Shown: piece after piece, positions 1-64,000 of the stretch | How the letters are laid out: every line of letters begins with the position of its first letter | How positions within the stretch are numbered: the first letter of the stretch is position 1 | Assembly (NCBI GenBank): GCA_038065475.1 | Contig: JBBTQY010000003.1 | Coordinates: 14,464-78,463 of the forward strand | Reading direction: 5' to 3' | Origin: Patescibacteria group bacterium | Lineage (GTDB): Bacteria; Patescibacteriota; Minisyncoccia; Ryanbacterales; GWA2-47-10b | Length of the DNA: 64,000 nucleotides | Position numbers and translations under genes: made by a program | The notes under the pieces: generated by a model | What the model saw: only the letters and a program-made list of their open reading frames with translations | Database searches by the model: none | What the model was told of the DNA's origin: nothing

Positions 1-992
1 ATAGTAAGCCCCGCAGTTTTGATAGTGAGAAGTGGACCACTCACGTTACCTACTGGTTGCAATGGTACCGGCTGACCTGTACGAGTGTTGGATGCTTGCC
101 AACTATCAAAGTTGGGATTTGCTGAAACATACACCGTTTGATTGTTAGCGAAACTCCCGCTGATATTTCCCTTTACTGTATAAACAGAGTTGCCGGACAA
201 AGATACAAACTCATCAGTAATCGTCACCCTGCCATTCACGGGGTCAACGGGTCCTGCTATCCGCACATTACTTGCATTGTAAATGGAAACGCCCGTGACG
301 TTGTCAGCTATTCCTGGCGCACCAGACACATGAATTGTAAAAACAGATCTTCTCACTGCGACAGAATCTAATCCTTGTACACTGAAGTTAAAAAGACCGA
401 GCGTCGCTTGTTGCACACCTGCAGAAATATTTTGTGGAACTAATCCGCCAGCAGACAGAGTTAACTCAGAGACATCACCACATTGAGTCGCTATCCCATC
501 TCGAGTTTCCTGCAACACCTTCCCATACTCAGGGTCGCCCTGATTTGGATAGGCAACGCCAAACTCACGCTGAAACGCCTGCACTACAGTTGCAGTGCGA
601 TCACCATAGTAGCCAGTCACAAGATCGCTCTTATCAGTAAGTCGATTTAAATTATTCCAATAGGTCGCTGAGTAACGCCCCTTGTATTGCCAAAGAAATT
701 CTTGAAGCGCAGTAACTTCGCCGCGCTCACGTACAATTGGATTATATGAAAGGATGCGATCGGCACTTGTTTTTTTAAGATCTGAGATGATTCGTGGGGA
801 CGGACAAGCAACTGAAGGAGTGGTAAGTTGAGTTTCAAGTGTATTGACAGTATTGAGCGCTGAAATAATTTGCGCCTGCAACATGGTAACCTCATCTACC
901 GAAAGATGAGATGCACTCGCAATTGATCCGAGCGAGAGCATCAACGAAACTGTACCGACAATAAAAAATTGCGGCTTAAAGAAATACTTCAT
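1..992 (-). CDS. Partial (3' end beyond window) secreted protein. Has an N-terminal signal peptide, a putative peptidoglycan-binding-like domain, and a Ser/Thr/Asn-rich beta-rich C-terminal region.
   Basis: I translated the minus strand by hand from the ATG at 992-990, giving MKYFFKPQFFIVGTVSLMLSLGSIASA... followed by a VTALQEFLWQYKG...AFQREFG motif resembling a PG_binding_1 domain. I checked for stops in this frame only over 1-120 and near the start and found none there. The ORF runs off the window edge, so it is absent from the supplied ORF track. Long antisense ORFs on the plus strand (138-371, 434-640) are consistent with a real gene here. Confidence 0.45.
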   Translation of the reverse strand, partial: MKYFFKPQFFIVGTVSLMLSLGSIASASHLSVDEVTMLQAQIISALNTVNTLETQLTTPSVACPSPRIISDLKKTSADRILSYNPIVRERGEVTALQEFLWQYKGRYSATYWNNLNRLTDKSDLVTGYYGDRTATVVQAFQREFGVAYPNQGDPEYGKVLQETRDGIATQCGDVSELTLSAGGLVPQNISAGVQQATLGLFNFSVQGLDSVAVRRSVFTIHVSGAPGIADNVTGVSIYNASNVRIAGPVDPVNGRVTITDEFVSLSGNSVYTVKGNISGSFANNQTVYVSANPNFDSWQASNTRTGQPVPLQPVGNVSGPLLTIKTAGLT

Positions 993-1126
993 GAGTTTGG
1001 AATAAATAATGTGTGATGGGTAAGCAACCAGCGTAAGCGACCAACTTGACGCGCACTTTTTGAGCAGCAAAAAGTATACCTTTATTGTAAAAAAGGCTTT
1101 CTTTTTAGTCGCTTATAATAGAAGAT

Positions 1127-1795
1127 TTACTTGTTGATAACCAAGACAAACTCGCCCTTGATGTTTTTTTCTTTTTCGATGGAATCTCTTATCGAAACAA
1201 TATTCATTCTTAATGTTGTCTCATAAACCTTACTAATTTCTTTTATAAGTACTGCATCAAACATTGATAAACCCATATCAGAAAGCTCTGTTAGCGTCTT
1301 TAAAATCCTGTGCGGAGATTCATAGAGTACTACGGGGTATGGAGAGGCTTTTACCTCTTCAAAAAACGACTTCCTTCCCTTTTTAACTGGAGGAAAGCCA
1401 AGAAAAGTAAATTTATCTTCATGAAGACCTGCGATAGATATTGCCGCAGCAAGTGCTGATGCACCAGGAATTGGTATAATCGTAACTTGCGGCAATTCGC
1501 GCGCAACACGTGATACAAAATGCGCACCTGGATCAGCGATACCGGGAGTACCTGCATCAACCACGTAGGCAATAGACTTTCCCTGCTCAAGCAGATTGAT
1601 TACGCCATTAAACGCGTTGCGTGGTGAATGTTCATGGAGTGCAATGAGCTGTTTATGAATATCGTAGTGTGACAAAAGTTTACGCGTATGGCGCGTATCT
1701 TCGGCAACAATAATATCAACCTCACGCAATACCTCGAGTGCGCGTAAGGTAATATCTTTTAAATTACCAATGGGCGTGGCGACGATATAGAGCAT
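1127..1795 (-). CDS. rsmI: 16S rRNA (cytidine1402-2'-O)-methyltransferase RsmI (tetrapyrrole methylase family)
   Basis: N-terminus MLYIVATPIGNLKDITLRALEVL...IVAEDTR is the classic RsmI signature. Length is 222 aa. Confidence 0.9.
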   Translation of the reverse strand: MLYIVATPIGNLKDITLRALEVLREVDIIVAEDTRHTRKLLSHYDIHKQLIALHEHSPRNAFNGVINLLEQGKSIAYVVDAGTPGIADPGAHFVSRVARELPQVTIIPIPGASALAAAISIAGLHEDKFTFLGFPPVKKGRKSFFEEVKASPYPVVLYESPHRILKTLTELSDMGLSMFDAVLIKEISKVYETTLRMNIVSIRDSIEKEKNIKGEFVLVINK

Positions 1796-1804
1796 GCGCC
1801 CACC

Positions 1805-2254
1805 CTACCATACGCGCGCGCCAATTTGAATATTATGTCGCTCGGCCAACCCGCTATTCACTTCGAGTACACGATCTACCTCGCTCGGTGATGAAACTGT
1901 CGTGAGACCTTCATTGATTGTGGGAAGAACATCGACACCAATCACGACATCACCGCGAATCCAAATAACATCGAGGGGTATCAATGTGTTTTTATTCCAA
2001 AAAGTTTGAAGACTGGAACTCTCAAAAAGAAAAAGCATGCCAGCGTTCTCGGCAAGCTCGCGGCGATGCATAAGACCGCGCGCATGTTCGCTGGACGTGC
2101 GCGCAAGCTCTACAATAAGTTTATTTTCTCCGAGAATAATTTCTTGGGTAGACATCCCTCTTTGCACACGGTCCGTGGACTGATAGATTCCATACCCCGC
2201 GAGAAGAATAAATATACCGATATAAATAAAAAGTGGCTTCTTCATTGCTTTCAA
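1805..2254 (-). CDS. DUF192 (COG1430) domain protein with an N-terminal membrane anchor
   Basis: LFLFESSSLQTFWNKNTLIPLDVIWI is the DUF192 core motif. The N-terminus is hydrophobic. Confidence 0.7.
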   Translation of the reverse strand: MKAMKKPLFIYIGIFILLAGYGIYQSTDRVQRGMSTQEIILGENKLIVELARTSSEHARGLMHRRELAENAGMLFLFESSSLQTFWNKNTLIPLDVIWIRGDVVIGVDVLPTINEGLTTVSSPSEVDRVLEVNSGLAERHNIQIGARVW

Positions 2255-2283
2255 TCTAGCATGAAAAACCCTACAATAGAAAA

Positions 2284-3252
2284 ATGAAACGTGCAGTCCT
2301 TATCACTTTTATCTTTGTGGGAAGTCTTTTTTTGTTTTCAACGCAATCCTCTCACGAAGAAATAATTGAGCAAAAATTAATTGAAGAAATCCCGCCTCCT
2401 CAGCCAGCTACCTCGCTACCTGCAGCGGCTGAGGAAAACAATCCACCGCCTCCTACTGAAGAGCAGGAAGAGTTGCCATCCCCCACCCCTCCGTCACCGA
2501 CACCCGTTACAGAATTGCCGCCTCCACCGCCGCCAAAAAAACCGATTGCGCAATCACAACTTTATACCAAAGGGCTTTCAGCGACGGTAAACTTTCTCTG
2601 CCCCAACTCTGACAATACGTATACTGTAGCGACAGGTGCTATCATCGATGCGCACGGATATATTATCTCAAATGCTCATATCGTAAATAAAAATAATTCT
2701 CAACCACTTTGCACTATTCGCGCTGGATCTCCTGCAGTACCCATCGGCAAAGCGAAACTTGTATTTATACCGCGCGATTATCAGTCTACATTAGACGAAC
2801 AGGCGAAGGCCTATTTGGACATTTCACTTTGGAAGCTAGAGGAGTCACACAATGATTGGCCGCATTGGGATATCAATTTTGACTCACGAGTAAACGAAAA
2901 TGATGAGATTTTAACTCAAAGCTACCCGGCAGAGCTTCTTTCGAGTGAAATTATTTTCAAAAATCTAGGCTTACTTTTCTCTACCGCCATCGTCTCAGAA
3001 AAAGATGAGGCTCTTATCTCTGCACACGCAACAATATCGGCACAGCATGGATCATCGGGCGGTATTCTCATTGATCCTTATACCGGAAAACTGTATGGCA
3101 TTATTTTTGGTATTAGTGCCGATCCAAAGCAGTCGGTTAGCGAACGACTTCTTTATGCCATTACGCCTTCACGCATCAACGCAATCATATGGCAGGAGAC
3201 CAAAAAACAATTCGGGGAGTATCTTGCGACACTCCCCGAACCGGCTTATTAA
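2284..3252 (+). CDS. Secreted trypsin-like (S1/S1C family) serine peptidase with a Pro-rich linker
   Basis: Signal/anchor MKRAVLITFIFVGSLFLFS is followed by a PPPQP/PTPPSP linker. GHIISNAHIV fits the His-region and HGSSGGILID fits the catalytic Ser motif GxSGG of trypsin-like proteases. Confidence 0.7.
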   Translation: MKRAVLITFIFVGSLFLFSTQSSHEEIIEQKLIEEIPPPQPATSLPAAAEENNPPPPTEEQEELPSPTPPSPTPVTELPPPPPPKKPIAQSQLYTKGLSATVNFLCPNSDNTYTVATGAIIDAHGYIISNAHIVNKNNSQPLCTIRAGSPAVPIGKAKLVFIPRDYQSTLDEQAKAYLDISLWKLEESHNDWPHWDINFDSRVNENDEILTQSYPAELLSSEIIFKNLGLLFSTAIVSEKDEALISAHATISAQHGSSGGILIDPYTGKLYGIIFGISADPKQSVSERLLYAITPSRINAIIWQETKKQFGEYLATLPEPAY

Positions 3253-3263
3253 ATTTTATTTAT

Positions 3264-3575
3264 CTATAGCGTTTGAAGGTCTGCGTCGATGTCTTTAAAC
3301 TCGGCATCGAGATTTATATCTTCAGTCCCGTTAAAATCGGCCTCTATGGCTGATGTCGAATCAGCAGCAGGTGCTTGTTGATTTTGCACTTGCGCTGGAG
3401 GAACGTAGACATCACTTGTCTGCCAAAACATCCAATAATAGACGCCTCCCGCTATTGCGAGCACGGCGAGTGCGATAACAACAACGATAAGGCCCGTATG
3501 CGATCCTGCGATTTGCGGCTGCTGTTGTGGCATTTGTGGATTGAGATTCGGCATACTTGGCGTTGGTGAATCCAT
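3264..3575 (-). CDS. Small single-pass membrane protein with a Gln/Pro-rich N-terminus and an acidic C-terminus (hypothetical)
   Basis: One clear TM helix (LIVVVIALAVLAIAGGVYYWMFW). The ORF is 103 aa and tightly packed between flanking genes. Confidence 0.4.
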   Translation of the reverse strand: MDSPTPSMPNLNPQMPQQQPQIAGSHTGLIVVVIALAVLAIAGGVYYWMFWQTSDVYVPPAQVQNQQAPAADSTSAIEADFNGTEDINLDAEFKDIDADLQTL

Positions 3576-3602
3576 AAGAAAAAGATTAGCTAATAATAAT
3601 TA

Positions 3603-4535
3603 TTAAGCTGATGGCGTTGTTGTCGCCGCTGGCGGCGGAGTGACTGGCGGCTCATCGTTGATTCCGGGAATAGCCTTGAGTGCTTCGAGAGCTGTTTTTA
3701 CTGCTTCGCGAGCAGCCTGAATGGCATCACGAATCTTTTTGAGATCATCATGAAGCGTTTTGCGAACGGTGCTTACCGAAGAGCCGAGATTTGCCTCGGT
3801 AGTTATAGTAATCGGATAGGTCTTGCTAGCTGCGTCAGCAACCAATTTCTTTGCCGTATCGATCAATCCACGTGCGGTAGTGACAGCAGCTTCAACCTGT
3901 GCGGCATCTTTACCATTGGCAGCGGCTTTGTCAGCGCGCGTGTCTATTTTGTTTAAAATCTCATCCAGATTTTCAAGAACACGATTGAAGTGTTCGATCA
4001 TTTTGTCATAGACTTCTTCAAAACGCTTATCAAGACGCTCTACAACTAACTTTTTGCGCTCATCTTTAACTATCTTAAGCTTTTCTTTGAGCTTTGCACG
4101 CTCCTGTTCTATCTTTTGCTTGGCCTCTTCTCTATGCTTTTTAGCAAGCTCCATGTGCTCTTTCCACTCTTCACTTCGATCCTCTTGAAACTCTTTGCGG
4201 GCCTCCATAATATCTTCTTGGAGCTCACGACGCTGCTCAGGAGTACTGGTACTCGCGCGAAATTCACGGCGCTTCGCATTGATATCCATGTGAAGATCAA
4301 CACGATCTTTGCGAATGCCCGCCCTTGTATCTACGCGATCAGTCTTAATATCTTTTTGCATCTCACGACGCTCTTCTTGCTTCTTTTCATTAAACTCTTT
4401 TAAAGCTTCCATGCGCTCACGATTGAGCTCTTCGAAGGGGCGTCCTGACGTGGTTGTGCTGGTTTGTGCCAGAGCAAACGAGCCCATAGAGAGGATGCTG
4501 GCGACACTCAAAACGACGATTTTTTTCATAGTCAA
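3603..4535 (-). CDS. Secreted, highly charged coiled-coil protein (hypothetical)
   Basis: Signal peptide MTMKKIVVLSVASILSMGSFALA is followed by about 250 aa of K/E/R-rich heptad-like sequence and a Pro/Thr C-terminal tail. Confidence 0.55.
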   Translation of the reverse strand: MTMKKIVVLSVASILSMGSFALAQTSTTTSGRPFEELNRERMEALKEFNEKKQEERREMQKDIKTDRVDTRAGIRKDRVDLHMDINAKRREFRASTSTPEQRRELQEDIMEARKEFQEDRSEEWKEHMELAKKHREEAKQKIEQERAKLKEKLKIVKDERKKLVVERLDKRFEEVYDKMIEHFNRVLENLDEILNKIDTRADKAAANGKDAAQVEAAVTTARGLIDTAKKLVADAASKTYPITITTEANLGSSVSTVRKTLHDDLKKIRDAIQAAREAVKTALEALKAIPGINDEPPVTPPPAATTTPSA

Positions 4536-4611
4536 AAAATATACCCTAGAATTGACCTGCTAATAATAGATACTCCTATTGTACTCTTGTTTTGAATATC
4601 GAGGGCTGTGA

Positions 4612-4645
4612 ATAATTTTAAAAAGAAAAAGGCCCGCGAACGGGC
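4612..4645 (-). terminator. Rho-independent terminator downstream of the small basic ORF and ABC exporter
   Basis: Hairpin GGCCCG-cgaa-CGGGCC is followed on the minus strand by TTTTTCTTTTTAAAA. Confidence 0.6.
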
Positions 4646-4656
4646 CGCTGGCACAG

Positions 4657-4773
4657 CTAACGCTTGAGCTTCTTGGTTGGCCGCTTCTTTTTCGCCTTTG
4701 ACGCGAGCCTAACCTTGTCACCGCGCTGGTGCCGCTTCGGATTCGGAGTATTGGACGTACCACATCCCTTCAT
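4657..4773 (-). CDS. 38-aa highly basic small protein (ribosomal-protein-like composition; identity not recognised)
   Basis: ATG at 4773 has a strong SD (GAGGGAGGG) 4 nt upstream. Product is MKGCGTSNTPNPKRHQRGDKVRLASKAKKKRPTKKLKR. An intrinsic terminator follows immediately downstream. Confidence 0.45.
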   Translation of the reverse strand: MKGCGTSNTPNPKRHQRGDKVRLASKAKKKRPTKKLKR

Positions 4774-4829
4774 CACGCCCTCCCTCTCGGTACTGTTTAA
4801 GAATACTTTAGAAAAAGTGTCTTCTCTCG

Positions 4830-6599
4830 TCAATCTTCCTCCGGCAAAAAACCGCCCGCTTGGTGCTCCCACAAAGCGGCATAAAGACCCTTTTTCTTGA
4901 CTAGCTGATCATGCGTGCCGTCCTCTACGATCTTTCCCTGATCGAGCACGATCAAACGATCCATCGCGCGAAGCGTCGAGAGGCGGTGCGCGATTGCAAT
5001 AACCGTGCGGCCCTTCATAAGATTGAGTAGTGCTTTTTGTACAGCAACTTCACTCTCACTATCGAGAGAGCTGGTCGCCTCATCAAGTAACAAAATTGGC
5101 GCATCTTTAACAAACACACGAGCAATCGCGACGCGTTGACGCTGACCGCCCGAAAGTTTTACCCCGCGCTCGCCCACCAGCGCCTCATACCCCTGTGGAA
5201 TTGCCCCGATAAATTCATGAGCCTCGGCCTGGCGTGCGGCGCGTTCTACCTCTTCCATGGTTGCATCGTCTTTGCCATACTCGATGTTGTGCCTGATAGA
5301 CCGGTGAAACAACATCGGCTCCTGTGGCACAATAGCGATCGCGCGGCGCAAGCTCTCTTTAGTAATATCAGAAATATTTATTCCATCAATATTAATAGCA
5401 CCACTGTGCAGATCATAATGACGTAGCAATAATTTTACGAGAGTAGACTTGCCCGCGCCCGATCTGCCTACCAAGCCTACCTTTTGTCCCGCAGGGATTA
5501 TAAAGGAAAGCTTTTCAAATACGTGGGCGCCACCGTAATCAAAAGAAATATCATCAAATACAATCTCGCCTTTGCGTATAGCAAGATCCTTTGCGTCAGA
5601 CTTATCAGTAACTGTGTGTTCCAAAATGATATCGGCGAGACTCTCCTCGACTGTACCCCAAGTATCGGCAAAACTATTAAACTTACTGCCAATGAACGTA
5701 AGACGATCTTCCATGAAGACAACAACTGTCAAAATTAAAATAATATCGCCCGGGGTAATACTTCCTAACCGCGCGAGGGCAATCACGCTTAAAATCATGC
5801 CGCCGATGAAAACTGCTTGCAAAAAATTATTTATCGTCAGTACAAACTCACCATACGTCCAGTTACGAAGACCAGTAGCACGCCTATCGATAATAAATTT
5901 CTTAATTCGCTCAAGCTCAAAAGAGTGATGAGTATATTCCTCCACTGCTGCCATATTAGTCAACATATCAACCGTGGCACCACCCAATGCAGTTTCTGCT
6001 TTTTGTGTTGCCGCAGAAATCGGCACACGCTTTCGAGACAACACTATATTGAGAGGCGTGATAACTGTGATCCATGCCAAAAAAATATAAGCGACTGTCG
6101 GGTTCACTCTGAACACGATGACAAAGCCCGCAATCATCGAGACGACAAAACCAAAAAACGACCACAGAAACTGATCAGCAATATCTTTGGCACCATTTGC
6201 TGCATGAATAATTTTACTTGAAAGGGCACCAGCAAAACGATCAGCAAAATATTGATGACTATGACGTGTCACGTAGGAAGTTAGCATGTAGCGACTTGAG
6301 GCGCGTACACCAGTAATCCATCGCATGCCTGTAAGCCCACTCGCTCGGTAAAGTAAATTGGAACCGAACGAAATACCTACGTAAGCAATCACCGCCCAAG
6401 TCAGCTCATCATATGAAGCGCGCGCCGCTGCATCAACGATTGTTTTAAATGCATACGGAATAGCCATGGACGTCACTGACGCCAGCGTAACCATAATAAC
6501 CGCAGCGATCATCCATCCACGATACGGCTGCGACGAGGCCCACAAAAATCGAAGCGGGCTCGTGCTTTTTGGCACATTGTCAGGCCAAAGTGACTGCAT
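4830..6599 (-). CDS. ABC transporter fused permease/ATP-binding protein (MsbA/exporter type)
   Basis: A six-TM N-terminal half is followed by Walker A GRSGAGKST, ABC signature LSGGQRQRVAIAR and Walker B ILLLDEATSSLD. Confidence 0.9.
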   Translation of the reverse strand: MQSLWPDNVPKSTSPLRFLWASSQPYRGWMIAAVIMVTLASVTSMAIPYAFKTIVDAAARASYDELTWAVIAYVGISFGSNLLYRASGLTGMRWITGVRASSRYMLTSYVTRHSHQYFADRFAGALSSKIIHAANGAKDIADQFLWSFFGFVVSMIAGFVIVFRVNPTVAYIFLAWITVITPLNIVLSRKRVPISAATQKAETALGGATVDMLTNMAAVEEYTHHSFELERIKKFIIDRRATGLRNWTYGEFVLTINNFLQAVFIGGMILSVIALARLGSITPGDIILILTVVVFMEDRLTFIGSKFNSFADTWGTVEESLADIILEHTVTDKSDAKDLAIRKGEIVFDDISFDYGGAHVFEKLSFIIPAGQKVGLVGRSGAGKSTLVKLLLRHYDLHSGAINIDGINISDITKESLRRAIAIVPQEPMLFHRSIRHNIEYGKDDATMEEVERAARQAEAHEFIGAIPQGYEALVGERGVKLSGGQRQRVAIARVFVKDAPILLLDEATSSLDSESEVAVQKALLNLMKGRTVIAIAHRLSTLRAMDRLIVLDQGKIVEDGTHDQLVKKKGLYAALWEHQAGGFLPEED

Positions 6600-6636
6600 A
6601 GACAGTCAGTATAGCCGAAAAGGCACCTTTTTGGAA

Positions 6637-6864
6637 TTACGGCCTTTCGGCTCCTATAAACCTAAACCTCGGTACTTTCTTGCCCTCTACCTCAACGTCT
6701 TCTAAAAACATTTTGAGCGGCCGCACCCATAAACTTTGATCGTCATACAATTTTTGATACACAACCAACTCTTCGAGCGTTTCGCTATGCTGTGCTACAC
6801 CAATAACTTTATAGCGCTTGCCTTTATAGTGTTCGTACTCTCCGAGCCTCGCATCATTACTCAT
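6637..6864 (-). CDS. DUF1653 domain protein
   Basis: YEHYKGKRYKVIGVAQHSETLEELVVYQKLY...WVRPLKMF matches the DUF1653 pattern. Confidence 0.65.
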   Translation of the reverse strand: MSNDARLGEYEHYKGKRYKVIGVAQHSETLEELVVYQKLYDDQSLWVRPLKMFLEDVEVEGKKVPRFRFIGAERP

Positions 6865-6884
6865 ATATATTATTTTATGTCTAC

Positions 6885-7376
6885 TTATTCCTCTATAGGA
6901 GTGTACTGATAAGACAATTGGTTATATTCATCAGTGAGGTACTCGCCTATTCCTTCCTCGTGCCAAAGGAGAAAGTAAGTAATACCTACATCGAGCGCCA
7001 AGCGACTACATACCGTACAATACGGTTTACCTGATTTTTTTATCTTTCCGCCCTCATCGACTCTTACAAAATAAAGCTTTGAGTCTTTAATCTTGTCCGG
7101 ATTTCTTTTCAGGGCATCTATGATTGCTCGCCATTCGGCGTGCACGCAACACGTTTGATCATATTTTGGTTTGCCTAGACCAAAAACTTTATCACACATT
7201 CTATATTCTTCTTTATCTAACGGTGGAGCATTGTATCCTTCCCCGATAATTTCTCCTTTTTGTACGATAACTGCTCCGCATTTCGCGCGAAGACATAAAG
7301 CCTTTTTAGCAACCTCTACTGCCCCATTCATCCATTCGATCGCTTTTTGTTCTTGCTGCTCTTTAAGATACTGCAT
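6885..7376 (-). CDS. Cytidine/deoxycytidylate deaminase-family zinc enzyme (dCMP deaminase / ComEB-like)
   Basis: Zinc-ligand motifs CVHAE and PCxxC (PYCTVCSRLA) appear in the canonical order. Confidence 0.75.
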   Translation of the reverse strand: MQYLKEQQEQKAIEWMNGAVEVAKKALCLRAKCGAVIVQKGEIIGEGYNAPPLDKEEYRMCDKVFGLGKPKYDQTCCVHAEWRAIIDALKRNPDKIKDSKLYFVRVDEGGKIKKSGKPYCTVCSRLALDVGITYFLLWHEEGIGEYLTDEYNQLSYQYTPIEE

Positions 7377-7386
7377 TTTCTATAAC

Positions 7387-7539
7387 CTATTTTTTATCAA
7401 ACAAACGAATAACCAATTGGTAACAGTTTTTGCAAATATGAAACTTTTTCACTACCTTTCCCTTTGGTGGGCTTAGTAAAATACCACCAAATTCCTTGAG
7501 TTCTTTTTTGCACTTATCGCATTTTGGTCTGATAGCCAT
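7387..7539 (-). CDS. Possible 50-aa C4 zinc-ribbon small protein (MAIRPKCDKCKKELKEFGG...ICKNCYQLVIRLFDKK)
   Basis: Hand-translated, and too short for the ORF track. Two CxxC pairs are present and no clear SD. Coordinates are approximate to +/-2 nt. Confidence 0.3.
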   Translation of the reverse strand: MAIRPKCDKCKKELKEFGGILLSPPKGKVVKKFHICKNCYQLVIRLFDKK

Positions 7540-7622
7540 ATTGTAATTAACAATATACCGTCTGATATATCAGGGAGCAAATCTAGATAGTACCTTGAGA
7601 ATACGAATTCGCCTACGATAGA

Positions 7623-7649
7623 TTGACTTTTCCATAGATTTATTATAAA
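7623..7649 (+). promoter_or_regulatory. Putative sigma70-like promoter (TTGACT-N15-TATAAA) for the small Cys-rich gene at 7681
   Basis: Read directly from the sequence. The spacer is short (15 nt), so this is tentative. Confidence 0.3.
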
Positions 7650-7680
7650 AAAGATGGAAAGTCGGAAGGAGAAAAGCGCG

Positions 7681-7857
7681 ATGCCAACCCTAACGCCGGA
7701 AGAGCAAAGGGATATGCTCGGGCCAAGGTCATACACGTGTAGCCGTTGTGGCCAAGAGCCGGTCAAGAACTATTGTAGAGAGTGCGACGAGTTCTTCAAT
7801 ACCTGTGGCTGCCCACCAGACGCGCGGGACAACCACAGAGGCCATCGCACCTACTGA
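7681..7857 (+). CDS. 58-aa Cys-rich putative zinc-binding small protein
   Basis: Internal ATG of the 7654 ORF with GGAAGGAG 9 nt upstream. CSRCG...CREC...CGC cysteine pattern. A T-rich tract follows the stop codon. Confidence 0.4.
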   Translation: MPTLTPEEQRDMLGPRSYTCSRCGQEPVKNYCRECDEFFNTCGCPPDARDNHRGHRTY

Positions 7858-7900
7858 CACGCCCAAGGCCAACGCCAAGGGCTATTTTATTTTTTATAAA
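7858..7900 (+). terminator. Weak putative intrinsic terminator after the small Cys-rich gene
   Basis: A short GC stem (GCCC...GGGC) is followed by TATTTTATTTTTTAT. Confidence 0.3.
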
Positions 7901-7910
7901 TCATAGAGAT

Positions 7911-8405
7911 CTATACCTCCCCCGTCTCAAACAGGTCTTTACTGATAATTTTGCTTGTATACTCTTGATCCGATGGTCTATCAAATATAAACTTCCCCCC
8001 AAACTTCTTCCCTTCCAAAAACAAGGGTAGCCAATAACGATCATCCGGCCACATTTGGTCGAAAGGAATCTTTTCTATATCAAACCACTGTGGCTCCATC
8101 TCTTCACTCTCCTTTGGCACCCCCTTCCATGCGATCACTTGAAAAATATGAACTTCTAGTATTTTTGGATCATTTTGAAATTCGAAATCAAGCACCCCCC
8201 GTTCTTCTAACTCGGTGGGCTCAATCCCAGCTTCTTCCCTCACTTCTCTTTTCGCCGATTCCTCAATGGCCTCGCTCAACTCTACCTTGCCACCAAAGCC
8301 ATTCCACCTCCCCTCACCAAATCCTCGTTTTTTCATCCCTAAAAGAATCTGTCCGGTTTTTTCTACAATACACAGCGTGAGAATTTTTCTCTCCTTACTG
8401 TCCAT
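7911..8405 (-). CDS. Nudix hydrolase (MutT/8-oxo-dGTP diphosphatase-like)
   Basis: Nudix box GGKVELSEAIEESAKREVREEAGI. Start placed at the internal ATG (MDSKERKIL), which overlaps the secA stop by about 11 nt. The longer track ORF would overlap secA by about 100 nt. Confidence 0.8.
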   Translation of the reverse strand: MDSKERKILTLCIVEKTGQILLGMKKRGFGEGRWNGFGGKVELSEAIEESAKREVREEAGIEPTELEERGVLDFEFQNDPKILEVHIFQVIAWKGVPKESEEMEPQWFDIEKIPFDQMWPDDRYWLPLFLEGKKFGGKFIFDRPSDQEYTSKIISKDLFETGEV

Positions 8406-10980
8406 GGCACTTCTTAAATTTTTTACCCGACCCACAATAGCAGGGGTCGTTGCGGCCGAGATCTTTGGTGCGTGCATCTTTGACGATGCGGTTGGCAACC
8501 GCGCGCTGTTCGTTGGTCACCATGCGCGTCTCGTGCTGATGGATGTGCGCATCAGAGTTAACCTTAAATATGTTTTCGATAAAAATTGCCGCAAGATTTG
8601 CGTTAAAGGTTTTGAAAAGCTTATGCGCTTCATTTTTATATTCAACAAGCGGATCGCGCTGACCATAGGCACGAAGACCCACTGACGAACGTGTATACTC
8701 CATAACCTCCAGGTGATCGCGCCAGAACATATCAATAATCTGCAAAAAGAGTGCGCGCGCATTCTGCAAAAAAAGCTCGCGATTAGCACTCATACGAAGC
8801 TGATATTCGGCCTCAAGCGCCGAGATAAACCCTTCGGGCAAGTCGAGTGATTCGGGGACGATAAACTCTTCATCGCCCTTGTGAAGTAGTGCCATGAATA
8901 CCTTTTTGGCTTCCTCGGGTGTTTCGTTGGCTTCGTGAACACGGCGCGCAAACTCGGCGATAAGTTCACGCACTTTTGTATCCACCCCGTCGAGAGACGC
9001 GCGGAGCATTTCTCTACGCTGACGATAGACAGCCGTACGCTGCTTGGAAAGCACGTCGTCATATTCGAGCAAGTGCTTGCGTGAGTCAAAATGTAACCCT
9101 TCGATCTTGGTCTGCGCTTGCTCGATAGCGCGCGTTACCATGCCAGCCTCAACCGGCTCGTCTTCAGGGATGCCAAGCTTGCCCATCAACCCTTTAAGAC
9201 GTTCGGGCGCAAAGATGCGTAAAAGATCATCTTCAAATGAAAGAAAGAAACATGATTCGCCCGGATCACCCTGGCGCCCCGCGCGACCTCGCAGCTGATT
9301 ATCAATGCGGCGCGCTTCATGCCGTTCGGTACCAAGCACAAACAAACCACCAAGTGCGCGTACTTTTTCTGCATCAGCCAGCACCGGCGGTGTACCGCCC
9401 AAGATAATATCAACGCCACGACCCGCGATATTGGTTGCGAGTGTCACCGCGCCAAGTTTACCCGCCTGTGCAATAATCTCTGCCTCTCGCTCATGGTTTT
9501 TGGCATTGAGTGCATGATGCGGCACACCCTCGCGCGTCAAAATAGCTGAGAGTATTTCATTTTTCTCGATTGACGCAGTACCAAGCAATACCGGCTGGCC
9601 CGTCTCGTGGCGTTTTTTGATTTCTCGCGCAACCGCCAAAAACTTGCCGTGCTCAGTCTGATAAATACGATCCGGATGATCGCGGCGAACCATGGGCTGA
9701 TGTGTGGGAATAACCGTCACATCAAGGTTATACACTTTCAAAAATTCTTCACGCGAAGTTTCAGCGGTACCCGTCATACCTGAGAGTTTCTCGTACATAC
9801 GAAAATAATTTTGAAACGTAATAGTAGCGAGCGTGCGTGATTCTTTTTGAATCTCAACATTTTCTTTTGCCTCAACTGCCTGATGCAAACCTTCTGACCA
9901 GCGCCGACCCGGCATCATGCGCCCCGTAAATTCGTCGACAATGATAATCTCATTGTTTTTGACCACATAATGGCGATCTTTGATAAAAAGGGCTTGCGCG
10001 CGAAGTGACTGCTCGAGGTGGCGCACGTACCGCACACCCTTTTCTGAATACATATCAGAAATACCCAATATCTTTTCTACTTTGGAAATACCCTCGTCGT
10101 TAACCAATACCGCGCGATGCTTTTCATCAACTGTGTAGTCGACATCACGCGTCAGTTTTGGTGCAATGCCGGAGAAAACGCGATATAAACTCTCTGCTTC
10201 TTCGTCAGGCGCAGAGATAATGAGTGGCGTACGTGCCTCATCAATCAAAATCGAATCTACTTCATCTACCACCGCAAAATAATGCTCGCGCTGGCGCATA
10301 CCATCGAATGACGGCGCAAGATTGTCGCGCAACCAATCAAAACCATATTCGTTGTTCGTGCCATAGGTGATGTCAGCCTCATATGCCTCGCGGCGAGTCG
10401 TCGGGCGTAAAAAGTCATCGACTACTTTGAAACTACCAAGGTCATCGCGCTTTTTATCTTCCGCCGAACCCTGGGCATACGCGGGGTCATATATAAAAGA
10501 AGTATCGTGATTGATACAACCTACTGAAAGTCCAAGAAAATGATAAATCTCTCCCATCCACACCGCATCACGACGAGCAAGATAATCATTTACCGTAACT
10601 ACATGCACGCCCTTACCTAAAAGCGCGTTGAGCGCCGTGGGAAGCGTTGCTACCAAGGTCTTACCTTCACCCGTACGCATCTCAGCAATGGTGCCGCGGT
10701 GAAGTGCAATGCCGCCCAAAAGCTGTACATCAAAATGTCGCTTGCCCGAAGTTCTGCGTGATGCCTCGCGCACCATAGCAAACACGCGCGGCAAAATTTC
10801 ATCTAAATATTCGCGAGAGAGATCTGGGTGAGCGCGCATCTCGGCAATCTCAGCCCTGATGTCTTCATCGGATTTTGCCTTGTACTCGGCTTCCAGCGCA
10901 TTAATCTCTTCAACAATAGGCAAAAAAGCGCGCGCCGCGCGCTCTTTCGAACCACTAAAAAGAGAAGAGAAAACACCCAT
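8395..10980 (-). CDS. secA: Preprotein translocase ATPase SecA
   Basis: 861 aa with the DEAD-like motor, the preprotein cross-linking domain and the C-terminal zinc-binding tail CYCGSGKKFKKCHG. Confidence 0.95.
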   Translation of the reverse strand: MGVFSSLFSGSKERAARAFLPIVEEINALEAEYKAKSDEDIRAEIAEMRAHPDLSREYLDEILPRVFAMVREASRRTSGKRHFDVQLLGGIALHRGTIAEMRTGEGKTLVATLPTALNALLGKGVHVVTVNDYLARRDAVWMGEIYHFLGLSVGCINHDTSFIYDPAYAQGSAEDKKRDDLGSFKVVDDFLRPTTRREAYEADITYGTNNEYGFDWLRDNLAPSFDGMRQREHYFAVVDEVDSILIDEARTPLIISAPDEEAESLYRVFSGIAPKLTRDVDYTVDEKHRAVLVNDEGISKVEKILGISDMYSEKGVRYVRHLEQSLRAQALFIKDRHYVVKNNEIIIVDEFTGRMMPGRRWSEGLHQAVEAKENVEIQKESRTLATITFQNYFRMYEKLSGMTGTAETSREEFLKVYNLDVTVIPTHQPMVRRDHPDRIYQTEHGKFLAVAREIKKRHETGQPVLLGTASIEKNEILSAILTREGVPHHALNAKNHEREAEIIAQAGKLGAVTLATNIAGRGVDIILGGTPPVLADAEKVRALGGLFVLGTERHEARRIDNQLRGRAGRQGDPGESCFFLSFEDDLLRIFAPERLKGLMGKLGIPEDEPVEAGMVTRAIEQAQTKIEGLHFDSRKHLLEYDDVLSKQRTAVYRQRREMLRASLDGVDTKVRELIAEFARRVHEANETPEEAKKVFMALLHKGDEEFIVPESLDLPEGFISALEAEYQLRMSANRELFLQNARALFLQIIDMFWRDHLEVMEYTRSSVGLRAYGQRDPLVEYKNEAHKLFKTFNANLAAIFIENIFKVNSDAHIHQHETRMVTNEQRAVANRIVKDARTKDLGRNDPCYCGSGKKFKKCHGQ

Positions 10981-11024
10981 AAGGTACCCTAGTGTACATC
11001 ACAAAACCCGCTTTTTCAAAGAGT

Positions 11025-11384
11025 CTAAAGTTTTTTAAGAGCTCCCTTGATCTTGCGTGCGGTGCGGATATCTTTGGTTTTTTTCTTGCCTTTAAATGAT
11101 TTTATCTCGCGCAAAAGTTCATTTTCTACGGCATCAATGACCGCATGCGGATCTTCACCCTCCTCCTCTGCGCGAATAAGGTGTTTATCTATCTTAAGAT
11201 TTGCCTCCGCCCACCACACATTGCCTTTGCGATGATGCTTTGATGTACGCGAAAGCTCTATCTCGAGTAAAGCATCAACACTACTGCCTACGAGGCGAGT
11301 TGCGGGCCCGACAATCTTTGCCTCAATATACGCGCGAATCGCGGGAGTAAGCTCTGTCTGTTTACCTTTGATGATTGTTCTCAT
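11025..11384 (-). CDS. hpf: Ribosome hibernation promoting factor (HPF/RaiA, sigma-54 modulation protein family)
   Basis: MRTIIKGKQTELTPAIRAYIEAKI...LEIELS pattern. Length is 119 aa. Confidence 0.85.
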   Translation of the reverse strand: MRTIIKGKQTELTPAIRAYIEAKIVGPATRLVGSSVDALLEIELSRTSKHHRKGNVWWAEANLKIDKHLIRAEEEGEDPHAVIDAVENELLREIKSFKGKKKTKDIRTARKIKGALKKL

Positions 11385-11408
11385 ATGTATAGTATAACGC
11401 TCTCGAGA

Positions 11409-12350
11409 TTAAAAACCGATATATTGAATTTCTTCCTCTAGGTGTAGGTCGAATTTGCGGTGAATATATTCTTTGACGAGGCCTACAAGCATCACCACCT
11501 CCTCTGCTCGCGCATTACCTCGGTTGATCATGTAGTTGCCGTGTTTTTTAGAAATGGACACGCCACCAATTGCACGCCCCTTCAAACCCAAATGATCAAT
11601 AAGAAAACCTGCGGGAATTGTTGGGTGTTGATTGAACTCAGCGAGATGTGGCAAAAGATACAGAAGATGCTTGCGTTGAGCCTCGCCCGTGGGCCATGCG
11701 ACATTTTTAAACATGCAACCCGCCGATGACTCGCCGATATCTTGGCTCTTGGATCGGCCAGCCGTGTAGTGGCGCACCATACGCTGACTGACCTCAGGAT
11801 CGCCTGGGCGCAACGCAAAGGTTGCTGAGAGTACAATAAGATTCGGATGTTTTTTAAACGTGCTTTCGCGATAGGTAAAGTGACAGAAATCATTGTCGTG
11901 CTCAGAAATCTTACCGGTATCGGCATTGAGTACGCGCACCGTATTGAGTACGTCTTTGACCTCGCCACCAAAACAGCCCGCATTACCACGCACCGATCCA
12001 CCTACCGTACCTGGAATACCGATTGCCCATTCAAGGCCTGAGAGGCCGTCTGCTACTGCGCGGGCAACGAGCACCGCGTTGGGAACGCCAGCGCCAGCGG
12101 TCAGCTCATTTTCATTGCGCTCGATGCTGCGCATCTGCATACGGATCACGAGGCCCGGAAAACCGCTATCCGCAACTACGACGTTTGACGCGGCACCCAA
12201 AATGACAAAAGGAACCTTTTGTTTTTTAGCGAATGCAATTGCTTCTTTGATGTCCTCTTCGTTTTTGGCATCAACAAGAAAACGAGCCGGCCCTCCGACT
12301 TTAAAATACGTATATGGTTTCAAGCTTACGCCCTCTTGGATAATTGCCAT
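11409..12350 (-). CDS. murB: UDP-N-acetylenolpyruvoylglucosamine reductase MurB
   Basis: FAD-binding GGPARFLVDAKNEEDIKEAIAFAKKQKVPFVILGAASNVVV and the C-terminal MurB domain. Start set at the internal ATG (MAIIQEG) with a GGGAAGG SD-like sequence upstream. The track start at 12404 is the alternative. Confidence 0.9.
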   Translation of the reverse strand: MAIIQEGVSLKPYTYFKVGGPARFLVDAKNEEDIKEAIAFAKKQKVPFVILGAASNVVVADSGFPGLVIRMQMRSIERNENELTAGAGVPNAVLVARAVADGLSGLEWAIGIPGTVGGSVRGNAGCFGGEVKDVLNTVRVLNADTGKISEHDNDFCHFTYRESTFKKHPNLIVLSATFALRPGDPEVSQRMVRHYTAGRSKSQDIGESSAGCMFKNVAWPTGEAQRKHLLYLLPHLAEFNQHPTIPAGFLIDHLGLKGRAIGGVSISKKHGNYMINRGNARAEEVVMLVGLVKEYIHRKFDLHLEEEIQYIGF

Positions 12351-12442
12351 AGAAAACCGGGCCTTCCCGCCACGCAGGGCTATTGAGGGTTTTACTCCAT
12401 ACATATGTCCTTATGTGAGTGCCAGCTCAACAGCCCTGCCTA

Positions 12443-12472
12443 GCGACAAAGTCGCCGCATCCTCAGTATAAT
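12443..12472 (+). promoter_or_regulatory. Putative promoter (GCGACA-N18-TATAAT) overlapping an inverted repeat GCGAC-aaa-GTCGC
   Basis: Read from sequence in the murB/PGT intergenic region. The -35 is a 4/6 match. Confidence 0.3.
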
Positions 12473-12510
12473 CTATTACGATTATTATGCGAAGAAATAT
12501 ACACAAAAAT

Positions 12511-12538
12511 ACAAAACCCCCGCAAGCGGGGGTTTTGT
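12511..12538. terminator. Intrinsic-terminator-like GC hairpin (CCCCCG-caag-CGGGGG) flanked by an A-run and a T-run. This is a possible attenuator in the leader of the polysaccharide operon.
   Basis: Perfect 6-bp GC stem with a 4-nt loop. TTTTG lies downstream on the plus strand and T-rich sequence downstream on the minus strand. It sits about 45 nt after the putative promoter. Confidence 0.4.
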
Positions 12539-12695
12539 ACGGACATATGCTAGAGCTCCGGCAAGCCGGAAACACAACACATTGTACTATGAGTATAAGG
12601 CACGAAGCATTTTTTGTCAAGTACCTGTCGGCTCAACGCTGTGCGTTAGTAAAGACAAGGCCCTAAATACCCGCTATGATGATAAAAATAGCTAT

Positions 12696-14036
12696 ATGAC
12701 TCTAGGCACCTATCGTACTATCTTGCTTGCAATTGGCGATGTCGCTGTTTTTTGGGCGTCACTCGTTATCACTCTCTTTTTGCGCTATGGTGCAGATCGA
12801 TTTAACGGCAATTTTGCGATCCACATCCTGCCATTCGGCGTCGTATTTGCAGTATGGATTTTAGTTTTCTATATTATCGGGCTCTACGAGGTTCGTATTA
12901 TCGGCAAACCAGAACAACTTTTTAAATATCTAACCTATGCCACGCTTTCGGGCGGCATTATCGCCATTGCTCTTTTCTATTTTGTACCGGCTTTTACGAT
13001 TACACCGCGCATCAATCTAATCCTTGATATTATAATCACATTTGCCCTTATGCTTGGTTGGCGATCACTCTTTGCCTTTGCGGGACGATCGACTGATAAA
13101 ATACGCGTACTCCTCGTTGGTTCTTCACCCGATATCGATGAGCTCGCACGCACCATCGAAGACTATCCTCACCTCGGCTACATCATCAAAGCGCGTTGCC
13201 CTGAAGTTACTCCTCATATCCTAAATCTCGTAAGCGAACATCAAGTCGATATTGTCGTTGCATCAAAAGAGAACCAAACAAACGACACCCTCTTGCAGGC
13301 TCTCTATGAAGCGATTCACCGCGGTATACGATTTGTCGATGTCTCCGTCTTTTATGAAATGATTTTGGGACGCATCCCCGTATCCCTCATCTCTAAAGTT
13401 TGGTTTTTGGAAAATATCGCTGAAGCCGAAAAACTTTTTTTTGAAATCAGCAAGCGCGCAGTCGATATCCTTTTTGCCCTTATTCTTGTGATCCCTACAA
13501 CTATCCTCATGCCGTTTGTAGCGGTTGCTATCCGCCTAAATTCACAAGGCCCAATATTTATCCGCCAAAAGCGTATAGGACGTATGGGCAAATCATTTAC
13601 CCTACTCAAGTACCGCACCATGTTAGCGCTCAGTCCTGACGGATCTGCAGAAACTCGGGGAGCCGAATGGTCTCAAGAGGGTGACAAGCGCATTACTGGT
13701 ATCGGTAAGATTCTTCGCTCAACACGTATCGATGAACTTCCACAGGTTTGGAACATTCTACGCGGAGACCTTTCGTTTATCGGTCCGCGACCTGAACGCC
13801 CTGAGTTTGTCGAGAACCTCCGCAAAGATATCCCCTATTATGATATGCGACACCTCGTGCGCCCGGGTCTCTCTGGCTGGGCACAAATCAACCCGCCTTA
13901 CTACTATGCCTCACACGACGATACGATCCTCAAGCTTCAATACGATTTGTACTACATAAAAAATCGAGACCTGGGCCTCGATCTCTCCATCGCTCTCAAA
14001 ACATTGATGGTTATGCTCTCACGCCAGGGACGCTAA
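12696..14036 (+). CDS. Polyprenyl-phosphate sugar phosphotransferase (bacterial sugar transferase, WbaP/EpsB-like initiating PGT)
   Basis: C-terminal catalytic domain RQKRIGRMGKSFTLLKYRTM...DELPQVWNILRGDLSFIGPRPERP. Start set at the first ATG (MTLGTYRTILL) because the track start at 12582 is a TTG. Confidence 0.85.
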   Translation: MTLGTYRTILLAIGDVAVFWASLVITLFLRYGADRFNGNFAIHILPFGVVFAVWILVFYIIGLYEVRIIGKPEQLFKYLTYATLSGGIIAIALFYFVPAFTITPRINLILDIIITFALMLGWRSLFAFAGRSTDKIRVLLVGSSPDIDELARTIEDYPHLGYIIKARCPEVTPHILNLVSEHQVDIVVASKENQTNDTLLQALYEAIHRGIRFVDVSVFYEMILGRIPVSLISKVWFLENIAEAEKLFFEISKRAVDILFALILVIPTTILMPFVAVAIRLNSQGPIFIRQKRIGRMGKSFTLLKYRTMLALSPDGSAETRGAEWSQEGDKRITGIGKILRSTRIDELPQVWNILRGDLSFIGPRPERPEFVENLRKDIPYYDMRHLVRPGLSGWAQINPPYYYASHDDTILKLQYDLYYIKNRDLGLDLSIALKTLMVMLSRQGR

Positions 14037-16339
14037 CGATCTGGACTTGAAGAGGCGTCATTTAGTAAAGTGCCCAACTCCCCTTGCAACAATGGATTTA
14101 AGTCAAGCGTTTTTTCAGCGTAGAGGCGGGCACTTACCTTGTCGCCTGCCTCTGCAGACGTAAGTGCAATTACGCGATATAGCTCGGGCGACGGTGATGC
14201 CCACCGTGCAAACTCTTTCAAAAAGTGAAGACGCGCGGAAACATTTTTCACATATCGAGACAGTTGGGCAACGCGAGTAATTTCATCTCTACCAAAATTT
14301 GTCATATTGGGGAGTTTAGTATCTTTACGCATGTGCTCATCGAGCATACGTAGAGCCTCGTCCGGTTTATCAGCCAGTAAATACACCGCGAGGGCAACAT
14401 GCATCATCTCTTCCGATTGCGGAGCAAGCGCAAACGCACCACGAATAAGCTCTGCAGCGTCATCGGGGCGATTGCCCATTAAATAAAGTTCTGCAAAGGC
14501 AACATGGTTTTGTATGTACTGAGGAGCAATCGAAAGTGCCTTGCGATAAGCATCCTCTGCTGCACGAAAATCGGCTTCATTGTGTTTTAGGTTAAAGCGT
14601 ACAGCATAAAGACGCCCCAAAAAAAGCTGCCGTTTGGCGCTCTCGGGATAATGCCGCGTCTCATATTCAAACCCACGGATTGCATCATCGAGTAATGCCG
14701 CGGCAAGAACATGACTCTCACGCTCTAACACAACATTCATTACTTCGTTACCAAAGCGCTCGTGAAGCTCGAGTGTGCCGAACGTATCCAGATCCTCAGT
14801 ATAGGCAAGAGTTTTCCGTATCTCACCTAGTGGCGCACCACTACTGAACTCTTGCAGGGCCTGAAGAATACCACGCGCTGCTTGCATCGCAGGTATATTC
14901 ACAAAATATATGATGCTCATGACACTAATACCAACGCAAATCATGAGTATACCGTGCATAGTACTAATAGATTTTGAACGAATGCGCTTTGATTGTTGTA
15001 CGCTCAATAAACTTTGCGTGAGTGAATATAATGCCGCAAACCAAAACAATAATGCGAGATAGGTGCCAATCGTATCAAATACAAATGCGTTTTGTATAAG
15101 ATACGCGACTCCGGTACTAGCGAGGAATAGCGCAAGACGCCAATCAATCTTTTTTTGCTGTATGCCACGCCAAAGCGCAAAAAAAGCAGCGCCAAAAACA
15201 GCAAGATATGAAAAAAATCCTATACTGCCGGTGGCTACTAACCACTCGAGAAACATATTGTGCACACGATCAAACCATGGTTCGTTGCCGTGAAGTTCTG
15301 GATTGTAAAGCCGCGAATAGGGTTCGATAAAATTACCAGGACCCCAGCCTAACAATGGCCGCTCGAGAAACGCGCGCCATCCTATCCCCCAAATAAGTAT
15401 GCGAGGATCATTTTTTAGTGAGCTCGACGAGACGGTAACAAGACGCTCAAGTACCTCGACATGACGTGTCAGTATATTGTTTGGCTGATAAAAAACAAAC
15501 ACTGCCAGCAACACCAACGCGACAAACCCTCCTATAATACTTAACCGCACCCTACGAGAAGATGTTTTCAGTAAAAACCCGACAAGTACGACAAAAACAC
15601 CCGCCACAAAACCAATGAATGCTCCTCTGCTTGCTGCAATAAAAAATATATAGCCTTCGGCCACCAACACGGCGGTATATGCTACGCGAGCCCACACTTC
15701 TCGTGAATAGATAAGAAAGAAGAGTGTAATAAAAAAATGAAAAAGAAGATATTCGGCAAGATAAATTGAATTGCCAAACCATGCGTATGGACGGTATTCG
15801 CCTACAATGGCAACAAGACCGCGAGCCTGTAGCAACGCATAGAACGTCACAACAAGGCTAACAGCTAAAGATCCGTGGAAGAGATAGGCCCAATCACGAG
15901 GCGTACGCAATATATTTGATAACACAACAAATAAAGCTCCGAGATGCAGGTAGGTTACTAGTCCCTCCATGCGCTCGAAATTCGACCAAAAACTCATCGC
16001 GGGATCGGAGCCAAAAATCGTAGCTAAAGTTACGATGATGAGAAACCCGCCAAGAGCAAGGGTTAACGGACTACGCCGAAGCCGATATGCAGGATTAATG
16101 ACTGCAAGTATAAACCATACTCCCGTTATCAATTCGACAATAATGCGAAAAAAGAAATTCTTCCCGGTGATAAACGGGAAAAGCATACTTTGACTTACAA
16201 TCAAAGGGACACATAATAATACGCCTATCCCTATGCGCGCCGCCCATATAAGCGATCGCTCAAGAGTAATCATGTTACGTAGTATGCCATACCTTTCATC
16301 CTTGAGCGATATCGTGCCCATTGTCTGCACGAGTACCAT
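14033..16339 (-). CDS. O-antigen ligase (Wzy_C)-domain polytopic membrane protein fused to C-terminal TPR repeats
   Basis: About 12 TM helices with an AASRGAFIGFVAG ligase-type loop. The C-terminal 300 aa carry repeated TPR-like AxxYxxAL motifs. Confidence 0.75.
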   Translation of the reverse strand: MVLVQTMGTISLKDERYGILRNMITLERSLIWAARIGIGVLLCVPLIVSQSMLFPFITGKNFFFRIIVELITGVWFILAVINPAYRLRRSPLTLALGGFLIIVTLATIFGSDPAMSFWSNFERMEGLVTYLHLGALFVVLSNILRTPRDWAYLFHGSLAVSLVVTFYALLQARGLVAIVGEYRPYAWFGNSIYLAEYLLFHFFITLFFLIYSREVWARVAYTAVLVAEGYIFFIAASRGAFIGFVAGVFVVLVGFLLKTSSRRVRLSIIGGFVALVLLAVFVFYQPNNILTRHVEVLERLVTVSSSSLKNDPRILIWGIGWRAFLERPLLGWGPGNFIEPYSRLYNPELHGNEPWFDRVHNMFLEWLVATGSIGFFSYLAVFGAAFFALWRGIQQKKIDWRLALFLASTGVAYLIQNAFVFDTIGTYLALLFWFAALYSLTQSLLSVQQSKRIRSKSISTMHGILMICVGISVMSIIYFVNIPAMQAARGILQALQEFSSGAPLGEIRKTLAYTEDLDTFGTLELHERFGNEVMNVVLERESHVLAAALLDDAIRGFEYETRHYPESAKRQLFLGRLYAVRFNLKHNEADFRAAEDAYRKALSIAPQYIQNHVAFAELYLMGNRPDDAAELIRGAFALAPQSEEMMHVALAVYLLADKPDEALRMLDEHMRKDTKLPNMTNFGRDEITRVAQLSRYVKNVSARLHFLKEFARWASPSPELYRVIALTSAEAGDKVSARLYAEKTLDLNPLLQGELGTLLNDASSSPDR

Positions 16340-16360
16340 ACAGTATATTGCATAGTATCG

Positions 16361-17788
16361 ATGCCTGATTCACTTATAACAAAACATAGATCCGCTCTTC
16401 TCCTCATTCTGTATCTTGTTGTGCTCTTCAATATTTTTTGGAGTCCCACGGGGTCATTTGTAGGTACACCAAAATATTGGTGGGACGAAAGTTTTGCTAT
16501 TGAGACGGCGCGTACGATACTTGAAATCGGGCGTATCGACGTAACGGTAGCCCCCAACACTCCATCCAATATCGCCGTTGCCCTCAACGCAAACGGCTTC
16601 CCTCTGACACTGCCACTTGCGGGCATTTTCTCGATCTTCGGCATCAGTCTTTTGGTCGCGCGTGTGTATATGATCTTTTGGATTATCGGGGTGCTCGTGA
16701 TGTTGTTTTATACAATAAAAAATTTTTTTGACTGGGAGAGCGCTTGGTGGGGTACACTCCTTGTGGCGACATTTGCTCCATTTTACGCAAACGGAAAAAC
16801 GGTGACCGGCGATATGCCTGGAATATTTTTTTTCCTACTCGGCATTCTTCTCGTAGGCATTCAGAAGAAATATACCTTGGGAGGCGTAGCGTTTGGGCTC
16901 GCGTTTGCCGCAAAAACTTCCCTTTTCCATATGGTATTCCCTGCTATCGCGATTGCCCTTGTGATAACCGAAAGATACGGCGCGTGGAAACCGCTCATCC
17001 GAGTCACTCTCGGATCCAGCGTCGTTGTCGCGGCATGGCTCTTACTTCTCCTGCCTCACCCCTACTCTCTTGCCAATCTTTCTCCTGCTATAGAATTTTA
17101 TAAGCATCCCATCAGCAAAGCCTCTGTCCTACAAGCACTACCGGAGAGTCTTAGTATATTTTTTTCAACCACTATTTTGTATGTCATTCTTTTGACAGTA
17201 ATCACTATAGCTGCATTTTTGCGAAAGCCAGCATTATCAAAAGAAACTCGTATATTTCTGGCGTTTATCGCCTCATATATCCTCTTACAATCAATCGTCT
17301 TTGTACGAAGTCCGGGATGGTACCGGTATCTCCTCGGCGTTGAGATGGTGTTGCTCACCCTTCTCTTCCCCGCACTCATGCGCCTTCGCTCGCGCACCGA
17401 GGTATCAAAAAAAACAATCGCATTGGGACTTACAGTGCTCGTAGCATTTCAATCGGGTCACTATCTTTTCTTTTCAAACATCTTCTCGCGACAAAACCCT
17501 ACACAAGTTTCCAACATCCTCAACGAACTCCTCGTGAAAGAACCTGGAAGCACAATAGGATTTATCGACGCACCAACCGAAGCGGCACTCATCCCCGGTA
17601 ACCGTAAATATCATTATCTCCGTGTAGGAGGCGGCACCTATGCAGGAGTTCACCCGCTCACACTACCCCCAGCACTTCAACCAACCTATATATATACAAC
17701 CAACGCAAAAGCTGCGGCCTCACTCACAGAGTCCTATGAACGTATCACGGCAACCGACGGCGTCACGCTCTATCGAAAAAAACAATAA
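16361..17788 (+). CDS. Polytopic membrane protein, putative GT-C fold glycosyltransferase (ArnT/PMT-like)
   Basis: More than 10 TM helices, with WWDESF in the first extracytoplasmic loop (the DE-type motif of GT-C enzymes). Family assignment is tentative. Confidence 0.5.
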   Translation: MPDSLITKHRSALLLILYLVVLFNIFWSPTGSFVGTPKYWWDESFAIETARTILEIGRIDVTVAPNTPSNIAVALNANGFPLTLPLAGIFSIFGISLLVARVYMIFWIIGVLVMLFYTIKNFFDWESAWWGTLLVATFAPFYANGKTVTGDMPGIFFFLLGILLVGIQKKYTLGGVAFGLAFAAKTSLFHMVFPAIAIALVITERYGAWKPLIRVTLGSSVVVAAWLLLLLPHPYSLANLSPAIEFYKHPISKASVLQALPESLSIFFSTTILYVILLTVITIAAFLRKPALSKETRIFLAFIASYILLQSIVFVRSPGWYRYLLGVEMVLLTLLFPALMRLRSRTEVSKKTIALGLTVLVAFQSGHYLFFSNIFSRQNPTQVSNILNELLVKEPGSTIGFIDAPTEAALIPGNRKYHYLRVGGGTYAGVHPLTLPPALQPTYIYTTNAKAAASLTESYERITATDGVTLYRKKQ

Positions 17789-17789
17789 A

Positions 17790-18359
17790 CTATAGATCCT
17801 TCCGAGCCTCTCCAAATAAATTGAGGCCAAATTGCCAATAGGTCAGCGTCTGGGATGCGGGAGAAAAACCCGCTTTTGTCAGTGCTGCCGAGAGCTCTTT
17901 TTTTGAATAATATCGCTTGTGATCCAAAATCTCATCTTTATTGATAACACCCCACGAGGCAAGCATCTCAAGAAGTGGTTTGTTGCGCCATGTAGGTACT
18001 GTGATCACGACGCGTCCACCTGGTTTTAAAACACGATATACCTCGGAGAGCATCCCTGCCTCATCGCTAAAATGCTCGAGGGCAGCAAGAATGGTAACAA
18101 GATCAACGGTCGCATCCGGCAACGGAACCTTATCATCAAGCTCAAGCGCTTTGAGGGTATAGGCACCCCCCTCTTCTGCGGTAATATATTTATCAAACCC
18201 ATAACCGTGCTTTATTTTCCTTGAAAAATGTTTTAACAAAAACGCCTCTCTCCCGCAGCCGAGATCACAAAGAACACTCCCTTCGCGCACAAAACGTTCG
18301 ATTTTGCGGATACGAAACCTGCGCAACATCTTATCAAACGAGGTCCACTTACTTTCCAT
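17790..18359 (-). CDS. Class I SAM-dependent methyltransferase
   Basis: Motif I VLCDLGCGREAFL and motif LKPGGRVVITVP. Confidence 0.8.
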   Translation of the reverse strand: MESKWTSFDKMLRRFRIRKIERFVREGSVLCDLGCGREAFLLKHFSRKIKHGYGFDKYITAEEGGAYTLKALELDDKVPLPDATVDLVTILAALEHFSDEAGMLSEVYRVLKPGGRVVITVPTWRNKPLLEMLASWGVINKDEILDHKRYYSKKELSAALTKAGFSPASQTLTYWQFGLNLFGEARKDL

Positions 18360-19761
18360 ACCAAGATACTATACTACGGCGCACATGAAAGATGCCAACG
18401 GCAAAAAGCGTAAACATGTACGGCGTCACAGGATAGCGCAAGCGCGCATTGGCGACCGTACCTGTCAGAAAAGCGGTTACAATAACAATAGAGAGAAGAA
18501 AAAGGGCCTCCCAACGGTAATGCGTTTGCTGCCACGTCACGTATAGAGCCCCGTACAACATCACTATACATATACCCATCCATGCCAAAACACCAAACCC
18601 GTATACCGTGAAATTGATGCCCCGAGTATTCCGTAACTCACGAAATATACCCCCCACGCCTTCTGTCAAAAACAATTTGCTTATGTGCGGAGATGATCCC
18701 CATGAGAAACCCATCTTGCGCGCCGTATCGGTAAATCCATCTGTTATAAAAAATGGGATCGTCTTGATAGTATAAAATTTTGCAAAAGACGTAGGATCCT
18801 CACGGATAATGCCGAGTGCAAAATCACGCACAACACTCGATTCTCGCAATGTCATAGTAGAGATAGTAACGCCAGTTTGTACAGCAAGCTTTGCCCGCAA
18901 AATATCTGAAGCCTCTGCATCCGAGATGCGATGCGTATATGCATAAAACAAAGTAGCATCATAAGAAAAAAGTTTGCGCACTGAGACGTCAGAAAGACCG
19001 ATGGTATCAAACACCAATACGTTACGTGCGATCCACGGTGTAAGTGCAACCACACAACAGAGCGCCACTACCACGCCCCTGGCAAATTGTTTTTTAAAAA
19101 ACAAAAACCCTATAACGATGCCGGCAACAATCAACCCAATAGGCCTTATAAGCGCAGCGCATCCTAAAAGCACCCCCACATGCCAAGCAACGCCATCCTT
19201 TTTTAAAACACTATACACTGCCCATACAAGAAAAAAAGTAAACACGCTCTCGCTCAGCACAATATTCGATAAATATATGCCCGAGGGTTCGAGTGCAAAC
19301 ATCAACGCAGCTATTAGGCTAAATTTTTCAGTAACAAAAAATCGCGTAATTCGATATACGAGCACTGCCGAAATGCCCGCAAGGATATTTTGTATAACCG
19401 CGACAGAAAAGAAGGAGCGAAATATAAGCAAACACAATGCGATGAACAAAGGATACCCCGGCGTACGAAATGCATCGGGCGCAAAAGGAGCTGAGTACGA
19501 TAAAGAAAACGTTCCGTGCTCCAAAATATTATTCGCAAGGTGTGCATATCCCATCGAGTCCGTCCCTGCAATTGGCATCTCGGCGCGTCCGGTCGCAGAC
19601 AATGCTATAAGCGCAACAAATACTATCATGCGCGCAAAAAACGCTATGCAAAAAATAATTATCTCTTTTCGCGATACTTGGTGAATGCTCAAATATCTGC
19701 GCAGGCGATCAGCTATAATTTGCATCATCTTTTTTACATACAAAAACAAGGTCATACCCAA
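18349..19761 (-). CDS. ArnT/PMT-family (GT39/GT83-like) GT-C membrane glycosyltransferase
   Basis: GTDSMGYAHLANNILEHGTFS...PGYPLFIALC matches the family's N-terminal DxxY...PxYP loop region. Many TM helices follow. Confidence 0.7.
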   Translation of the reverse strand: MGMTLFLYVKKMMQIIADRLRRYLSIHQVSRKEIIIFCIAFFARMIVFVALIALSATGRAEMPIAGTDSMGYAHLANNILEHGTFSLSYSAPFAPDAFRTPGYPLFIALCLLIFRSFFSVAVIQNILAGISAVLVYRITRFFVTEKFSLIAALMFALEPSGIYLSNIVLSESVFTFFLVWAVYSVLKKDGVAWHVGVLLGCAALIRPIGLIVAGIVIGFLFFKKQFARGVVVALCCVVALTPWIARNVLVFDTIGLSDVSVRKLFSYDATLFYAYTHRISDAEASDILRAKLAVQTGVTISTMTLRESSVVRDFALGIIREDPTSFAKFYTIKTIPFFITDGFTDTARKMGFSWGSSPHISKLFLTEGVGGIFRELRNTRGINFTVYGFGVLAWMGICIVMLYGALYVTWQQTHYRWEALFLLSIVIVTAFLTGTVANARLRYPVTPYMFTLFAVGIFHVRRSIVSWYGK

Positions 19762-20461
19762 AAAATTTCATCCCTGGGATCTTGCAGAGGAACTGATCGA
19801 GTGCAAACATAGTATCACCCCCAAACAAACGGTAGAAAACCTTGGGTATCAAGCCAAACCCATACCACCGCTCGACGGAAAGACCGTGACGACGAGCGAG
19901 CGTATGTGCTGCAAAAACTGTCATCGTATTGAGTTGCCGACCGCGCATGCGATACCACAACTTCGCAAAAATCCGATAATTGAATGCATTGCCGTGAATA
20001 TTAAAAATAAAAATGCCATCCTCCCGCAATTTTGGAACGAGAACTTTAAGTGCAGCATCTCGGAGTACTGGCTGTGCGTTGAGAAAAAATCGGAATGCGG
20101 TAATAACATCAAACTCCTCTCCAGCTAAACTGTCCTCAACGGTGATATCAGCCTCGATAAACTTTGCTTTTTTTGTTTTTTCCTTGGCACGCACAAGCAT
20201 GTCGGACGACATATCAACACCGACCGACTCTTTAAAAGAGTCTTCAAGAAACGCAATGATGCGCCCGGTACCCGTCGCGAAATCTAAATATCGCGTACGA
20301 CGACCCTCCTCTATGCACTTTATCTCTGAGGCTAATATTGCCCGCTCATAACGCCAAAGCCAATCATCATAGGAGTTTTGACGATAGATAACCTCATCAT
20401 ACTGCGTCGTCTTTCGTTCACCGAGATGGGAAAGGCGGTAATCTTTCATACTGTGAGACAT
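19709..20461 (-). CDS. Class I SAM-dependent methyltransferase
   Basis: YLDFATGTGRIIAFL motif I. Overlaps the upstream GT-C gene by about 50 nt. Confidence 0.8.
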   Translation of the reverse strand: MSHSMKDYRLSHLGERKTTQYDEVIYRQNSYDDWLWRYERAILASEIKCIEEGRRTRYLDFATGTGRIIAFLEDSFKESVGVDMSSDMLVRAKEKTKKAKFIEADITVEDSLAGEEFDVITAFRFFLNAQPVLRDAALKVLVPKLREDGIFIFNIHGNAFNYRIFAKLWYRMRGRQLNTMTVFAAHTLARRHGLSVERWYGFGLIPKVFYRLFGGDTMFALDQFLCKIPGMKFFGYDLVFVCKKDDANYS

Positions 20462-20530
20462 AACGTCTCTAGCATACCAAAGAGTTATCGTGCGTGGAAC
20501 AGCTATATGTTTTTATGCTAGCATTGAAAA

Positions 20531-22894
20531 ATGATAAATCGCGTTTTTCGCCGTCGTACCATCCTTATCTTAGGGGTAGGGATTTTTCTCCTTTTTCTAC
20601 TTATATCGATCATGTCACCCAACGCCACTGAAAGATGGCAATCACCAATCTACCAACTCGCAATACATACCTACCGATCGATAGAAAAACTACAGGATAT
20701 GCCGTATTTACCTTATCTTGTCCGCAAAAATAACCTTTCCACATATGATATTGTTATCGATCCGCAAGACATAACTGCTATGAATGCTGGGTTGCCAAAA
20801 GATATGGTGAAGGGTCGCCTCCTTGACGAACATAAAGTGCGCATAAACGCACTTTTTCAAACCACTCAATACGAGAGTAAAGTTAAAATACGTTATCGAG
20901 GACGCGGACCAAATCACTGGAATTCTCTAAAAAAATCCTATCACGTAGATTTTCCAGACGAACAACCGTTCAATAGCTTTGAAAGTATTAAATTTAATAT
21001 TCCTGAGGATCGTGGATATGCAGTGGAACCACTCAACTTTTACCGAGCAGAAAAATTTGGCATGGTCGCGCCACAACCATGGTTTACGAATCTTAAATTA
21101 AACGGACAAGCCATGGGCGTCTATATCGCAATCCCTCACTGGACGACGACTTTAATTGAACACAATAAGCGGCCTGAGACGAGCAACATCTTTGGCATTA
21201 AAGATATATCGCGAGAAGAAACATTAGAACGAAACTTTTTTGACCCCATAAATATTGATTATTGGGAAGATTACACAAAACAGGAGATCCCTCCTGCCGA
21301 TAAAAAAGCGTTGTCGGAGTTTTTATCTTTTGTCACTCATGCATCGGATACAGAATATACTCAACTCCTCCCCATCATGGTCGATATGGACGCTCTCTAC
21401 GGATGGCTTGTCATGAATACACTCGCAGCCTCCACCCATCAAAATCTGCACGTCAACATTATTCTTTTTCGAGATACAAGCACGGGGAAATTTCAGCCCA
21501 TTCCGTGGGACACGCAACTCTACCCCTACGAACCCATGCATCTTGAATCTCATCCGCTAATTGGACGCACGCTCTCGGTACCTGCGTTTCGCAGGGAATA
21601 CTTGCGACGACTTGCTGCATATACTACAAAAGAAAACCTAGCCGATGACCTTGCATTTTACGATGCCCAATGGGAATCAATACGCATTCCACTCTATCAA
21701 GACTTTGCAAAAGCACCGCTCAATACAGAAATACGCGCTTCGCGCATGCGATCGCGCGAACTGATCGAAAAAAACTTTTCTACCGTACAAGAACTATTAG
21801 AAAAAAATCCTGAAGATCTTTTTGTGGGTATGACTGAAAAATATTCCACCGAACCTCTTACCCTCTCCCCTCTTCATGCAGGAGCAACCACACCTATAGA
21901 TGTGTTTATCAAGAGTCACCCACAATTCTATCTTGAGGGACCCGATACGGTCGCGGTAGGGCCAGGAACAATCACAGTCCCATCGACAATCACGATCCCC
22001 CAAAACTATCGACTCGTCATAAAACCAGGGACACGTATTCTCTTGGGCTCTGATGCATCAATTATTTCATTTAAGTACCTTACAGCAATCGGCGCTGCTG
22101 CATCACCTATTCGTGTTGAGGGTATGTCGCAAAAACCATGGGGGTCACTCTTTGTATTAGATTCTCATAGCGGCACGAGCACCATTGCACATGCCCATAT
22201 CACCGGCGGATCCGGATTTCACCAAGACGGTATAACTGCGACGGGCATGGTCGCTCTTCACAACACTAATGCCGCGGTGAGCCACACGATATTTGAGAAC
22301 ACCCATGACGATGACGCACTCAATGTCAAGCATGGCTACGTAGAAATCAATGAAAATACTTTTCGCAATACTTTTGGTGATGCTATCGATCTTGATGCGA
22401 GTCGAGGGTTTGTGCATGACAATGCTTTTGGACATTTTGGCTTTGATGCTCATAAATCTGCGGGGCCAAATGGTGACGGTGTTGATATAAGCTTTAGCAC
22501 AATCGAAATCTCTGGAAATATCATCCGAGCCTGTGGCGATAAAGGAATTAGCGTTGGAGAGCAATCAGCGCCGCACATCATTAACAACCTTATAATGAAG
22601 TGCTCGATCGGCATTGCGGTCAAAGATCTATCAAGTGCCATCGTCAGTAATAATTATCTTATTGAAAATATGACCGGCCTTTCTCTCACCATGAAAAAAC
22701 CTCATTTTGGTGGTGGCGAGGCGACCTTAAAACAAAGCCTTCTCTGGAACAATGGGGAAGATCTTTCGATAGATCCATACTCTATCCTGCATGACGCCGG
22801 AGAAAACATCATAAAATCACGCAATGACAATCTCAAATTGCCATCCGATATACGTCCTCAATTTCAAGCGCCGCTCAGCGAGCTTCTTCGATAG
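20531..22894 (+). CDS. CotH-family (atypical kinase) domain protein with a C-terminal right-handed parallel beta-helix repeat region and an N-terminal membrane anchor
   Basis: KKSYHVDF, LNGQAMGVYIAIPHW and IPWDTQ resemble the CotH HMM core. The C-terminal 250 aa carry repeated NNxI/GIxV beta-helix motifs (NNLIMKCSIGIAVKDLSSAIVSNNYLIEN). Confidence 0.6.
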   Translation: MINRVFRRRTILILGVGIFLLFLLISIMSPNATERWQSPIYQLAIHTYRSIEKLQDMPYLPYLVRKNNLSTYDIVIDPQDITAMNAGLPKDMVKGRLLDEHKVRINALFQTTQYESKVKIRYRGRGPNHWNSLKKSYHVDFPDEQPFNSFESIKFNIPEDRGYAVEPLNFYRAEKFGMVAPQPWFTNLKLNGQAMGVYIAIPHWTTTLIEHNKRPETSNIFGIKDISREETLERNFFDPINIDYWEDYTKQEIPPADKKALSEFLSFVTHASDTEYTQLLPIMVDMDALYGWLVMNTLAASTHQNLHVNIILFRDTSTGKFQPIPWDTQLYPYEPMHLESHPLIGRTLSVPAFRREYLRRLAAYTTKENLADDLAFYDAQWESIRIPLYQDFAKAPLNTEIRASRMRSRELIEKNFSTVQELLEKNPEDLFVGMTEKYSTEPLTLSPLHAGATTPIDVFIKSHPQFYLEGPDTVAVGPGTITVPSTITIPQNYRLVIKPGTRILLGSDASIISFKYLTAIGAAASPIRVEGMSQKPWGSLFVLDSHSGTSTIAHAHITGGSGFHQDGITATGMVALHNTNAAVSHTIFENTHDDDALNVKHGYVEINENTFRNTFGDAIDLDASRGFVHDNAFGHFGFDAHKSAGPNGDGVDISFSTIEISGNIIRACGDKGISVGEQSAPHIINNLIMKCSIGIAVKDLSSAIVSNNYLIENMTGLSLTMKKPHFGGGEATLKQSLLWNNGEDLSIDPYSILHDAGENIIKSRNDNLKLPSDIRPQFQAPLSELLR

Positions 22895-24602
22895 CCCCTC
22901 GATACTCCCAAATCTCAATACGTTCGCGTAAGCTTGATTCGCCGAACGAAGCAACGGGTGCATACTGCTCTTGAACTAAAGTGCGAAATGCTGGGTAGTG
23001 CGAGAAAATATGCCTCTCCATCCGGCCATCAACAATCACGTATCGCGGGGGATCTGATCTAAGCATGTGCAATAATTCATTTGGAGATGGGAATGTGCCG
23101 GTGCGATTATCGGCGTTACCCGCAAAATGAATAGCGTACGACGTAAGATCTGCAACTGTACGACGATCTGCGATCACCACCGGCAAAGGATTTGCTGAAA
23201 AAATCCTCTCTTCCGAAGTCGTATGACTCTCGATAAACAATGCCGTGCTGTTAATTGTTTTTTGTGTCCACCACCAGCCTCCTACTTTGGGATCATAGAA
23301 CCAGGCAAAACTCGTCGCCCAAAATCCAATACCCACACATACATACAGCGTCTTTATCACTTTTGACTCGCGCCTCCAGTCAATGCGCGACAATACATAT
23401 CCGGTACCTAAAGCTATCGCGGGAATAAATTCACGAGGATATCCGGGTGCAAAAAAAGAATATGCCACAAAGAGTCCTGCTATCCATAATAACAACACCT
23501 CTACTCCGAAGTGGTCATGCGTATCCTGTTCGAAAAATTTTAAAATGCGAAACAGCAATCCAAACGCAACAAGGGAAACAATAAAAAGTGATAGAAATAC
23601 TAAGTGTCGAAATGACCCAGACGCGATAATGGTGAGCGTATGCACAACAAACGACCCGATAAAAATCAAAAGTATTCCAAGTACAAGCGCATTACGAATA
23701 CTCCTTGTACGCGCGAAAAACATACGGACCGCAATAACAAGAAACCCGACCAGCCCCACAAATAAAAGACCTCCTTGTATCGCCACGCCTTCAACAAACG
23801 TCAACAGCCAATCGCGAGCAAATAAATACCATGAGAATGTAGTACCGGAAATCTCAGCTTTTGTTGCCTGTACTGAAAATACAACAAAAAGATCGAGCCA
23901 ATACGTAACGGCTCGATCCCAGTGATGAAAAGCTGTGTAAAGAAAAACCGGCAAGAACCCAGCGAGAAATCCAACAACAATCATACTTGCTGATTCAATA
24001 TACCGCCATATATTCGACCGTGCGCGCCAAAAAGTAAGTATGACTAAAAGACCGATGGTCAGTGCCATTGCAAGGATAGATTGCCGCTCGATATACCCTA
24101 CACCAAGTGCAGCACCCGACAATATAAACCACCGCCTGTCACCACGTACTCCACGTATCGCCCCAAAAAGGGCGAGCATTGCCATAAGAATGGTCAATGA
24201 CTCCGTCTTAATAAAATGACTATTCCAAAGCGTATAAGGCACAAGCGCATGTATCAACGCACCCGCAATAACTATTTTGCGCTCAAACAGCTCACGCCCC
24301 AATAAATACAACATTCCCGTGCAAAGCGCCGAAAATAAAAGTACTGGTATGCGAAATATAAATATTGATCTACCGAACAGTACCGCAGAAAGATTGATAA
24401 ACCAAGAAAGAATAGGTGCGCGCGTTGTGTAGTCAGCAATGGGTATTTCTCCACGCCCAATACGCAGTGCGTCTTGAACAAATCTACCTTCATCGCCACC
24501 TACCATAGTAAATGGGAAAACGAGAATCAGTGCGACAAACGCAACAAATGAAAGTAGCAGCGCTACTTGAATATCAGACAAGGCTTGCATACGTCGCATC
24601 AT
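22875..24602 (-). CDS. ArnT/PMT-like GT-C membrane glycosyltransferase
   Basis: Polytopic, with an N-terminal GGDEGRFVQDAL...PIADYTTRAPILSW loop. Start set at the internal ATG (MMRRMQALSDIQVALLL), which abuts the LAB_N stop. Confidence 0.65.
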   Translation of the reverse strand: MMRRMQALSDIQVALLLSFVAFVALILVFPFTMVGGDEGRFVQDALRIGRGEIPIADYTTRAPILSWFINLSAVLFGRSIFIFRIPVLLFSALCTGMLYLLGRELFERKIVIAGALIHALVPYTLWNSHFIKTESLTILMAMLALFGAIRGVRGDRRWFILSGAALGVGYIERQSILAMALTIGLLVILTFWRARSNIWRYIESASMIVVGFLAGFLPVFLYTAFHHWDRAVTYWLDLFVVFSVQATKAEISGTTFSWYLFARDWLLTFVEGVAIQGGLLFVGLVGFLVIAVRMFFARTRSIRNALVLGILLIFIGSFVVHTLTIIASGSFRHLVFLSLFIVSLVAFGLLFRILKFFEQDTHDHFGVEVLLLWIAGLFVAYSFFAPGYPREFIPAIALGTGYVLSRIDWRRESKVIKTLYVCVGIGFWATSFAWFYDPKVGGWWWTQKTINSTALFIESHTTSEERIFSANPLPVVIADRRTVADLTSYAIHFAGNADNRTGTFPSPNELLHMLRSDPPRYVIVDGRMERHIFSHYPAFRTLVQEQYAPVASFGESSLRERIEIWEYRGAIEEAR

Positions 24603-24603
24603 A

Positions 24604-24903
24604 TTATTCTGCGAACGCCCGAACTCCTCGCCGGTGAAGTACAATATTGCGTACATAGATTGAAAACGCAATCACCTGCCCAGCAAAAAAAACTGGATCT
24701 CTTGTATGGAGCGTATAAATAAAAATCATGACACTGCCCATAGCACTCAAGTACCAATACATAATGGGAATCGTACTCCTACCACTTCGCTCCGAATCAA
24801 TCCATTGGATCATGAGCCTCAAAAAAAAGAAAAATTGTCCTAAAAACCCCACGAGAACCCAAGCGTCAATCGTAAATCCTAAAATAGTAAAGGGAGCAAA
24901 CAT
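24604..24903 (-). CDS. Lipid-A-disaccharide synthase N-terminal domain (LAB_N) small membrane protein
   Basis: 99 aa with 3 TM helices. WYLSAMGSVMIFIYTLHTRDPVFFAGQ matches the LAB_N consensus. It sits next to the GT-C and GT2 genes, as is typical. Confidence 0.6.
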   Translation of the reverse strand: MFAPFTILGFTIDAWVLVGFLGQFFFFLRLMIQWIDSERSGRSTIPIMYWYLSAMGSVMIFIYTLHTRDPVFFAGQVIAFSIYVRNIVLHRRGVRAFAE

Positions 24904-24915
24904 GGTCCTATGGTA

Positions 24916-26004
24916 TTATCCTTGGGCTGTTTTCGCAATCGCACTATATACGCGCTGACTCATAGCGTCTTCGCTACAAAGACGCTCGAATAACTTATGC
25001 CCCTCGTGCATCACGTGCTCACGAATATCGGCATGATCGCGTATCCATAAAATTTTTTCTGCTAAAGCATTGGGGTCGTTGATGCGGCAAAAAAATGCAG
25101 TCTCACCATCATGAAAAAAATGCTCGACAACTGACACCTCGGGCGGGCCCGCGGTCAAAAACGGCTGGCCCATAGCGATTGTTTCGAAGGATTTATTGAG
25201 CAGATTCCGCCGCGCCTTTGGCGTATCGCCAAACATTCCGAGACAAAGATCGGCATCTTTACGTTGTGTAATCATTTCCTCATCAGAAAGACGCCTACTG
25301 ATAAGCTCCACATTTGAAAGCTTTAACTCCCGATGAAGCTTCTCAATCACCGAAGACAACTGCCCCTTACCTGCTATACGAAAAATAATATTGGTATCTT
25401 CCAACTGCTTTGCGGCGCGTAAGACGACATCGATCCCATGGACAGGACTTATCTCCCCGCAAAATTCGACGACGAATTTATCTTTATCAGCCGGCAATTT
25501 TTCTTGTACCCGTGGATAAAAAATGGTGCGATCTGCGCACATAGGAATCTCTACAAATCGATCCCGTGGCGTACCAAACGTCTCATGAATTCGGTCAGCG
25601 TGTATTGGATCGTGCACAACGATAACTGTTGATTTAGTATGCGCCTGCCGATCAAGCCACCACACAACGCGACATCGCCACGAACCGTGCATAAAAAGTT
25701 TTCGATCAACACACGCCCCATCATGAAGCTCTGTTTGGAGATCAAAAATGATAGGTTTTTTTGTAAATAAACGCAAAAACGGAACAATCGGATGGCCCAT
25801 CCATCCTACAAAAAATATATCATGCGAATACATCAAAAAAGGTAATCGTAAAAAAATACTGAGAAAACGGAGTGGGAAAGAATTTTGCTTCGATGCCAGC
25901 AGCGTCGTCTGATGCCGCTTCTTAAGAATTCGGTATTTTATGCGATTACTAGGGTAGCTTGGCGATGCGCCGCAGACAAAAAGTATCTTAGGCCTCTCGA
26001 TCAT
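24916..26004 (-). CDS. Glycosyltransferase family 4 (GT-B, glycosyl transferases group 1)
   Basis: C-terminal EFCGEISPVHGIDVVLRAA...GDTPKARRNLLNKSFETIAMGQPFLT (EX7E-type region). Start at the internal ATG (MIERPKILFV). Confidence 0.8.
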   Translation of the reverse strand: MIERPKILFVCGASPSYPSNRIKYRILKKRHQTTLLASKQNSFPLRFLSIFLRLPFLMYSHDIFFVGWMGHPIVPFLRLFTKKPIIFDLQTELHDGACVDRKLFMHGSWRCRVVWWLDRQAHTKSTVIVVHDPIHADRIHETFGTPRDRFVEIPMCADRTIFYPRVQEKLPADKDKFVVEFCGEISPVHGIDVVLRAAKQLEDTNIIFRIAGKGQLSSVIEKLHRELKLSNVELISRRLSDEEMITQRKDADLCLGMFGDTPKARRNLLNKSFETIAMGQPFLTAGPPEVSVVEHFFHDGETAFFCRINDPNALAEKILWIRDHADIREHVMHEGHKLFERLCSEDAMSQRVYSAIAKTAQG

Positions 26005-26908
26005 ATTTAGGCACGGTCGGGTCTGAACGATTGATAATCTCAGCGATAAGCCCCATGAGAATAAACTGGAAACCAATCAATATACATACTGCCGCGAGTA
26101 TCGGGAGTGGCGTGCGGATAAAATGAGTATCTTCAAAAACCTTGAGCCAGAGCGCCCACATGCCTGCTACGGCGCCGAGCAAAAAACTTGCAAAGCCTAC
26201 GGCTCCAAAAAAATGCATGGGACGGCGCGCATATTTATAAAAAAAGTGAAACGCGAGCACATCAAGTAATACCTTAAATGTACGCGAAATGCCGTATTTT
26301 GAAGTACCGAACTTGCGGGACTCAAAAGCAACGGGCATCTCGGCAACGCGTGCACCTTCGCGTTTAGCATATGCCACGATCATGCGATGCATATCACCCG
26401 TAAAATGCAGTCCTTCTAGAATCTCACGACGATATATCTTGAGCGTGCAACCATGATCGTGTAAGTGCACGCGCGTCACCAGCGAGATAAGGCGATTGGC
26501 AATCGCCGACGGAATACGCCGAGTAAATAGTTTTCCCTTCCAACGATCTTTACGCCATCCTGATACGATATCGTACCCTTCATCAAGCTTGGCTAGCAGG
26601 CGCGGAATATCACTCGGGCGGTTCTCGAGATCGCCGTCAAGCGTGATAATAACCTCTCCGCGGGATTCTCGCACGCCAACGCCCAATGCCGCAGTCTGGC
26701 CTGCGTTGCGTTTCAAACGAAGCAACAAAAGAGGCTTTATACCGCGCAATACATCGCTTGTTCCATCTGAAGATCCATCATCGACAAAAATAAGTTCGTA
26801 CGGTTTACCGAGAGCATCGAAAACGGAAATAAGCTCTTTATGCAACAAGGGAGCCGATTCCTTTTCATTATAGAGCGGCACAATAACTGAATACGTAGGT
26901 CGTTCCAT
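25988..26908 (-). CDS. GT2 polyprenyl-phosphate sugar synthase (Dpm1/ArnC/GtrB-like) with C-terminal TM helices
   Basis: YSVIVPLYNEKES...ELIFVDDGSSDGT...LDGDL motifs plus two C-terminal TM helices. Confidence 0.85.
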   Translation of the reverse strand: MERPTYSVIVPLYNEKESAPLLHKELISVFDALGKPYELIFVDDGSSDGTSDVLRGIKPLLLLRLKRNAGQTAALGVGVRESRGEVIITLDGDLENRPSDIPRLLAKLDEGYDIVSGWRKDRWKGKLFTRRIPSAIANRLISLVTRVHLHDHGCTLKIYRREILEGLHFTGDMHRMIVAYAKREGARVAEMPVAFESRKFGTSKYGISRTFKVLLDVLAFHFFYKYARRPMHFFGAVGFASFLLGAVAGMWALWLKVFEDTHFIRTPLPILAAVCILIGFQFILMGLIAEIINRSDPTVPKYDREA

Positions 26909-26929
26909 AATAAAAATTAAACAATATAA

Positions 26930-28246
26930 TCAAGAAAAAATCAAGCTTCCGGAACAAACTGCTTCTACTGCTTCTTTTACGTCAGTATAATGTGGATATT
27001 CTCTCAAGAGTACCTCACGCTCATCTTTGCAACTATATCCCGTCTTGACTCCGACAAATGCTATACCCGCGCGCTCTGCTGTTTTTGCATCGATAGTAGA
27101 ATCGCCAATCAACACACTTCGCGAGAGATCGATATTAAAATCTTTCACTGCCAACTCTATCATACCGATGCCAGGCTTTCGACACTCGCACGATACTTTT
27201 AACCCCTCCACCTCACCTGGGAACCCCTTTTCGGGATAATGCGGACACATATATATCGCATCTAACTTTGCACCTACAGCACCGAGTGTATTTTCAATCT
27301 TTATATTGATCTGCCTCGCTACTACATTAGTGACCAATCCCTTAGCGATCACTGGTTGATTCGTCACTAAAATTGCTAAATACTCCGTATCATTAATACG
27401 GCGTATCGCCTCTACAGCTTCCGGATACACATCACAATCCTCGGGGCGCGTAACACCGCCGATTTCTTTATTGATCACACCATCACGATCGAGAAAAATG
27501 GCGGGGCGCGGATACTCGCTGTTCATGCGAGATATCTTCCCCGCAGCGCAATCTCTCTCTGCTTCGCGCAAACGCTCAGGCGTACCAATATCTTTGAGAT
27601 ATTCAGCGGAATGATATGCGTATATCTCACCGCCATTTGCAAGAATACTTGGAAACACGTTTTTTTCGAGATCGGCAAAACCCTTAACTGGAATATATGA
27701 AAATATTTTTGGGGAAATAATGTATACGGACCCTACACTAAAATTTCCAACGAGCATGCCGGCATCACGGGGACGTGAATACAGCGCGGCAATTTTCCCC
27801 GACATATCCCGCTCAACGAGGTCGCTGTCATGCATATGATCAGTCGGGTGACCCAACACTGTCAGTGTTGCATTAGCGTGTTGTTGGTGCCATTTTTGAA
27901 ATCGTGGAATATTGACATCGAGCATGATATCGCCCGATAACAACAAAAAATCCTCGCGCATCTTATCGTGAAGCGCTCGCAACGCGCCAGCCGTGCCTTG
28001 CGGCTCATCTTCTGTAAGATACGAAATAGAAGCTCCCCACTGCAAACCATCATTACAATACTCGCGTATACTGCTTGCCTGATATCCCAGAAGTAATGTT
28101 ATATCTATAATACCATAACGTTTTAATAACAAAATCTGATGCTCAAGAATTGTTTTTCCTCCAATTAAAACAAGTGATTTTGGAGTATCTCGCGTGAGCT
28201 CCCCGAGACGTGTGCCACGCCCACCAGCTAAAATGACTGCTCTCAT
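26930..28246 (-). CDS. Bifunctional fusion: sugar-1-phosphate nucleotidylyltransferase (HddC-like heptose-1-P guanylyltransferase) joined to a HAD-IIIA D,D-heptose 1,7-bisphosphate phosphatase (GmhB-like)
   Basis: N-terminal MRAVILAGGRGTRLGELT...GTAGAL nucleotidyltransferase signature. C-terminal AIFLDRDGVINKE...CECRKPGIGM is the GmhB signature. Confidence 0.8.
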   Translation of the reverse strand: MRAVILAGGRGTRLGELTRDTPKSLVLIGGKTILEHQILLLKRYGIIDITLLLGYQASSIREYCNDGLQWGASISYLTEDEPQGTAGALRALHDKMREDFLLLSGDIMLDVNIPRFQKWHQQHANATLTVLGHPTDHMHDSDLVERDMSGKIAALYSRPRDAGMLVGNFSVGSVYIISPKIFSYIPVKGFADLEKNVFPSILANGGEIYAYHSAEYLKDIGTPERLREAERDCAAGKISRMNSEYPRPAIFLDRDGVINKEIGGVTRPEDCDVYPEAVEAIRRINDTEYLAILVTNQPVIAKGLVTNVVARQINIKIENTLGAVGAKLDAIYMCPHYPEKGFPGEVEGLKVSCECRKPGIGMIELAVKDFNIDLSRSVLIGDSTIDAKTAERAGIAFVGVKTGYSCKDEREVLLREYPHYTDVKEAVEAVCSGSLIFS

Positions 28247-29253
28247 GCGAGAAACTGTTCTGAATCTGGGTTCATGCTGTAAATAACCGTGCTACCCAAG
28301 TTTTCAAAACGAAAGGGAACGTGCAAATACTGCCCCAACTTTGCGCGAACACGCGATTGATCCTCTGGGCGGACAAACAACAGCATGAACCCTCCCCCGC
28401 CTGCACCCAAAAGCTTCCCTCCGATCGCCCCCGCGCTTTGCGCATCGGCATACATAGTATCAATCGCAGACGTTGAAATCTTTGACGTAAGACTGCGCTT
28501 AACGAGCCAACCTTCATGAAGCAGTTTTCCAAAGTCGTCGATGGATTCTGGGCTACCTTTTAAAATCTCATACGCCTCATCTACCATTGTACGCATACGC
28601 GTGAGCTCTTTTGCTTTTTGTGGTGTTGTCTTTATTTGTTCGGCAGCAATCTCAGAAGCATTGCGCGGATATCCAGTAAAAAATAACATCAATCTTCCGT
28701 GGAAAATACGCATGCTCTCTTGTGAAATATCCACTGGCTCCACCCTCAATTCATCCTGCCCACCAAAGTATATTTTATTCAAACCACCAAATGCTGCAGC
28801 AACTTGATCTTGAGAGCCGACATTTTCCTTGATCATGTTCTGCTCAACATGAATGGCACTGCGAGCTAAAGCATCTTTTGATATTGTCTTACCTTCAAGT
28901 GCATGAAGAGCATTGAGAAATCCAACAGTAAATGCCGAGCTTGATCCGATACCTGACATGCCAGGCACGTCAGTGTTGTGCTGCATCTCGATACCTTGAT
29001 CGAAGGTAAGATGCGCAAGACACTCGCGCACTGATGGATGCTGAATATCAGCGAGAGCATTTACTTCTTCTTGGCGACCGTAGCGAATACGATATTTGCA
29101 GTCAAAAAACGGCGGGAGATATCTCGTCGTAATATAACAATATTTATCAATTGTCGCCGATAACACCGCCCCCCCGTGTTCTCGATACCATATAGGATAA
29201 TCCGTGCCCCCACCGAAAAAGGAGATGCGAAACGGCGTACGCGTAATAACCAT
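28243..29253 (-). CDS. hddA: GHMP-family sugar kinase (D-glycero-alpha-D-manno-heptose 7-phosphate kinase, HddA-like)
   Basis: FFGGGTDYP...PGMSGIGSSSAFTVG is the GHMP motif. True start is the internal ATG at 29253 (MVITRTPF). The longer track ORF is an alternate-frame read-through over the radical-SAM gene. Confidence 0.8.
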   Translation of the reverse strand: MVITRTPFRISFFGGGTDYPIWYREHGGAVLSATIDKYCYITTRYLPPFFDCKYRIRYGRQEEVNALADIQHPSVRECLAHLTFDQGIEMQHNTDVPGMSGIGSSSAFTVGFLNALHALEGKTISKDALARSAIHVEQNMIKENVGSQDQVAAAFGGLNKIYFGGQDELRVEPVDISQESMRIFHGRLMLFFTGYPRNASEIAAEQIKTTPQKAKELTRMRTMVDEAYEILKGSPESIDDFGKLLHEGWLVKRSLTSKISTSAIDTMYADAQSAGAIGGKLLGAGGGGFMLLFVRPEDQSRVRAKLGQYLHVPFRFENLGSTVIYSMNPDSEQFLA

Positions 29254-29285
29254 TGAAGTTACCTTACGCTTTTTAGCGTATTTTT

Positions 29286-29322
29286 TCAATAAAAAATGGG
29301 CCGCGAAATGACTTCGCGGCCC
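29286..29322 (-). terminator. Rho-independent terminator of the radical-SAM gene
   Basis: 10-bp stem GGGCCGCGAA/TTCGCGGCCC 5 nt after the stop codon, followed by ATTTTTTATT on the minus strand. Confidence 0.6.
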
Positions 29323-29326
29323 CGTG

Positions 29327-31300
29327 CTAGTAGTGCCCCTCTCGTTCGAGGTTCGCAGCCGTACCGTAGAGGTAGGCGCCCTTCTTGTTGCCATACCACA
29401 CGACGTGCTGCATCCAGTCTTCCCACGTCGACCATTGTTCCGTGGTGCGATCGATATGGTGCCACACCATACACTCTTTAAGATCCACCGCTTCGGATCC
29501 TTCGAGCATACGGCGCGCCGAATGGTAGACCCCCCACACATTGTAACGAAGTGAGAGATCGACATCTTTGGTCTGAAAAGGAAGTTTGACAAGACTCTGG
29601 TTGAGCAGAACCGCATCCGCAAGAAGTAGTGCGGGAATCGTAACGGAACGCTCCGAGAAGAAACGAGCGAGAAGAGAGCTAGCTTCTTGGTAAAACGCGG
29701 AGAGCTTACCCTCACGCGCGAGCTTGATGAAGACGTACTCGTCCGGCGGCCAGTAGACATTGAGCCACTCTGGTGCCGGACATTGCTCGATATCGCCTCC
29801 TTGGATACGCCGTGCCTTCTCTTGGAAAAAGGCGCGGATCTCCGAGAGAACCGGATATCCTGCGAGCGATCCTTCGGTGAACACCTCGATGAGCTCCCGA
29901 TACGAGACACCCGTCGTCTTTTGAAGAACCACGAGTGGTATCTGAAAAAGCTTGTCGAAGTGAAGAAGTGCGGTCATCCAGGAAAAGACACGCGCCCTGA
30001 CCCAGTCTTCGCGTGGCATCGCGTTAGTTGCGACGACCAAGTCTTCGTACTCACGAATCTGATCCGGCGTCGTATCGATGACGCCATGGTAGATGACAGC
30101 TTCGACTGATACCGACTGAATGCCGAATTGTGCCTGATAGTCAGGATTACCCATCTCAGCATTTGGCAAGATGGAACAGTTGCTGAACTGGATCCGATTG
30201 TGCTGACCCGATTCGATCGCCTCCGATACTCCGGCGACGAACGTTTCGTAGGTCTCTCCCGGCAGCGCGAGAATCAAATCGCTATACGTCTCGATGCCCG
30301 CGGCGGTAAACCGCTTTTGCAGGCGACGAAAATCTTCGAGCGAAATATTCCGACGCTTGATGGATTCGAGCGTGACCGGATCAAGAGATTGGAACGCGAG
30401 CGTCACCCCCTTGTTGAGGCCGGCGTCTGCGAGAATCTTCTGCGCCTGAAAGATGCGCTCTTCTGCGTTCTTCGCGTTCTGTACGGAGAGCGCGTGAGGA
30501 TACCCTAGGCGCGCCTTCACGCTCGCTGCATACCGTGCGATCTCAACATCCCGAGGGAAAATGCCGAAGTTCGCATCGCAGCAAAACATGAACTCGATAC
30601 GATGGGCAGCGACCCACTCGAGCTCGGCGTAGAGGCGACTTTCATCAAACCTAAACACCTTACTCGCAATCGCAGAACCCCAATCGCAAAATGTGCATGC
30701 GAACGGGCATCCGCGATTTGTCTCCCACAGAAACAACCACTGCTCTTCGGGATGTTCAGCCATAAGTTGGCTAAACACGCCGGAGGTGTAGGGAGACGGA
30801 ATGAGTGAAAGATCGGGAATGCGCGGCATGCGCTCGTTTTGCACGTACCGTCCTTCTTCGTCGATGAAGCTCGTCGAAGGAATGTCGTGCCAATCGCGCA
30901 CGGATGCGCGCTCGAGCACGCGTGTGAACACCTGCTCGCCTTCATTGTGACACGCGACATCCACCCATGGATGCGCGCGCAAGAACAACTCTGACCGATC
31001 GGGTACCTGTGGTCCGCCGAAGACGATGATCACGGCGGGGTTTTGCTCTTTGAGCTGTCGCGCGATCTCGAGCGAGATATTTTGATTCCAGACATAGAGA
31101 CTGAAACCTACGATATCCGCGCTACGAAGCGCTTCGAGGGCATCATCAAGCGCGATGCGCTTGTAGAGCGGTGGGAGAAATTCGTACTCATGAGATGCGG
31201 CGAGGTGCTGTTGGGCATACGCCTGCAATATCCCTACGGAGTACGGAAGATAGTTTTGTCCTGAGAAACTGTTGTTGATCTGTACGAGTCCGACTCTCAT
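29327..31300 (-). CDS. Cobalamin(B12)-binding radical SAM enzyme (class B radical SAM) with a C-terminal extension of about 250 aa
   Basis: N-terminal B12-binding region, then the radical SAM cluster motif CPFACTFC (CxxxCxxC). Total length 657 aa. SD AAAGGAGG lies 9 nt upstream of the ATG. GC-rich. Confidence 0.85.
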   Translation of the reverse strand: MRVGLVQINNSFSGQNYLPYSVGILQAYAQQHLAASHEYEFLPPLYKRIALDDALEALRSADIVGFSLYVWNQNISLEIARQLKEQNPAVIIVFGGPQVPDRSELFLRAHPWVDVACHNEGEQVFTRVLERASVRDWHDIPSTSFIDEEGRYVQNERMPRIPDLSLIPSPYTSGVFSQLMAEHPEEQWLFLWETNRGCPFACTFCDWGSAIASKVFRFDESRLYAELEWVAAHRIEFMFCCDANFGIFPRDVEIARYAASVKARLGYPHALSVQNAKNAEERIFQAQKILADAGLNKGVTLAFQSLDPVTLESIKRRNISLEDFRRLQKRFTAAGIETYSDLILALPGETYETFVAGVSEAIESGQHNRIQFSNCSILPNAEMGNPDYQAQFGIQSVSVEAVIYHGVIDTTPDQIREYEDLVVATNAMPREDWVRARVFSWMTALLHFDKLFQIPLVVLQKTTGVSYRELIEVFTEGSLAGYPVLSEIRAFFQEKARRIQGGDIEQCPAPEWLNVYWPPDEYVFIKLAREGKLSAFYQEASSLLARFFSERSVTIPALLLADAVLLNQSLVKLPFQTKDVDLSLRYNVWGVYHSARRMLEGSEAVDLKECMVWHHIDRTTEQWSTWEDWMQHVVWYGNKKGAYLYGTAANLEREGHY

Positions 31301-31342
31301 CAGTACTTTCCTCCTTTCATTTTTTTAAGGTTCGTACTGGTG

Positions 31343-31371
31343 TTCCTGTGTCAATAAACCAATAAAATAGT
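31343..31371 (-). promoter_or_regulatory. Putative sigma70-like promoter TTGACA-N17-TTTATT for the radical-SAM gene
   Basis: Consensus -35 with a 17-nt spacer, about 35 nt upstream of the SD and ATG. It lies between an upstream terminator and the gene. Confidence 0.4.
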
Positions 31372-31390
31372 ATTTTGTCAATATTCCTCA

Positions 31391-31424
31391 AAAAGAAAAG
31401 CAGGGGCCCCGTGAGGAGTCCCTG
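31391..31424 (-). terminator. Putative intrinsic terminator after the methyltransferase gene
   Basis: GC-rich hairpin CAGGG-(GGGGCCCC-containing loop)-CCCTG followed by CTTTTCTTTTT on the minus strand. Confidence 0.35.
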
Positions 31425-31448
31425 ATGTTTGATGGCGTGCCTTTTTTT

Positions 31449-32393
31449 TCATAAAGGCCGCCACACGATGTAGGAGTACGCGTCGTGATAGAGATTGCCG
31501 AAATGCACCCGTTGCACGCGCTCAAGCTCGATACGGCCTTGGCCTTCGAGCTCGCGAAGCCGCGTCAAGTATCCCGACAAATAGTTGCGTTTGCGAGAAA
31601 ACTGCAGCGCGAGCGCATCAGTCACCTGCGTCGGATCGTAAAGCTCCTCGATCCCGTCAACATGCACGAAGCACACGCATGGGTGTTCGAGTACCGACTG
31701 GATGAAGGGTTCGAATGCTCCACCGACTTGCTCGAGTGCATGAAATGCCAAGAGCGCATCGCTCGGCGCATGATCCATACGCACTGATGGAGCGAAAAGA
31801 TCGAAGACATCGCCCCGCACATTCCACCCACATCCTGTACGCATGACCTCGATTATGTCACGCGACGCTTCCGCCCAATCGTACCCGAAGAGTTTCTTTT
31901 CGGGATACATCACGGCGAGCGTCGCGAGATTCATTCCAGAACCGCATCCGAACTCGTGTATTGCCGAGGCGTTGGCGAAATACTTTTCGAACAGCCATCG
32001 GCAAAACACCTGACGCACGTTGAGCTCGAAGAGATTGCTCGCCGGCTCAATGTACTCGCCGAATAGCCGTACAGGCGCCCCAGGCCGATCATAGTACTTC
32101 GGCACGAGAGCACGAATGTTGTAGCCACTCGCCTTGAAGTCGACCAGATTCTCTGACCATCCTTCTTGCCAGCGAGGCTGTCTTCCTCGCCCCGCGGGCG
32201 CGAGACTTGGTGTATCTTCGCCGAGCCTTTCCTGGATCATCGCTATGATTTCAGATTGTCGCGATGCAGAAAGATGAGAGAATCGAAAGTCGGTCAAAAA
32301 AATCATCGCCTGCACTGCGGGCGAGAAATCGTCAACCGTCACCCCGAATAACCGGGCGAAATCACCTATCCTGAGCGTATCCATCTTGCCCAT
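31449..32393 (-). CDS. Class I SAM-dependent methyltransferase (sugar methyltransferase candidate) with an N-terminal extension of about 120 aa
   Basis: Motif I IHEFGCGSGMNL. The start ATG is in a TGATG overlap with the upstream reductase stop, so the two are translationally coupled. GC-rich. Confidence 0.7.
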   Translation of the reverse strand: MGKMDTLRIGDFARLFGVTVDDFSPAVQAMIFLTDFRFSHLSASRQSEIIAMIQERLGEDTPSLAPAGRGRQPRWQEGWSENLVDFKASGYNIRALVPKYYDRPGAPVRLFGEYIEPASNLFELNVRQVFCRWLFEKYFANASAIHEFGCGSGMNLATLAVMYPEKKLFGYDWAEASRDIIEVMRTGCGWNVRGDVFDLFAPSVRMDHAPSDALLAFHALEQVGGAFEPFIQSVLEHPCVCFVHVDGIEELYDPTQVTDALALQFSRKRNYLSGYLTRLRELEGQGRIELERVQRVHFGNLYHDAYSYIVWRPL

Positions 32394-33343
32394 CAGTGAG
32401 CACCTTGCCTTTCTCGATACCACGCGATTGTTTCTCGGAGACCGTCTCGCAAAGAAACCGCGGGACGAAATCCGATCGACTCTGCGCGTGTCGTATCCAT
32501 CACTCGTATCTGATCGCCTTCCGACTGTTCACCATCCCACACAATCGCGGGATCTTCGCCAGCCTCTTGGCAGATGATCGCGAGTAGTTCATAAATTGAA
32601 ACGCCCGTACCGCTACCGAGATTGACCGGATCGACAATACCTCGCTCGGCGACAAGCATCATCCCACGCGCAACATCGCGCGCGTGTACGAAGTCTCGTA
32701 TCTCGGTACCGTCGCCCCTCACCCGAACTGGGAATTCGCGGCTGACAACTTTGCGTACAAATGAAGGAACGACCATCGCCGCGTCTGACTCGAAGTCGTC
32801 GTGCGGGCCGTAGGTATTGGCTGGACGTACGATTGAAATAGCGTCCCAACCGTACTCAATGCGGTATGCCTCCGCCTGAAGCTCCCCCGCGCGCTTTGCG
32901 CACGCAGGAAAACGATCATTGCGTGGAAGTGGCGTGCGCCAGACATCGTCTTCACAGAAGATTGGAGCTGTATCGTACACGCCCAGAGAACTCGTGAAGA
33001 GAAATCCTTCGACGTCGCTCCGGCGCGCCGCTTCCATGAGATTCGTGTTGAACATGAGCTGCGGCACGAGCAGGTGCGCGGGCCGCGCCTTCACGGCTGC
33101 GGGTGAACCTTTCACACACAGCAGATTGAAAACGTACTCCATGCTGCTGCATGCCTGCATGCAGTTACCGAAATCCGTCAGATCGAGCCTTCGAAACTCG
33201 GCATCGGGATGTGCCAACGTCGCATCACCAAGTGACACGATGCGGACATACGCCCCCGCACGAATCAGAAGCTCGACGAGCGGGATACCGATAAGGCCGG
33301 TGCCGCCTGCGACAAGCACGTGCTTGCCTTTGAAATCAAACAT
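32393..33343 (-). CDS. NAD(P)-dependent epimerase/reductase of the GDP-L-fucose synthase (Fcl/WcaG, extended SDR) family
   Basis: Rossmann HVLVAGGTGLIG. PANTYGPHDDFESDAAMVVPSFVRK resembles the Fcl NLYGPHDNF...SHVIPALIRK region. Confidence 0.75.
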   Translation of the reverse strand: MFDFKGKHVLVAGGTGLIGIPLVELLIRAGAYVRIVSLGDATLAHPDAEFRRLDLTDFGNCMQACSSMEYVFNLLCVKGSPAAVKARPAHLLVPQLMFNTNLMEAARRSDVEGFLFTSSLGVYDTAPIFCEDDVWRTPLPRNDRFPACAKRAGELQAEAYRIEYGWDAISIVRPANTYGPHDDFESDAAMVVPSFVRKVVSREFPVRVRGDGTEIRDFVHARDVARGMMLVAERGIVDPVNLGSGTGVSIYELLAIICQEAGEDPAIVWDGEQSEGDQIRVMDTTRAESIGFRPAVSLRDGLRETIAWYRERQGAH

Positions 33344-34312
33344 TCACAACTCCTCTGGGCAAACCTGCTTGTACCAAGCAAGCGTTTGCTCGATACCTTG
33401 ATCGAGAGTGACGCGCGGACTCCACCCGTAGATTTCCCGCGCTTTAGTGATGTCGAAACATACCTTGGTCGGTATGGTGGGTTTTGAACGATCGTACGTC
33501 ACACCAAGAGTCTTCTCTGAAGCCTTGATGATACGCATGACCAGTTCCCCGATCGACACCGCGGTTCCTGCGGCGACATTAACAACGTCGTGCGGAGGAA
33601 GTGACCCTTGCCGAACATGATCGATGACGCTCGAAATGAACGCACACAGATCGCTCACGTAGAGCAGGTCTCGTTCTGGAGATCCGTCTCCCCACACGGA
33701 AAGATCTTCTCCATCCCGTGCGGCCATGATCTTGGCGACTGTCGCGCCAAAAACATGGGAATGTTCGAGATCGAACTTGTCGTGCGGTCCGTACACGTTT
33801 GATGGACGAACTACCGTGTAGCGTGTCCGACCGAGACGTGAATAGAACTCGGCGAGCTTTTCCGCGCAGATCTTCATCCAGCCAACACCGAAGTAGTTGG
33901 GGAAAAAACCATCACGCAGATCTACATCGCCTTCTGCAAACACATGAGCGGCAGTTCGCTGCGGGTATACGACACCCGAGCTCAGAAAGATCACGTGTCC
34001 GACACCCGCGTTGTGCGCCGCTTCAAACAGCAACGTATTGATGATGATGTTGCCTGCGACGTGCATTTCAGGATGATTGATGATGTCGCTCGAACCAGAA
34101 CTTTTTGCCGCGGCATGCACAATGACGTCCGTACCGCGAACAGCGGTGGCAACCTGCTGCCTATCAGTCAGATCAACCCGACGCGTGCCCGAGAGCACAC
34201 GACTGTTTGTCAGACCGACAACATCGATGTCATCACGCCCCTGCAATGCCTCGTGTATGTTGCGCCCGATGAAGCCGGACGCACCCGTAACAAGCACCCG
34301 TAACTTCTCCAT
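33344..34312 (-). CDS. Second Fcl-like NAD(P)-dependent sugar epimerase/reductase (extended SDR)
   Basis: VLVTGASGFIG and RPSNVYGPHDKFDLEHSHVFGATVAKI. Tandem paralog of the downstream gene. SD AAGGAGG lies 7 nt upstream. Confidence 0.75.
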   Translation of the reverse strand: MEKLRVLVTGASGFIGRNIHEALQGRDDIDVVGLTNSRVLSGTRRVDLTDRQQVATAVRGTDVIVHAAAKSSGSSDIINHPEMHVAGNIIINTLLFEAAHNAGVGHVIFLSSGVVYPQRTAAHVFAEGDVDLRDGFFPNYFGVGWMKICAEKLAEFYSRLGRTRYTVVRPSNVYGPHDKFDLEHSHVFGATVAKIMAARDGEDLSVWGDGSPERDLLYVSDLCAFISSVIDHVRQGSLPPHDVVNVAAGTAVSIGELVMRIIKASEKTLGVTYDRSKPTIPTKVCFDITKAREIYGWSPRVTLDQGIEQTLAWYKQVCPEEL

Positions 34313-34344
34313 AAAGCGCCTCCTTTGTCAACGAGCTCATCTTG

Positions 34345-34373
34345 CTTATAGCAAGAAATGAGCCTCCAAACAA
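34345..34373 (-). promoter_or_regulatory. Putative extended -10 promoter (TTGTTT-N17-TGCTATAAG) for the Fcl-like gene pair
   Basis: Read from sequence. The same TTGCTATAAGCA motif recurs upstream of the gene at 39210. Confidence 0.35.
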
Positions 34374-34376
34374 GCA

Positions 34377-35438
34377 CTAAAAGGGGCCTTTGAATTTACG
34401 TTCGTAGCTATAAAAATTTTCTTTCGTAAGATCGGTGGGTGTCAGTTTAAGCTGACGCTCTACCTCTCTAATGATAGTCTCAGCTCCCGGATAGAAAACC
34501 ATCTCGAGTGGGCGCGTGCACGGGCATGGAGTGTCGGCAAAATGAATGCGTCCAACTGGCGCGCGCAATACGCCAAAACATTTTTCCGAGACACGCGCAG
34601 CTATCTCAGCACCAAACCCACAAAATCCCCAATCATAGTCAGCGACAATGCAACGTTTTGTTTTTTGTACGGAACGTACGATTGTTTTTTCATCAAGTGG
34701 CACGAGTGTGCGCGGATCGACAATCTCTATCTCAACGCCACGACGCGCAAGGACTTCTGCCGCTCGGAGCGCTTCGACGTTCATCCACGATGTCGCAACA
34801 ACGGTGATATCTTTGCCACGACGCAGCACATGCGCCTTACCAAACGGCATTGGCTCCTGGCGCGCAGGAACTTTATCAATCGCGTCATAAAGCCACCGAT
34901 GTTCAATAATCAATACTGGATTATCATCACGGATTGCCGTGATGAGTAAACCCTTTGCATCCTCGGGTGTCGTTGGCATCACCACCTTCAACCCTGGAAT
35001 ATGCGCGAAGACAGATTGCATGCTTTTATTGTGCTGGTATGACTGGCCCCATCCCCTACCGATAACCGCGCGAATCACCATCGGCACTTTCATCTGTCCG
35101 CCTGATCCGTAGTGCCAGCTTGAAACCATATTTGAGAGTTGATTCATCGCGAGCAATAAAAAATCGATGCGCATATGTACGTTGATGGGTCGCAACCCCG
35201 CGAGGGCAGATCCGAGACCAAACCCGACGAGCGCCTCCTCACACAGAGGCGTACTAAATGATCGCTTTGCGCCAAACTTTTCAGCCAAACCTGCGGTCGT
35301 ACCAAAAATACCTTTGTGATCGGCAATATCAATACCATAGACAAAAACATTTTTATCTCTCTTCATCTCCTGTACCGTCGCCTCGCAAATCGCGTCCCGA
35401 TAACTCAGCATTTTTGACTGAATATTTTTTTTATCCAT
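34377..35438 (-). CDS. Thiamine-diphosphate-dependent E1 component beta subunit-like (transketolase-like pyrimidine-binding and C-terminal domains)
   Basis: KNVFVYGIDIAD...GIFGTTAGLAEKFG is the E1-beta N-terminal signature. Start ATG lies 2 nt after the alpha-subunit stop. Confidence 0.8.
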   Translation of the reverse strand: MDKKNIQSKMLSYRDAICEATVQEMKRDKNVFVYGIDIADHKGIFGTTAGLAEKFGAKRSFSTPLCEEALVGFGLGSALAGLRPINVHMRIDFLLLAMNQLSNMVSSWHYGSGGQMKVPMVIRAVIGRGWGQSYQHNKSMQSVFAHIPGLKVVMPTTPEDAKGLLITAIRDDNPVLIIEHRWLYDAIDKVPARQEPMPFGKAHVLRRGKDITVVATSWMNVEALRAAEVLARRGVEIEIVDPRTLVPLDEKTIVRSVQKTKRCIVADYDWGFCGFGAEIAARVSEKCFGVLRAPVGRIHFADTPCPCTRPLEMVFYPGAETIIREVERQLKLTPTDLTKENFYSYERKFKGPF

Positions 35439-36393
35439 AGAAAACATCTTGATATAATTCAGCATTGGCGGGAAACGGGGCGCGCTGTGCTTTACGGACA
35501 GCGCCAGCAATAGCCTGCTCAATGTCTTTCTCGATACCTAGGATTTTTGATTCTGAAAGGCCTTGTCGAATCAAACGTGCGCGCTGTAATTTTACCGGAT
35601 CGTGTTTTTCCCATACATCAAATTCCTTGCGCCCCCGATACCCAACATCAAAATCAGTATTGATCCCCACATGCTCCAAGTATCGATAATACTGCGTACT
35701 TAAAAAAACGGGCCTTTTATTTTTCTGTAATAATCGCATCGCTTTTTGTGTCGCTGCATATATCTTTTCTACATCCGTACTTTTTTCCTCAATCACCGTG
35801 CATTCAAATTTGGAAACAATAGCATCGAGTGAGCGGTACCCATGACGTCGTTCTTTTGGATTGTGTACCGCCAAACCATTGTCTTCGTAGACGAAAAGTG
35901 CCGGGATGCCGAGCGCGGCGCTCATATTTAAAGACTCCCAAAAAACACCTTCATCGACAGCACCGTCACCGAAAAAAGTCGCGGCGATAGTTTTTTTCTT
36001 CTTATATATATTGGCAAACGCCGCACCTACCGCAAGTGGTAGAGTACTCGCGACAATAGCGGAAGCTCCGAAAAAACCTGCGGATGGCGCAGAAAGATGC
36101 ATAGAACCCGCCTTTCCTTTCGCATTACCGGTACGCTTTCCGTACAGTTCCGCAAAAAAAGTATCTGCCTCACCGGTGCGCGCGAGATATACCGCGTGAC
36201 TTCTATATGAAGAAAATACTTGAGCATCCTTCCCAAGCGCATGACACACCCCGACCGAAATCGCCTCACCCCCCATAGACATATGCATGGGCGTCTTCAT
36301 GTCGTCCTCAAGATAGTGCGCAATAATAGCCTGTTCAGAAGCCCTGACAAGATAGAGTGCTTTATAGAGTTTAATACTAAGTTCTGATTTCAT
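35431..36393 (-). CDS. Thiamine-diphosphate-dependent E1 component alpha subunit-like (pyruvate/acetoin dehydrogenase E1-alpha family)
   Basis: TPP-binding FFGDGAVDEGVFWESLNMSA plus the YRSHAV...G region. Start at the internal ATG (MKSELSIKLY). Confidence 0.8.
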   Translation of the reverse strand: MKSELSIKLYKALYLVRASEQAIIAHYLEDDMKTPMHMSMGGEAISVGVCHALGKDAQVFSSYRSHAVYLARTGEADTFFAELYGKRTGNAKGKAGSMHLSAPSAGFFGASAIVASTLPLAVGAAFANIYKKKKTIAATFFGDGAVDEGVFWESLNMSAALGIPALFVYEDNGLAVHNPKERRHGYRSLDAIVSKFECTVIEEKSTDVEKIYAATQKAMRLLQKNKRPVFLSTQYYRYLEHVGINTDFDVGYRGRKEFDVWEKHDPVKLQRARLIRQGLSESKILGIEKDIEQAIAGAVRKAQRAPFPANAELYQDVFYG

Positions 36394-36511
36394 AGGTAAA
36401 CGATATCTGTAATCATAGACACTCTGAAGAAAACGTCTACCCCTGAAGCTTGCCAATGCCTTCTTTTCGGTATATCGTGCGACAAACGCATCTTAACATA
36501 CGAGGTCACTC

Positions 36512-37090
36512 ATGCGCATAAAACCGCTCGTTAAAGTTGGAAGGCCAGTCGAACTTACCAAACGCTTCTTCGGAAAAGCGATGGTGAGACAATCCTATCG
36601 ACGCCGCAACAATGGCACGATAGAAGACTACTACTTTTTCGGTCACAGCTCTCAGTGGGCATCCATCGTATTCCCACTCACGCCTACAGACGAAGTGGTC
36701 GCCATCCGGCAGTTCAGGCCTGCGGTCGGCAAAGCGATTCTCGAATTGCCTGGGGGAACCCTGGAGGACGAGGCGACGCCGGAGATAGTGGCGCGCCAAG
36801 AACTCACCGAGGAAACGGGCTACGTAGCGCGAGAACTTCTAGCTCTCACACCGCAACCGATCTTCATTGAGCCCGCAAACACGGCGCTCTCCTACCACCT
36901 CTATCTCGCGACTGGATGTCTACCGACTGGTGAACAAAGCCTTTCGCCTACCGAAGATATAGAGGTCGTGCTCATGCCGCTTCGCACATGGATACAGAAG
37001 ATTCGACGTGGCCATATCCAAGACGGCCGAAGTATCGTGGCGACCTTTCTCGCACTACCCCACCTCAAGGCGTGGGCTGGGCTCGTATGA
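36512..37090 (+). CDS. Nudix hydrolase (nucleoside-diphosphate-sugar/ADP-ribose pyrophosphatase-like)
   Basis: Nudix box GGTLEDEATPEIVARQELTEETGY. Confidence 0.75.
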   Translation: MRIKPLVKVGRPVELTKRFFGKAMVRQSYRRRNNGTIEDYYFFGHSSQWASIVFPLTPTDEVVAIRQFRPAVGKAILELPGGTLEDEATPEIVARQELTEETGYVARELLALTPQPIFIEPANTALSYHLYLATGCLPTGEQSLSPTEDIEVVLMPLRTWIQKIRRGHIQDGRSIVATFLALPHLKAWAGLV

Positions 37091-37102
37091 ATACGAGCCC
37101 TT

Positions 37103-37597
37103 TTATATAGTTTTTTTAATTTTTTCTATAATGCTCGTGGTTGAAATATTTTCAAATTCGGGTGGACACCAACGATCAAGCATGACAAACTGTATCTTAT
37201 GTTTTTTAGCAATCTCTTCCCGATAGGATAGATCGAAGGCATCCTTATTGACGACATACACGTCCGGATGGAGTCCCGCGAACAACGGCTCAAGATAAGC
37301 GTTCAAATTATCTGCAGGCACCGGACCATCGAATAAGACATAATCAACGGGCTTGAGCGAATCAACCATCTTGATACGCACCTCTTCATTCAGTATCGGG
37401 CGGCCGCTCTTATATTTTTTAATATTTTCATCACATCCAACCACGACGACTAAAATATCGCCGTACTTTTTGCACTCATCAAAAAAAAGCGCGTGACCTG
37501 CATGAGTCAAATCAAACACGCCCGAACAAAAAATAATCTTTTTGTTCTTGTGTGTCTCGCGAATATTTGGTAAGTCAGTATATGTGATGCGCGCCAT
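37103..37597 (-). CDS. Cytidylyltransferase-family nucleotidyltransferase (TagD glycerol-3-phosphate cytidylyltransferase / HldE domain II-like)
   Basis: IIFCSGVFDLTHAGHALFFDECKKYGDILVVVVGCDENI (HxGH motif) and a C-terminal ISTTSIIEKIKK that resembles the TagD C-terminus. Start at the internal ATG (MARITYTDL). Confidence 0.75.
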   Translation of the reverse strand: MARITYTDLPNIRETHKNKKIIFCSGVFDLTHAGHALFFDECKKYGDILVVVVGCDENIKKYKSGRPILNEEVRIKMVDSLKPVDYVLFDGPVPADNLNAYLEPLFAGLHPDVYVVNKDAFDLSYREEIAKKHKIQFVMLDRWCPPEFENISTTSIIEKIKKTI

Positions 37598-37684
37598 CGT
37601 GACTGTTATGGTACTGAAAAATATTGCTAACGACAACTTGATAAAAAAATGGGGGGGTGACGCCACCCCCCCTTCCTGCGTACC

Positions 37685-38215
37685 TCATGATTTAACGAAA
37701 GATGCGTCTCCAGTCTGATCTCTCTGCGAGAGAATCGGGTTGGCGATCGGCCACCAGATGCCGAAAGCGGGATCGTTCCATAGAATTGTGAATTGCGCCC
37801 CCGCGCCCTGATAGTAGGTCGACTGCTTGTAGTGGAAGATCGCCTCGCCGCTCATGACCAAGTGTCCATTGCCGAACTTCGGTGGGACGAGCACCTGCAG
37901 TCCATTCGTGTCAGACAGTGTGAACGACTCCCACTGCAGAAACTGCGCGGAATCCGGATCGTTGTTGACCACGACGAGGTAGAACGAACCGTACAGGCAC
38001 GAGATCAACTTCCATGTCTTGTCATCACCGTGAATGCCGCGAAGCACTCCGTGAGACGACCTCGAGATGTCATCTTGCACGAACTCGACGTGCGCGCCGA
38101 GTTGATCGTAGATCTTCCGGTGATAAATCTCGCGGTACCGACCGCGAAAATCTTCGAACGCTTCAGTTTCGAAGCACATCACGCCATCGAGTCTACATGC
38201 GCGTAGCTTGATCAT
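37685..38215 (-). CDS. Cupin-fold nucleotide-sugar 3,5-epimerase (RmlC-like; cf. heptose epimerases DdahB/MlghB)
   Basis: FEDFRGRYREIY...SRSSHGVLRGIHG matches the RmlC active-site region. GC-rich. Confidence 0.75.
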   Translation of the reverse strand: MIKLRACRLDGVMCFETEAFEDFRGRYREIYHRKIYDQLGAHVEFVQDDISRSSHGVLRGIHGDDKTWKLISCLYGSFYLVVVNNDPDSAQFLQWESFTLSDTNGLQVLVPPKFGNGHLVMSGEAIFHYKQSTYYQGAGAQFTILWNDPAFGIWWPIANPILSQRDQTGDASFVKS

Positions 38216-39210
38216 ACGCTCCTCCGGGCATTGGCGTAGTGCTCACGCCAGTAGTTGAGCGTGTCGATGATGGTCTGCTCAAACGGGATCTCCGGCGCCC
38301 ATCCCGTCATCGCCACGAATTTCTCGATGGACGGAATCTGGAGCGTGACATCCGACGGACGTAGGCGCGCGGGATCGACTTCCACACGAATACGTTTTCC
38401 CGTCGAATACGAGAGAAGTCTGTCGAGCATCTCCCGTATCGTCATCGTAACGCTACCGCCGATGTTGTAGACGTCGCCCGGTTTGCACCGCTCGACGAGA
38501 AGCCAGTATGCTCGCACCGCGTCACGCACATCCATCCACGTACGAACGCTGTCGAGATTGCCGACCTTCAACACGGGCTTCTGGACCCCTGCCTCGATGG
38601 CGGCGATCTGCTTTGCAAAACTCGACAGGGCAAACACCTCGCCGCGACGCGGGCCCGTATGCGTGAACATACGAGTACGAATCGTGCGGATCTGCCAGCT
38701 CAGCCAGTATTGCAGAGCGATCATGTCTTCGCCCACCTTGCTCACCGCATAGGGCGAGGCGGGACGAAACGGGTTCTCCTCCTTGATGGGAACCTCGTCT
38801 GACCTCACCTGCCCATAGACTTCAGATGAACTGCAGATGTGGATGATGGGGTCGTACGATCGCGCGTCCTTCTGCTCACGCACTACCTCGAGAAGGTTTG
38901 ATGTCCCGAGGACGTTGGTCGCCAGCGTTGCCCCAGGGGCACGGAAACTGAAATCGACATACGACTGCGCCGCGAGGTGAAAGATCACCCCGGGCGAGTG
39001 GCGCGCCAAGATCGTTCTGAGCGACGAGAGGTCGCTGAGATCTCCATACTCGAGCGTCACGCGATCCAAGATGTGCGCGATGTTGTCCTTGGGAGAGCGC
39101 CAACGCACAAGTCCGACGATCTTGGTGTCGTGGTGGTGCTCGAGAATGTAGTCAGCCAAATGGCTTCCCACAAATCCCGTGATACCGGTTATCAGTACAC
39201 ACTTCTTCAT
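38212..39210 (-). CDS. NAD-dependent nucleotide-sugar 4,6-dehydratase/reductase of the GDP-mannose 4,6-dehydratase/Rmd clade (candidate GDP-heptose 4,6-dehydratase)
   Basis: MKKCVLITGITGFVGSHLADYIL Rossmann region and a YAVSK catalytic region. There is a 4-nt overlap with the epimerase. GC-rich. SD AAGGAGG lies upstream. Confidence 0.8.
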   Translation of the reverse strand: MKKCVLITGITGFVGSHLADYILEHHHDTKIVGLVRWRSPKDNIAHILDRVTLEYGDLSDLSSLRTILARHSPGVIFHLAAQSYVDFSFRAPGATLATNVLGTSNLLEVVREQKDARSYDPIIHICSSSEVYGQVRSDEVPIKEENPFRPASPYAVSKVGEDMIALQYWLSWQIRTIRTRMFTHTGPRRGEVFALSSFAKQIAAIEAGVQKPVLKVGNLDSVRTWMDVRDAVRAYWLLVERCKPGDVYNIGGSVTMTIREMLDRLLSYSTGKRIRVEVDPARLRPSDVTLQIPSIEKFVAMTGWAPEIPFEQTIIDTLNYWREHYANARRSV

Positions 39211-39259
39211 ATGAAAGGCCTCCTTCGCCCTTGTAAATAATTCAACGAACCCCAGCCTG

Positions 39260-39288
39260 CTTATAGCAAAAAGAAGTGTCTTTGTGAA
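39260..39288 (-). promoter_or_regulatory. Putative extended -10 promoter (TTCACA-N17-TGCTATAAG) for the dehydratase/epimerase genes
   Basis: Read from sequence. Shares the TTGCTATAAGCA motif with the promoter at 34345. Confidence 0.35.
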
Positions 39289-39317
39289 GCGTTAGAGAAT
39301 ATGATAATGTCCGATAT

Positions 39318-40574
39318 ATGATGCGCCCGGCACCCATAAAAAAACTTGAACGGTTTCTCAATACTGACACCCTATATCTTGCACGTGGGAGTTTTTGGAT
39401 GTCGCTCGGCAGCATCGTCAACATGGGAGTCGCCCTTCTCTTATCGATAGCGTATGCGCGCTATATACCAAAAGAAGTGTATGGAAGCTACCGATATGTC
39501 TTTTCGGTCTTGGGTGCTGCCGGCATCTTCGCACTGCCTGGCATGGCAGTCATTATTACGCAGTCAGTCGCACGTGGTTTTTCGGGCACCTATCGCCAAG
39601 CGAATAGAATTATTTTTTACGGGTCTATTGGTATTAGTGTCATCAGCGCTGGCGCATCAATATTTTTCTTCCGGCAAGACAATCTGACACTCGCGACAGC
39701 GTTTCTCGCGGGCGCGATCGGTATACCTTTTGTCGAAGGGCTAGGTAATTGGAGAGGGTATTTTGATGGAGTGAAAGCATTCAAGAGAAAAACAATCCTC
39801 AATATAAAAATAAAAATATTCTATGGCATTTCTATGCTCAGTGCTATTTTTTGCATTTGGTTTTTCTATCTTCCACCAATGATCGCAACAGCCTTACTTG
39901 TCAGCGCGTATGTTATCCCTCTCGGCATCGCAAATATTTTTGCCGTACGAACCACGCTTCAAGAAGTCCCGCCAAATGCGCCTATAGAACCGGACTCAAT
40001 ACGATACGGCATGCACCTCTCACTCGGAACAGTACCGACAACTATTGCATCATACATAGATAGCATCATCGTCTATCACTATCTGGGTCCGATCGCACTC
40101 GCAACCTATGCGTTTGCTACCGCAATTCCCGACCAAATCAAAGTTATCTTTATTAACATCGCTAGTACGACGACGCCAAAACTGGCCCAACAAGCATTTA
40201 CCGTCGAGCAAAAACGGGAACTTACTAAAAAACTCTTCCGCGCTTCGATATTTACCACGCTGATTATCCTTGGATATATCATTGTTGCACCACTTATCTA
40301 TATGATTTTTTTTAACCGATACTTAGACGCAATTCCGTACTCACAAGTCTTTGTTATCTCGCTTGCACTGTTTCCATTTGGTATCTTTGGCAATGCGATA
40401 CGCGCAGAGGGCAACATCAAGAAAAATTATATACTTGATAGTACGGTATCGGGCATTCAAATTGTAGCGCTTTTGATGCTCATTCCATGGTACGGCCTTT
40501 GGGGAGCAATCTGGGGGCGTGTCATCGGCAGGTTTGCCAATAACTTCTTCTCTTATGTTCTTTTCCGGTACTAA
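39318..40574 (+). CDS. Wzx-type oligosaccharide/polysaccharide flippase (MOP superfamily)
   Basis: 418 aa with about 12 TM helices. Typical polysaccharide biosynthesis protein N-terminus and composition. Confidence 0.8.
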   Translation: MMRPAPIKKLERFLNTDTLYLARGSFWMSLGSIVNMGVALLLSIAYARYIPKEVYGSYRYVFSVLGAAGIFALPGMAVIITQSVARGFSGTYRQANRIIFYGSIGISVISAGASIFFFRQDNLTLATAFLAGAIGIPFVEGLGNWRGYFDGVKAFKRKTILNIKIKIFYGISMLSAIFCIWFFYLPPMIATALLVSAYVIPLGIANIFAVRTTLQEVPPNAPIEPDSIRYGMHLSLGTVPTTIASYIDSIIVYHYLGPIALATYAFATAIPDQIKVIFINIASTTTPKLAQQAFTVEQKRELTKKLFRASIFTTLIILGYIIVAPLIYMIFFNRYLDAIPYSQVFVISLALFPFGIFGNAIRAEGNIKKNYILDSTVSGIQIVALLMLIPWYGLWGAIWGRVIGRFANNFFSYVLFRY

Positions 40575-40587
40575 AACAAAAACGTGC

Positions 40588-41175
40588 ATGCCACTCGCGC
40601 GACACACAATGTACACGCATATTTTTGATGCGCTTGCACTGCCACTCGATGGGGAAATTCTCGGTATTAGCGGTCTTAAATATTTTGAAGGATCAAAAAA
40701 CTTCACTCCTCAGCGAAAGATTATTGCAAGCACTGCGCGCATCACGCGTGCCGATTATCCAGACGTCAACATTCTTTCGCTCCCCTACACCGACAATATG
40801 TTTGACGTCGTCATCGCCGATCAAGTCATCGAACACATTGAGGGGAACCCTGAACAAGCAATACATGAAATTCATCGCGTCTTAAAACCGGGCGGCATCG
40901 CGATCATAACCTCTGTACTTCTCTACCCAATTCATTGGGGACCAAAAGATCTGTGGCGCTTCACGCCAGATGGCCTTCGACACCTCTGCCGTATCTTTAA
41001 TGATATTCGCGCCGCTGATAGCTGGGGCACCAAATGGATTGTTGCACTCGCCCTCATCTACCCGCGCATTGGTGACTGGCGCGTCACAAAAAAACCCCTC
41101 AATATTGCCTCTTATCTCGCAAACATGAATGACAAAAAATATCCATGGGCGACATGGATAATCGCACGGAAATAA
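40588..41175 (+). CDS. Class I SAM-dependent methyltransferase
   Basis: DVVIADQVIEHI and VLKPGGIAIITS motifs. Start at the internal ATG (MPLARHTMY). Confidence 0.75.
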   Translation: MPLARHTMYTHIFDALALPLDGEILGISGLKYFEGSKNFTPQRKIIASTARITRADYPDVNILSLPYTDNMFDVVIADQVIEHIEGNPEQAIHEIHRVLKPGGIAIITSVLLYPIHWGPKDLWRFTPDGLRHLCRIFNDIRAADSWGTKWIVALALIYPRIGDWRVTKKPLNIASYLANMNDKKYPWATWIIARK

Positions 41176-41179
41176 TTTC

Positions 41180-42307
41180 TTAGGAAAGAATCTTTTCTAC
41201 TACTTCAATCACCTTCGAGACTTCTTTGTCGGTGAGTTTTGAATACAAAGGCAACGTTATCGTACGAGCGCCGATAGACTCTGCGTGTGGGAAATCGCCC
41301 TCACGGTACCCATATTTTTTCCGATAGTATGTCATGAGATGAATAGGGCGATAATTTACCGCCACACCAATACCGTGAGATTCTAACGCATGCAATATCT
41401 CATCGCGACGTGGAGCATCGACAAGCGCCGTAGAAAGATGCCGCGCATGCGTAACTCCCGGATCTGTCTGGAGAAATTCGATACCGGCCTTCTGAAAAGC
41501 ACGCTCGTAACGCTCAGCGATAACCGCGCGACGTTTCCATACTTTGCGAGCGCGAGCAAGCTGGCCAATCAAGAGTGCTGCTTGAATGTTAGTCATGTTA
41601 AACTTCCATCCGAGCACTGGTACATCATAATGCTGATAAAGTTTGCCGTAGCGATCCGCCATAGAGCGCGAAACACCATGGAGGCGCGTCTTTGCGATAT
41701 GATCTGCAATAGACTTATGGCGAGTGACGACTGCACCACCTTCGCCCGAGGTGATGCTCTTGGTCGCATAAAAACTAAAACACGCCGCATCAGATACCAT
41801 GCCGGGGCGAATACCGTCGCGCTCAGCCTCAAGGGCGTGAGCTGCGTCTTCAATAACAAAAAGTTTATGCGCGCGGGCGATACGCGACATTTTTTTCATA
41901 TCCACCATCTGCCCGTACAAATGCACGGGAAGAATGGCTTTTGTTTTTTTTGTTATCGCCTCAGCAATATGGTCAACATTGATATTGCCAGTTCGTGAGT
42001 CGACATCGACGAATACCGGCTTTGCACCAACTTGTTCTATCACGTGAGCAGTCGCTACATACGAGAGTGGCGTAGTGATAACCTCATCTCCTCGACCGAT
42101 ACCATGAGCCTCAAGGGAGAGAAAAAGGGCGCTTGTACAACTCGTAGTCCCGCGAACATGCCCGCCTCGAACCCCCAAAAATGCCGTGAGCTTTTCCTCA
42201 AAGGTACGGACATACGCGCCCGTGGTAAGGACAGGCCCTCGTAATACTTTCTCAACCCGCCCGATATCAGCGCGTTCAATATTATGACGAAAGAAAGGGA
42301 CCTTCAT
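41180..42307 (-). CDS. DegT/DnrJ/EryC1/StrS-family PLP-dependent nucleotide-sugar aminotransferase
   Basis: MKVPFFRHNIERADIGRVEKVLRGPVLTTG is the family N-terminus. Length and the lysine region are typical. Confidence 0.85.
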   Translation of the reverse strand: MKVPFFRHNIERADIGRVEKVLRGPVLTTGAYVRTFEEKLTAFLGVRGGHVRGTTSCTSALFLSLEAHGIGRGDEVITTPLSYVATAHVIEQVGAKPVFVDVDSRTGNINVDHIAEAITKKTKAILPVHLYGQMVDMKKMSRIARAHKLFVIEDAAHALEAERDGIRPGMVSDAACFSFYATKSITSGEGGAVVTRHKSIADHIAKTRLHGVSRSMADRYGKLYQHYDVPVLGWKFNMTNIQAALLIGQLARARKVWKRRAVIAERYERAFQKAGIEFLQTDPGVTHARHLSTALVDAPRRDEILHALESHGIGVAVNYRPIHLMTYYRKKYGYREGDFPHAESIGARTITLPLYSKLTDKEVSKVIEVVEKILS

Positions 42308-42315
42308 GCGCTCGT

Positions 42316-43317
42316 TTAAAACTCTCGTGGAAACAGGTATTCGAACTGGCGAATATTATAGTATTTTGATTCGCCCAAATCATGCTTACCCGATGCAAGC
42401 ACCTCCCATATAGATTTTGCTGCTTGCGTAAAATCACTCTGCGGATGAAATCCGATTTTTTCAAATTTCTCACCAGACACACGATAACTACGCTGTGGTC
42501 CTGTCTTCTCTGCCTTGATAATCAGATCAATATCAAACGAGTCTTTAACAATATGGACGATGTCTTCTGCGATATCTTTTACTAATTTGTTGAAGCCTAT
42601 GACGTTAAAAATGCCGCCGGATACTTTTCCAATTGGTGCTTCGAGCGCAAATAGATATGCGCGCGCAGCATCCTCAATATCCAAAAACGGCCTCCACATC
42701 CACCCGCCCGAATGTAAGATAAGTGTTTTGTTGATATAGGCGTTTTTCAAAAATGTATTGATCGCAAGATCATACCGCATGCGTGGTGAAGACCCAAACA
42801 CCGTCCCCTTGCGAAGCATGACGGGCGCAAAAGTATCTGAACGCTGTCCGAGCAAAAACTGTTCGGCCAAATGTTTTGAGAGCGAATACGGCGCCTTGGG
42901 ATAAATAATCTTTTCCTCGGTGCAAATAGTATCGTCGGGTTGCTCTGAATAATACACCGAGCATGAAGACGCGAAAATAAAACGAGGAACACCCGCCTCA
43001 CGCGCGAGTTCAGCCAGATGACGTGTACCCTCAAAATTTACTGAAAAATTTTGCATGGGATTGTATTCAGCTGTCGGATCATTCGAAAACCCCGCGAGAT
43101 GGATAACCGCGCTGACACCCTCAAACAGAGATTTTGGTGCGCTACGAATATCTCCCTCAATCAGCTCAATATCATTTTTGACTGCCGAAAGCCCTTCATG
43201 ACCAAAATATCCCACATCGATTACGCGCACTTTCCAATCAGAACGCAACAAGAGCGGCACAAGCACACTCCCTATATATCCTGAGCCTCCCGTTACGAGT
43301 ACTGTTCCTTTTGACAT
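42316..43317 (-). CDS. NAD-dependent epimerase/dehydratase (extended SDR) nucleotide-sugar enzyme
   Basis: VLVTGGSGYIGS Rossmann motif and a YSLSK catalytic region. Confidence 0.75.
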   Translation of the reverse strand: MSKGTVLVTGGSGYIGSVLVPLLLRSDWKVRVIDVGYFGHEGLSAVKNDIELIEGDIRSAPKSLFEGVSAVIHLAGFSNDPTAEYNPMQNFSVNFEGTRHLAELAREAGVPRFIFASSCSVYYSEQPDDTICTEEKIIYPKAPYSLSKHLAEQFLLGQRSDTFAPVMLRKGTVFGSSPRMRYDLAINTFLKNAYINKTLILHSGGWMWRPFLDIEDAARAYLFALEAPIGKVSGGIFNVIGFNKLVKDIAEDIVHIVKDSFDIDLIIKAEKTGPQRSYRVSGEKFEKIGFHPQSDFTQAAKSIWEVLASGKHDLGESKYYNIRQFEYLFPREF

Positions 43318-43346
43318 AGCTTCTCTTTATATAACCTTAAAAAACC

Positions 43347-43372
43347 CTAACATGTCAAAGAAAAAACCGGCC
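43347..43372 (-). terminator. Rho-independent terminator after the GNAT gene
   Basis: CCGGC-ttcg-GCCGG hairpin followed by TTTTTTCTTT on the minus strand. Confidence 0.5.
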
Positions 43373-43383
43373 GAAGCCGGTTG

Positions 43384-43833
43384 CTATGCCTTGAGGTACA
43401 GGCGAAGAGCGAAGAAGGGACGATCGGCATCCTTCTTCTTGAAGCCGAGCTTCTCGTAAAGCGTAATCGCCTCAGGATGTCGCGTGGAAACGTCGATGAA
43501 GTCGGCGCCACACTCGCGCGCCTCGCGGATCAAAGCCTCCACGAGCCTTGTGCCGATGCCTTGCCCGCGATACTCGGGATCTACCACCACGTCTTCGATG
43601 ACGAATACGCGCCCGAGAAGTTTTGTGTAAAAGGAAAGAGTTGCCATCCCAATAAGAACCTCGCCATCGTACGCGCCGACCATACGAAATGTAGTACGTG
43701 CCGCCACGAACGCAGCGAAGTGCATGGGGGTAAGCTCTTGGTCAGGGTATAGAAACGCCAGAAGCACCGCGATGCGCTGATAAGCTGCCATCAACCCCCC
43801 GCGACTCCGAATAACTTTTACATCAATATCCAT
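43384..43833 (-). CDS. GNAT-family N-acetyltransferase (candidate amino-sugar N-acetyltransferase, WecD/PseH-like role)
   Basis: VIEDVVVDPEYRGQGIGTRLVE is the acetyl-CoA binding motif A. Start at the ATG with GGAGG 7 nt upstream. GC-rich. Confidence 0.75.
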   Translation of the reverse strand: MDIDVKVIRSRGGLMAAYQRIAVLLAFLYPDQELTPMHFAAFVAARTTFRMVGAYDGEVLIGMATLSFYTKLLGRVFVIEDVVVDPEYRGQGIGTRLVEALIREARECGADFIDVSTRHPEAITLYEKLGFKKKDADRPFFALRLYLKA

Positions 43834-43900
43834 ACGTTGCCTCCAGAAGGCAAAGTACAATCTTTTGGGTAACCAGTCAAGCTGTGCTAGGATTTTCAAT

Positions 43901-44815
43901 ATGCCAAAGGTATCAGTAATCATACCAACCCATAACCGCGCTCACCTCCTTCCTCGCGCACTCGACAGCGTGCTATCGCAAAGCTACAAAGATATGGAGA
44001 TTATTATCGTCGACGATGGGTCGAGTGACGAGACGCCTGCCGTTATCGCTCGCTATACCGACCCACGCATCCGAACCATACGATACGAAACACCACAAGG
44101 AATACCGACGGTACGCAATCGCGGCATGCAAGAGGCTCGCGGCGAATATATCGCATGGCAAGACGATGACGATGAGTGGCTCCCCGGGAAGCTGGAGAAA
44201 CAAGTAGCAAAAATGGAAACGCTCTCTGAAGAATACGGGGTCGTCTATTCAGCGTATTGGCGCATGCGCAAAGATGGAACGCGCGCTTTTTTCCCACCAC
44301 GCTGGGTACAACCCCAAGAAGGTGACCTCTATAAAGTATTTCTGAAAAAAAACTTTTTATGCCTCCAATCAATGCTTATGCGAAAAAAAGTTTTTGAAAC
44401 CGTCGGAGGACTCGATAAACGATTCCCCGTACTTCAAGAATATGATTGGTTCCCAAAAATCGCCGAACGTTTTCAGTTTGCTTATATCCCAGAGCCGCTG
44501 ACGCTTTTGCATCATACGCCAAAATCAAATTCACAAAACAACACTCTTAACGCATTTGCTCGAGAATTATTTATACAAGATAGGTATCCTGACCTTCTAC
44601 GATTCAAATTTCTCGGATACCATTATGGACTCATCGGCGATCTTTATATGGGAGATAAAAAACCATGGCGCGCTGCAACTTTTCTTTGGAAATCAGTACG
44701 GCACGAACCTTTCCGTGCGCGACATTGGGTAAAAGCGCTCTGTGCGTCTTGTGGAATTAATTATTTAAAGCTCAAAATATATCTACCTACAGGCAAAAGG
44801 CGATTTAAAATATGA
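43901..44815 (+). CDS. GT2 (GT-A fold) glycosyltransferase
   Basis: VSVIIPTHNRAHLLPRALDSVLSQSY...IIVDDGSSDET and the DDDDEW (DxD) motif. Confidence 0.8.
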   Translation: MPKVSVIIPTHNRAHLLPRALDSVLSQSYKDMEIIIVDDGSSDETPAVIARYTDPRIRTIRYETPQGIPTVRNRGMQEARGEYIAWQDDDDEWLPGKLEKQVAKMETLSEEYGVVYSAYWRMRKDGTRAFFPPRWVQPQEGDLYKVFLKKNFLCLQSMLMRKKVFETVGGLDKRFPVLQEYDWFPKIAERFQFAYIPEPLTLLHHTPKSNSQNNTLNAFARELFIQDRYPDLLRFKFLGYHYGLIGDLYMGDKKPWRAATFLWKSVRHEPFRARHWVKALCASCGINYLKLKIYLPTGKRRFKI

Positions 44816-45522
44816 AACAAGTTCGATTTGAGTTTAAATATATCCTCCACCCCGCTCAGGTAGTTGAGGCGCGCGATATCATCCACCGATGCATGAACCC
44901 TGATCCATTCGCGCCATCGGGATCCTATACTGTGACGAGTCTTTACTTTGACACGCCCACACTCTCCGATTACTACGAAAAATCGAGTGGGTTTTTAGAT
45001 CGCAAAAAAGTGCGCGCACGAATATATGCGCAAAATCTTGCCCGATCAGATGGAATGATTTGGCTTGAAATAAAACGGAAACATAACGCGATATTTAGAA
45101 AAATACATACGGCAATCACAAAAGCCTCGTGGGATCTTATGATCGAACATCGCTATTCTGAATTACTCAAACTCAATACTAGCGATGAAATTCGTACGTT
45201 TCTCTGGGATCTTATACGCGAAAAACGAACGCCGACATCGTTTATCCGCTACCAGCGCACGCCGTACGTAGGAACTCATGACCCCTCATTTCGCATTACG
45301 CTTGATTCTGACATCGAAACAGCACGTCATGATGACCTGACAGAACCACTCTACACATATCCCGTAAAAAATGTAGGCGCTATCTTGGAAGTTAAATTTT
45401 CTGAAACTCTCCCCCCTTGGTTCGGTCATGTCGTGCGCAATCTTGATTTGACGCGCACCAGTTTCTCCAAGTATGCTAAGTCTATTGAAACGGCATCTTT
45501 GTGGAACCCGCTCCCACGCTAA
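44812..45522 (+). CDS. VTC-domain (CYTH-like, polyphosphate-polymerase-type domain) protein
   Basis: RFEFKYIL...SLYFDTP...RKKVRARIY resembles the bacterial VTC domain N-terminus. It has a 4-nt overlap with the upstream GT2 and is followed by its usual DUF4956 partner. Confidence 0.55.
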   Translation: MKQVRFEFKYILHPAQVVEARDIIHRCMNPDPFAPSGSYTVTSLYFDTPTLSDYYEKSSGFLDRKKVRARIYAQNLARSDGMIWLEIKRKHNAIFRKIHTAITKASWDLMIEHRYSELLKLNTSDEIRTFLWDLIREKRTPTSFIRYQRTPYVGTHDPSFRITLDSDIETARHDDLTEPLYTYPVKNVGAILEVKFSETLPPWFGHVVRNLDLTRTSFSKYAKSIETASLWNPLPR

Positions 45523-45527
45523 ATATT

Positions 45528-46211
45528 ATGGAATCAAACTTTTTAACAAACTTCTATAACCTAACCTCGACGGAACTATCGAGCGCTCTTGTGGTACTCA
45601 ATTTACTTTTGGCATTCGGGCTGGCGACACTGGTCGTGTGGGTGTGGCGCAAAACACATACGGGCCTTTCATACTCGCAATCTTTCGCTATCACCATCGT
45701 CATGATTGCCCCCCTTGCATCAGCGGTCATGATGATCGTTCAAAACAACCTCATCGGAGCATTCGCTCTCCTTGGTGCGTTCTCCCTGATTCGCTTCCGT
45801 ACCATCATGAAAGAGACGCGCGATATTGCGTTTCTCTTCTTTGCTCTCACTATCGGTGTATCCGTAGGTACTGGATACTATGCGCTCGCCTTCATCACTA
45901 CTGCGCTTCTCTCAGGCATCGTTCTCTTACTCTACCGATATCAGTTTGCCTCGTCATCAAAAAATGGCTATCTCGTGACATTCCATGCAGAACGCACATT
46001 TAATACAGCTGCGTTAGATCCCCTTTTTAGCACGGTACTTACATCTTCCGAACTCATTCATGAGAAGATATCAAATGCGGGCATCGAGTATGCGTATACT
46101 ATCATCTTCAAAGAGAAAAAAACGGAAGATCAATTTCTCAAAAAATTAAGTGACGTACAGGGTATTACAGATATCTTCCTTCTCTCTGGGAAAGATACTA
46201 TCGAATACTAA
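45528..46211 (+). CDS. DUF4956-family membrane protein (conserved partner of bacterial VTC-domain proteins)
   Basis: An N-terminal membrane region with 4 TM helices is followed by a soluble domain of about 100 aa. The adjacency to the VTC gene supports the call. Confidence 0.55.
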   Translation: MESNFLTNFYNLTSTELSSALVVLNLLLAFGLATLVVWVWRKTHTGLSYSQSFAITIVMIAPLASAVMMIVQNNLIGAFALLGAFSLIRFRTIMKETRDIAFLFFALTIGVSVGTGYYALAFITTALLSGIVLLLYRYQFASSSKNGYLVTFHAERTFNTAALDPLFSTVLTSSELIHEKISNAGIEYAYTIIFKEKKTEDQFLKKLSDVQGITDIFLLSGKDTIEY

Positions 46212-46813
46212 ACCTTCTGAAGTACAAAAAAATGATGCCGTGGGTTTTCAAGTACACGGTATTCTTTTTTTATCTGAAAACCAGCCGACCTTATACTTCT
46301 CATGATTCGATCTAGTGAGTATCCTCGCATACCAATCTCCCAAGAATGCTCATGATGTAGTGGTTGACGGGGCGAAATAAAACGTAAATTCAATAACTTT
46401 CGAAATCGTGTTATTTTCGGAATAGGCAATTCAAATCGTAAAAATGGAGTTGCGACCGGAAGTGAGATAATAACCAAAGTTTTAGCAACACGATAAAGTT
46501 CGCGAAGAGCTTTCTCTGAATCTTCATACGGCATATGCTCAAGTACCTCACATGCCGTAATACAATCAAAGGAACCATCTGGGAATGGCAACTCTTTGAT
46601 TGAACCTACAACATCTGGATTTCTCGCAGAATCAACGTCGAGAGTTGTTACCGACAAACCATGATGGCGCAGATACAACGCGACAAAACCCGTACCCACA
46701 CCGACCTCGAGAAGTGACGCTGGATGGAGCTTAAAAACCTCATCTATCTGATGCCAATAACTCGCGAAGCGAGCTTTGGAATCATACGCACGCTTAAACT
46801 CGTGACCTTTCAT
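46208..46813 (-). CDS. Class I SAM-dependent methyltransferase
   Basis: LLEVGVGTGFVALYL motif I. Confidence 0.75.
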   Translation of the reverse strand: MKGHEFKRAYDSKARFASYWHQIDEVFKLHPASLLEVGVGTGFVALYLRHHGLSVTTLDVDSARNPDVVGSIKELPFPDGSFDCITACEVLEHMPYEDSEKALRELYRVAKTLVIISLPVATPFLRFELPIPKITRFRKLLNLRFISPRQPLHHEHSWEIGMRGYSLDRIMRSIRSAGFQIKKEYRVLENPRHHFFVLQKV

Positions 46814-48104
46814 ATTTAAACGCTAGAAGTCCTAAAAGAATTAATGGGATCACAATAGGATACCGCAATCTGGCACCAACGCCAAACCCCGTACTCACCA
46901 CCGTTACCGTGATAAAATAACCTACCATGATAATCAAGAAAATTACTTGATGATGATTGACGCCACGTATACCGCGCCAAGCACCCACAACGGCGAGCGC
47001 CGACACAGCAATCCAAAACATACGCCCAAGCCCTATCAATAAAATCTCCCACCATCGAAACTCGCCGAGTGCACCCTTTATTTTCGTTGGCCAATCTTTA
47101 TTGATAAACACAACGGGCGTTAAGTAATTGTGATGTCGCTTTACTTGTTCATCCGCATCTTTTTCCAAGAGGGCTGAATATCCTTCGTTGGTTAACAACG
47201 AGATCGTACTCACGCCGATCGTGGTCGCAAATGCCCTTGGGTACTCAAGTAAAAAGATGCGCGCCGCGCTACCCACGCTCGTGCAACGAGCCTCGAGCTC
47301 CCGGTACTGCGGCAACGCCCATGCCTCCGCCCAATTGCTCGCATCAAGGCGGTATTCTGACGAAAGAACACCTGCAAGGCCCCAACTACAAATGTTGCCG
47401 GAATCATCCGACGTAAGGTCATATGAGCCCCCAACAGCATTGTTACGTAACATCCATGGACTCATAAGTAGCACTGTAACGATAACAAAAATAAATGCAT
47501 GGCGTGGCCTTCGATATACAAACAACAAAAGAAATCCGATGAGCACGACTAAATACACTGGAGCGGGTTTTATATAAAGAGTGGCTACAATAGCTACTAC
47601 CGCAAGCAAAAGTGAACTTGTACTATTTTGATCAAGATACCGAATAAACGCAAAAACAAACAGCGCTAGAAAAAAAACAAAAACCGTCTCTGGTATCAAA
47701 AGAATATGAATGGTCGCCAGAAATGGCTCAAGCGAAAATAGCAGTGCTGCCCCAAGCGCCAAACGACTCGAAGTAAAGCGACTGGCAAGCAAGAAAAGGA
47801 TAAGCGCAGTACCCGCGGCAAGCGCCGCCTGTACTAATGATAACGCTATTGCTCCTACTACCTCGCCACCCGCCCACAAAAATAGCCCGAGCAAAAACGG
47901 ATAGAGCGGCATAAAACGCGTAGATGCAAACCCCTCTCCTCGAAATATTCCCTCGCCCAGGCCACGATAGAGTGATGAATCGCTCCAGAAAAGACGATCG
48001 GCTCCAAAAAGTAAAACAAAAACAAAAACTGCGGCGATCTTGATAATAAAAACCGCCCAGAAGAAATTGCGCGGTTTTGTTATAAAAGATACAAGCCCGT
48101 TCAT
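46794..48104 (-). CDS. ArnT/PMT-like GT-C membrane glycosyltransferase
   Basis: Polytopic, with an N-terminal SDSSLYRGLGEGIFRGEGF...FMPLYPFLLGLF loop of DxxY...PxYP type. Confidence 0.7.
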   Translation of the reverse strand: MNGLVSFITKPRNFFWAVFIIKIAAVFVFVLLFGADRLFWSDSSLYRGLGEGIFRGEGFASTRFMPLYPFLLGLFLWAGGEVVGAIALSLVQAALAAGTALILFLLASRFTSSRLALGAALLFSLEPFLATIHILLIPETVFVFFLALFVFAFIRYLDQNSTSSLLLAVVAIVATLYIKPAPVYLVVLIGFLLLFVYRRPRHAFIFVIVTVLLMSPWMLRNNAVGGSYDLTSDDSGNICSWGLAGVLSSEYRLDASNWAEAWALPQYRELEARCTSVGSAARIFLLEYPRAFATTIGVSTISLLTNEGYSALLEKDADEQVKRHHNYLTPVVFINKDWPTKIKGALGEFRWWEILLIGLGRMFWIAVSALAVVGAWRGIRGVNHHQVIFLIIMVGYFITVTVVSTGFGVGARLRYPIVIPLILLGLLAFKYERSRV

Positions 48105-48107
48105 AGA

Positions 48108-48770
48108 CTACACCTTGGGTGGCGTATTACGCATGCGCACCGACACATAGAGCGAGAGATTGAGTGGCACAAATGACGGTAGAAGAAGTCGCTTCTCGAT
48201 GGTAAATTGCTTACCTAAAAATCCGAGAATATAGTTGTGATCTGATGGATGAATATCTTCGGGATCTTCGCCGACAAGTTTGAAAAAACTATCGGTAATA
48301 ATATTTTTCACCGGGAACGAGATAACAACAAGACCGCCGGGCTTTACGATACGTGCGATCTCGCGAGCAGCGCGCTCAGACTCATGGATATCTTCAAGCG
48401 TGCTTACAATCACACACGCGTCAAACAACGCATCCGCAAACGGCATAGCCATAATATCGCCTGAAATAAGTTCGACGTTGCTAACCTGATACCAATCAAG
48501 CATGCGCTTGACCGCATCAGTCTCTTTGTGAAGATCGAGTGCGGTAACTTTTTTTGCAATTTTGGAAAGTGTGGGCAAGAGAATACCACTTCCGTAGCCA
48601 ATCTCGATAAGATTTTCGAACTGATATGGCTCAAGAAGTTTATAAGTATTCTTAAGACGCTGACGATACACAATGCTCGCCACAGGGTAATAGTGATACA
48701 TTACCGGATCACCCCAATTCGTCTGGGTCATTAAACGCTTTGGTGGAATGATCAATTTTGGTTTTTTCAT
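48108..48770 (-). CDS. Class I SAM-dependent methyltransferase
   Basis: LIEIGYGSGILL motif I and VKPGGLVVISFP. Confidence 0.8.
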   Translation of the reverse strand: MKKPKLIIPPKRLMTQTNWGDPVMYHYYPVASIVYRQRLKNTYKLLEPYQFENLIEIGYGSGILLPTLSKIAKKVTALDLHKETDAVKRMLDWYQVSNVELISGDIMAMPFADALFDACVIVSTLEDIHESERAAREIARIVKPGGLVVISFPVKNIITDSFFKLVGEDPEDIHPSDHNYILGFLGKQFTIEKRLLLPSFVPLNLSLYVSVRMRNTPPKV

Positions 48771-49135
48771 TTAGGTAAAAGAATAAGAATAACACCAAAT
48801 AGAATCGCTGCGATACCTACAACATGTAACGTCGAAAGGGCTTCTTTCAGAAAGATATAGGAAAACGCAGTAATAAGAACAAGCATAACGCCTACTGACA
48901 CCGGATACACGATATTGAGCTGGAGCCGAGAAAGAATAAACACATACAGAAAAAAACTCACCGCATAAAGCACGACCCCGGCAAATAGAAAACCATTTTT
49001 AAATGGCTCAAAAATAATACCGAGAGAGAGCCCCTCGCCCGCGATACGTTTTGCGCCCGTGCGCAGCATGAGCTGCGCCGAGACAGTAAAGATGATATCG
49101 AGCATTAAAAGCGCGTAAATAAGCGGCGAAGCCAT
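48767..49135 (-). CDS. SMR/DMT-type 4-TM small membrane protein, ArnE/ArnF-like (undecaprenyl-phosphate-aminoarabinose flippase subunit family)
   Basis: 122 aa from the internal ATG (MASPLIYALLMLDIIFTVSAQLMLRTG). Four TM helices. Sits in a GT-C/GT2 context. Confidence 0.6.
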   Translation of the reverse strand: MASPLIYALLMLDIIFTVSAQLMLRTGAKRIAGEGLSLGIIFEPFKNGFLFAGVVLYAVSFFLYVFILSRLQLNIVYPVSVGVMLVLITAFSYIFLKEALSTLHVVGIAAILFGVILILLPK

Positions 49136-49264
49136 AGGACAAGGATACCGGAAAAGCACTTTTGCTTCAAGAATAAACACATGCAAAATATTGACAAAAT
49201 AATATATATATGCTATATATTGAACGGGAAATGAGTTCCCCATTGATCCGAAGAGGAGTCAACT

Positions 49265-49987
49265 TTGACAACCAAATTCGAGCTGGCAAGCCCAGTGCGC
49301 GAGATCTTCGCGTATCTCGCCCCCAACTACTTCGATCCGAAGAAGGGTCACTGCAACTGGGGGCACGACGGTCAGCACCTGCTGCGCTGCCTCGCCTCAC
49401 GCAAGGCCTACTGGCCCGCGATCATCAACGACGAGCCCAACTTTGCGGGTGAGGGCAACGATCTCGCCATCGATCTCGGCCTCGCGCTTCACGATCTCGA
49501 CAGATCGAAGGAGCTCCGGGGTCGTACCGACGAGGCCAAAACGCGCCGACGCGACTTCGCTGCCGCTCTCATGCGTCAACACGACATCGACGAGTTCATC
49601 ATCCTGGAGGTCTTCGCCGCTCTCGACACCAAGTTCCTCCAGACCGACGATCCTCAGAAGACCCCGCTTGCCCGCGTCATCGACGACCTCGACAAGGCGG
49701 ACATGGGTGCCGTCGGCCTCTACCGCATGGCGGCAGTGGCCTGCGACCGCAACTACGGCGTGTTCGCCCGCGCACGCGACTTCGACCCGGATGCGCCGGC
49801 GATCGAGGGGGACGACAACCTCGACTCGTACGCCGCCGACATCTGCTTCTGCCTCGAGTGGCGGAACAAGCCCAAGTTCGCGATCGCGACGCCGGCCATC
49901 CGTCGCGCGGTCGAGCACCGTTTCGATTTCATGGAGGCCTCCCTCGCACAGCTCAAGCGCGAGCACGAGGAGCTCGGCCTCATCTAG
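49265..49987 (+). CDS. Hypothetical protein (240 aa), strongly GC-rich and of apparently foreign origin
   Basis: Long ORF with GC-rich third codon positions (GAC/GAG/CTC/GCC). It is followed 19 nt downstream by a strong intrinsic terminator. I recognise no domain. Confidence 0.5.
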   Translation: MTTKFELASPVREIFAYLAPNYFDPKKGHCNWGHDGQHLLRCLASRKAYWPAIINDEPNFAGEGNDLAIDLGLALHDLDRSKELRGRTDEAKTRRRDFAAALMRQHDIDEFIILEVFAALDTKFLQTDDPQKTPLARVIDDLDKADMGAVGLYRMAAVACDRNYGVFARARDFDPDAPAIEGDDNLDSYAADICFCLEWRNKPKFAIATPAIRRAVEHRFDFMEASLAQLKREHEELGLI

Positions 49988-50005
49988 GCGACCAACCGCA
50001 ACGGC

Positions 50006-50046
50006 GGGTAGGACTTCATCAGAAGTCCTACCCGCTTTTCTTTTTA
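50006..50046 (+). terminator. Strong rho-independent terminator (11-bp stem GGGTAGGACTT/AAGTCCTACCC, then GCTTTTCTTTTT)
   Basis: Read directly from the sequence. Confidence 0.7.
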
Positions 50047-50054
50047 TATAAAGA

Positions 50055-50096
50055 TAAATAAAAAATGCCGCGTTCGTACCGTTGTACGAACGCGGC
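50055..50096 (-). terminator. Strong rho-independent terminator for the convergent minus-strand gene (13-bp stem GCCGCGTTCGTAC/GTACGAACGCGGC, then ATTTTTTATTT)
   Basis: Read directly. Together with the previous feature it forms a bidirectional terminator pair. Confidence 0.7.
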
Positions 50097-50118
50097 TTGA
50101 CCTACGAGGATTGCCCCG

Positions 50119-50724
50119 CTAGTTGCTACTCGCTGGAGCCGGAGAACCTGTGTCACCTCCTTCGGCGTACGCTCGCCGAAGATTCCTAATCGTCCTCCAC
50201 TGGAGATGCATCGAGGAAGGCCCCCCGAAGCCCGGAATCAGCCAGTACTTAACGCACTCGAGCTTCTGTGTCCCTGGGTCGTAGACGTGAAGAGAAGGGG
50301 TGGTATCGTCACCCTTCAGCTTACTATGCCTCCAGGTGTGCAGATAGGCATGCCCACGCTCGCAGTAGGTGAAGAGCGGCGTGTCGTAGGAGATGAAATC
50401 GCTCTGGGGAGTGGGCAGCGGGATCAGTGGAATGTCGAAACCATCATGGCCGAGAACCTTCACCCTGAGCTCGTAGACCGGCGACATGCGACTGCCGCAG
50501 ATGAGACAACGGCGCAAGGGACATACGCCCCGATGCTTCGTCCGCCAGAACCACTTCACCTCGAAATTCCGCATGAGTCGTCCCCAGAAGTGCTCCTTGA
50601 GAAACAACTGCTTGAAGCAGAGCTCAGCCATCATCAGGAAACCTGCATACACCCCCTTTTCGAATTCGCTTGCCACACCTGAAGACGAAAGGTGGATACT
50701 CCACTTGTTATCGATTTTTGCCAT
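50119..50724 (-). CDS. Hypothetical Cys/His-rich protein (201 aa), GC-rich
   Basis: True start is the internal ATG (MAKIDNKWSIH) with a GAGAGG SD. It contains CPLRRCLICGS and a cluster of H/C residues (TYCERGHAYLHTWRH). The upstream part of the track ORF is an alternate-frame overlap of the cupin gene. Confidence 0.5.
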   Translation of the reverse strand: MAKIDNKWSIHLSSSGVASEFEKGVYAGFLMMAELCFKQLFLKEHFWGRLMRNFEVKWFWRTKHRGVCPLRRCLICGSRMSPVYELRVKVLGHDGFDIPLIPLPTPQSDFISYDTPLFTYCERGHAYLHTWRHSKLKGDDTTPSLHVYDPGTQKLECVKYWLIPGFGGPSSMHLQWRTIRNLRRAYAEGGDTGSPAPASSN

Positions 50725-50734
50725 ACATCCTCTC

Positions 50735-51106
50735 TTAGTCGACCGCAATCCCCCAATAGAAGATCTTGAAGGGGGCGACGATGACGACCTGGTTGTGAAG
50801 CGCGCCCGGCGGAATGGCGATGAAATCACCCGGCCCGACGCGCACGATCTTGTCGTCCACGTAGTAGTCCGCCTCGCCTTCGAGCACCACGTAGCACTCC
50901 CACATCGTGGAGTGCCTGTGCATCTCGGCTCCGACTGGTCCCTCGGGCAACGTTGCGATCGCGATCTGTGTGACGCCGGGCAAGACATCGCCTCGGCAGA
51001 TCACCTCTTTGATGGTATGCGTACCGTGACTCGTATGCTCCACCGTGCGCTCACTGGCGCGAACGACATAAGCCTTCATTTCCTCTACCCTCACTTTCTG
51101 TATCAA
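50735..51106 (-). CDS. Cupin-domain protein (cupin_2-type metal-binding barrel)
   Basis: HRHSTMWECYVVLEGEADYY...GDFIAIPPGALH is the two-motif cupin signature. GC-rich. Confidence 0.7.
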   Translation of the reverse strand: MIQKVRVEEMKAYVVRASERTVEHTSHGTHTIKEVICRGDVLPGVTQIAIATLPEGPVGAEMHRHSTMWECYVVLEGEADYYVDDKIVRVGPGDFIAIPPGALHNQVVIVAPFKIFYWGIAVD

Positions 51107-51183
51107 GTCCTGCTAATGCATAGCAAGAACAGTTTGCAGGAACACCTGCATTTTTATATCACAAAATATAATATTTGTCTATA

Positions 51184-51639
51184 CTAGCGGATCCCCGCCT
51201 TGCGTAGGAGTTTACGTACATCTTTTTGCGTATGCGACGGGATTTTGGAGAACCACCCAACATCAGTTGATTGCGAGTCAAGAACAGTCTCTTGTCTTGC
51301 GGTTATTAAACGTGCCTCATATACAATACTGATGGTTTGAGACTTGATCCCCCAGCGTGTTTCTGGCGCGTTGAGCGTACCTAAAATGCCACCTAGCTTT
51401 ACATGCAAACCAACTTCTTCGCGCGCCTTGCGTACTGCAGCTCGTTCGGGACTTTCTCCTAAAAATACTCGCCCACCTGGAGTCCACCAAAAACCCTTGT
51501 AAGGCTCATTGGCTCGCTTGTGCAACAGAACCTTTCCCCGATGTACAATCACAACATCAACCGTCAGTATCGGAACAGTGCCGATTATTTTTTTATAAAG
51601 CGCCAATGGTACGTGCTGGCTATTTTTTGATTGCGCCAT
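51184..51639 (-). CDS. Nudix hydrolase (GDP-mannose mannosyl hydrolase/Gmm-like nucleotide-sugar hydrolase)
   Basis: Nudix box GGRVFLGESPERAAVRKAREEVGL. Lies in an operon with gmd. Start at the internal ATG (MAQSKNSQ). Confidence 0.75.
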   Translation of the reverse strand: MAQSKNSQHVPLALYKKIIGTVPILTVDVVIVHRGKVLLHKRANEPYKGFWWTPGGRVFLGESPERAAVRKAREEVGLHVKLGGILGTLNAPETRWGIKSQTISIVYEARLITARQETVLDSQSTDVGWFSKIPSHTQKDVRKLLRKAGIR

Positions 51640-51640
51640 A

Positions 51641-52324
51641 TTATTTTTTCTCCCCTGCCATAAAAATAAACATGCCAAAATATTTAAGTGGCGTACGCTC
51701 GCAGATGCGACTTAACCAGTCAAGATGCGGGATGAGAAAAATAATAGCCTTTCTTTTTTCAGTAATATGAAAATTTGCTTCGCAAAAAAAACGCTCGAGT
51801 TTTCTTTGAGTTACAAAGCGTCGCACCTTGTCATCGAAATAGGTGGCATCTCCTATCCCCAGTCTGCGCAACAACGCACGCAAACGATCATAGATGCGCA
51901 TCGTATCGTTTGCTGATGAAAGCAAAAGTCGTCCACGGGGACGTAATACACGATAAGCTTCACGCATAAAAACCTCGGGATGATCAAGATAATAAACCAT
52001 CTCAGCTCCCACCACTGTATCAAATGATGCGTCAGGGAACGGTAAGTGCTCTGCATCGGCAACCACAGCATCAATGGTGAGTTTTTTCTTTATTTCATCG
52101 ACCATATTAGGCGATATATCTGTCGCGACTACACGACATCCGTGTTCTAAAAATGCCCGTGACATCTCACCCGTACCCGCACCTACTTCGAGGACATCTC
52201 CCTTGGCATATCTGAGAAAAAAATCGCGGCGACGACTAACAGCATACGCGCTTGTCACCGCATCATAACGAGATGCGGCGCTATCAAAAATATGGGCAAA
52301 TTCCTTGTTAGCAGGCTTAGTCAC
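51641..52324 (-). CDS. Class I SAM-dependent methyltransferase
   Basis: VLEVGAGTGEMSRAFL motif I and LRPRGRLLLSS. Confidence 0.8.
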   Translation of the reverse strand: MTKPANKEFAHIFDSAASRYDAVTSAYAVSRRRDFFLRYAKGDVLEVGAGTGEMSRAFLEHGCRVVATDISPNMVDEIKKKLTIDAVVADAEHLPFPDASFDTVVGAEMVYYLDHPEVFMREAYRVLRPRGRLLLSSANDTMRIYDRLRALLRRLGIGDATYFDDKVRRFVTQRKLERFFCEANFHITEKRKAIIFLIPHLDWLSRICERTPLKYFGMFIFMAGEKK

Positions 52325-52988
52325 GATACCGACGCAAAATCATGCGCAAGATTTTGAGTCCATGCCAAAACGCATTGACTTTGGTTTTGCCCGCAAAACG
52401 TGCACGCTCAAACGCTGGGACCTCGGCAAACTTGAGTCCTGCGCGATGCGCTTTTACCACGATTTCTGTACAAAATTCAAAACCCGTCGACGTAAGATGT
52501 AGCTTCTTGAGACCGTCACGTGTAATCGCGGTAAAAAGATAAAGAGAATCCGTGACATTGGTACCATGGATCACGTTGGTCAACCAAGTGAACATGCGAT
52601 TTCCAAACCAGCGGATAATCGTGTCATCTTCACTCTTACCACCTACCGTGTAGCGCGATGCCATCACATACTCATATCCTCGGCGTACCTTCTCAATAAT
52701 CGAAGCAATTTCATGAGGATTGTGCGAGCCATCAGCATCCATCATGATCACCACATCACCTGTGACAATGTCAAATGCCTCAAGAAAGGCGCCACCGTAA
52801 CCCTTACCCTTTTGCATCACTAACTTGTCCTCGGGGCGCAATTCGGCTTTTGCTTCTTCCCACGTCTTATCAGTCGAATGCCCGTCGATGATGACGATTT
52901 CATTGACAATATCGCGGGGCACTTCGCTGATAACTTTACCAATACACCCCTCTTCGTTACGCGTCGGTATAATAAGACTAACCTTCAT
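52317..52988 (-). CDS. GT2 polyprenyl-phosphate sugar synthase (ArnC/GtrB/Dpm1-like)
   Basis: MKVSLIIPTRNEEGCIGKVISEVP...IIDGHSTDKT...MMDADGSH motifs. Confidence 0.85.
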   Translation of the reverse strand: MKVSLIIPTRNEEGCIGKVISEVPRDIVNEIVIIDGHSTDKTWEEAKAELRPEDKLVMQKGKGYGGAFLEAFDIVTGDVVIMMDADGSHNPHEIASIIEKVRRGYEYVMASRYTVGGKSEDDTIIRWFGNRMFTWLTNVIHGTNVTDSLYLFTAITRDGLKKLHLTSTGFEFCTEIVVKAHRAGLKFAEVPAFERARFAGKTKVNAFWHGLKILRMILRRYRD

Positions 52989-53022
52989 AATTTTAGTTCC
53001 TAGACCTAGTCTAATATTGACT

Positions 53023-54117
53023 TTATTTATAAAACATTTTTATTGTATCCGCAACTCTCACAATATCCGCACTAGAGAGCTGCGAAGCAGACGGCAACCA
53101 TAAACCGCGCGCGGCAACTCGCTCTGCTACGGGAAATGATTCTGTACTCCATGCATCGCAATAAATTTTCTGCGTATGAATAGCGGGATATACTCGGCGC
53201 GAACCAATACCGTGAGACTTGAGATGTGCTGCGAGTCCGTCAGGATCGTCTACAAAGACCTCAATAAACCAAGGACTTGTATCATTTGTGTTAGTCGCTA
53301 TCATCGCAACTTGAGAGACATCTTTTAAAAGCTCGCAATATTTCTTCCAAATCTCTTTTTTGCGCCCAACACGCGCGGAAAGTTTTTTCATCTGCTCGAT
53401 ACCAATCACTGCCTGGATATCGGTAAATTTAAAATTCCACCCCCACTCATCATGCAAATCACTGCCACCACCCGTGCGGCCAAAATCTTTGAGTCGGCGC
53501 AACTTGCCTGCGAGCTCATCAGAATCGGTTACCAGCGCCCCCCCCTGCCCCGTGCTAATAATTTTAGGAACACTAAAAGAAAAACTTCCAATCTGGCCAA
53601 ACGTACCAAGGTGCTTACCCGCTTGTCGCGATCCCAGAGCTTGCGCCGCATCTTCAAGTAAAAATAAATTATGCTTGCGGCAAAAATCAACAATCTGCCG
53701 CATATCACCCGCACGACCATTAAACGCCACGTACATCATCGCGCGCGTTTTTGATGTTATTGCTCTTTCTGCTGCATCCAAATCCATACAAAGTGTCTTT
53801 GGATCGATATCAACAAGCACCGGTTCGATGCCGACAAGTTTTGCGGCGTTGGGACTAGCAATCATTGTAAAATCGGGCACCAGGACTTCATTGCCCGCCT
53901 CAAGCCCGAGCGCCAGAAGCGCGAGCGTGAGGCTGATAGTACCATTGGTGGTCATCACACAATATTTAGCGCCCGTAAACTCCGCGATCATACGTTCAAG
54001 CTCTTTGGTGCGCCCAAACTCCATCGCCCACCCGCCTGATTTCATATATTCAAAAACGGCCGTGGCTTCTTCATCGCCAAACCACGGCTCCATTTGAGGA
54101 ATATTTTTTTCGGTCAT
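53023..54117 (-). CDS. DegT/DnrJ/EryC1/StrS-family PLP-dependent nucleotide-sugar aminotransferase (candidate GDP-perosamine synthase type, given the adjacent gmd)
   Basis: EPWFGDEEATAVFEYMKSGGWAM...FTGAKYCVMTTNGTISL is the family N-terminus. The Per-like role is an inference from context. Confidence 0.8.
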   Translation of the reverse strand: MTEKNIPQMEPWFGDEEATAVFEYMKSGGWAMEFGRTKELERMIAEFTGAKYCVMTTNGTISLTLALLALGLEAGNEVLVPDFTMIASPNAAKLVGIEPVLVDIDPKTLCMDLDAAERAITSKTRAMMYVAFNGRAGDMRQIVDFCRKHNLFLLEDAAQALGSRQAGKHLGTFGQIGSFSFSVPKIISTGQGGALVTDSDELAGKLRRLKDFGRTGGGSDLHDEWGWNFKFTDIQAVIGIEQMKKLSARVGRKKEIWKKYCELLKDVSQVAMIATNTNDTSPWFIEVFVDDPDGLAAHLKSHGIGSRRVYPAIHTQKIYCDAWSTESFPVAERVAARGLWLPSASQLSSADIVRVADTIKMFYK

Positions 54118-54119
54118 AT

Positions 54120-54524
54120 TTAAATCAACACCTTATCTTCTACAAAAGGTCCATTTTTCACCTCAATAAACTCTGCATCACGCGTGATGTGGATGCCATA
54201 ACCACCATTGAGTAGGATCAACACGTCGCCTTCCTTGATAGAAGTTGTTTTAAATTTCTTATAGGCACGGCCTTCTTTTACATACAAATCAATGCGTGCC
54301 GAGCCCTTGCGCACAATAAGACATTCTTGCAACGCCTTGGTTATGCGCTTTTTGGGTGCATGCGCATGTGCCTTAAGATACGTTCCCTTAGGGTGTTTGA
54401 GTGTCACCATTTGCAGTGGCTCACTACCAGGCGTTACCGGCTTTGAGCCTTTCTCGATCTTGGTAATCTTTACTGCAACAAGAGTTTTTTTGTGACGAAA
54501 TTCCTCCATGAGTCTAGTATACAC
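54120..54524 (-). CDS. Small cupin-fold protein (WbuC / sugar ketoisomerase-like), 134 aa
   Basis: LKAHAHAPKKRITKALQECLIVRKGSARIDLY...LLNGGYGIHI has a His-rich cupin motif pattern. It is tightly coupled between gmd and the aminotransferase. Confidence 0.45.
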   Translation of the reverse strand: MYTRLMEEFRHKKTLVAVKITKIEKGSKPVTPGSEPLQMVTLKHPKGTYLKAHAHAPKKRITKALQECLIVRKGSARIDLYVKEGRAYKKFKTTSIKEGDVLILLNGGYGIHITRDAEFIEVKNGPFVEDKVLI

Positions 54525-55597
54525 TACACGAGTGGTAGACGTTTTACATCAAATTTTTTACCGAGATGAGCTTCTTGCTCGACAATCTTCAGGTCGCTCT
54601 CAGCCATGATCTTCGCGAGTTCTTTAAATGTCACCTTGGGCTGCCAGTCGAGTACCGTGCGAGCCTTAGTCGGATCACCCAAAAGCAAATCAACCTCTGC
54701 GGGGCGAAAGTGCACCGGATCAATCTCGATAACTGTCTTACCAGTCTTGCGATCAACACCGCGCTCTTCGACTCCTTCTCCTTCCCAGACAATATCCATG
54801 TCATAGTGCTTACCGACTTCTTCAGCAAACTCGCGCACGGTATGTGTCTCGCCCGTTGCCAATACAAAATCATCGGGTTTATCGTGCTGTAAAATTTTCC
54901 AAATACCTTCTACATAATCTTTGGAGTAGCCCCAATCACGTTTTGCGTTTAAATTACCAAGATGAAGTACTGGCTGCAAACCAAGCTTCACGCGCGCGAG
55001 TCCCGTAGTAATTTTACGCGTGACAAAATTGATACCACGACGAGGCGACTCATGGTTGAATAAAATACCATTTGACGCAAAAAGACCGTAGCTCTCACGA
55101 TAAATGCGAGTAGAGTAAAAGGCGAATACTTTTGAAAGGCCGTAGGGCGACTGCGGATTGAAAGGTGTTGTCTCTTTTTGTGGAGTTTCTAATACCTTAC
55201 CAAACATTTCCGATGAACTTGCCTGATAGTATTTGGTAGGAAGTTTGAGATCACGAATTGCCTCCAGAATACGTAGCGGGCCCACGCCCGTTACGTTTGC
55301 CGTGTATTCGGGCACATCAAAACTAATACGCACATGCGACTGCGCGCCAAGATTATAAATCTCATCGGGCTGAATCTTTGAGATAATACGAGCAATATTT
55401 GAAGAATCACCCAAGTCCGCATACGCGGTGATGAAATGCGGATACTTGGGATTATCGTACAAATGATCAATGCGATAGGTATTTGGCGTACTAGCGCGCC
55501 GCTGGAGCCCGTAGACCTGATAGCCCTTCTCAAGCAAAAATTCGGCCAAATAGGAGCCGTCCTGACCGGTAACACCTGTAATGAGGGCTTTTTTCAT
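54524..55597 (-). CDS. gmd: GDP-mannose 4,6-dehydratase
   Basis: [36 protein letters not shown] is the canonical Gmd N-terminus. Length is 357 aa. Confidence 0.9.
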
Positions 55598-55618
55598 AAC
55601 TTGATTACTATACCATTA

Positions 55619-56668
55619 TTAATGATTTTGTGAAGGGTTCTCGACCACCTTTTGAATCTGAGAGACAGCCTCCTCCAAAGAATAACGATCGAGCACAATC
55701 TTTCGGCCATGATCTCCTAAACGAGCGCGCAACTCAGTATCACCTACTAGTCGTTCAAGTGCACTCACCCATTCAGTATCAGTCAACGCAAGAAAACCAC
55801 TTTTCCCATCATCAACGACATACTTCGCCTCACCAATACGCGAAGCGACGACGGGAAGTGCTGAAGCCATGTACTCAATAGCTTTAAGAGCGCACTTCGC
55901 ACGATTAAAATCAGAATCGACAAGCGGCATGACGCCGATATCAAAATGATACTTACCTATCAATGTGCTTGGTGTTTGCGCGTCTTTCCAATCAGCTTCA
56001 TCTATATAGACAACTTCATACCGAACATCCTTAAAGCAATCTTTGAGAGGTTGATAATTCTCTGAGCCAGCGATGACAAGGCGAAACGCTGCATTTCTTT
56101 CCGCGAGTTTATCGAGGGCGGGTTTGAGCACTGTAAAGTTTCCTTGCCGAAAATGTGCCTTCCCCTGCCCTATCCAACCAACCGTGATTGGAGGGGCAAC
56201 GCTCTTTGGCTTCTGGTACATACGTACATCAATACTTGTTGGTACCAATACAACCTGCTGCGCCTTCATACTTCGAGCATAATCAAAAATCTCATGTGAA
56301 CCCGCAAAAACTATATCAGCCATACGCATCAGTGCATGCGTCTTACGTGGCGAATGGATCCACTCAGCGTCATCGAGGTCATAGATAATTTGTTTGCCGT
56401 ATAATATTTTTGCAAGCCACAGCATAAAAGCGACGTCCCACGGAAAAAGAGACTTATGAACAAAAAGAATCTTAATATCTCGAGCACACATACGGCGCCA
56501 TAAGCTCCGTACCATATGTACTCGCGCACGCGAAATATCAGTAAATGCATACGCGATACTATGAATTACCTCGGCGTCGGGAGCTATGCTATCTCGCACC
56601 TGCCATACCCGGAGTCGCGAAGAGGCAGTATCGCGATCTCCTTTCGTTAAGAAAAGGATGGAGTTCAT
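55619..56668 (-). CDS. Glycosyltransferase family 4 (GT-B, group 1)
   Basis: C-terminal FRLVIAGSENYQ...DIGVMPLVDSDFNRAKCALKAIEYMASALPVVAS...VDDGKSGFL shows GT4 topology. Confidence 0.75.
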   Translation of the reverse strand: MNSILFLTKGDRDTASSRLRVWQVRDSIAPDAEVIHSIAYAFTDISRARVHMVRSLWRRMCARDIKILFVHKSLFPWDVAFMLWLAKILYGKQIIYDLDDAEWIHSPRKTHALMRMADIVFAGSHEIFDYARSMKAQQVVLVPTSIDVRMYQKPKSVAPPITVGWIGQGKAHFRQGNFTVLKPALDKLAERNAAFRLVIAGSENYQPLKDCFKDVRYEVVYIDEADWKDAQTPSTLIGKYHFDIGVMPLVDSDFNRAKCALKAIEYMASALPVVASRIGEAKYVVDDGKSGFLALTDTEWVSALERLVGDTELRARLGDHGRKIVLDRYSLEEAVSQIQKVVENPSQNH

Positions 56669-57744
56669 GCGCGCATTACTTTCTCTAAGAGCTCAGAAAT
56701 CTTTTGAGCTCGCGCCTCCCATGTATACTGCAGGGCGGAGGCACGCGCAGCTTTCCCTAATCGAGAGGCTAGCTCCTCATCTTCTACAATACGCAAGACC
56801 GCCTTGGCAAAAAGTTTTCCATCAAGCTTTTGTATAAGAATTCCATTTACTTCATTCTCTATCACTTCATCATTTGCTCCACCAAGCGTAGAGATGATTG
56901 GTTTACCGGCGGCGAGATATTCATATAGTTTAGAAGACACGCTGCCGGGATACACCGTTGAGAGCGGATTCACAAGAATATCGGCAGCACAGAGATACAC
57001 GGGCACCTCTGCAGGCACAATACGCTTAACAATAGTATATCGTCCCTCAAGACCCTCTTTTTTCATTTGTCTGTGTATCGCCTCCTCTTCATTCGCCGTA
57101 GGACCAACAAACACCAAATGAACATTCACACCCCTTAACTCCTGCATCATACTTACCAATACGTCGACTGAATACCACAAAAAACTTCCTGCATACATAA
57201 TGGTCGTCATGCCAGAAGGCACGCCAATACGCAAAAGATCGACGGAAGTATTATATTGCTCGACCGTGATTGCGTTGGTCGGCGCCACTATGTATGGCTG
57301 TCGCACATGATAATACTGCGCAAGCTTCTTTGTTATAAACACAACTCCATTACTTGAACGCACCGCAAAATGCCATAGCGGTAACAAAAATCGCCATTCA
57401 TGACTGCCATGTACCTCGAAAACTATTCTCTTACCTTTTATGAAACGAGCGAAAAGCGCTGGAAATATGAGCCATGGATCTCGAAAATATAAAACATCAT
57501 AATCTGCAGCACGCATAAGGTATAAAAAAGCAGATCGTCGTTTCGGACTTACGTCGAATACCAACGGAGTAGTGATCCCCTTATCAGATAAGATAGATTC
57601 GCGCGTTCGCGGCTCAGCAGCCAACGAGATGACGAGCACTCGCGTGCCTTCTACGCGCGATAAATATTCTGCTGTCTTAAGAATATTGACACTATGCGCT
57701 CGTGAAAGTGATAGTTTCGCCCGAGTAAGAATACGTATGTTCAT
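56665..57744 (-). CDS. Glycosyltransferase family 4 (GT-B, group 1)
   Basis: HLVFVGPTANEE...ADILVNPLSTVYPGSVSSKLYEYLAAGKPIIST...ENEVNGILI is the EX7E region. Confidence 0.8.
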   Translation of the reverse strand: MNIRILTRAKLSLSRAHSVNILKTAEYLSRVEGTRVLVISLAAEPRTRESILSDKGITTPLVFDVSPKRRSAFLYLMRAADYDVLYFRDPWLIFPALFARFIKGKRIVFEVHGSHEWRFLLPLWHFAVRSSNGVVFITKKLAQYYHVRQPYIVAPTNAITVEQYNTSVDLLRIGVPSGMTTIMYAGSFLWYSVDVLVSMMQELRGVNVHLVFVGPTANEEEAIHRQMKKEGLEGRYTIVKRIVPAEVPVYLCAADILVNPLSTVYPGSVSSKLYEYLAAGKPIISTLGGANDEVIENEVNGILIQKLDGKLFAKAVLRIVEDEELASRLGKAARASALQYTWEARAQKISELLEKVMRA

Positions 57745-57749
57745 TAAAT

Positions 57750-59075
57750 TTACAACGCGAGAGCATCCTGCAAGCGGCGCACAATGGCGCCACCGTGAAA
57801 TAATATATCAAGCATAGTAGCGATACCAAGAAGGGCGAGGGCAATTACAACAACTCGCCTGCTTTTTACGTCTTTCTTGTGTGCAATCAAAAAAGCAGCA
57901 GTAATCGCAAGTAAAGGATATAACACAAATCGATAACGGCTCTCAACAATAATGGGTATAACGCTCATCGGCTGCAACACAACTACAGCGCCCAAAAATA
58001 ATATTTTCACCTCACGAAATATGCGAGGTATAAGCATTAGCAAACCCGCTATACCACCTATAAATAGAAGTGCTGTCAAAATACCTGAGGCGACCAAAGT
58101 TAAAAGTCGGTGGATCGGATCGTCAGCAAGATGAATCCAAAAGCCGGTGGGTCGGATCAAGCTGAAATATAGCGCCGCCTTCTTGATTTGTAATACTATA
58201 AATTCTCCGGGTGACTCGAAAAGAAATTTTTTATATTCTCCTCGGGATATACGATCAAGCTCATTCATAGTAACCGTGTTGCGTACATGCTGAATCTCAG
58301 GTGTTTTCTCAAAACCGCCTGCAGCACCTTTATGATTTCCCACCCATAAATCATAACTACCGACGCTCGTGGTCAAAATAAAACGCCCATAGCGCTCAGA
58401 GACGGTATATGACCATGGACCAATAATGCAGATTGTGGCAAGCGCGAGCACAGCAAGGGCTCGCCAATCTCTCCTCCAGCCCAAAAGCAGCAAAACAAAG
58501 CCAAATGCAAGAAGTGCAGTTGGTCGAATCAATATAGCAAAAGGCCATAGCACTGCTGCGAGAATAAGCAGCATGCCTTGCCTGCGATCAAAAAAAGTAA
58601 AGGTTACTAGTAACGCAGCAAGGAAAACAAAAATAAAAAGTGTCTCAGTCAACAATAAACCGCTCACCACAATAAGGTCAGGAGTAAATGCAAACAAAAC
58701 ACTCGCAATCGTAGCTGCCCGCGGCATATCTGGAAACAAACGGCGAACAATGAACCACATGAGTATCACCGATGCACCTCGCAAGAGCGCTTGCAGCACC
58801 CAAACCGTCCATATCTTATGTCCAAAAATCCAATAGACAGCTGCGAGAAAAAATTGATACCCGGGCCCTACCCTAATAAGAGCCCAATCAAGCTCCGGCG
58901 TTAGCACATTACTTGCTTCTTCTATATATCCAAAACCCTGCGCAAGATTCCATCCGATCTTATCGTACGCTGCCGCATCAACACGCGGACGATCATGCCA
59001 ATAAAACGCATACGCCAGAGAGATAAGCGTGGTCGCGGCCGCAAGAACAAGAATATGCCGCGGTATATTTTTCAT
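57750..59075 (-). CDS. ArnT/PMT-like GT-C membrane glycosyltransferase
   Basis: [19 protein letters not shown]...[16 protein letters not shown] is a DxxY...PxY loop. Polytopic. 4-nt overlap with the downstream GT2. Confidence 0.7.
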
Positions 59076-59767
59076 GACCTATCAAAAAGATTGAAATAGA
59101 AGATTGCACCAATCGCCTTAAAGCCGTCACGCCAGGTAATTTTTTTACCTTCACGATAAGTTCGCCCATAGTAGTTAATCGGCACTTCATAGATACGCCA
59201 ACCATTGCGAGCTACACGAGCAACAAGCTCTGGTTCGATGCCAAATCTTTGAGATCTTAGTTTTGGAGCGATGATATCAATAACCTCTTTTTTAAATACC
59301 TTGTATCCTGTCTCCATATCGGAAAGATTAAGGTTCGTAAAAATATTGGAGAGCAATGTGAGCATGGTATTACCAAAGTAATGCCAAAAATAAAATACAC
59401 GCTGGTAATCCCCACGAAAACGAGAACCAAATACCACATCTGCCTTTCCCTCTTGAATCGGCCTTAGGAGCGCAGGGTAATCAGTCGGATCATATTCAAA
59501 ATCAGCATCTTGTATAAGGACAATATCACCCGTCGTCTCCAAAAATCCACGTTTGAGTGCCGCGCCCTTGCCCGCGTTCTTTTCAAGCAAAATGATTTTG
59601 ATATCGCTCATTTCTTTGAGAACGTCGCGCGTGCCATCGGTCGATCCATCATCAACAAGAATAATTTCCTTTTCTATACCGTCGAGCGGTACGGCAAAAA
59701 CGCGCGAGACAACCTCGCGCACCGTCTTTTTTTCATTGTATACCGGAATAACTATCGAGAGTTTCAT
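59072..59767 (-). CDS. GT2 polyprenyl-phosphate sugar synthase (ArnC/Dpm1-like)
   Basis: [20 protein letters not shown]...[17 protein letters not shown]...[11 protein letters not shown] motifs. Confidence 0.85.
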
Positions 59768-59844
59768 GCAACCAAAGAGACTTATATCTTATAACGCTCT
59801 TTATCAGCCTATCGTTTCCTCACTTCTTTCTAGCATAAAAACGC

Positions 59845-60951
59845 TTACTCTGCACCCATCAGCCCTCGCAAAAACAAAACAATACCTTCCGCACGCTTAT
59901 CCCAACTATATCGCTGTACTCGATCCCTTCCCTTTTGCGCGCGGCGAGCGCTCTCTTCGGGATTTGTTAAAACTTTTTTTATAACACGCTCAAATTCTTC
60001 TACACGATAATCTTGAACGAAAAATAATTCTTCGTCTCCTGCAACCTCACGAATTGATGGAAGGTCGGTTGCTACCGTAGGCGTACCTGATGCAAGATAC
60101 TCCATGATTTTAATGGGGGAAAAATATTTTTGCGCGCGCTCGCTATTCTTTTCATACGGTGCAATAAGCACGTCAGCGGCAAACATATACTTATTAATCT
60201 GAAGGACAGAAATAGTGGAAAATCGCCAGAAAAAATCATCTCTCTCTTCTCGCTCTGCACCAAATTCCACAAGTACAGTGCCGGGCAACGTTTTATTAAT
60301 ACGGCCGGATAACTCAGCCAAAAGAGCAGTCCCTTTCCATGCCTGCAGACTGCCCGCGTAAAGAATAATTTTTTTGTCTTCGGGCAAGTTGAGCTCCGCT
60401 CGAACTTCTGCTCGTGTTTTCTCCGGGACCAAAAGTGGATCGAATCCGTTGGGCGCAACTAAAAAACGATTTGCACTAATACCATAAGTGTTTGCGATAG
60501 CTTCTACTTTTGCCTTATTGGTCGAGACAATACCGCGTGCAGAGCGAAACACGCGACTATATATCATGGAAGGCATCTTACCAAGCGAGTGGCATTCAAA
60601 AAAGAAATTGTCTCGAAACCGTGGCGAGAGAAAAGAAAGAAGAAACGCTAGGAGAAGATCGCGAGTATAAAAAATTGTCTCGGGCGGCGCTTCGCGCACG
60701 ATACGGCGAAACGTAAGTGCACGAAAGAAGCTTTGCGGCCAAAGTATACCGAATAATTTTGGTAGCTCTTTTATAGAAAGATCGCCTGTGACGCCATAAC
60801 TCTCCAATACTTTTCTTTTCTTCTCGCCCATGCTTCCTACCCAGAGAGTAGCATCGGCGTGACGCGAAAAGGCCTCCGTCATCTTCATGACCTGGAGGCG
60901 GTTGGCGAGCGTTGAAGGATATGTGAGCGTTGTAAGATACCAGAGTGTCAT
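59845..60951 (-). CDS. Glycosyltransferase family 4 (GT-B, group 1)
   Basis: KKIILYAGSLQAWKG...ADVLIAPYEKNSERAQKYFSPIKIMEYLASGTPTVATD is the EX7E region. Confidence 0.8.
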   Translation of the reverse strand: MTLWYLTTLTYPSTLANRLQVMKMTEAFSRHADATLWVGSMGEKKRKVLESYGVTGDLSIKELPKLFGILWPQSFFRALTFRRIVREAPPETIFYTRDLLLAFLLSFLSPRFRDNFFFECHSLGKMPSMIYSRVFRSARGIVSTNKAKVEAIANTYGISANRFLVAPNGFDPLLVPEKTRAEVRAELNLPEDKKIILYAGSLQAWKGTALLAELSGRINKTLPGTVLVEFGAEREERDDFFWRFSTISVLQINKYMFAADVLIAPYEKNSERAQKYFSPIKIMEYLASGTPTVATDLPSIREVAGDEELFFVQDYRVEEFERVIKKVLTNPEESARRAQKGRDRVQRYSWDKRAEGIVLFLRGLMGAE

Positions 60952-60991
60952 CGTTGAAAATAAAGGCTTTTTTAAGTATTATTATGCTATC

Positions 60992-62422
60992 ATGGATCGT
61001 GAGAAAGTTCATTCACTAGGCTGCAATATCGACGACGATCGCACGCGCGATATTTTGGCGTCTATCACCGCATTGCCGTCGCTTGCGCGCCCCGCCGTCT
61101 GCCTCCCCGACCTTCACTTAAAAGAACGCACGGAAGCCCCCTCTTCGTTTGCGGCTGCCACACGCGACACCATCGTGCCCGAACTTACCGCGCCGTCAGT
61201 CGGCTGTGGCATGGGTGCACTCGTCACCTCGCTCTCGGTCAAAGACATTGACCATACTTTTTTTGAAGCATTTTTTCATGAGCTGCGCGCAAATCTTGGC
61301 CCGCGCTATGGGCACTTCAAAAATATTCTTTTGTGGCTCGGTATTATCGGCCGCCCCCATAAACCCTACGATCTGACCGAAGAAGAATTTGCCGATATTA
61401 TCAAACACGGTGCCCAAGCTGCAGTCGAGCGCTATAACCTACCCTCTGAATTTCTTGACCGTGTTGAATATCGTGGCTCGGTATATTCAAAAGAAGAACA
61501 AGAATCGCTCAATCTCAAAAACATCCTCCCGCGCATTTCATGGCGATCGGGCCGACATGACCTCGGCTACGGTTTTAAGGGAAATCATTTCTTGGAGATT
61601 CAGTATGTCGAGGAAATGATTGATATTAAAACTGCGCGTGATTGGGGTCTGAAAGAAGGATCGATCGTCATCATGTACCATGGTGGAGGAGGTGCGGTCT
61701 CTTATCACATTGGCCGTTACTTTGGTAACCGCAAGAAAAATACGGCAATACAAAAATTTGTACTCTTCTTTTTCAAAGCACTCTTTCATTTTGGCAATCC
61801 GAAAAAATGGAAGTATGCCGCAAAGCGCTTTCGCTACTATTTCCGCCCGAAACCCTTTATGGAAATTCCGCTTGATACGCCTGAGGGTGATCGCCTCTGG
61901 CAAGCGACTAAGGCATCGCTCAACTATAGCTACGGCTTTCGGATGGCGATCGCACGCCGCATCATTGATACGCTCTCAAAAGTATCTCCCAAAAAAGGTG
62001 TGACATCTTCGCTCATTGTCGATTCAACTCACAATGCCATCATGAAAGAAAAAGTAGGCAACGAAGAATTGGTAGTACACCGCCATACCGCAAATCGCGC
62101 ATTTCCTGACAAACCTTTGATTGTCTCAGGATTTAATACCACTAACTCTTATATTGCCGTTGGTCTTCCCAACGCAGAAGAGCATCTTTTTGCATCTGAT
62201 CACGGCGCGGGTATCACTATCAAAAAAATGCAAAATGAAGGTCTCTCGCGCCCTCACCCCAAAAACTTTGTCACCCACATCTACCAGACACGTTCGCCGT
62301 TTAAACGCGTAGTGGAACACATCACCAACGAAGGCATTGATTATGTAATGGAGACGCTCGAACGTGAAGGTATCGCGCGGCCCGTCGCCCGCCTTCGTCC
62401 ATTGGCTGTATTCAAAGGATAA
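60992..62422 (+). CDS. RtcB-family (3'-phosphate RNA ligase-like) protein
   Basis: Putative RtcB-like motifs in order: CLPDLH, VGCGMG (the Cys-containing DIGCG-like loop), GNHFLEIQ, MYHGGGGAVSYH, DSTHNAI, HRHTANRAF, SDHGAG. Start at the ATG 40 bp from the divergent GT4 gene. Confidence 0.6.
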   Translation: MDREKVHSLGCNIDDDRTRDILASITALPSLARPAVCLPDLHLKERTEAPSSFAAATRDTIVPELTAPSVGCGMGALVTSLSVKDIDHTFFEAFFHELRANLGPRYGHFKNILLWLGIIGRPHKPYDLTEEEFADIIKHGAQAAVERYNLPSEFLDRVEYRGSVYSKEEQESLNLKNILPRISWRSGRHDLGYGFKGNHFLEIQYVEEMIDIKTARDWGLKEGSIVIMYHGGGGAVSYHIGRYFGNRKKNTAIQKFVLFFFKALFHFGNPKKWKYAAKRFRYYFRPKPFMEIPLDTPEGDRLWQATKASLNYSYGFRMAIARRIIDTLSKVSPKKGVTSSLIVDSTHNAIMKEKVGNEELVVHRHTANRAFPDKPLIVSGFNTTNSYIAVGLPNAEEHLFASDHGAGITIKKMQNEGLSRPHPKNFVTHIYQTRSPFKRVVEHITNEGIDYVMETLEREGIARPVARLRPLAVFKG

Positions 62423-62429
62423 AAAATAA

Positions 62430-62470
62430 AAAAATGCCCCCACACCGCGGTGATGTGAGGGCACCCGTCA
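62430..62470 (-). terminator. Putative intrinsic terminator after the high-GC orphan gene
   Basis: Imperfect GC hairpin (TGCCC...GGGCA with an inner CAC/GTG pairing) followed on the minus strand by TTTTTTTATTTTTT. Confidence 0.4.
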
Positions 62471-62510
62471 GAGGCATATCGGGTAAAACCTTTTGTTGTA
62501 TCGCCGGAGA

Positions 62511-63083
62511 CTAGGCTGCGAGCCGCGCCGCAAGATCGTCGCCAAGCCAGTCGCGGTCGAGCCAGAAGTGGTATCCGCGCCACCTGCCGTTGAAGCAGAG
62601 ATAACGGACGTACAGGTGGCCATCCAAGCAGCGGTAGATGGTACCCCAAAAAAAGACGGCCTTCCCCTTCTCCTTCCACTCCTCGGGGATGAGGTGCTGG
62701 TTGGCGAGCAGGTAGTCCAACACGTTCGCATTGAGCACGGGTACCGAGGCGAGCTCGCGGCGGAGCTTGTTGCCCTCGATGACCTTGCCGTTCTGCTGGT
62801 TCGGTGAGAGATGAAGCGAGACCTTTGTGGGGTCCCACTCGAACTGGCCGTACCTCCGATGCTCCTCGACCCTCCATCCGTCGGGGATGAATGGGTTCGC
62901 ATCGCAGTCGATGGTGTGGCGGATGGGCGTCACCTCTCCGTGACCACGAATGATGGAGAGCACCTGTGCGAGGATATCGCCCTCGCACATCTTCTTGATG
63001 TCCGCGTTGGTGTAACCAGCGCGGCGGCACGCGAGTTTGAACTCGTTGGCCTGTCCTACATCGAGCATAAGCTCTGCGCTCAC
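62511..63083 (-). CDS. Hypothetical protein (190 aa), strongly GC-rich, lying between two RtcB-like paralogs
   Basis: GTG start with AAAGGAG 6 nt upstream. ATG alternative at 63068. I recognise no domain. The overlapping 327-aa track ORF is an Arg/Pro-rich alternate-frame artefact. Confidence 0.5.
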   Translation of the reverse strand: MSAELMLDVGQANEFKLACRRAGYTNADIKKMCEGDILAQVLSIIRGHGEVTPIRHTIDCDANPFIPDGWRVEEHRRYGQFEWDPTKVSLHLSPNQQNGKVIEGNKLRRELASVPVLNANVLDYLLANQHLIPEEWKEKGKAVFFWGTIYRCLDGHLYVRYLCFNGRWRGYHFWLDRDWLGDDLAARLAA

Positions 63084-63220
63084 AAAGAGCTCCTTTTGTC
63101 TGGCAACAGCGTTCGTCCGAACAATGTTGCGGGTTTATTTCCAGAAATATAATACTATATATATTTTTATATGTCAATGGCAGACGCGGCAATAAAAAAT
63201 CGTTATAATACAATAACTTT

Positions 63221-64000
63221 ATGAATTTCTCTTGCGACAATATTGAACACCCAGAAATTCGCGGCAAGCTCGCGCGTATTTCGCGCGTCGGCAGCATGGC
63301 GCGATCACCTGTGTGTCTCCCCAATATTCACCCCAAGGCTGGCCTTGAATCGCCTCCTCAATTTGTCGCGGCAACCCGCGACACTATCGTACCGCAGCTG
63401 ACGGCACCCGCCATGAACTGCGGTATGAGTGTATTTCGCACCACACTCAAAAAAGAAGATTTCTCGCCCGAATTTCTCAAAGATTTTGCCGCGCGACTCC
63501 GCTCAGGTGTCCTCCCCCGTGAAAGCAGATTCAAAGGATTTTTAGCGTGGCTCGGCACTTATGAGAAACCATCAACCAAATATGATCTTTCGCGTGAAGA
63601 GTTACGCGAGTTCTTTTTAGAGGGCGCGCCTGCCGCCGCACGCAAGTATGGCATAGCGCCTGCCGAACTTGAACACATGGAATACGGCGGTAACATCATC
63701 AGCGAATCCGAGAAAAAAGATATTGATTTGAGTGACCTCGTCCCCCGCTCATCATGGACCAACGGACGCCATGAGATGGGTTATAATTTCGGCGGCAATC
63801 ATTTCTTGGAACTCCACACGGTAGAAAAAATCGACAACCAAGAAATGGCATCCGCTTGGAATATTTCCGAAGGAGATATTTTAATGTTCTACCACGGCGG
63901 TGGGGGTCACGCGACCTATCACCTCGGCCGCTATTTTGGCCGCAGAAAAAAGAACACACCTGCGGAAAAACTCGCACTCTTTTTCTTGAAACTGATGTTC
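63221..64000 (+). CDS. Second RtcB-family paralog, partial (continues beyond the window end)
   Basis: Hand translation gives MNFSCDNIEHPEIRGKLARI...CLPNIH...ATRDTIVPQLTAPAMNCGMS...GGNHFLELH...FYHGGGGHATYHLGRYFGRRKKNT. It is collinear with the 60992 protein at roughly 45-50% identity. TATAAT lies 13 nt upstream. Confidence 0.6.
   Translation, partial: MNFSCDNIEHPEIRGKLARISRVGSMARSPVCLPNIHPKAGLESPPQFVAATRDTIVPQLTAPAMNCGMSVFRTTLKKEDFSPEFLKDFAARLRSGVLPRESRFKGFLAWLGTYEKPSTKYDLSREELREFFLEGAPAAARKYGIAPAELEHMEYGGNIISESEKKDIDLSDLVPRSSWTNGRHEMGYNFGGNHFLELHTVEKIDNQEMASAWNISEGDILMFYHGGGGHATYHLGRYFGRRKKNTPAEKLALFFLKLMF

Follow-up and report, generated by a model that had tools for sequence, protein, structure and literature searches.

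The window, by which we refer to the whole stretch of 64,000 nucleotides that was analysed, carries GC-rich genes as sharply bounded, gene-sized units within a low-GC cell-surface glycan locus, and this patchwork, which is shared by relatives, is old and inherited rather than freshly imported. The host is an ultra-small Patescibacteria (CPR) bacterium of the oxic karst Hainich groundwater. A compositional mosaic in a glycan locus is an ordinary kind of feature, here with an unusual twist. We favour the explanation that single genes or short coupled sets of genes were imported over time, mostly long ago, from sources of ~57-66% GC into a conserved glycan scaffold, and give it an even chance of being correct.

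Glycan locus and gene content

The low-GC supercluster (Table 1) combines Bac_transf, Polysacc_synt (Wzx), Wzy_C-TPR, many GT2/GT4/PMT_2 genes, DegT, SDRs and other sugar-nucleotide enzymes in one place, in agreement with a Wzx/Wzy-type surface glycan locus and with the glycan-related setting proposed in an earlier note on this DNA. Its gene order is kept in organism B (L018 and L097) and in the MAGs L013 and L015.

Table 1. Glycan supercluster and GC-rich genes of the window
Feature	Position	Strand	GC3	Terminator	Remarks
Low-GC glycan/glycosylation supercluster	12696..60951				Bac_transf, Wzy_C-TPR, Wzx, CotH/beta-helix, five PMT_2, many GT2/GT4, methyltransferases, two DegT, E1 alpha/beta, GHMP kinase, NTP-transferase-HAD, VTC + DUF4956
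B12-binding radical SAM enzyme, 657 aa	29298..31300	-	0.64	11 pairs, 29298-29322	assigned by Pfam
314-aa protein	31449..32393	-	0.63		no significant family match; translationally coupled to next gene
Two extended-SDR epimerase/reductases, 316 + 322 aa (SDR316, SDR322)	32393..34312	-	0.59 each		coupled
NUDIX hydrolase, 192 aa	36512..37100 (gene 36512-37090)	+	0.60	own, 37079-37100	
NDP-hexose 4,6-dehydratase-like (RmlB-like), 332 aa, + RmlC-type 3,5-epimerase, 176 aa	37651..39210	-	0.73; 0.70	37651-37672	coupled
GNAT acetyltransferase, 149 aa	43365..43833	-	0.63	43365-43382	own ribosome-binding site
HD-family phosphohydrolase (predicted), 240 aa	49265..50036 (gene 49265-49987)	+	0.85	15 pairs, 50003-50036	TTG start
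ORFan, 201 aa	50067..50724 (gene 50119-50724)	-	0.69	13 pairs, 50067-50096	Cys-rich; 10 nt to cupin gene, coupled
Cupin_2 protein, 114 aa	50735..51079	-	0.79		
190-aa protein	62432..63177 (gene 62511-63083)	-	0.82	15 pairs, 62432-62466	promoter match 63149-63177

The nearest NCBIfam of the radical SAM enzyme is a KedN5-type C-methyltransferase and both SDRs resemble GDP-fucose synthases, in each case below the cut-off. The 314-aa protein had been termed a methyltransferase in the earlier note; a SAM-binding-like GxGxG motif is indeed present, but its match to Methyltransf_25 is sub-threshold (E = 0.026).

Composition of the two gene classes

The window has a GC content of 47.4%. In a sliding profile, GC rises to plateaus of 0.52-0.67 at 29.2-34.3, 36.7-37.0, 37.6-39.1, 43.3-44.2, 49.3-51.1 and 62.5-63.1 kb and is about 0.42-0.48 outside these. 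The GC-rich class comprises 12 genes in seven transcription units (9,645 bp; GC 0.54-0.64, GC3 0.588-0.851) and the low class the other 51 genes of the window (50,105 bp; GC 0.41-0.50, GC3 0.337-0.537), the ranges being without overlap (Mann-Whitney p = 4e-8). Since GC2 is nearly equal in both classes, the shift is mainly synonymous. Synonymous codon usage is strongly unlike (summed chi-square 845, 41 df), with C-ending and G-ending codons both increased in the GC-rich class across nearly all amino acids, and the GC-normalised dinucleotide distance between the classes amounts to 0.140, compared to a null of 0.024 +/- 0.006 within the low class. The GC-rich blocks are closer to each other (delta* 0.07-0.11) than to the host (0.13-0.20), and their genes fall into GC3 tiers of 0.59-0.64, 0.70-0.73 and 0.79-0.85.

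GC content, codon usage and oligonucleotide signature thus all deviate from the host in the manner of a compositional island, and a foreign compositional signature of the GC-rich genes is supported. The alternation of low-GC genes with high-GC modules rich in G and C at third positions, as described in the earlier note, is confirmed by GC3, codon usage and dinucleotide signature, and the lack of a difference in GC3 or codon usage, which the note had named as speaking against it, was not observed. One GC-rich gene, encoding the NUDIX hydrolase, had been overlooked there.

Boundaries of the GC-rich units

All 12 junctions between low and high GC are intergenic, the gaps being 12-137 nt long. Among the 41 junctions of 26.9-64 kb, 17 belong to same-strand gene pairs that overlap or are closely coupled (the count and the strand classification being our own tally), and not one of these coincides with a boundary (hypergeometric p = 3.4e-4); the claim that boundaries are intergenic only and never split a coupled pair holds. 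Maximum-likelihood change points were placed in the gap or at most 17 nt away from it at nine of the 12 junctions and take in the terminator hairpins of the GC-rich units; the one at 29298 marks the edge of the radical SAM unit. Furthermore, a strong intrinsic terminator was detected 3' of each of the seven units. Of the promoter or terminator predicted for each boundary, the terminators were found, but promoter-like matches are overall no more frequent than in shuffled sequence (below expectation at 28-47.9 kb, above it at 47.9-64 kb), and the junction between the SDR322 and E1-beta genes shows no clear signal. Whole genes or transcription units are supported as the unit of exchange.

Small, mostly single-gene units, each with a terminal inverted repeat, resemble integron cassettes. 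However, the seven hairpins are T-tailed and mutually unrelated in sequence, no integrase domain was identified, and the units are dispersed, on both strands, between operons of the host, so that an integron cassette array was rejected. The other mobility hallmarks of a horizontally acquired island (transposase, tRNA target, direct repeats) were likewise not detected: integrase or transposase Pfam domains were not found at the GC-rich units in the window, neither tRNA nor Rfam matches mark these units, and the scan of 60-64 kb for flanking repeats yielded just one 29-nt repeat at chance level. The units of the GNAT, the HD hydrolase, the ORFan with the cupin and the 190-aa protein are similar to phage "morons" (promoter-ORF-terminator units) in being self-contained, terminator-ended, GC-deviant and intergenic, but the window harbours no prophage genes. 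IMG/VR contained no relatives of the HD hydrolase, the ORFan or the 190-aa protein, and GenBank phages none of the HD hydrolase or the 190-aa protein.

Integrity of the assembly

That assembly or binning joined DNA from two organisms, a concern raised in the earlier note with respect to the GC boundaries, has a negligible probability. Over 29168-62790, the Logan assemblies of ERR3858120 and ERR3858121 match the window with 100% identity and do so, as independent assemblies, through all junctions of 29.2-62.8 kb. Low- and high-GC proteins are found under serially numbered accessions on an 83.8-kb contig of an NCBI MAG, and the same proteins occur on several long contigs (83.8, 177.5, 177.8 and 180.6 kb). 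Moreover, the 12 alternating junctions lie within coherent operons, and the same mosaic is present on a JGI contig of another project and in other organisms. It could be regarded as indicative of a chimera that one Logan contig ends within the block at 62.5-63.1 kb (62790) and near the boundary at 29.3 kb (29168). However, many homologues of the 190-aa protein are located on contigs of ~1 kb, so contig ends are common in that family, possibly as a consequence of heterogeneity in the variable region. An assembly artefact is rejected for practical purposes.

Inheritance of the mosaic

The relative L017 shares about 90% nucleotide identity with the window over 18 kb, the synteny ending at 46212, and has, at a four-fold-site divergence of about 0.2-0.4, each GC-rich gene located at 28-46 kb with an equal GC3. 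The silent-site divergence between both is patchy (0.05 to 0.96), which reveals that recombination in the locus is frequent. Organism B is syntenic with the window from CotH to the SMR-like gene, and four-fold sites are near saturation (identity 0.32 vs 0.24-0.25 by chance). Despite this divergence, B possesses positional orthologues of seven GC-rich genes whose GC3 (0.39-0.53) exceeds that of all 18 low-class orthologues (0.28-0.37) in every case (p = 8e-5), and GC3 is correlated between the window and B (Spearman 0.82). Most GC-rich genes were presumably in place before this deep split, those of B having been partly ameliorated.

According to the earlier note, the mosaic results from recent cassettes of high-GC donor DNA whose entry points are intergenic junctions and which are still un-ameliorated. 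The sharp gene-bounded edges, the terminators, GC3 values of up to 0.85 and the lack of visible third-position decay in the RmlB-like gene of the window fit this explanation, and two genes are true lineage-specific insertions. In the window, the GNAT gene separates the GT2 divergent region from the conserved promoter of SDR333; B lacks this gene and has kept the flanking promoter. The ORFan is missing from L015, a syntenic MAG. Apart from these two genes, the absence from close relatives expected after recent gain was not observed. The mosaic of L017 and the orthologues in B contradict recency for 29.3-39.2 kb, and the slots of the HD hydrolase and the cupin gene are ancestral: in L015 they are filled by divergent, near-native genes (a 39%-identical copy of near-native composition and a 49%-identical gene with a GC3 of 0.47, respectively), so that insertion of cassettes does not serve as a general description. 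Taking furthermore into account that two of the families are CPR-restricted and that no donor was found, it seems very unlikely that the mosaic is due to recent acquisition.

Codon positions and amelioration

A family baseline for the RmlB-like gene was derived from 38 metagenomic loci by relating the GC content of each codon position to that of the far flank. GC1, GC2 and GC3 follow the far-flank GC (r = 0.93, 0.84 and 0.96), and the gene deviates from it by no more than +/-0.05 in loci outside the host lineage with enough flank. The gene of the window exceeds the expectation by 3.6, 4.1 and 5.1 SD at GC1, GC2 and GC3, respectively, and all three positions would imply a source of about 0.57-0.66 GC. 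In its orthologue in B, GC1 (+6.3 SD) and GC2 (+4.0 SD) still point to a source of ~60% GC, and GC3 is just 0.9 SD above expectation. Third positions near the host composition with first and second positions lagging behind represent the classic amelioration pattern. The RmlC-type gene and SDR316 show a similar excess at positions 1 and 2 in both lineages, although the agreement is partial; GC1 of SDR316 lies above its family baseline in the window as well as in B. The low-class controls GHMP kinase, E1 alpha and E1 beta are mostly within 2 SD.

The model of Lawrence and Ochman reportedly describes the amelioration of horizontally acquired genes. The position-dependent decay in the RmlB-like gene of B and the smaller class-wide offset in B, the lineage of lower GC, resemble it, but the window lineage is almost undecayed despite saturated silent-site divergence from B, and the HD hydrolase is GC-rich in four lineages. 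Based on the class-average GC3 offsets of 0.20 in the window and 0.11 in B, one ancient import with neutral decay thereafter would by our own estimate require silent sites to evolve ~1.7-fold faster, or more, in B, and the rate ratio required between window and B is far larger for the RmlB-like gene alone. Protein distances to L015 revealed no rate asymmetry between the window and B lineages; the single-event neutral model fits only with unequal lineage rates.

A gene-specific force, be it codon or mRNA selection or, at hot spots of recombination, GC-biased gene conversion, might keep these genes GC-rich without any import. It is the same genes that are elevated in the window, in L017 and in B, to a slight extent also in L015. 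GC3 of the low class alone is also correlated between the two lineages (rho = 0.55), so that some gene-specific effect is present even where import is not involved. Within its cluster, the radical SAM gene has the top GC3 in L107 as well as in L108, and the missing donor would fit as well. However, RmlB-like genes normally match their own genome, the excess reaches codon positions 1 and 2 and hence the amino-acid composition, and the joint increase of C- and G-ending codons is unlike translational selection. The effects of biased gene conversion reported in bacteria are far below 0.2-0.4 in GC3. The contrast of the 190-aa family with a ribosomal protein gene in L099 and its near-native member in L103 (see below) also speak against this explanation, which we regard as improbable.

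HD hydrolase

The gene at 49265-49987 had been labelled an orphan. Its product is predicted to be an HD-domain phosphohydrolase based on the invariant residues H76 and D77, together with D141/D143/K144/D146 in the family alignment, and on profile matches to 3b57, 2qgs and 3djb (E = 2e-8 to 4e-7). The family is CPR-restricted and GC-rich in several other low-GC CPR genomes. Next to one and the same SMR-like gene it is GC-rich in the window, in L012 and in L013 of the B clade, which are three diverged lineages, and in a different context it is GC-rich in L009. Its GC3 excess, which amounts to 0.28-0.40 in four diverged lineages of low GC, is too large for one old import and argues against the explanation favoured here.

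190-aa protein

The gene at 62511-63083, also termed an orphan in the earlier note, is flanked by two RtcB genes and preceded by the best promoter match of the region (11/12). Its product is a member of a Patescibacteria-wide family of 1,742 proteins that acts elsewhere as variable protein of diversity-generating retroelements (DGRs), as in L103, L109 and L112. DGRs have been described as widespread in CPR (PMC8144416). The homologues P0185, P0128 and P0136 (61-67% identity) are DGR-borne, each locus containing a 123-125 nt C-terminal variable repeat and a template repeat whose mismatches fall on template adenines (15/16, 15/15 and 18/20, respectively), followed by a reverse transcriptase gene in all three and by bAvd in two of them. 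Unlike these loci, the window gene is not accompanied by a cognate template repeat or reverse transcriptase within the 64 kb or the 5 kb past the right end.

In four unrelated CPR contexts the GC3 of the DGR-type protein reaches 0.72-0.85. The cognate Avd and RT genes in L109 are low-GC, the DGR-type gene beside them being GC-rich, and the DGR-type homologue of L099 has a GC3 of 0.745, compared to a background value of 0.32 in the gene of the ribosomal protein L25. The Moranbacteria homologue in L103 is near-native (0.38) outside the variable region, which indicates that high GC is not intrinsic to the family. A GC-rich island in L112, comprising a DNA methylase, T5orf172 and a DGR with a homologue of the 190-aa protein, adjoins low-GC genes, and a GC-rich pool thus exists within the CPR.

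Possible sources and course of events

Searches covering 5.8 billion proteins, GTDB species representatives and JGI metagenomes revealed neither a donor genome nor a compositionally native, closely related GC-rich copy for any gene, and the high-GC donor assumed in the earlier note did not find support. Besides L017 and B, the nearest relatives of the RmlB-like gene share at most 74% identity and derive from genomes of all GC levels; in a neighbour-joining tree the window copy is nested among low-GC groundwater sequences. Homologues of the radical SAM enzyme beyond B (at most 63% identity) are spread over many phyla. The nearest homologues are found on low-GC CPR contigs or, at 74% identity or less, in genomes of all GC levels, and not in a GC-matched lineage. 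Due to the restriction of the HD hydrolase and DGR-type families to CPR, a classical high-GC phylum can hardly be their source. With at least two of the four genes of highest GC3 belonging to such families, these probably came from other CPR bacteria or their mobile elements.

The window resembles mosaic polysaccharide loci (O-antigen, capsule, S-layer glycan) in the Wzx/Wzy/glycosyltransferase/sugar-nucleotide gene content, in genes and sub-operons compositionally unlike the chromosome and in a breakpoint between relatives, here at the end of the L017 synteny. The atypical genes of such classic loci are usually AT-richer than the host. In contrast, those of the window are GC-richer, the host is a CPR bacterium, and most of them are positionally conserved over deep divergence instead of being strain-variable.

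According to the favoured explanation, a very large cell-surface glycan locus would have acted as a conserved scaffold receiving gene-sized imports at different times, each a self-contained transcription unit with its own terminator; some may have replaced resident counterparts and others may have been additions. The genes of the radical SAM enzyme, the 314-aa protein, both SDRs, the NUDIX hydrolase and the dehydratase with the epimerase, putatively involved in sugar-nucleotide tailoring, would have arrived before the split from B and since drifted toward the host composition, little in the window lineage and far more in B. The GNAT gene would have been inserted after this split, and the HD hydrolase, cupin, ORFan and DGR-type genes, with the highest GC3, appear younger. 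Such staggered timing is suggested by the absence of the GNAT gene from B, the absence of the ORFan from L015 and the GC3 tiers. The data show the mosaic, its sharp edges at gene ends, its inheritance and the position-specific decay in the RmlB-like gene; that import was the cause, how GC-rich the sources were and in which order the events took place is inferred.

Alternatively, a GC-rich pool internal to the CPR, consisting of higher-GC relatives with the same layout or of mobile elements, may have overwritten the same slots recurrently by recombination in conserved flanks. The window copies would then be fairly recent and those of B older, reflecting shared hot slots and not one ancestral event. 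This would be in line with the distribution of the HD hydrolase, including the near-native copy in the L015 slot, with the GC-rich DGR-type genes in unrelated contexts, with an RmlB-like gene essentially undecayed in the window and nearly fully decayed in B at protein-level rates that revealed no asymmetry, and with the patchy divergence from L017; in addition, related locus genes exist in L014, a Saccharibacteria-labelled MAG of 54.5% GC. However, the searches did not turn up a native GC-rich donor copy, numerous independent events would have to have affected the same seven genes in both lineages, and flank recombination should blur the edges into neighbouring genes, whereas most change points are at gene ends. 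We consider recurrent replacement unlikely, though worth keeping in mind.

A related and equally doubtful idea is that DGR-bearing or phage-like elements of a CPR-internal GC-rich mobile pool, comparable to the L112 island, repeatedly seed or overwrite promoter-ORF-terminator units in conserved slots of the glycan locus. If so, CPR-only families, here those of the HD hydrolase and of the DGR variable protein, would remain much higher in GC than any of the genomes that carry them, and compositional islands in CPR would map networks of exchange inside the radiation or between symbionts and their hosts. Such islands would also escape notice systematically, since gene callers that were trained on a low-GC background would read them on the wrong strand; at the HD hydrolase of the window, the gene call in ENA is on the opposite strand.

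Two compositional classes of genes in the glycan locus

The genes of the window fall into two classes with respect to their composition. Based on the gene calls that accompany the public contigs, with the strand corrected wherever the frame-specific GC content revealed a miscall, 12 genes have a GC3 of 0.588-0.851, while the other 51 range from 0.337 to 0.537 without any overlap. The two classes are alike in GC2 and differ strongly in their synonymous codon usage (chi-square 845, 41 df), C- and G-ending codons both being elevated in the GC-rich genes. Their GC-normalised dinucleotide distance amounts to 0.140, whereas samples of equal size drawn from the low-GC class give 0.024 +/- 0.006, and in this signature the GC-rich blocks are nearer to one another than to the host. 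The mosaic of GC-rich and low-GC genes described in the earlier note is therefore real. All five GC-rich blocks listed there were found to be correct, but the NUDIX gene at 36512-37090, which forms a sixth unit, had been overlooked.

A strand-specific mutation bias was rejected as the cause, since the GC-rich genes raise C3 and G3 alike on either strand. Translational selection was judged unlikely given that C- and G-ending codons rise across the board and that a ribosomal-protein gene on another contig (L099) has background GC3; this gene served for the judgement, as the window holds no ribosomal-protein gene of its own genome.

Boundaries of the GC-rich units

All class junctions (12/12) are located inside gaps of 12-137 nt, and none of the 17 translationally coupled gene pairs between 26.9 and 64 kb coincides with a junction (p = 3.4e-4, with the coupled pairs according to our own tally). 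At nine of the 12 junctions the compositional change point lies in the gap or at most 17 nt away from it. The proposal that the boundaries are intergenic and never interrupt a coupled pair thus holds, and the interpretation given in the earlier note is right in part: the composition is foreign, and whole genes appear as the unit of exchange.

The boundaries had also been proposed to carry their own promoters or terminators, which applies to the terminators: between 28 and 64 kb, the seven intergenic hairpins that score best as terminators each directly follow one of the GC-rich units, seven in number, at its 3' end, and the change points include these hairpins. Promoter-like matches, however, were below the expectation from shuffled sequences in 28-47.9 kb and above it in 47.9-64 kb, and are not enriched overall. 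Since host units at 1-28 kb possess terminators as well, the hairpins identify the GC-rich units as separate transcription units and not as anything exotic. An interpretation as integron cassettes was discarded, as the hairpins are unrelated terminators and an integrase is absent. Neither tRNA genes, Rfam families, integrases nor transposases were found across the window, and a search for tRNA or ncRNA integration sites yielded none.

An assembly chimera was ruled out by independent per-run Logan assemblies that are 100% identical to the window over 29168-62790, by the presence of the same proteins on several long contigs and by the occurrence of the mosaic in other organisms.

The mosaic in related organisms

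The JGI contig L017 of a relative aligns to the window in a single piece (28218-46212, 89.8% identity), and every GC-rich gene in this stretch matches the GC3 of its counterpart within 0.04. The divergence at four-fold sites is patchy (0.05-0.96), which indicates recent recombination within the locus, and it is not higher in the GC-rich class. Values of 0.05-0.15 were observed for SDR322, the E1 beta and alpha subunits, the cytidylyltransferase and the RmlB-like gene (33344-39210), and 0.96 for wzx (39321-40574). The nucleotide similarity ends abruptly at position 46212, the convergent junction between the DUF4956 and MT201 genes, where the locus has a breakpoint or a variable region. Beyond it, L017 (1-2996) carries PMT_2-like and GT2-like genes that are only distantly related.

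A second, more distant relative, termed organism B, is represented by two contigs, L018 and L097, which come from well H41 like the window and overlap at 100% identity. The proteins of organism B share 85-98% identity with those of L013, a MAG labelled as Ca. Saccharibacteria. Its synteny with the window extends from the CotH gene (20.5 kb) as far as the SMR-like gene (49.2 kb), with protein identities of 46-83%, and four-fold sites are near saturation (identity 0.32 compared to 0.24-0.25 expected by chance). The seven GC-rich genes with positional orthologues in organism B have a GC3 of 0.39-0.53 there, compared to 0.28-0.37 in all 18 orthologues of the low-GC class (p = 8e-5), and the GC3 values of both organisms are correlated (rho = 0.82). 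The central claim of the earlier note, that cassettes from a high-GC donor were inserted recently and are un-ameliorated, is thus wrong for the large blocks, the mosaic being present in L017 and, across saturated sites, in organism B.

The GNAT gene is absent from organism B while the promoter of the adjacent SDR333 gene is conserved, which identifies the GNAT gene together with its terminator as an insertion. The Saccharibacteria-labelled MAG contig L015, with identities reaching 87%, is syntenic with the window over 44.8-59.8 kb, but the genes in its HD-hydrolase and cupin slots are far more divergent (39% and 49% identity, respectively) and have a near-native GC3 of 0.45 and 0.47; the ORFan is absent.

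Gene exchange is well known to leave surface-polysaccharide loci with a patchy composition, and in this respect the core finding is ordinary: the locus is a compositionally mosaic glycan locus of an ordinary kind, while its host and its persistence are unusual. As the patchwork can be traced through relatives with saturated silent sites in an ultra-small groundwater CPR bacterium, it offers a natural test case for the rate at which foreign composition is lost in reduced genomes.

Probable source composition and decay

A protein scan of metagenomes for the RmlB-like protein yielded 80 loci, 38 of which, lying outside this lineage and having sufficient flanking sequence, served as family baseline. 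In these 38 loci the GC content of the far flanks predicts that of the gene closely, by regression, at each codon position (GC1, GC2 and GC3). The RmlB-like gene of the window lies 3.6-5.1 SD above this baseline at all three codon positions, implying a source of 0.57-0.66 GC, whereas the copy of organism B exceeds it by 6.3 SD at position 1, 4.0 SD at position 2 and only 0.9 SD at position 3. This position-specific excess is the expected fingerprint of an old, decaying import, and its extension to codon positions 1 and 2 argues against a purely synonymous force acting in place. RmlC and SDR316 resemble the RmlB-like gene in this test, while the low-GC controls, the GHMP kinase and the E1 subunits, are mostly within 2 SD of the baseline.

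A back-of-envelope neutral model fits the class averages only if organism B evolved about 1.7 times faster at silent sites, and the RmlB-like gene alone calls for a much larger imbalance; protein distances to L015 revealed no asymmetry between the two lineages. Organism B is unsuitable as an outgroup for polarising the substitutions between the window and L017, as its saturation and AT bias would distort a parsimony analysis.

Searches for a donor

The high-GC donor that had been postulated was not encountered: searches with the HD hydrolase, the RmlB-like protein and the radical SAM protein retrieved no donor genome for the GC-rich genes. The HD-hydrolase alignment matched, among genome contigs, only three Ca. 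Saccharibacteria-labelled MAGs and one unclassified bacterium. No close GC-rich relative was present in the 80 metagenome loci of the RmlB-like protein, and in a rough neighbour-joining tree calculated without support values the gene is sister to the copy of organism B and nested among low-GC groundwater sequences. The radical SAM protein shares 94% identity with its homologue in the L017 lineage, 68% with that of organism B and at most 63% with those of many phyla; two of the loci with homologues (L107 and L108) have a uniform GC content of about 50%. With regard to a viral origin, neither the ORFan nor the 190-aa protein nor the HD-hydrolase alignment had a match in IMG/VR, and tblastn of the HD hydrolase and the 190-aa protein against 50,697 phage records gave none either.

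Presumed orphans and GC-rich families within the CPR

Three genes had been regarded as orphans, which was confirmed for one of them. The gene at 50119-50724 (-) is a true ORFan that encodes a Cys-rich protein (motifs CPLRRCLICG...CERGH), and is translationally coupled to the cupin gene; 1.84 billion representative proteins include a single homologue, which is weak (36% over 118 aa). The gene at 49265-49987, in contrast, encodes an HD-family hydrolase; a set of 5.8 billion proteins contains no more than five homologues, and GTDB yielded four hits, all of them in CPR or unclassified MAGs. The 190-aa protein encoded at 62511-63083 (-) belongs to a Patescibacteria-wide family (1,742 hits), members of which are DGR variable proteins elsewhere; many members are found on contigs of about 1 kb.

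In three of three homologous loci, on contigs L103, L109 and L112, the variable and template repeats (Table) are followed by a reverse transcriptase, and in two of the three bAvd is present. A DGR in the window itself was rejected, as the window contains no reverse transcriptase and no template repeat that corresponds to the 3' end of the gene at 62511-63083.

A gene caller trained on a low-GC genome misreads GC-rich genes and thereby gives them the appearance of orphans. Three of the seven GC-rich units were misread in wrong strand or frame in the ENA calls (Table), and the NCBI annotation of the MAG agrees with the frames used here (240-, 201- and 190-aa proteins). Genes of this kind will be too sparsely represented in protein databases and will be mistaken for orphans.

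Staggered, mostly old imports explain the locus best. For the HD hydrolase and the 190-aa protein, however, the better explanation is that genes were exchanged repeatedly out of a GC-rich pool within the radiation, and we therefore retain recurrent replacement as a serious rival. In its favour, an HD-hydrolase subclade with 56-70% identity is still 0.28-0.40 above background in GC3 in four lineages of low GC, in three cases beside the same SMR-like gene. The GC3 of the 190-aa family reaches 0.72-0.85 in four low-GC contexts that are unrelated to each other, although the family is near-native in one Moranbacteria genome. Furthermore, L112 provides one GC-rich island of the type expected for such a pool. 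Two CPR-only families are thus much GC-richer than their hosts in several lineages while searches found no GC-rich source, which points either to a GC-rich pool of the radiation that has escaped sampling or to a force counteracting the decay.

The island on L112 extends over at least 7.6 kb (848-8439, GC about 0.52-0.55), abuts low-GC genes (8575-9835, GC3 0.31-0.35) and has the appearance of a compositionally foreign mobile element. Besides hypothetical genes, it contains an N6/N4 DNA methylase, T5orf172 and a complete DGR that includes a homologue of the 190-aa protein. Another low-GC groundwater contig, L009 (background GC3 about 0.2-0.3), carries besides the HD hydrolase further GC-rich genes at 5615-6241, 11131-12048 and 15433-16428 (His_Phos_1, GC3 0.77; a 305-aa protein, 0.50; PRPP synthase, 0.48). 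GC-rich islands therefore seem to be common in such low-GC groundwater genomes and not confined to glycan loci.

Host and organisation of the window

Exact protein matches assign the window to the ENA contig Hain_H41_01um_R3_67 (177,508 nt, in reverse orientation), which originates from the 0.1-um filter fraction of well H41 of the Hainich groundwater observatory; the data set was generated for a study of Patescibacteria (PMC8672522). The stored ENA contig L007 differs from window positions 1409-22404 at 3 of 20,996 positions, so that the window may stem from a near-identical sister assembly (180,585 or 177,800 nt). The same proteins with serially numbered accessions (MEK7649492-MEK7649545) are found in an NCBI MAG named 'Patescibacteria group bacterium'. 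The MAGs syntenic with the window at 45-87% identity carry the label Ca. Saccharibacteria; a protein of a Ca. Ryanbacteria MAG shares a 90%-identity cluster with the first RtcB.

The first 12 kb contain genes of housekeeping function (SecA, MurB and a ribosome hibernation factor), and the region from 12.7 to 61 kb forms a single very large glycosylation cluster. The hairpin upstream of murB has a promoter match (11 of 12 positions, 12592-12620) beside it and could serve either for attenuation or for termination in both directions.

Features of the window and of homologous loci
Feature	Location	Strand	Remark
RtcB RNA-ligase paralogues, full-length (476 and 465 aa)	60992-62422 and 63221-64000+	(+), (+)	flank the DGR-type gene
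VTC domain and DUF4956, coupled pair in the glycan locus	44812-46211	(+)	position kept in B, L013, L015 and L017
Strong 14-pair hairpin with T-tail	12509-12540	(-)	upstream of MurB, divergent MurB/Bac_transf intergenic region
Variable and template repeats, 123-125 nt	L103 6441-6565 and 6949-7073		15/16 mismatches at template adenines
Variable and template repeats, 123-125 nt	L109 844-967 and 1337-1460		15/15 mismatches at template adenines
Variable and template repeats, 123-125 nt	L112 6470-6592 and 6918-7040		18/20 mismatches at template adenines
ENA miscalled ORF	49210-49452	(+)	
ENA miscalled ORF	49397-49966	(-)	
ENA miscalled ORF	50206-50682	(+)	
ENA miscalled ORF	62568-62807	(+)	
ENA miscalled ORF	62811-63152	(+)	

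The genes at 26930-39210 constitute a pathway module predicted to encode a radical SAM protein, the TPP-dependent E1 alpha and beta subunits, an SDR, a NUDIX protein, a GHMP kinase, a nucleotidyltransferase-HAD protein, a dehydratase and an epimerase. Judging from its heptose-like activation genes, its product is probably a C-branched or C-methylated NDP-sugar. The module is widely recurrent (L107, L108 and the metagenome loci L019-L096), an E1-alpha homologue being present in 47 of the 80 RmlB-like loci.

Follow-up and report, generated by a model that had tools for sequence, protein, structure and literature searches.

An E1-type thiamine diphosphate enzyme pair in a patescibacterial surface-glycan locus and its possible role in nucleotide-sugar branching

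Described systems for the branching of nucleotide sugars

Two-carbon branches derived from pyruvate are added to NDP-keto sugars by ThDP-dependent enzymes of the E1 alpha/beta type (PMC12247030, PMC4753412, PMC4802897). Examples include AviB1/B2, Pau11/12 (identical to Plm8/9), the enzymes of aldgamycin and kosinostatin, and KbDH-alpha/beta, which was studied in vitro (PMC12247030, PMC4802897). In the paulomycin pathway the branch ketone is reduced by the aldo-keto reductase (AKR) Pau7 (PMC4753412). According to a review, the alpha-KADH2 enzymes characterised to date employ pyruvate as the donor and form C2 branches only. Ligation onto ketones is also known for acetoin:DCPIP oxidoreductase.

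The gene pair described here was found in a Patescibacteria MAG, in a 64-kb window (the whole stretch of DNA that was analysed) occupied for the most part by a glycan locus. Compared by architecture and context, the pair resembles the alpha-KADH2 systems of avilamycin (AviB1/AviB2), paulomycin, aldgamycin, kosinostatin and kibdelomycin (KbDH), in which separate and adjacent E1 alpha and beta genes, with no E2/E3, are located in deoxysugar clusters beside a 4,6-dehydratase and an epimerase. In those systems the acetyl branch is then reduced by a ketoreductase; the two SDRs encoded directly downstream of the pair in the window are candidates for such a role. The settings differ, however. The alpha-KADH2 enzymes belong to secondary-metabolite clusters of Actinomycetota and serve deoxyhexoses, whereas the window holds a patescibacterial surface-glycan locus with genes of the GDP-heptose type; moreover, their known examples come from actinomycetes, while the clade of the window pair spans many phyla, mostly uncultivated.

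YerE and ErwE (yersiniose, erwiniose, caryophyllose) share with the window pair a setting of LPS and surface polysaccharides, and the addition of an acyl anion to an NDP-4-keto-deoxysugar, which in our case is predicted; they are followed by a reductase, YerF or ErwF. In contrast to the E1 architecture of the window pair, YerE is a single chain of the decarboxylase/ALS superfamily (TPP_enzyme_N/M/C) and employs a CDP-sugar. The split-gene transketolases of miharamycin and amipurimycin are likewise two-subunit ThDP enzymes proposed for C2 addition to a keto sugar. A split transketolase is marked by an N subunit with Transketolase_N, whereas the alpha subunit of the window carries E1_dh, and true split transketolase genes (with a PF00456 match) occur as additional genes, separate from E1, in 21 of 72 homologous loci.

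The flanking genes of the E1 pair most resemble those of the GDP-heptose pathway of C. jejuni (7US5; 8DCL/8DCO/7M14; C4 reductases). The window likewise contains HddA-, GmhB- and HddC-like activation genes. The final step of the C. jejuni pathway is a C4 reduction and the pathway is not known to include a ThDP step, whereas in the window the dehydratase would be followed directly by a ThDP enzyme. While the chemistry that we propose below is already known, its context, the surface heptose glycans of uncultivated microbes, is new. No earlier report of this clade or of its sugar-locus setting was found in the literature searched.

The E1 alpha and beta genes and their relation to 2-oxoacid dehydrogenases

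The pair and its diagnostic elements are as follows.

35431..36393, minus strand: E1 alpha subunit, 320 aa, ThDP-binding; PF00676 E1_dh, E value 5.8e-49
35878..35970, minus strand: ThDP/Mg motif G142-D143-G144 ... E170-D171-N172 within E1 alpha, read from the sequence
34377..35438, minus strand: E1 beta subunit, 353 aa; Transket_pyr (E value 5.5e-32) and Transketolase_C (E value 1.2e-32)
35431..35438, minus strand: overlap of the beta start and the alpha stop, ATGGATAA, 8 nt, read from the sequence
34380..34448, minus strand: conserved tail at the C-terminus of E1 beta, residues 331-353, with F-K-G-P-F at its end

These matches far exceed what chance would give. Proteins identical to the alpha and beta subunits are present at NCBI (MEK7649513.1 and MEK7649512.1, respectively), with the same starts annotated. 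Residues 142-159 of the alpha subunit, GDGAVDEGVFWESLNMSA, followed by E170-D171-N172, make up the GDG...N motif for ThDP and Mg; the motif that had been claimed for this subunit is thus intact (residues 142-159 plus N172), and its positions are invariant among 22 family members. In the Pfam search the alpha subunit had no match to Transketolase_N (PF00456); E1_dh was matched instead, together with a weak match to DXP_synthase_N. In the beta subunit, the cofactor-activating Glu, E67, corresponds to E59-beta of 1W85 and is invariant in the family. The pair therefore has the features of an E1 of the PDH/BCKDH/acetoin type, namely E1_dh with GDG...N in one chain, and Transket_pyr, Transketolase_C and the activating Glu in the other. 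The original prediction had placed the beta start 2 nt after the alpha stop, which is wrong: the beta gene, beginning with the ATG at 35438-35436, overlaps the end of the alpha gene (TAA at 35433-35431) by 8 nt (ATGGATAA). In related loci, too, gene callers start beta before alpha has ended, and the tight coupling deduced for the two genes stands, given the overlap.

With the heterotetrameric E1 enzymes 1NI4 and 1W85 the pair shares the fold, the order of domains, the ThDP motif, the activating Glu and two active-site His residues. It differs from the E1 of the complexes in its limited identity, 30% to the human PDH E1 alpha and 38-39% to the E1 beta of human and G. stearothermophilus PDH, in its sub-cutoff scores, in an extra FKGPF tail, and in having no E2/E3 nearby. 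The curated PDH E1 cutoffs of NCBIfam are reached by neither subunit. The alpha subunit scores 250 bits with TIGR03182 (cutoff 393.85) and 142 bits with TIGR03181 (cutoff 411), and the beta subunit 299.7 bits with NF008854 (cutoff 454) and 317.7 bits with NF006667, just below the cutoff of 321. The nearest relatives of the complex type that are found on plasmids are acetoin-type E1s, with 46% identity in beta.

Reductive acylation of lipoamide depends on alpha-H271 and beta-H128 in G. stearothermophilus (PMC2663715). Both histidines are retained in the window pair. Alpha-H241 aligns with the His that precedes the Ser-264 site of the human E1 alpha, beta-H136 aligns with H128-beta, and each is invariant in the family. 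Because both acylation histidines are kept, the sequence is compatible with a lipoyl partner. Nevertheless, neither E2 nor E3 was detected by Pfam scans of the neighbouring genes and of every ORF of at least 300 aa in the 64-kb window, nor were the E2 catalytic or E3 signatures found in a six-frame motif scan of the same window. The same motifs were absent from 1.49 Mb around 82 homologous loci, and as a positive control they detected both E2 and E3 in the pdh operon of Priestia, a real operon in which these genes are adjacent to E1. The earlier statement that no lipoyl-E2 or E3 lies nearby consequently holds for the window. A regular expression for the lipoyl-lysine gave 6 matches in the 82 loci, all in long ORFs of unrelated kinds, and these were discounted; the expression is insensitive, having missed the Priestia E2 of the control operon.

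The C-terminal tail of the beta subunit consists of about 21-26 aa that are extra relative to the human and the G. stearothermophilus PDH E1 beta, both of which lack it. Residues F349, G351, P352 and F353 do not vary in any of the 48 family members compared, one of which is a paralog with 39% identity, and an FKGPF-type tail is present also in the homolog on plasmid AZO_p6 of Azospirillum lipoferum 4B. In the complex-forming E1, the binding domain of E2 docks on the two-fold axis, at the beta C-terminus. The tail cannot be used as a defining feature of function, however, since a more distant sugar-locus homolog, on pDMC1 of Solidesulfovibrio magneticus RS-1, is devoid of it.

Gene neighbourhood in the window and in related loci

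The genes surrounding the pair are listed here in the order of transcription of the minus strand.

38212..39210, minus strand: NDP-sugar 4,6-dehydratase-like SDR; best structure 7US5, E value 2.4e-90
37685..38215, minus strand: RmlC-like 3/3,5-epimerase; PF00908, E value 2.3e-43
37103..37666, minus strand: cytidylyltransferase-like protein, closest to RfaE domain II; PF01467, E value 4.1e-17
36512..37090, plus strand: Nudix hydrolase, divergent from E1 alpha; PF00293, nearest to NudE and NudK with sub-cutoff scores
33344..34312, minus strand: GDP-fucose-synthase-like SDR 1; PF01370, E. coli GDP-fucose synthetase 1.9e-34
32393..33343, minus strand: GDP-fucose-synthase-like SDR 2; PF01370, GDP-L-fucose synthases 1.2e-29
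31449..32390, minus strand: methyltransferase-like protein, here called U324
29327..31300, minus strand: B12-binding radical SAM enzyme of the KedN5-like C-methyltransferase subfamily; PF02310 and PF04055
28243..29256, minus strand: GHMP kinase, closest to the heptose 7-phosphate kinase HddA; GHMP_kinases_N and _C
26930..28246, minus strand: fusion of a sugar-1-phosphate nucleotidyltransferase and a GmhB-like heptose bisphosphate phosphatase; NTP_transferase and HAD
24916..26908, minus strand: GT2 and GT1 glycosyltransferases at the operon end; PF00535 and PF00534

The flanks are as they had been described, with two GDP-fucose-synthase-like SDRs downstream and the Nudix (plus strand) and cytidylyltransferase-like genes upstream. 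The best structure for the dehydratase-like SDR, 7US5, is the GDP-D-glycero-D-manno-heptose 4,6-dehydratase of C. jejuni, and the Ser, Tyr and Lys residues are conserved. This protein probably provides the 4-keto sugar; the window has its bona fide GDP-mannose dehydratase elsewhere, at 54524-55597 (511 bits). Among the best structures for the RmlC-like protein are GDP-4-keto-heptose 3- and 3,5-epimerases from C. jejuni (8DCL, 8DAK, 8DCO and 7M14; about 1e-34). SDR 1 and SDR 2 are, from their sequences, candidate ketoreductases, the usual tyrosine of YxxxK being displaced in SDR 1. Searches of Pfam, NCBIfam and the PDB returned no family or structure for U324. Several of the remaining assignments have sub-cutoff scores: the cytidylyltransferase-like protein with TIGR02199 (76.6 bits), the radical SAM enzyme with NF033712 (266 bits), and the GHMP kinase with its best model, NF049969 HddA (130 bits). 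The fusion protein gives 129.6 bits with GmhB (NF006506) and also matches models for mannose-1-phosphate guanylyltransferase and HddC. The locus has Wzx/Wzy machinery and the window two DegT aminotransferase genes. A search of the 64-kb window for a GmhA/SIS gene found none; the heptose assignment therefore leans on sub-cutoff similarity scores.

Close relatives of E1 alpha, at 48-60% identity, were found in genomes of at least 522 species from many phyla, and their neighbourhoods were counted in 72 independent loci, also from many phyla. Orthologous pairs are not spread broadly outside glycan loci, an outcome that would have counted as a refutation of the original prediction: a nucleotide-sugar SDR lies within 8 genes in 67 of the 72, and orthologs of the dehydratase (mean identity 68%) within 4 genes upstream of alpha in 50, in 33 of which they are its immediate upstream neighbour. 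E1 beta follows alpha directly in 64 loci. The conserved module is thus dehydratase, E1 alpha and E1 beta, the first two of these genes overlapping in related loci.

Other families recur around this module. Those of the RmlC-like epimerase and the HddA-like GHMP kinase are present in 31 and 28 of the 72 loci, respectively, U324 homologs in 26, adh_short in 18, AKR in 17 and DegT genes in 14, while the counts for B12 radical SAM genes are 12 plus 20 of the 72. In 4 further loci U324 is fused to the C subunit of a split transketolase, where it has a weak match to Methyltransf_25 (L022:12748-14691). Counted over the loci, 42 orthologs of SDR 2 (at least 38% identity) lie near E1, usually at a distance of 2-7 genes downstream from beta. 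A Nudix gene is near E1 in 15 loci, 11 of which have it immediately upstream; the combination of cytidylyltransferase-like and Nudix genes adjoins E1 in the window and in L001, L012, L078 and L084. Genes resembling ALS/YerE are distinct neighbours of E1 in 4 of the 72, and L003 has a DmpFG-like aldolase/dehydrogenase pair that resembles ErwI/J.

A proposed pathway and its alternatives

The pair is best read as an enzyme with the alpha2beta2 heterotetrameric E1 fold which acts in nucleotide-sugar tailoring, and not in a 2-oxoacid dehydrogenase complex. We propose, with a probability of roughly 0.6, that it is a free-standing ThDP carboligase that would attach a two-carbon unit from pyruvate, as a branch, to the 4-keto sugar of the dehydratase. 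The original prediction had envisaged a two-carbon branch on a sugar in place of a role in central metabolism, and context and precedent agree with this part, all of its computationally testable points having held; its notion of a transketolase-like transfer is not retained. The reaction is probably better described as a decarboxylative, acyloin-type carboligation from pyruvate than as a ketol transfer.

In the proposed pathway, in which the donor, the acceptor, the branching site and all downstream steps are predicted, the HddA-like kinase and the GmhB/nucleotidyltransferase fusion would activate a heptose to GDP-D-glycero-D-manno-heptose or a close analogue, and the DmhA-like 4,6-dehydratase would transform it into an NDP-6-deoxy-4-keto sugar, possibly epimerised at C3/C5 by the RmlC-like enzyme. 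Pyruvate would be decarboxylated by the E1 alpha/beta pair to hydroxyethylidene-ThDP, the carbanion of which would attack the C4 carbonyl to give a 4-C-acetyl tertiary alcohol, i.e., the two-carbon branch. Alpha-H241 and beta-H136, the counterparts of the residues that protonate the dithiolane in PDH, may here protonate the acceptor oxygen. The carbonyl of the branch or of the ring might then be reduced by the two GDP-fucose-synthase-like SDRs, and the sugar further decorated by the methyltransferase-like protein and the B12 radical SAM enzyme, before the glycosyltransferases and the Wzx/Wzy system of the locus would place it in a surface glycan. The AKR, adh_short, GFS-like SDR, methyltransferase-like and B12 radical SAM partners fit such tailoring after branching. 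The close gene coupling with the 4,6-dehydratase, frequently by overlap, points to its 4-keto product as the substrate.

A somewhat unlikely, although by no means negligible, alternative is that the pair is indeed a ThDP enzyme of the sugar pathway, its chemistry being other than acetyl branching at C4. The donor might not be pyruvate, or the acceptor might be a C3 carbonyl formed by isomerisation, or an aldehyde, in a DXS-like chain extension to a 1-deoxy-ketose; the enzyme might even catalyze ThDP-dependent C-C cleavage or the decarboxylation of a keto-acid sugar. Consistent with such possibilities are the weak DXP_synthase_N match of alpha and the company that E1 keeps, i.e., the split transketolases (21/72), the ALS/YerE-like genes (4/72) and the DmpFG-like pair of L003, comparable to ErwI/J (PMC9306805). 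Because the loci combine these enzymes, several ThDP-dependent C-C steps with different donors evidently run side by side. Furthermore, the two downstream SDRs could be ordinary C4 reductases that compete for, and really consume, the 4-keto intermediate, in which case C4 is perhaps not the branching site. Against these chemistries stand the close coupling to the dehydratase, the use of pyruvate to form C2 branches alone by the alpha-KADH2 enzymes covered by the review, and a window in which no synthase for a keto-acid sugar was found.

That the pair is instead an ordinary pyruvate, acetoin or branched-chain 2-oxoacid dehydrogenase E1, with its E2/E3 elsewhere in the genome and its position in a glycan locus incidental, we regard as very improbable. 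The full E1 architecture, the two conserved histidines for lipoyl acylation and the beta score barely under the subfamily cutoff would suit it, and the genome was searched for E2/E3 within the 64-kb window. However, the pair sits in sugar loci in 67 of 72 cases from more than 10 phyla, with 1.49 Mb devoid of an E2/E3 signature, whereas a true pdh operon has adjacent E2/E3 that the same motifs detect; alpha is far under both PDH equivalog cutoffs, and beta has the conserved additional tail. Patescibacteria are generally not known to have TCA-linked 2-oxoacid dehydrogenase complexes. Stand-alone E1 pairs are also found in PKS/NRPS clusters, with a presumed function of passing acyl or hydroxyalkyl groups on to a carrier protein. 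A comparable transfer here, to a carrier protein or another acceptor, with the product ending up as an acyl group on an amino sugar formed by DegT, seems hardly more than a slim chance. It would accord with the DegT genes (14 of 72 loci, two in the window) and with the stand-alone pairs on Streptomyces plasmids, which are more distant (39% identity in alpha, 48% in beta). The S. griseofuscus pair, in an annotated record, adjoins genes for a condensation domain, an ACP and a PPTase, and its beta subunit, 48% identical, ends in G-F-A-G-P-Y, resembling the FKGPF tail; the S. albogriseolus pair, in an unannotated record, has no homologs of sugar genes within 15 kb. On the other hand, no recurrent ACP, lipoyl, condensation or acyltransferase partner adjoins the pair in the 72 loci or the window, and the conserved partner is the dehydratase. 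With one in a PKS/NRPS setting and the other without sugar genes within 15 kb, the plasmid pairs were rejected as a link to antibiotic sugar clusters. They also mean that a stand-alone E1 pair does not by itself imply sugar branching.

Beyond the proposed C4 carboligase, we tentatively extend the argument to a possibility that is still doubtful: that dehydratase, E1 alpha and E1 beta form the core of an unrecognised, widespread and horizontally moving cassette for multiply C-branched or higher-carbon heptoses. Its extensions would often include a split transketolase, ALS-like lyases, B12 radical SAM enzymes, the U324-type family and aldo-keto reductases, its products might be sugars new to carbohydrate chemistry, and its carriers would be Patescibacteria, Omnitrophota, Chloroflexota, Planctomycetota, some archaea and possibly large viruses. 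In this scenario the conserved FKGPF tail would be the change that adapted an E1 once bound in a complex to act as a carboligase on its own.

At present such genes are labelled generically as "dehydrogenase E1 component" or "pyruvate/acetoin dehydrogenase". The generic E1 label may be misread as pyruvate oxidation in reduced genomes (Patescibacteria, DPANN) and in viral lists of "auxiliary metabolic genes". Our reading predicts C-branched, heptose-type sugars on the surfaces of hundreds of uncultivated lineages that have no known glycan structures. ThDP enzymes that add to ketones, forming chiral tertiary alcohols, are wanted in biocatalysis, and the clade offers hundreds of diverse candidates. 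Homologous pairs are also carried by two cultured organisms, in a glycan locus in each case: Azospirillum lipoferum 4B has a tail-bearing pair, and Solidesulfovibrio magneticus RS-1 the more distant, tail-less one.

The E1 pair and its kinship to dehydrogenase-complex enzymes

The predicted E1 alpha/beta pair was borne out by domain matches, and both genes are complete on the minus strand:

36393..35431 (-), E1 alpha, 320 aa; PF00676 (E value 5.8e-49)
35438..34377 (-), E1 beta, 353 aa; Transket_pyr and Transketolase_C domains

The beta gene had been thought to start 2 nt after the alpha stop codon; instead, the genes overlap by 8 nt, ATGGATAA, running from the beta ATG (35438-35436) to the alpha TAA (35433-35431). 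The start codons are those of the identical proteins annotated by NCBI (MEK7649513.1 and MEK7649512.1), which belong to a Patescibacteria group MAG. E1 alpha contains GDGAVDEGVFWESLNMSA followed by E170-D171-N172, which reads as the GDG...N signature for thiamine diphosphate (ThDP) and Mg. Among solved structures, the best relative of E1 alpha is human pyruvate dehydrogenase (PDH) E1 alpha (30% identity; E value 1.2e-33), while E1 beta is closest to PDH E1 beta from human and Geobacillus stearothermophilus (38-39%; E value ~1e-66). In alignments, beta-E67 corresponds to the cofactor-activating E59-beta, beta-H136 to H128-beta, and alpha-H241 to the histidine preceding the Ser-264 phosphorylation site of human E1 alpha, and all three are invariant in the alignments of this family. 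The predicted fold and catalytic residues of the pair are thus those of heterotetrameric E1 enzymes. Both subunits score below the NCBI curated cutoffs for PDH E1 (250 vs 393.85 for alpha, and 317.7 vs 321 for beta).

E1 beta carries an additional C-terminal tail of ~21-26 residues (34380-34448 (-)), which is absent from the human and Geobacillus PDH E1 beta proteins. The tail is strongly conserved, with the carboxy-terminus F-K/R-G-P-F in 48 of 48 family members. It is present in the E1 beta homologue of Azospirillum, the PKS/NRPS-linked E1 beta of Streptomyces has the similar ending G-F-A-G-P-Y, and no such tail was found on the more distant homologue in the sugar locus of Solidesulfovibrio magneticus. 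The E1 beta genes compared lie in three loci retrieved from other genomes:

L093:12001-13071
L094:14998-16032
L095:11947-12996

A glycan locus with heptose-type genes

The window from ~12.5 to 60 kb is a single large glycan locus encoding an initiating sugar transferase, Wzy-/Wzx-type proteins, two DegT aminotransferases, many GT1, GT2 and PMT_2 glycosyltransferases, and a bona fide GDP-mannose 4,6-dehydratase. Also inside it are two 236-aa ORFs at 44812-46211 (+), which synteny with the related locus L001 identifies as a protein with a VTC domain (polyphosphate-polymerase-like) and a membrane protein of the DUF4956 family. A 787-aa protein with a CotH kinase domain and a right-handed beta-helix (20531-22894 (+)) adjoins several of the PMT_2 genes.

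On the minus strand, the E1 pair comes first in an operon in which E1 alpha and E1 beta are followed by two GDP-fucose-synthase-like SDRs, an uncharacterised methyltransferase-like protein, a B12 radical SAM enzyme (KedN5-like), an HddA-like GHMP kinase, a nucleotidyltransferase/GmhB-like phosphatase fusion, and GT2 and GT1 glycosyltransferases. Upstream are a divergently oriented Nudix gene and the genes of a cytidylyltransferase-like protein and an RmlC-like epimerase; the flanks originally described, sugar reductases on one side and the Nudix and cytidylyltransferase genes on the other, are as claimed. Beyond the RmlC-like gene lies a further SDR:

38212-39210, dehydratase-like SDR, 332 aa, upstream of E1

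Its best solved relative is the GDP-D-glycero-D-manno-heptose 4,6-dehydratase of Campylobacter jejuni (PDB: 7US5; E value 2.4e-90), and the RmlC-like protein is matched better by the GDP-4-keto-heptose 3-/3,5-epimerases of C. jejuni than by the dTDP-rhamnose RmlC. On the basis of these two matches, the genes around the pair look like a pathway for GDP-heptose activation and 4-keto-6-deoxy sugar formation. Most of the heptose-pathway genes score under the equivalog cutoffs, and no GmhA isomerase was found in the window.

Both GDP-fucose-synthase-like SDRs (32393-34312 (-)) lack a tyrosine at the usual YxxxK position. Orthologues of the first, adjoining E1 beta, have Y-F-G-x-G-W-x-K, and those of the second have Y/F-x-G-x-A-K, with Phe in the window copy; from these motifs, the two proteins may not be ordinary C4 reductases. 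The region 30001-34000, covering the radical SAM, methyltransferase-like and SDR genes, has a GC content of 54-56% vs 43-52% in most of the window, a shift which hints at separate acquisition of part of the operon.

Relatives and their gene neighbourhoods

At least 120 clusters were matched in a protein search (55-98% identity; E values no worse than 1.6e-116), and among genomes sampled at one per species, at least 522 encode a relative. The best 80 of these (48-60% identity) come from Patescibacteria, Omnitrophota, Chloroflexota, Planctomycetota, several classes of Proteobacteria, Acidobacteriota, Elusimicrobia and two archaea. ORFs were called in the retrieved loci and clustered, cluster representatives were annotated by Pfam and NCBIfam, and families were counted over 72 independent loci. 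E1 beta lies directly downstream of alpha in 64 of them. The question of whether orthologous pairs occur broadly outside glycan loci is answered in favour of the original interpretation, a nucleotide-sugar SDR lying within eight genes in 67/72 loci and forming the immediate upstream neighbour in 38. Orthologues of the SDR at 38212-39210 (mean 68% identity) account for the immediate upstream position in 33/72 loci and lie no more than four genes upstream in 50/72; in related loci the dehydratase and E1 alpha genes overlap.

Other families near the E1 pair (number of the 72 independent loci)
RmlC-like: 31
GHMP kinase: 28
Methyltransferase-like family: 26, and 4 fused to transketolase C subunit
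Split transketolase N subunit: 21
B12 radical SAM, two families: 20 and 12
Short-chain dehydrogenase (adh_short): 18
Aldo-keto reductase: 17
Split transketolase C subunit: 16
Nudix: 15
DegT: 14

The methyltransferase-like family (~310 aa; 31449-32390 (-) in the window) has an EFGCGSG-type SAM-binding motif and gave no match in Pfam, NCBIfam or PDB. Its fusion to the split transketolase C subunit in four loci (e.g., L022:12748-14691) suggests a functional link with ThDP-dependent steps. A Nudix hydrolase gene forms a pair with a cytidylyl/adenylyltransferase-like one beside E1 in the window (36512-37666) and in four related loci (L001, L012, L078 and L084); possibly one NDP-sugar is hydrolysed and then re-activated with a different nucleotide. 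In a Patescibacteria MAG (L003/L005; JBBTSB010000003.1, 8292-19364), three ThDP systems, namely E1 alpha/beta, a split transketolase and an ALS/YerE-like enzyme, accompany an AKR, SIS and HAD genes, and a DmpG-like aldolase and acetaldehyde dehydrogenase which resemble ErwI/ErwJ of the erwiniose pathway (PMC9306805). Two further loci, L017 and L032, contain two E1 pairs each, which suggests two ThDP branching steps within one pathway; the second pair of L032 is a divergent paralogue (alpha 43% and beta 39% identity to the window proteins) that keeps the KGPF tail.

Proposed reaction, alternatives and carriers

A 2025 review groups as "alpha-keto acid dehydrogenase 2" those ThDP enzymes that consist of an E1 alpha/beta pair and attach to keto sugars a C2 branch derived from pyruvate. 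Its examples include the avilamycin, paulomycin, aldgamycin, kosinostatin, trioxacarcin and kibdelomycin pathways; KbDH-alpha/beta has been characterised in vitro, and ~120 gene clusters are predicted for the class (PMC12247030, section 2.2). In paulomycin, the C4 acetyl branch is reported to be attached by Pau11/Pau12 (= Plm8/Plm9) and reduced by the aldo-keto reductase Pau7 (PMC4753412, PMC4802897). The known branching enzymes of lipopolysaccharide sugars are of the YerE/ErwE type, unrelated to E1 alpha/beta pairs (PMC9306805). Since antibiotic-pathway pairs have already been described, the kind of enzyme proposed here is known; its biological and taxonomic setting is new. In the literature searched, we found no description of this E1 clade, its linkage with a dehydratase of the heptose type, or its breadth among surface-glycan loci of uncultivated lineages.

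By this precedent, the pair would assemble into an alpha2beta2 enzyme in which pyruvate is decarboxylated and hydroxyethylidene-ThDP is formed; this carbanion would attack the C4 carbonyl of an NDP-6-deoxy-4-keto sugar supplied by the adjacent dehydratase. The resulting 4-C-acetyl tertiary alcohol would be tailored by the downstream reductases and methylating enzymes before glycosyl transfer. Of this proposal, the domain architecture, the residues, the gene context and the lack of E2/E3 in the vicinity are observed; donor, acceptor, site of attack and tailoring roles are inferred.

We give a probability of about 0.9 to a role of the pair in nucleotide-sugar tailoring as opposed to one in a dehydrogenase complex, and every available computational test supports the original prediction of two-carbon sugar branching outside central metabolism. 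The lipoyl-acylation histidines, as read from the alignments, are kept, which speaks for a conventional complex E1 with E2/E3 encoded at a distance. As had been claimed, no E2/E3 was found among the E1 neighbours or window ORFs of at least 300 aa, and when 82 loci (81 related and the window; 1.49 Mb in all) were scanned in six frames, neither the E2 catalytic motif nor the E3 redox motif was found; the same patterns detected E2 and E3 in a control, the pdhABC-lpdA operon of Priestia, and a small lipoyl protein adjoining a Thermus acoAB pair. We consider the distant-complex explanation very improbable, and likewise acyl transfer by the pair to a carrier protein. A further point against the proposal comes from Streptomyces plasmids, on which stand-alone E1 pairs of more distant kinship lie outside sugar clusters: that of S. 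griseofuscus (annotated record) adjoins PKS/NRPS-type genes, and no sugar-gene homologues were found around that of S. albogriseolus (unannotated record).

Transfer of a pyruvate C2 unit to C4, giving the 4-C-acetyl sugar, is the reaction we regard as rather probable; a point against it is that both GDP-fucose-synthase-like SDRs may simply reduce C4. Some other ThDP-dependent step of the sugar pathway, with another donor, another carbonyl, a DXS-like extension or a cleavage, seems unlikely but retains some weight, since three kinds of ThDP enzyme occur together in many of the related loci.

With a role of the pair in nucleotide-sugar tailoring, "pyruvate dehydrogenase" labels that mislead in reduced genomes could be corrected, C-branched heptoses would be predicted in unknown glycans, and there would be many new ThDP catalysts that accept ketones. 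Glycan loci of two cultured organisms contain homologous pairs and could serve for testing: those of Azospirillum lipoferum 4B (on plasmid AZO_p6; AZOLI_RS29260/RS29255) and S. magneticus RS-1 (on plasmid pDMC1; DMR_RS21995/RS22000). The same cassette, in which a dehydratase orthologue (60-68% identity) is combined with the E1 alpha/beta pair, is present on six IMG/VR contigs classified as viral (L087-L092; 124-548 kb with a GC content of 31-38%, and one of 15.7 kb with 56%), followed by either split transketolase/methyltransferase-like/AKR or adh_short/SDR/radical SAM/RmlC genes. A "pyruvate dehydrogenase" is listed among auxiliary genes of DPANN viruses in a groundwater virome (PMC12960796), and we speculate that it may belong to the same E1 family.

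Follow-up and report, generated by a model that had tools for sequence, protein, structure and literature searches.

The DNA described here is a mosaic generated by horizontal transfer within a surface-sugar locus of the Saccharibacteria type. At its centre is a plus-strand gene, ORF-A, which we assign to the HD-domain hydrolases; our preferred reading, and in our judgement the probable one, is that ORF-A is the resident of a fixed slot that has been replaced horizontally by GC-rich alleles, that the convergent ORF-B is rare and rides along, and that the hairpins between the two genes are ordinary. The window, which is the whole stretch of 64,000 nucleotides that was analyzed, contains the following features in and beside this slot.

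48767 to 49135, minus strand: SMR/ArnE-like small membrane protein gene, the left flank (weak match to Pfam Multi_Drug_Res/EamA; GC3 0.40, host-like)
49191 to 49219, plus strand: candidate ORF-A promoter read from the sequence (TTGACA 49191-49196, TATATA 49214-49219)
49253 to 49258, plus strand: putative Shine-Dalgarno sequence GAGGAG, 6 nt 5' of the ORF-A TTG start, likewise read from the sequence
49265 to 49987, plus strand: ORF-A, 240 aa, TTG start; predicted divergent HD-domain (YpgQ/YedJ-like) metal-dependent phosphohydrolase
50003 to 50046, plus strand: predicted ORF-A intrinsic terminator (hairpin 50003-50036; 15-bp stem, 4-nt loop, T tract)
50057 to 50096, minus strand: predicted terminator of the minus-strand operon, 3' of ORF-B (hairpin 50096-50067; 13-bp stem, 4-nt loop, T tract)
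50119 to 50724, minus strand: ORF-B, 201 aa; near-orphan, GC3 of 0.69 highest in its own frame
50735 to 51079, minus strand: cupin gene, 114 aa from ATG 51079; single-domain, Cupin_2 (PF07883), E 1.5e-13
51184 to 51678, minus strand: Nudix hydrolase gene, the right flank (NUDIX, E 1.6e-15; GC3 0.42, host-like)

The original prediction had correctly located both open reading frames, the Cys/His strings of ORF-B, and the cupin gene that follows ORF-B on the minus strand. As it also stated, no gene other than ORF-A lies on the plus strand from 46208 to 60951 (~14.7 kb). Both proteins are hypothetical in NCBI, ORF-A as an exact sequence (AAB367_01010) and ORF-B as AAB367_01015; the GC of ORF-A at the three codon positions (0.66/0.40/0.85) is a coding pattern. 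Two neighboring gene starts were revised. The SMR gene likely starts at ATG 49135 (122 aa), the 158-aa open reading frame to 49243 being probably over-extended; over these 122 residues it is 56-66% identical to the SMR genes of 122-131 aa that flank ORF-A homologs in L004, L005, L008 and L014. For the cupin, ATG 51079 is the probable start, as in relatives, rather than the TTG at 51106 that would give a longer product.

ORF-A, ORF-B and the cupin form a 1.9-kb block whose base composition is foreign: GC3 values are 0.85, 0.69 and 0.77 against ~0.44 in the flanks, bearing out the earlier claim that the block is far more GC-rich than the ArnE-like and Nudix genes beside it, and total GC is 0.64, 0.56 and 0.59, where the remainder of the window has 0.47. 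Relative to the other genes of the window (mean GC3 0.465, sd 0.08) these values correspond to z-scores of 4.7, 2.8 and 3.8. The Nudix gene marks the right edge. Atypical composition is a hallmark of genomic islands. A repeat search turned up direct or inverted repeats beside the block at no more than chance level, so a transposon- or integron-like insertion is rejected; no integrase, transposase or other mobility domain lies in or beside the block, and tRNA and Rfam scans across the entire window gave neither an RNA element nor a tRNA insertion site. Other sugar genes in the window also form GC-rich patches, and the locus is therefore a mosaic.

The position of ORF-A and the cupin is conserved in relatives. 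The window, which derives from a Saccharibacteria-like Patescibacteria MAG, carries a long surface-glycan locus that encodes a GDP-mannose 4,6-dehydratase (GMD), a DegT aminotransferase, a GT2 glycosyltransferase, methyltransferases, the Nudix hydrolase, the cupin, the ArnE-like SMR protein, PMT_2/ArnT-like transferases and GT1 glycosyltransferases. The arrangement of a minus-strand SMR gene, plus-strand ORF-A, and minus-strand cupin and Nudix genes is common to the window and to loci L005 and L008 from related groundwater Patescibacteria/Saccharibacteria, and in these two loci synteny extends through SMR, ORF-A, cupin, Nudix, methyltransferase, GT2, DegT and GMD. The cupin shares 60% identity with its positional counterpart in L005 and 49% with that in L008, and amino acid identities of both ORF-A and the cupin to their counterparts there lie within the range seen for the neighboring genes, which include Nudix orthologs. 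ORF-A homologs also occur in other glycan contexts (L003, L011, L016, L018 and L020). We conclude that ORF-A and the cupin are conserved occupants of the SMR-Nudix slot in related genomes.

This bears on the proposal that ORF-A and ORF-B are an orphan two-gene cassette inserted into the minus-strand operon, with ORF-B and the cupin acting as a metal-dependent sugar-modifying or regulatory pair. Foreign composition and sharp edges fit such a cassette, as do the conserved Cys and His residues of ORF-B, its apparent co-transcription with the cupin judged by position (a 10-nt gap with a ribosome-binding site), and the presence of an ORF-A-type gene near both known members of the ORF-B family. We nevertheless consider it unlikely: ORF-A and the cupin hold the equivalent slot in L005 and L008, where ORF-B is absent, which makes ORF-A a resident of the locus rather than an insertion and shows that the cupin works without ORF-B. 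The other ORF-B homolog adjoins SDR and PaaX-like genes and not a cupin, ORF-A can be assigned to the HD superfamily, and the block lacks flanking repeats, an integrase and a tRNA. What survives of the inserted cassette is that ORF-A can be exchanged as a unit; what was found of the same cassette elsewhere is ORF-A and the cupin in L005 and L008, with no near-identical copy of the block, and no donor genome, recovered from any other source.

Exchange of ORF-A is seen most directly by comparing two relatives. L015 and L005 share 86% nucleotide identity over 4.4 kb (SMR 93%, methyltransferase 98% and PMT 84% at the amino acid level), and this similarity collapses ~17 nt beyond the start codon of SMR, which is the left breakpoint of the swapped segment and the only one visible, as L015 ends inside ORF-A. 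Their ORF-A genes are just 56% identical, with 4-fold sites saturated. Taken together, the breakpoint at the SMR start and the low ORF-A identity indicate that ORF-A was swapped as a cassette running from promoter to terminator.

The alternative that the high GC of ORF-A and the cupin was kept in place under vertical inheritance, through selection on these particular genes or through biased gene conversion, has to be weighed against this exchange. In 8 of 13 independent loci the GC3 of ORF-A is 0.19-0.41 above that of its neighbors, and in none is it clearly below; GC enrichment extends to the cupin in L005 and L008; and in the window, L004, L014 and L015 the SMR genes (57-66% amino acid identity) and ORF-A genes (57-70%) have diverged alike, with synonymous sites near saturation, which taken alone could mean that the two genes were long inherited together while high GC persisted for some unexplained reason. 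Against this, the near-identical flanks, abrupt breakpoint and 56% identity of ORF-A in L015 and L005 demonstrate replacement. All synonymous codon classes of ORF-A, ORF-B and the cupin are GC-shifted, as expected from a mutational background: because 2-fold pyrimidine, 2-fold purine and 4-fold sites shift together, translational selection is rejected as an explanation for the elevated GC3. The GC3 excess follows the phylogeny of ORF-A and not the host, ORF-A simply matches its neighbors in L016, a Saccharibacteria contig of 55% GC, and is host-like also in L003, L018 and L020, and the window's other GC-rich sugar-gene patches extend the anomaly beyond this slot. Persistence in place is thus quite improbable. 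In the reading that we prefer, the composition would stem from horizontal replacement of the slot, the incoming alleles having evolved in donors richer in GC; recombination would swap the slot, with its breakpoint beside the SMR start codon; and at least one GC-rich Saccharibacteria MAG carries the ORF-A family natively.

ORF-A had been described as belonging to no family. It belongs to a rare one, of which 15 members were recovered, with 14 homologous clusters; apart from unnamed metagenome contigs these come from a few Saccharibacteria/Patescibacteria MAGs (3 of 185,579 GTDB species). The single sequence matched no HD model of Pfam or NCBIfam even at E <= 1, and its identity was resolved only by a family profile and a predicted structure. 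Searched against the PDB, the profile matched 3b57 (2.1e-9), 3djb (7.4e-8), 3dto (1e-7), 2qgs (1.9e-7) and YpgQ, 5dqv (5.2e-5). The AF2 model (pLDDT 82, pTM 0.80) has ten helices, and its best eight Foldseek matches in the PDB, YpgQ, BH2835 and LpR71 among them, are all HD hydrolases with probability 1.00 and TM-scores of 0.47-0.68, despite E-values of only 0.014-0.15. One tblastn match of ORF-A was to an annotated HD-domain protein. Across 14 sequences, H34, H38, H76-D77, D141, D143, K144, D146 and R154 are invariant: the motifs GHDxxH, HD and DxDKxDxGAxG align with those of HD hydrolases, with GHDxxH, HD and DaDrlD in 3B57 and 3DJB.

The closest systems are YpgQ of B. subtilis (PDB 5DQV/5IHY), Lin1889 (3B57), BH2835 (3DTO), SE1688 (2QGS), 3DJB, LpR71 (2PJQ) and E. 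coli YedJ, and the YpgQ/YedJ group comprises mononuclear HD-domain nucleotide pyrophosphohydrolases. With this group ORF-A shares an all-alpha HD fold with TM-scores of 0.55-0.67, profile-level similarity, size (~190-240 aa), and the aligned and invariant motifs GH-D-x-x-H, HD and D-x-D-K-x-D-x-G-A-x-G-I-x-R. It differs in its identity of just 16-19%, in the embedding of every occurrence in glycan loci, and in a strongly conserved C-terminal half of its own (DFD..APAIEGDENLDS..C.EWW), in which residues 156-186 are modeled with low confidence. The metal ligands of YpgQ, a (d)NTP pyrophosphohydrolase, are H29, H58, D59 and D124, while an extended H...HD...H...H...D motif with two extra histidines marks the dinuclear HD type (PMC8177086). 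No invariant histidine lies between D77 and D141 in the 14 ORF-A family sequences, and assignment of ORF-A as a dinuclear HD oxygenase or diphosphatase of the PhnZ, MIOX or YqeK type was rejected because the extended motif is absent; lacking the extra pair of histidines, ORF-A is expected to have a mononuclear site. We therefore place ORF-A, on its motifs and predicted fold, among the YpgQ/YedJ-type HD-domain phosphohydrolases, as a divergent member with a mononuclear site. The missing Pfam and NCBIfam HD matches and weak Foldseek E-values make the family an outlier whose chemistry could differ from that of YpgQ, and its substrate is most likely a nucleotide or nucleotide-derived phosphoester tied to nucleotide-sugar supply.

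A nucleotide hydrolase that moves between genomes might instead be a mobile defense or conflict module, possibly together with ORF-B, degrading (d)NTPs so as to deplete nucleotides on phage infection and only by chance parked in a variable glycan locus. Its closest characterized relative, YpgQ, does hydrolyze dNTPs (PMC8177086), and ORF-A is often replaced horizontally, has atypical composition and variable downstream neighbors, and carries its own candidate promoter and terminator. However, ORF-A matched nothing in PHROGs or, at E <= 1, in PADLOC, tblastn of phage and plasmid collections found no relatives besides one weak HD match, and across very divergent hosts ORF-A is consistently found with GDP-sugar and glycan genes, in a fixed position beside SMR. 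We regard a role in defense as highly improbable.

ORF-B remains, as originally predicted, without a family. Pfam, NCBIfam, PHROGs and PADLOC gave no match; neither did a two-sequence profile against the PDB, and Foldseek of its model against the PDB and BFVD gave no credible one, so that the sensitive homology and structure searches proposed in the original prediction identified an HD hydrolase in ORF-A and neither family nor fold in ORF-B. A phmmer search of 1.84 billion representatives returned a sole, distant homolog, P0016 (E 6e-10, 36% identity over 118 aa), itself unmatched in PADLOC (E <= 1). Nothing was found by tblastn of ORF-B against plasmids and phages, and no relatives when JGI metagenome contigs were scanned with a degenerate peptide and with the DNA pattern back-translated from CLICxxxMSP[VL]YEL; tblastn of ORF-B and P0016 against all fetched loci detected no remnants in L005, L008 or L014.

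This rarity raises the question of whether ORF-B is a gene at all, rather than a chance reading frame of GC-rich DNA or a decayed remnant. The GC-rich island is full of long overlapping open reading frames on both strands, homologs of ORF-B are almost lacking among 15 billion proteins, and its AF2 model, built from two sequences, is poor (pLDDT 56 overall, 76-85 around the Cys/His residues). Yet P0016 comes from a different genome with a different composition and retains the CxxC...CxxGH and FW..LM motifs, the expected order GC3 > GC1 > GC2 occurs only in the ORF-B frame, a good ribosome-binding site (GAGAGGA) lies 3 nt 5' of the ATG, itself 10 nt past the cupin stop codon, and the predicted terminator is placed after ORF-B and not after the cupin. 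The competing opposite-strand frames (50206-50682 and 50486-51187) are spurious, with the wrong codon-position GC and no Pfam match. An ATG-extended ORF-B of 289 aa, which overlaps the cupin in another frame, was also discarded, as the codon-position GC pattern of the extension is wrong. We consider it very unlikely that ORF-B is not a gene, and read it as a real protein that is fast-evolving or very rare.

C73, C76, C121 and H125 are invariant between ORF-B and P0016, the only two members of the family; their conservation suggests zinc binding, and ORF-B probably is a zinc-binding protein. Zinc-ribbon and treble-clef proteins have two conserved pairs of such ligands (CxxC plus CxxxH or CxxC) that the fold brings together, and ORF-B is a candidate for this type. 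Having the foreign composition of the GC-rich block, it probably arrived with it, and in this genome it would ride along as the last gene of the cupin operon. The P0016 contig ends with the last codons (~10) and terminator of an ORF-A-like gene, 88.6% identical to L004; linkage between the two families thus amounts to two loci, one of them with only these ~10 codons. Our best guess is that ORF-B assists the ORF-A module as an accessory or partner. A bolder version, in which ORF-A and ORF-B are an undescribed module of a YpgQ-like HD nucleotide hydrolase and a dedicated zinc partner, moving between Saccharibacteria glycan loci as a promoter-to-terminator cassette without a recognizable mobility gene and acting in conflict or regulation, is in our view distinctly unlikely; if true, it could for example make depletion of nucleotides or nucleotide sugars a means of defense or a switch of surface-glycan synthesis rather than housekeeping.

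The hairpins need no special explanation. The spacer between ORF-A and ORF-B (49988-50118, 131 bp) contains two strong hairpins with T tracts, one per strand as predicted, with one stem of 13 bp as described and the other of 15 bp rather than 11. They do not frame the gene pair, as had been claimed, since both lie between ORF-A and ORF-B (50003-50096). That of ORF-A begins 16 nt past the stop codon (-32.7 kcal/mol, z = -7.95) and that of the minus-strand operon 22 nt past the ORF-B stop codon (-33.8 kcal/mol, z = -7.05); for neither was any of 200 shuffled sequences as stable. Both have the sequence attributes of Rho-independent terminators: a GC-rich stem, a U tract, and a location close past a stop codon. 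Convergent terminator pairs are also present in L005 and L008, neither hairpin is related in sequence to the other or to the hairpins of relatives, and compared with other convergent Rho-independent pairs only stem length is unusual here. We conclude that the hairpins are, by these attributes, ordinary Rho-independent terminators between convergent genes, which would stop each of the two converging transcripts before it met the other, as in relatives. Upstream of ORF-A, the elements of the candidate promoter are separated by 17 nt, ending in TGc (49211-49213), and of 6 aligned loci 5 keep TTGAC..TGnTA, the TG and TA columns showing no variation. ORF-A is thus predicted to form a transcription unit of its own, complete with sigma70-like promoter, ribosome-binding site and strong terminator.

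Exchanged sugar genes of atypical GC between conserved flanks are well established in loci of the O-antigen and capsule type. The present locus resembles these mosaics in the foreign composition of particular genes, the conserved flanks, the replacement of alleles at a fixed position, and the occurrence of several atypical patches in one window. It departs from them in having GC-rich patches in an AT-moderate host, where the patches of enterobacterial O-antigen loci are typically AT-rich; in the swapped unit, which is one phosphohydrolase gene from promoter to terminator and not a glycosyltransferase or polymerase; and in its host, a Patescibacterium with a reduced genome. The cupin is comparable to WbuC-type cupins of polysaccharide loci in its Cupin_2 domain (50.7 bits, above the gathering threshold of 27.2), its 114 aa and its presence in a sugar locus, but is not WbuC by score: WbuC is its top NCBIfam match at E 0.0018 and 18 bits against a cut-off of 42. 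Its best PDB sequence matches, quercetinase-type and Cupin_2 proteins, cover just ~55 residues. At the domain level only, the locus also recalls the Arn pathway (ArnB/ArnC/ArnE-F/ArnT), with a DegT/ArnB-type aminotransferase, an ArnC-like GT2, an ArnE/F-like SMR protein and PMT_2/ArnT-like transferases. The Arn pathway modifies lipid A with 4-amino-arabinose, and no lipid A is expected in this host; the sugar made here starts from GDP-mannose, GMD being present, and not from UDP-glucuronate, and the locus adds methyltransferases and the Nudix, cupin and HD proteins.

These findings do not overturn current understanding; both the terminators and the GC anomaly can be explained in ordinary terms. 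HD-domain phosphohydrolase is a first functional handle on the ORF-A family, which is annotated as hypothetical everywhere and goes unseen by Pfam and NCBIfam. ORF-B is a genuine near-singleton family, and a small, concrete target for asking how lineage-restricted genes arise and persist. The locus further illustrates that even in reduced genomes a glycan locus can be a recombination mosaic: it provides one example with a breakpoint at base-pair scale, in which a single gene was exchanged together with its promoter. Little is known of the envelope chemistry of Saccharibacteria/Patescibacteria, which is important to their episymbiotic lifestyle, and the ORF-A family is tied to their GDP-sugar surface-glycan loci.

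The GC-rich block holds ORF-A (A), ORF-B (B) and a cupin gene, with the gene for an ArnE-like small membrane protein (SMR) on its left flank:

48767-49243, minus strand, SMR/ArnE-like ORF, as listed 158 aa from the ATG at 49243
49265-49987, plus strand, ORF-A, 240 aa, TTG start, GAGGAG 6 nt upstream
50003-50036, plus strand, hairpin and T tract, 15-bp stem, z about -8
50096-50067, minus strand, hairpin and T tract, 13-bp stem, z about -7
50119-50724, minus strand, ORF-B, 201 aa, GAGAGGA 3 nt upstream of the ATG, itself 10 nt after the cupin stop
50735-51079, or to 51106 via a longer TTG start, minus strand, Cupin_2 gene (Pfam 1.5e-13)

Codon-position GC picks the ORF-A, ORF-B and cupin frames as the coding ones and marks overlapping ORFs, including a 289-aa extension of B, as high-GC by-products; NCBI annotates A (AAB367_01010) and B (AAB367_01015) each as hypothetical. 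From 46208 to 60951, A is the sole plus-strand gene. The 158-aa SMR ORF would extend over ORF-A's promoter-like element; the ATG at 49135 is the likelier start, because relatives have only 122-131 aa. The original prediction of two ORFs, spacer hairpins, GC excess and a lone plus-strand gene was accurate, its sole error being a stem given as 11 bp that in fact has 15. We conclude that the find is real but largely explained: the block is an outlying new member of the HD phosphohydrolase superfamily, a small cupin and one near-singleton gene.

As a single sequence, ORF-A had no match among Pfam, NCBIfam, PHROGs and PADLOC models, and its relatives carry no Pfam domains; we do not favour reading the block as a defence module. 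Single-sequence search found 5 relatives, and profile search of 5.8 billion sequences found 14 clusters; G33, H34, H38, R41, H76, D77, D141, D143, K144, D146 and R154 are invariant in the 14-sequence alignment. Run against PDB, the profile from this alignment matched the HD hydrolases Lin1889 (3B57, E 2e-9), 3DJB (E 7e-8), BH2835 (3DTO, E 1e-7), SE1688 (2QGS, E 2e-7) and B. subtilis YpgQ (5DQV, E 5e-5), with the GHDxxH, HD and DxDKxD-GAxGIxR motifs in register, and the same proteins were the top Foldseek matches (prob 1.0, TM 0.55-0.67) to the all-alpha AlphaFold2 model of ORF-A (pLDDT 82, pTM 0.80). A tblastn search with ORF-A reached a Halorussus plasmid protein annotated as ‘HD domain-containing protein’. 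The (d)NTP pyrophosphohydrolase YpgQ has a mononuclear Mn2+ site liganded by H29, H58, D59 and D124 (PMC8177086), and the related PenF acts as a nucleoside 5'-monophosphatase (PMC11592144). The A family, unlike dinuclear HD enzymes, is without two extra histidines, and A is therefore best described as an outlying new subfamily of YpgQ/YedJ-like HD phosphohydrolases.

The window is part of an NCBI MAG labelled ‘Patescibacteria group bacterium’, where A and the cupin belong to a conserved glycan locus. To the left of the block lie a methyltransferase (MT), a PMT_2/ArnT-like transferase, another MT and the SMR gene, and to its right Nudix, MT, GT2 glycosyltransferase, DegT aminotransferase, a 134-aa protein, GDP-mannose 4,6-dehydratase (GMD), two GT1 glycosyltransferases and another PMT_2. 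The window's gene order recurs in two groundwater contigs, L005 and L008, with SMR on the minus strand, A on the plus strand and then, again on the minus strand, cupin, Nudix, MT, GT2, DegT, unknown, GMD, GT1, GT1 and PMT_2; in each, the space between A and cupin again holds one terminator per strand, and ORF-B is absent from both. Their A and cupin are 39-60% identical to the window copies, a range similar to that of the neighbouring Nudix, SMR and PMT_2 (32-60%). A promoter-like TTGACA-17-TGnTA precedes A in five of six aligned loci (window copy 49191-49219). Elsewhere too, A homologues keep company with sugar genes, lying beside GMD/DegT/GT2 (L016), epimerase/DegT (L011), ABC transporter/GT2/NeuB genes (L003), methyltransferase or GT2 genes (L018 and L020) and MurB (L001). 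The family is rare among GTDB representatives (3 of 185,579 species, all three ‘Candidatus Saccharibacteria’). No integrase, tRNA or flanking repeats were found with the GC-rich block, and a scan of the whole 64-kb window turned up neither a tRNA gene nor an Rfam family above the gathering threshold. We do not favour an inserted orphan pair, which the lone plus-strand gene had suggested. In several relatives a VTC-domain gene followed by a DUF4956 gene adjoins the locus (window 44812-46211; L005 3477-4905; L008 4223-5619; L011 2319-3773, there next to a CotH/beta-helix protein). The 134-aa ORF (54120-54524, minus strand), between GMD and DegT, has counterparts of 126-129 aa at the equivalent position of L005 and L008, and L016 carries it too; it matched no Pfam or PDB sequence and is, by position, a candidate sugar keto-isomerase-like protein.

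The GC excess is marked in all three genes, both overall (A 0.64, B 0.56 and cupin 0.59, against 0.47 in the remaining window) and at third codon positions (GC3 0.85, 0.69 and 0.77, against 0.465 +/- 0.08 in 54 other genes). In A, C/(C+T) at 2-fold sites is 0.87 (host genes 0.23), G/(G+A) at 2-fold sites 0.88 (0.52) and G+C at 4-fold sites 0.80 (0.45), and the synonymous classes of B and cupin shift in the same direction. A joint shift of every synonymous class marks a different mutational background, not translational selection. In 8 of 13 loci A has a GC3 0.19-0.41 above its neighbours, and in none is it clearly below them; the excess tracks A phylogeny, with A at 0.61-0.85 and hosts at 0.24-0.53 in the clade of the window copy, L004, L014, L011, L015 and L001. 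In L016, a Saccharibacteria contig of 55% GC, A matches its neighbours, and GC-rich carriers of the family therefore exist. Directly downstream of the A homologue in L001 (9131-10048) and L002 (5570-6487) is a 305-aa gene with no Pfam match; its GC3 is raised as well (0.50; neighbours about 0.23), and it and A may have been transferred together in that genome.

The decisive case for replacement of A is the comparison of L015 with L005, which are 86.4% identical in nucleotides across 4.4 kb (amino-acid identity: SMR 93%, MT 98%, PMT_2 84%). Identity breaks off abruptly about 17 nt past the SMR start codon (L015 5850-5870, L005 7865-7885), and to the right the A promoter and gene are a different allele: the A genes are 56% identical, with 4-fold sites at saturation expectation and GC3 of 0.68 vs 0.51. 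Near-alike flanks, a sharp breakpoint and a divergent A show that recombination has exchanged A together with its promoter, like a cassette, at one fixed position; maintenance of high GC in place is not favoured. Other GC-rich patches in the glycan super-locus (29327-34312, 36512-37090, 37685-39210 and 43384-43923; background GC3 about 0.44) hold RmlB/RmlC-like genes (GC3 0.70-0.73), a B12-binding radical-SAM protein with two NAD-epimerases (0.59-0.64), a GNAT acetyltransferase (0.61) and a second Nudix (0.60). They suggest several independent acquisitions and make the whole locus a horizontal mosaic.

Among 1.84 billion cluster representatives, B has exactly one homologue, P0016 (E 6e-10, 36% over 118 residues), with which it shares FW.RLM, R.CLIC...MSP.YEL and D.PLF..C..GH, including C73, C76, C121 and H125. 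The case for B as a real gene, over the spurious ORF that we do not favour, consists of this homologue, codon-position GC of the right pattern, the ribosome-binding site and the minus-strand operon terminator, which is placed after B, not after cupin. P0016's 2.4-kb contig (L013) runs SDR, B homologue, PaaX-like gene and terminator, and breaks off inside a convergent A-like gene, of which it shows only about the final ten codons (…REHEELGLI*); this 3' end is 88.6% identical in DNA to that of L004 A. The 3' end of an A-type gene is thus at most about 1 kb away from each of the two known B-family genes. L014, whose A is just as close, carries the PaaX and SDR genes and no B; a 45-nt direct repeat (1330-1374 and 2040-2084, 89% identical), each copy holding a 21-nt palindrome (CAAGCAAT..TGCCATGGCA..ATTGCTTG), stands either side of its PaaX-like gene, downstream of the A homologue, and could be an operator or recombination site. 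Structure prediction, fold searches, PDB profile search, metagenome scans and plasmid and phage searches found nothing for B. Our best guess is that B binds zinc and is an accessory protein tied to the A module; it would have come in with the GC-rich block.

The 131-bp A-B spacer carries canonical terminator structures of the ordinary convergent type, one hairpin with its T tract per strand, each far stabler than every shuffle (n=200). A would be transcribed on its own from its sigma70-like promoter to the 15-bp hairpin and the long minus-strand sugar operon (...Nudix-cupin-B) would end at the 13-bp hairpin, the pair presumably blocking convergent read-through. At the right edge of the block, in the 100-bp Nudix-cupin gap, a perfect 6-bp palindromic hairpin (TGCAGGAACACCTGCA, 51135-51150) might serve as an operator or as a weak terminator in both directions. 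Alongside the Nudix enzyme, A would hydrolyse a nucleotide-type phosphoester relevant to GDP-sugar metabolism. What stands out most is that close relatives differ by a base-pair-sharp swap of the A allele, and that the B family, with its two members, is linked to A.
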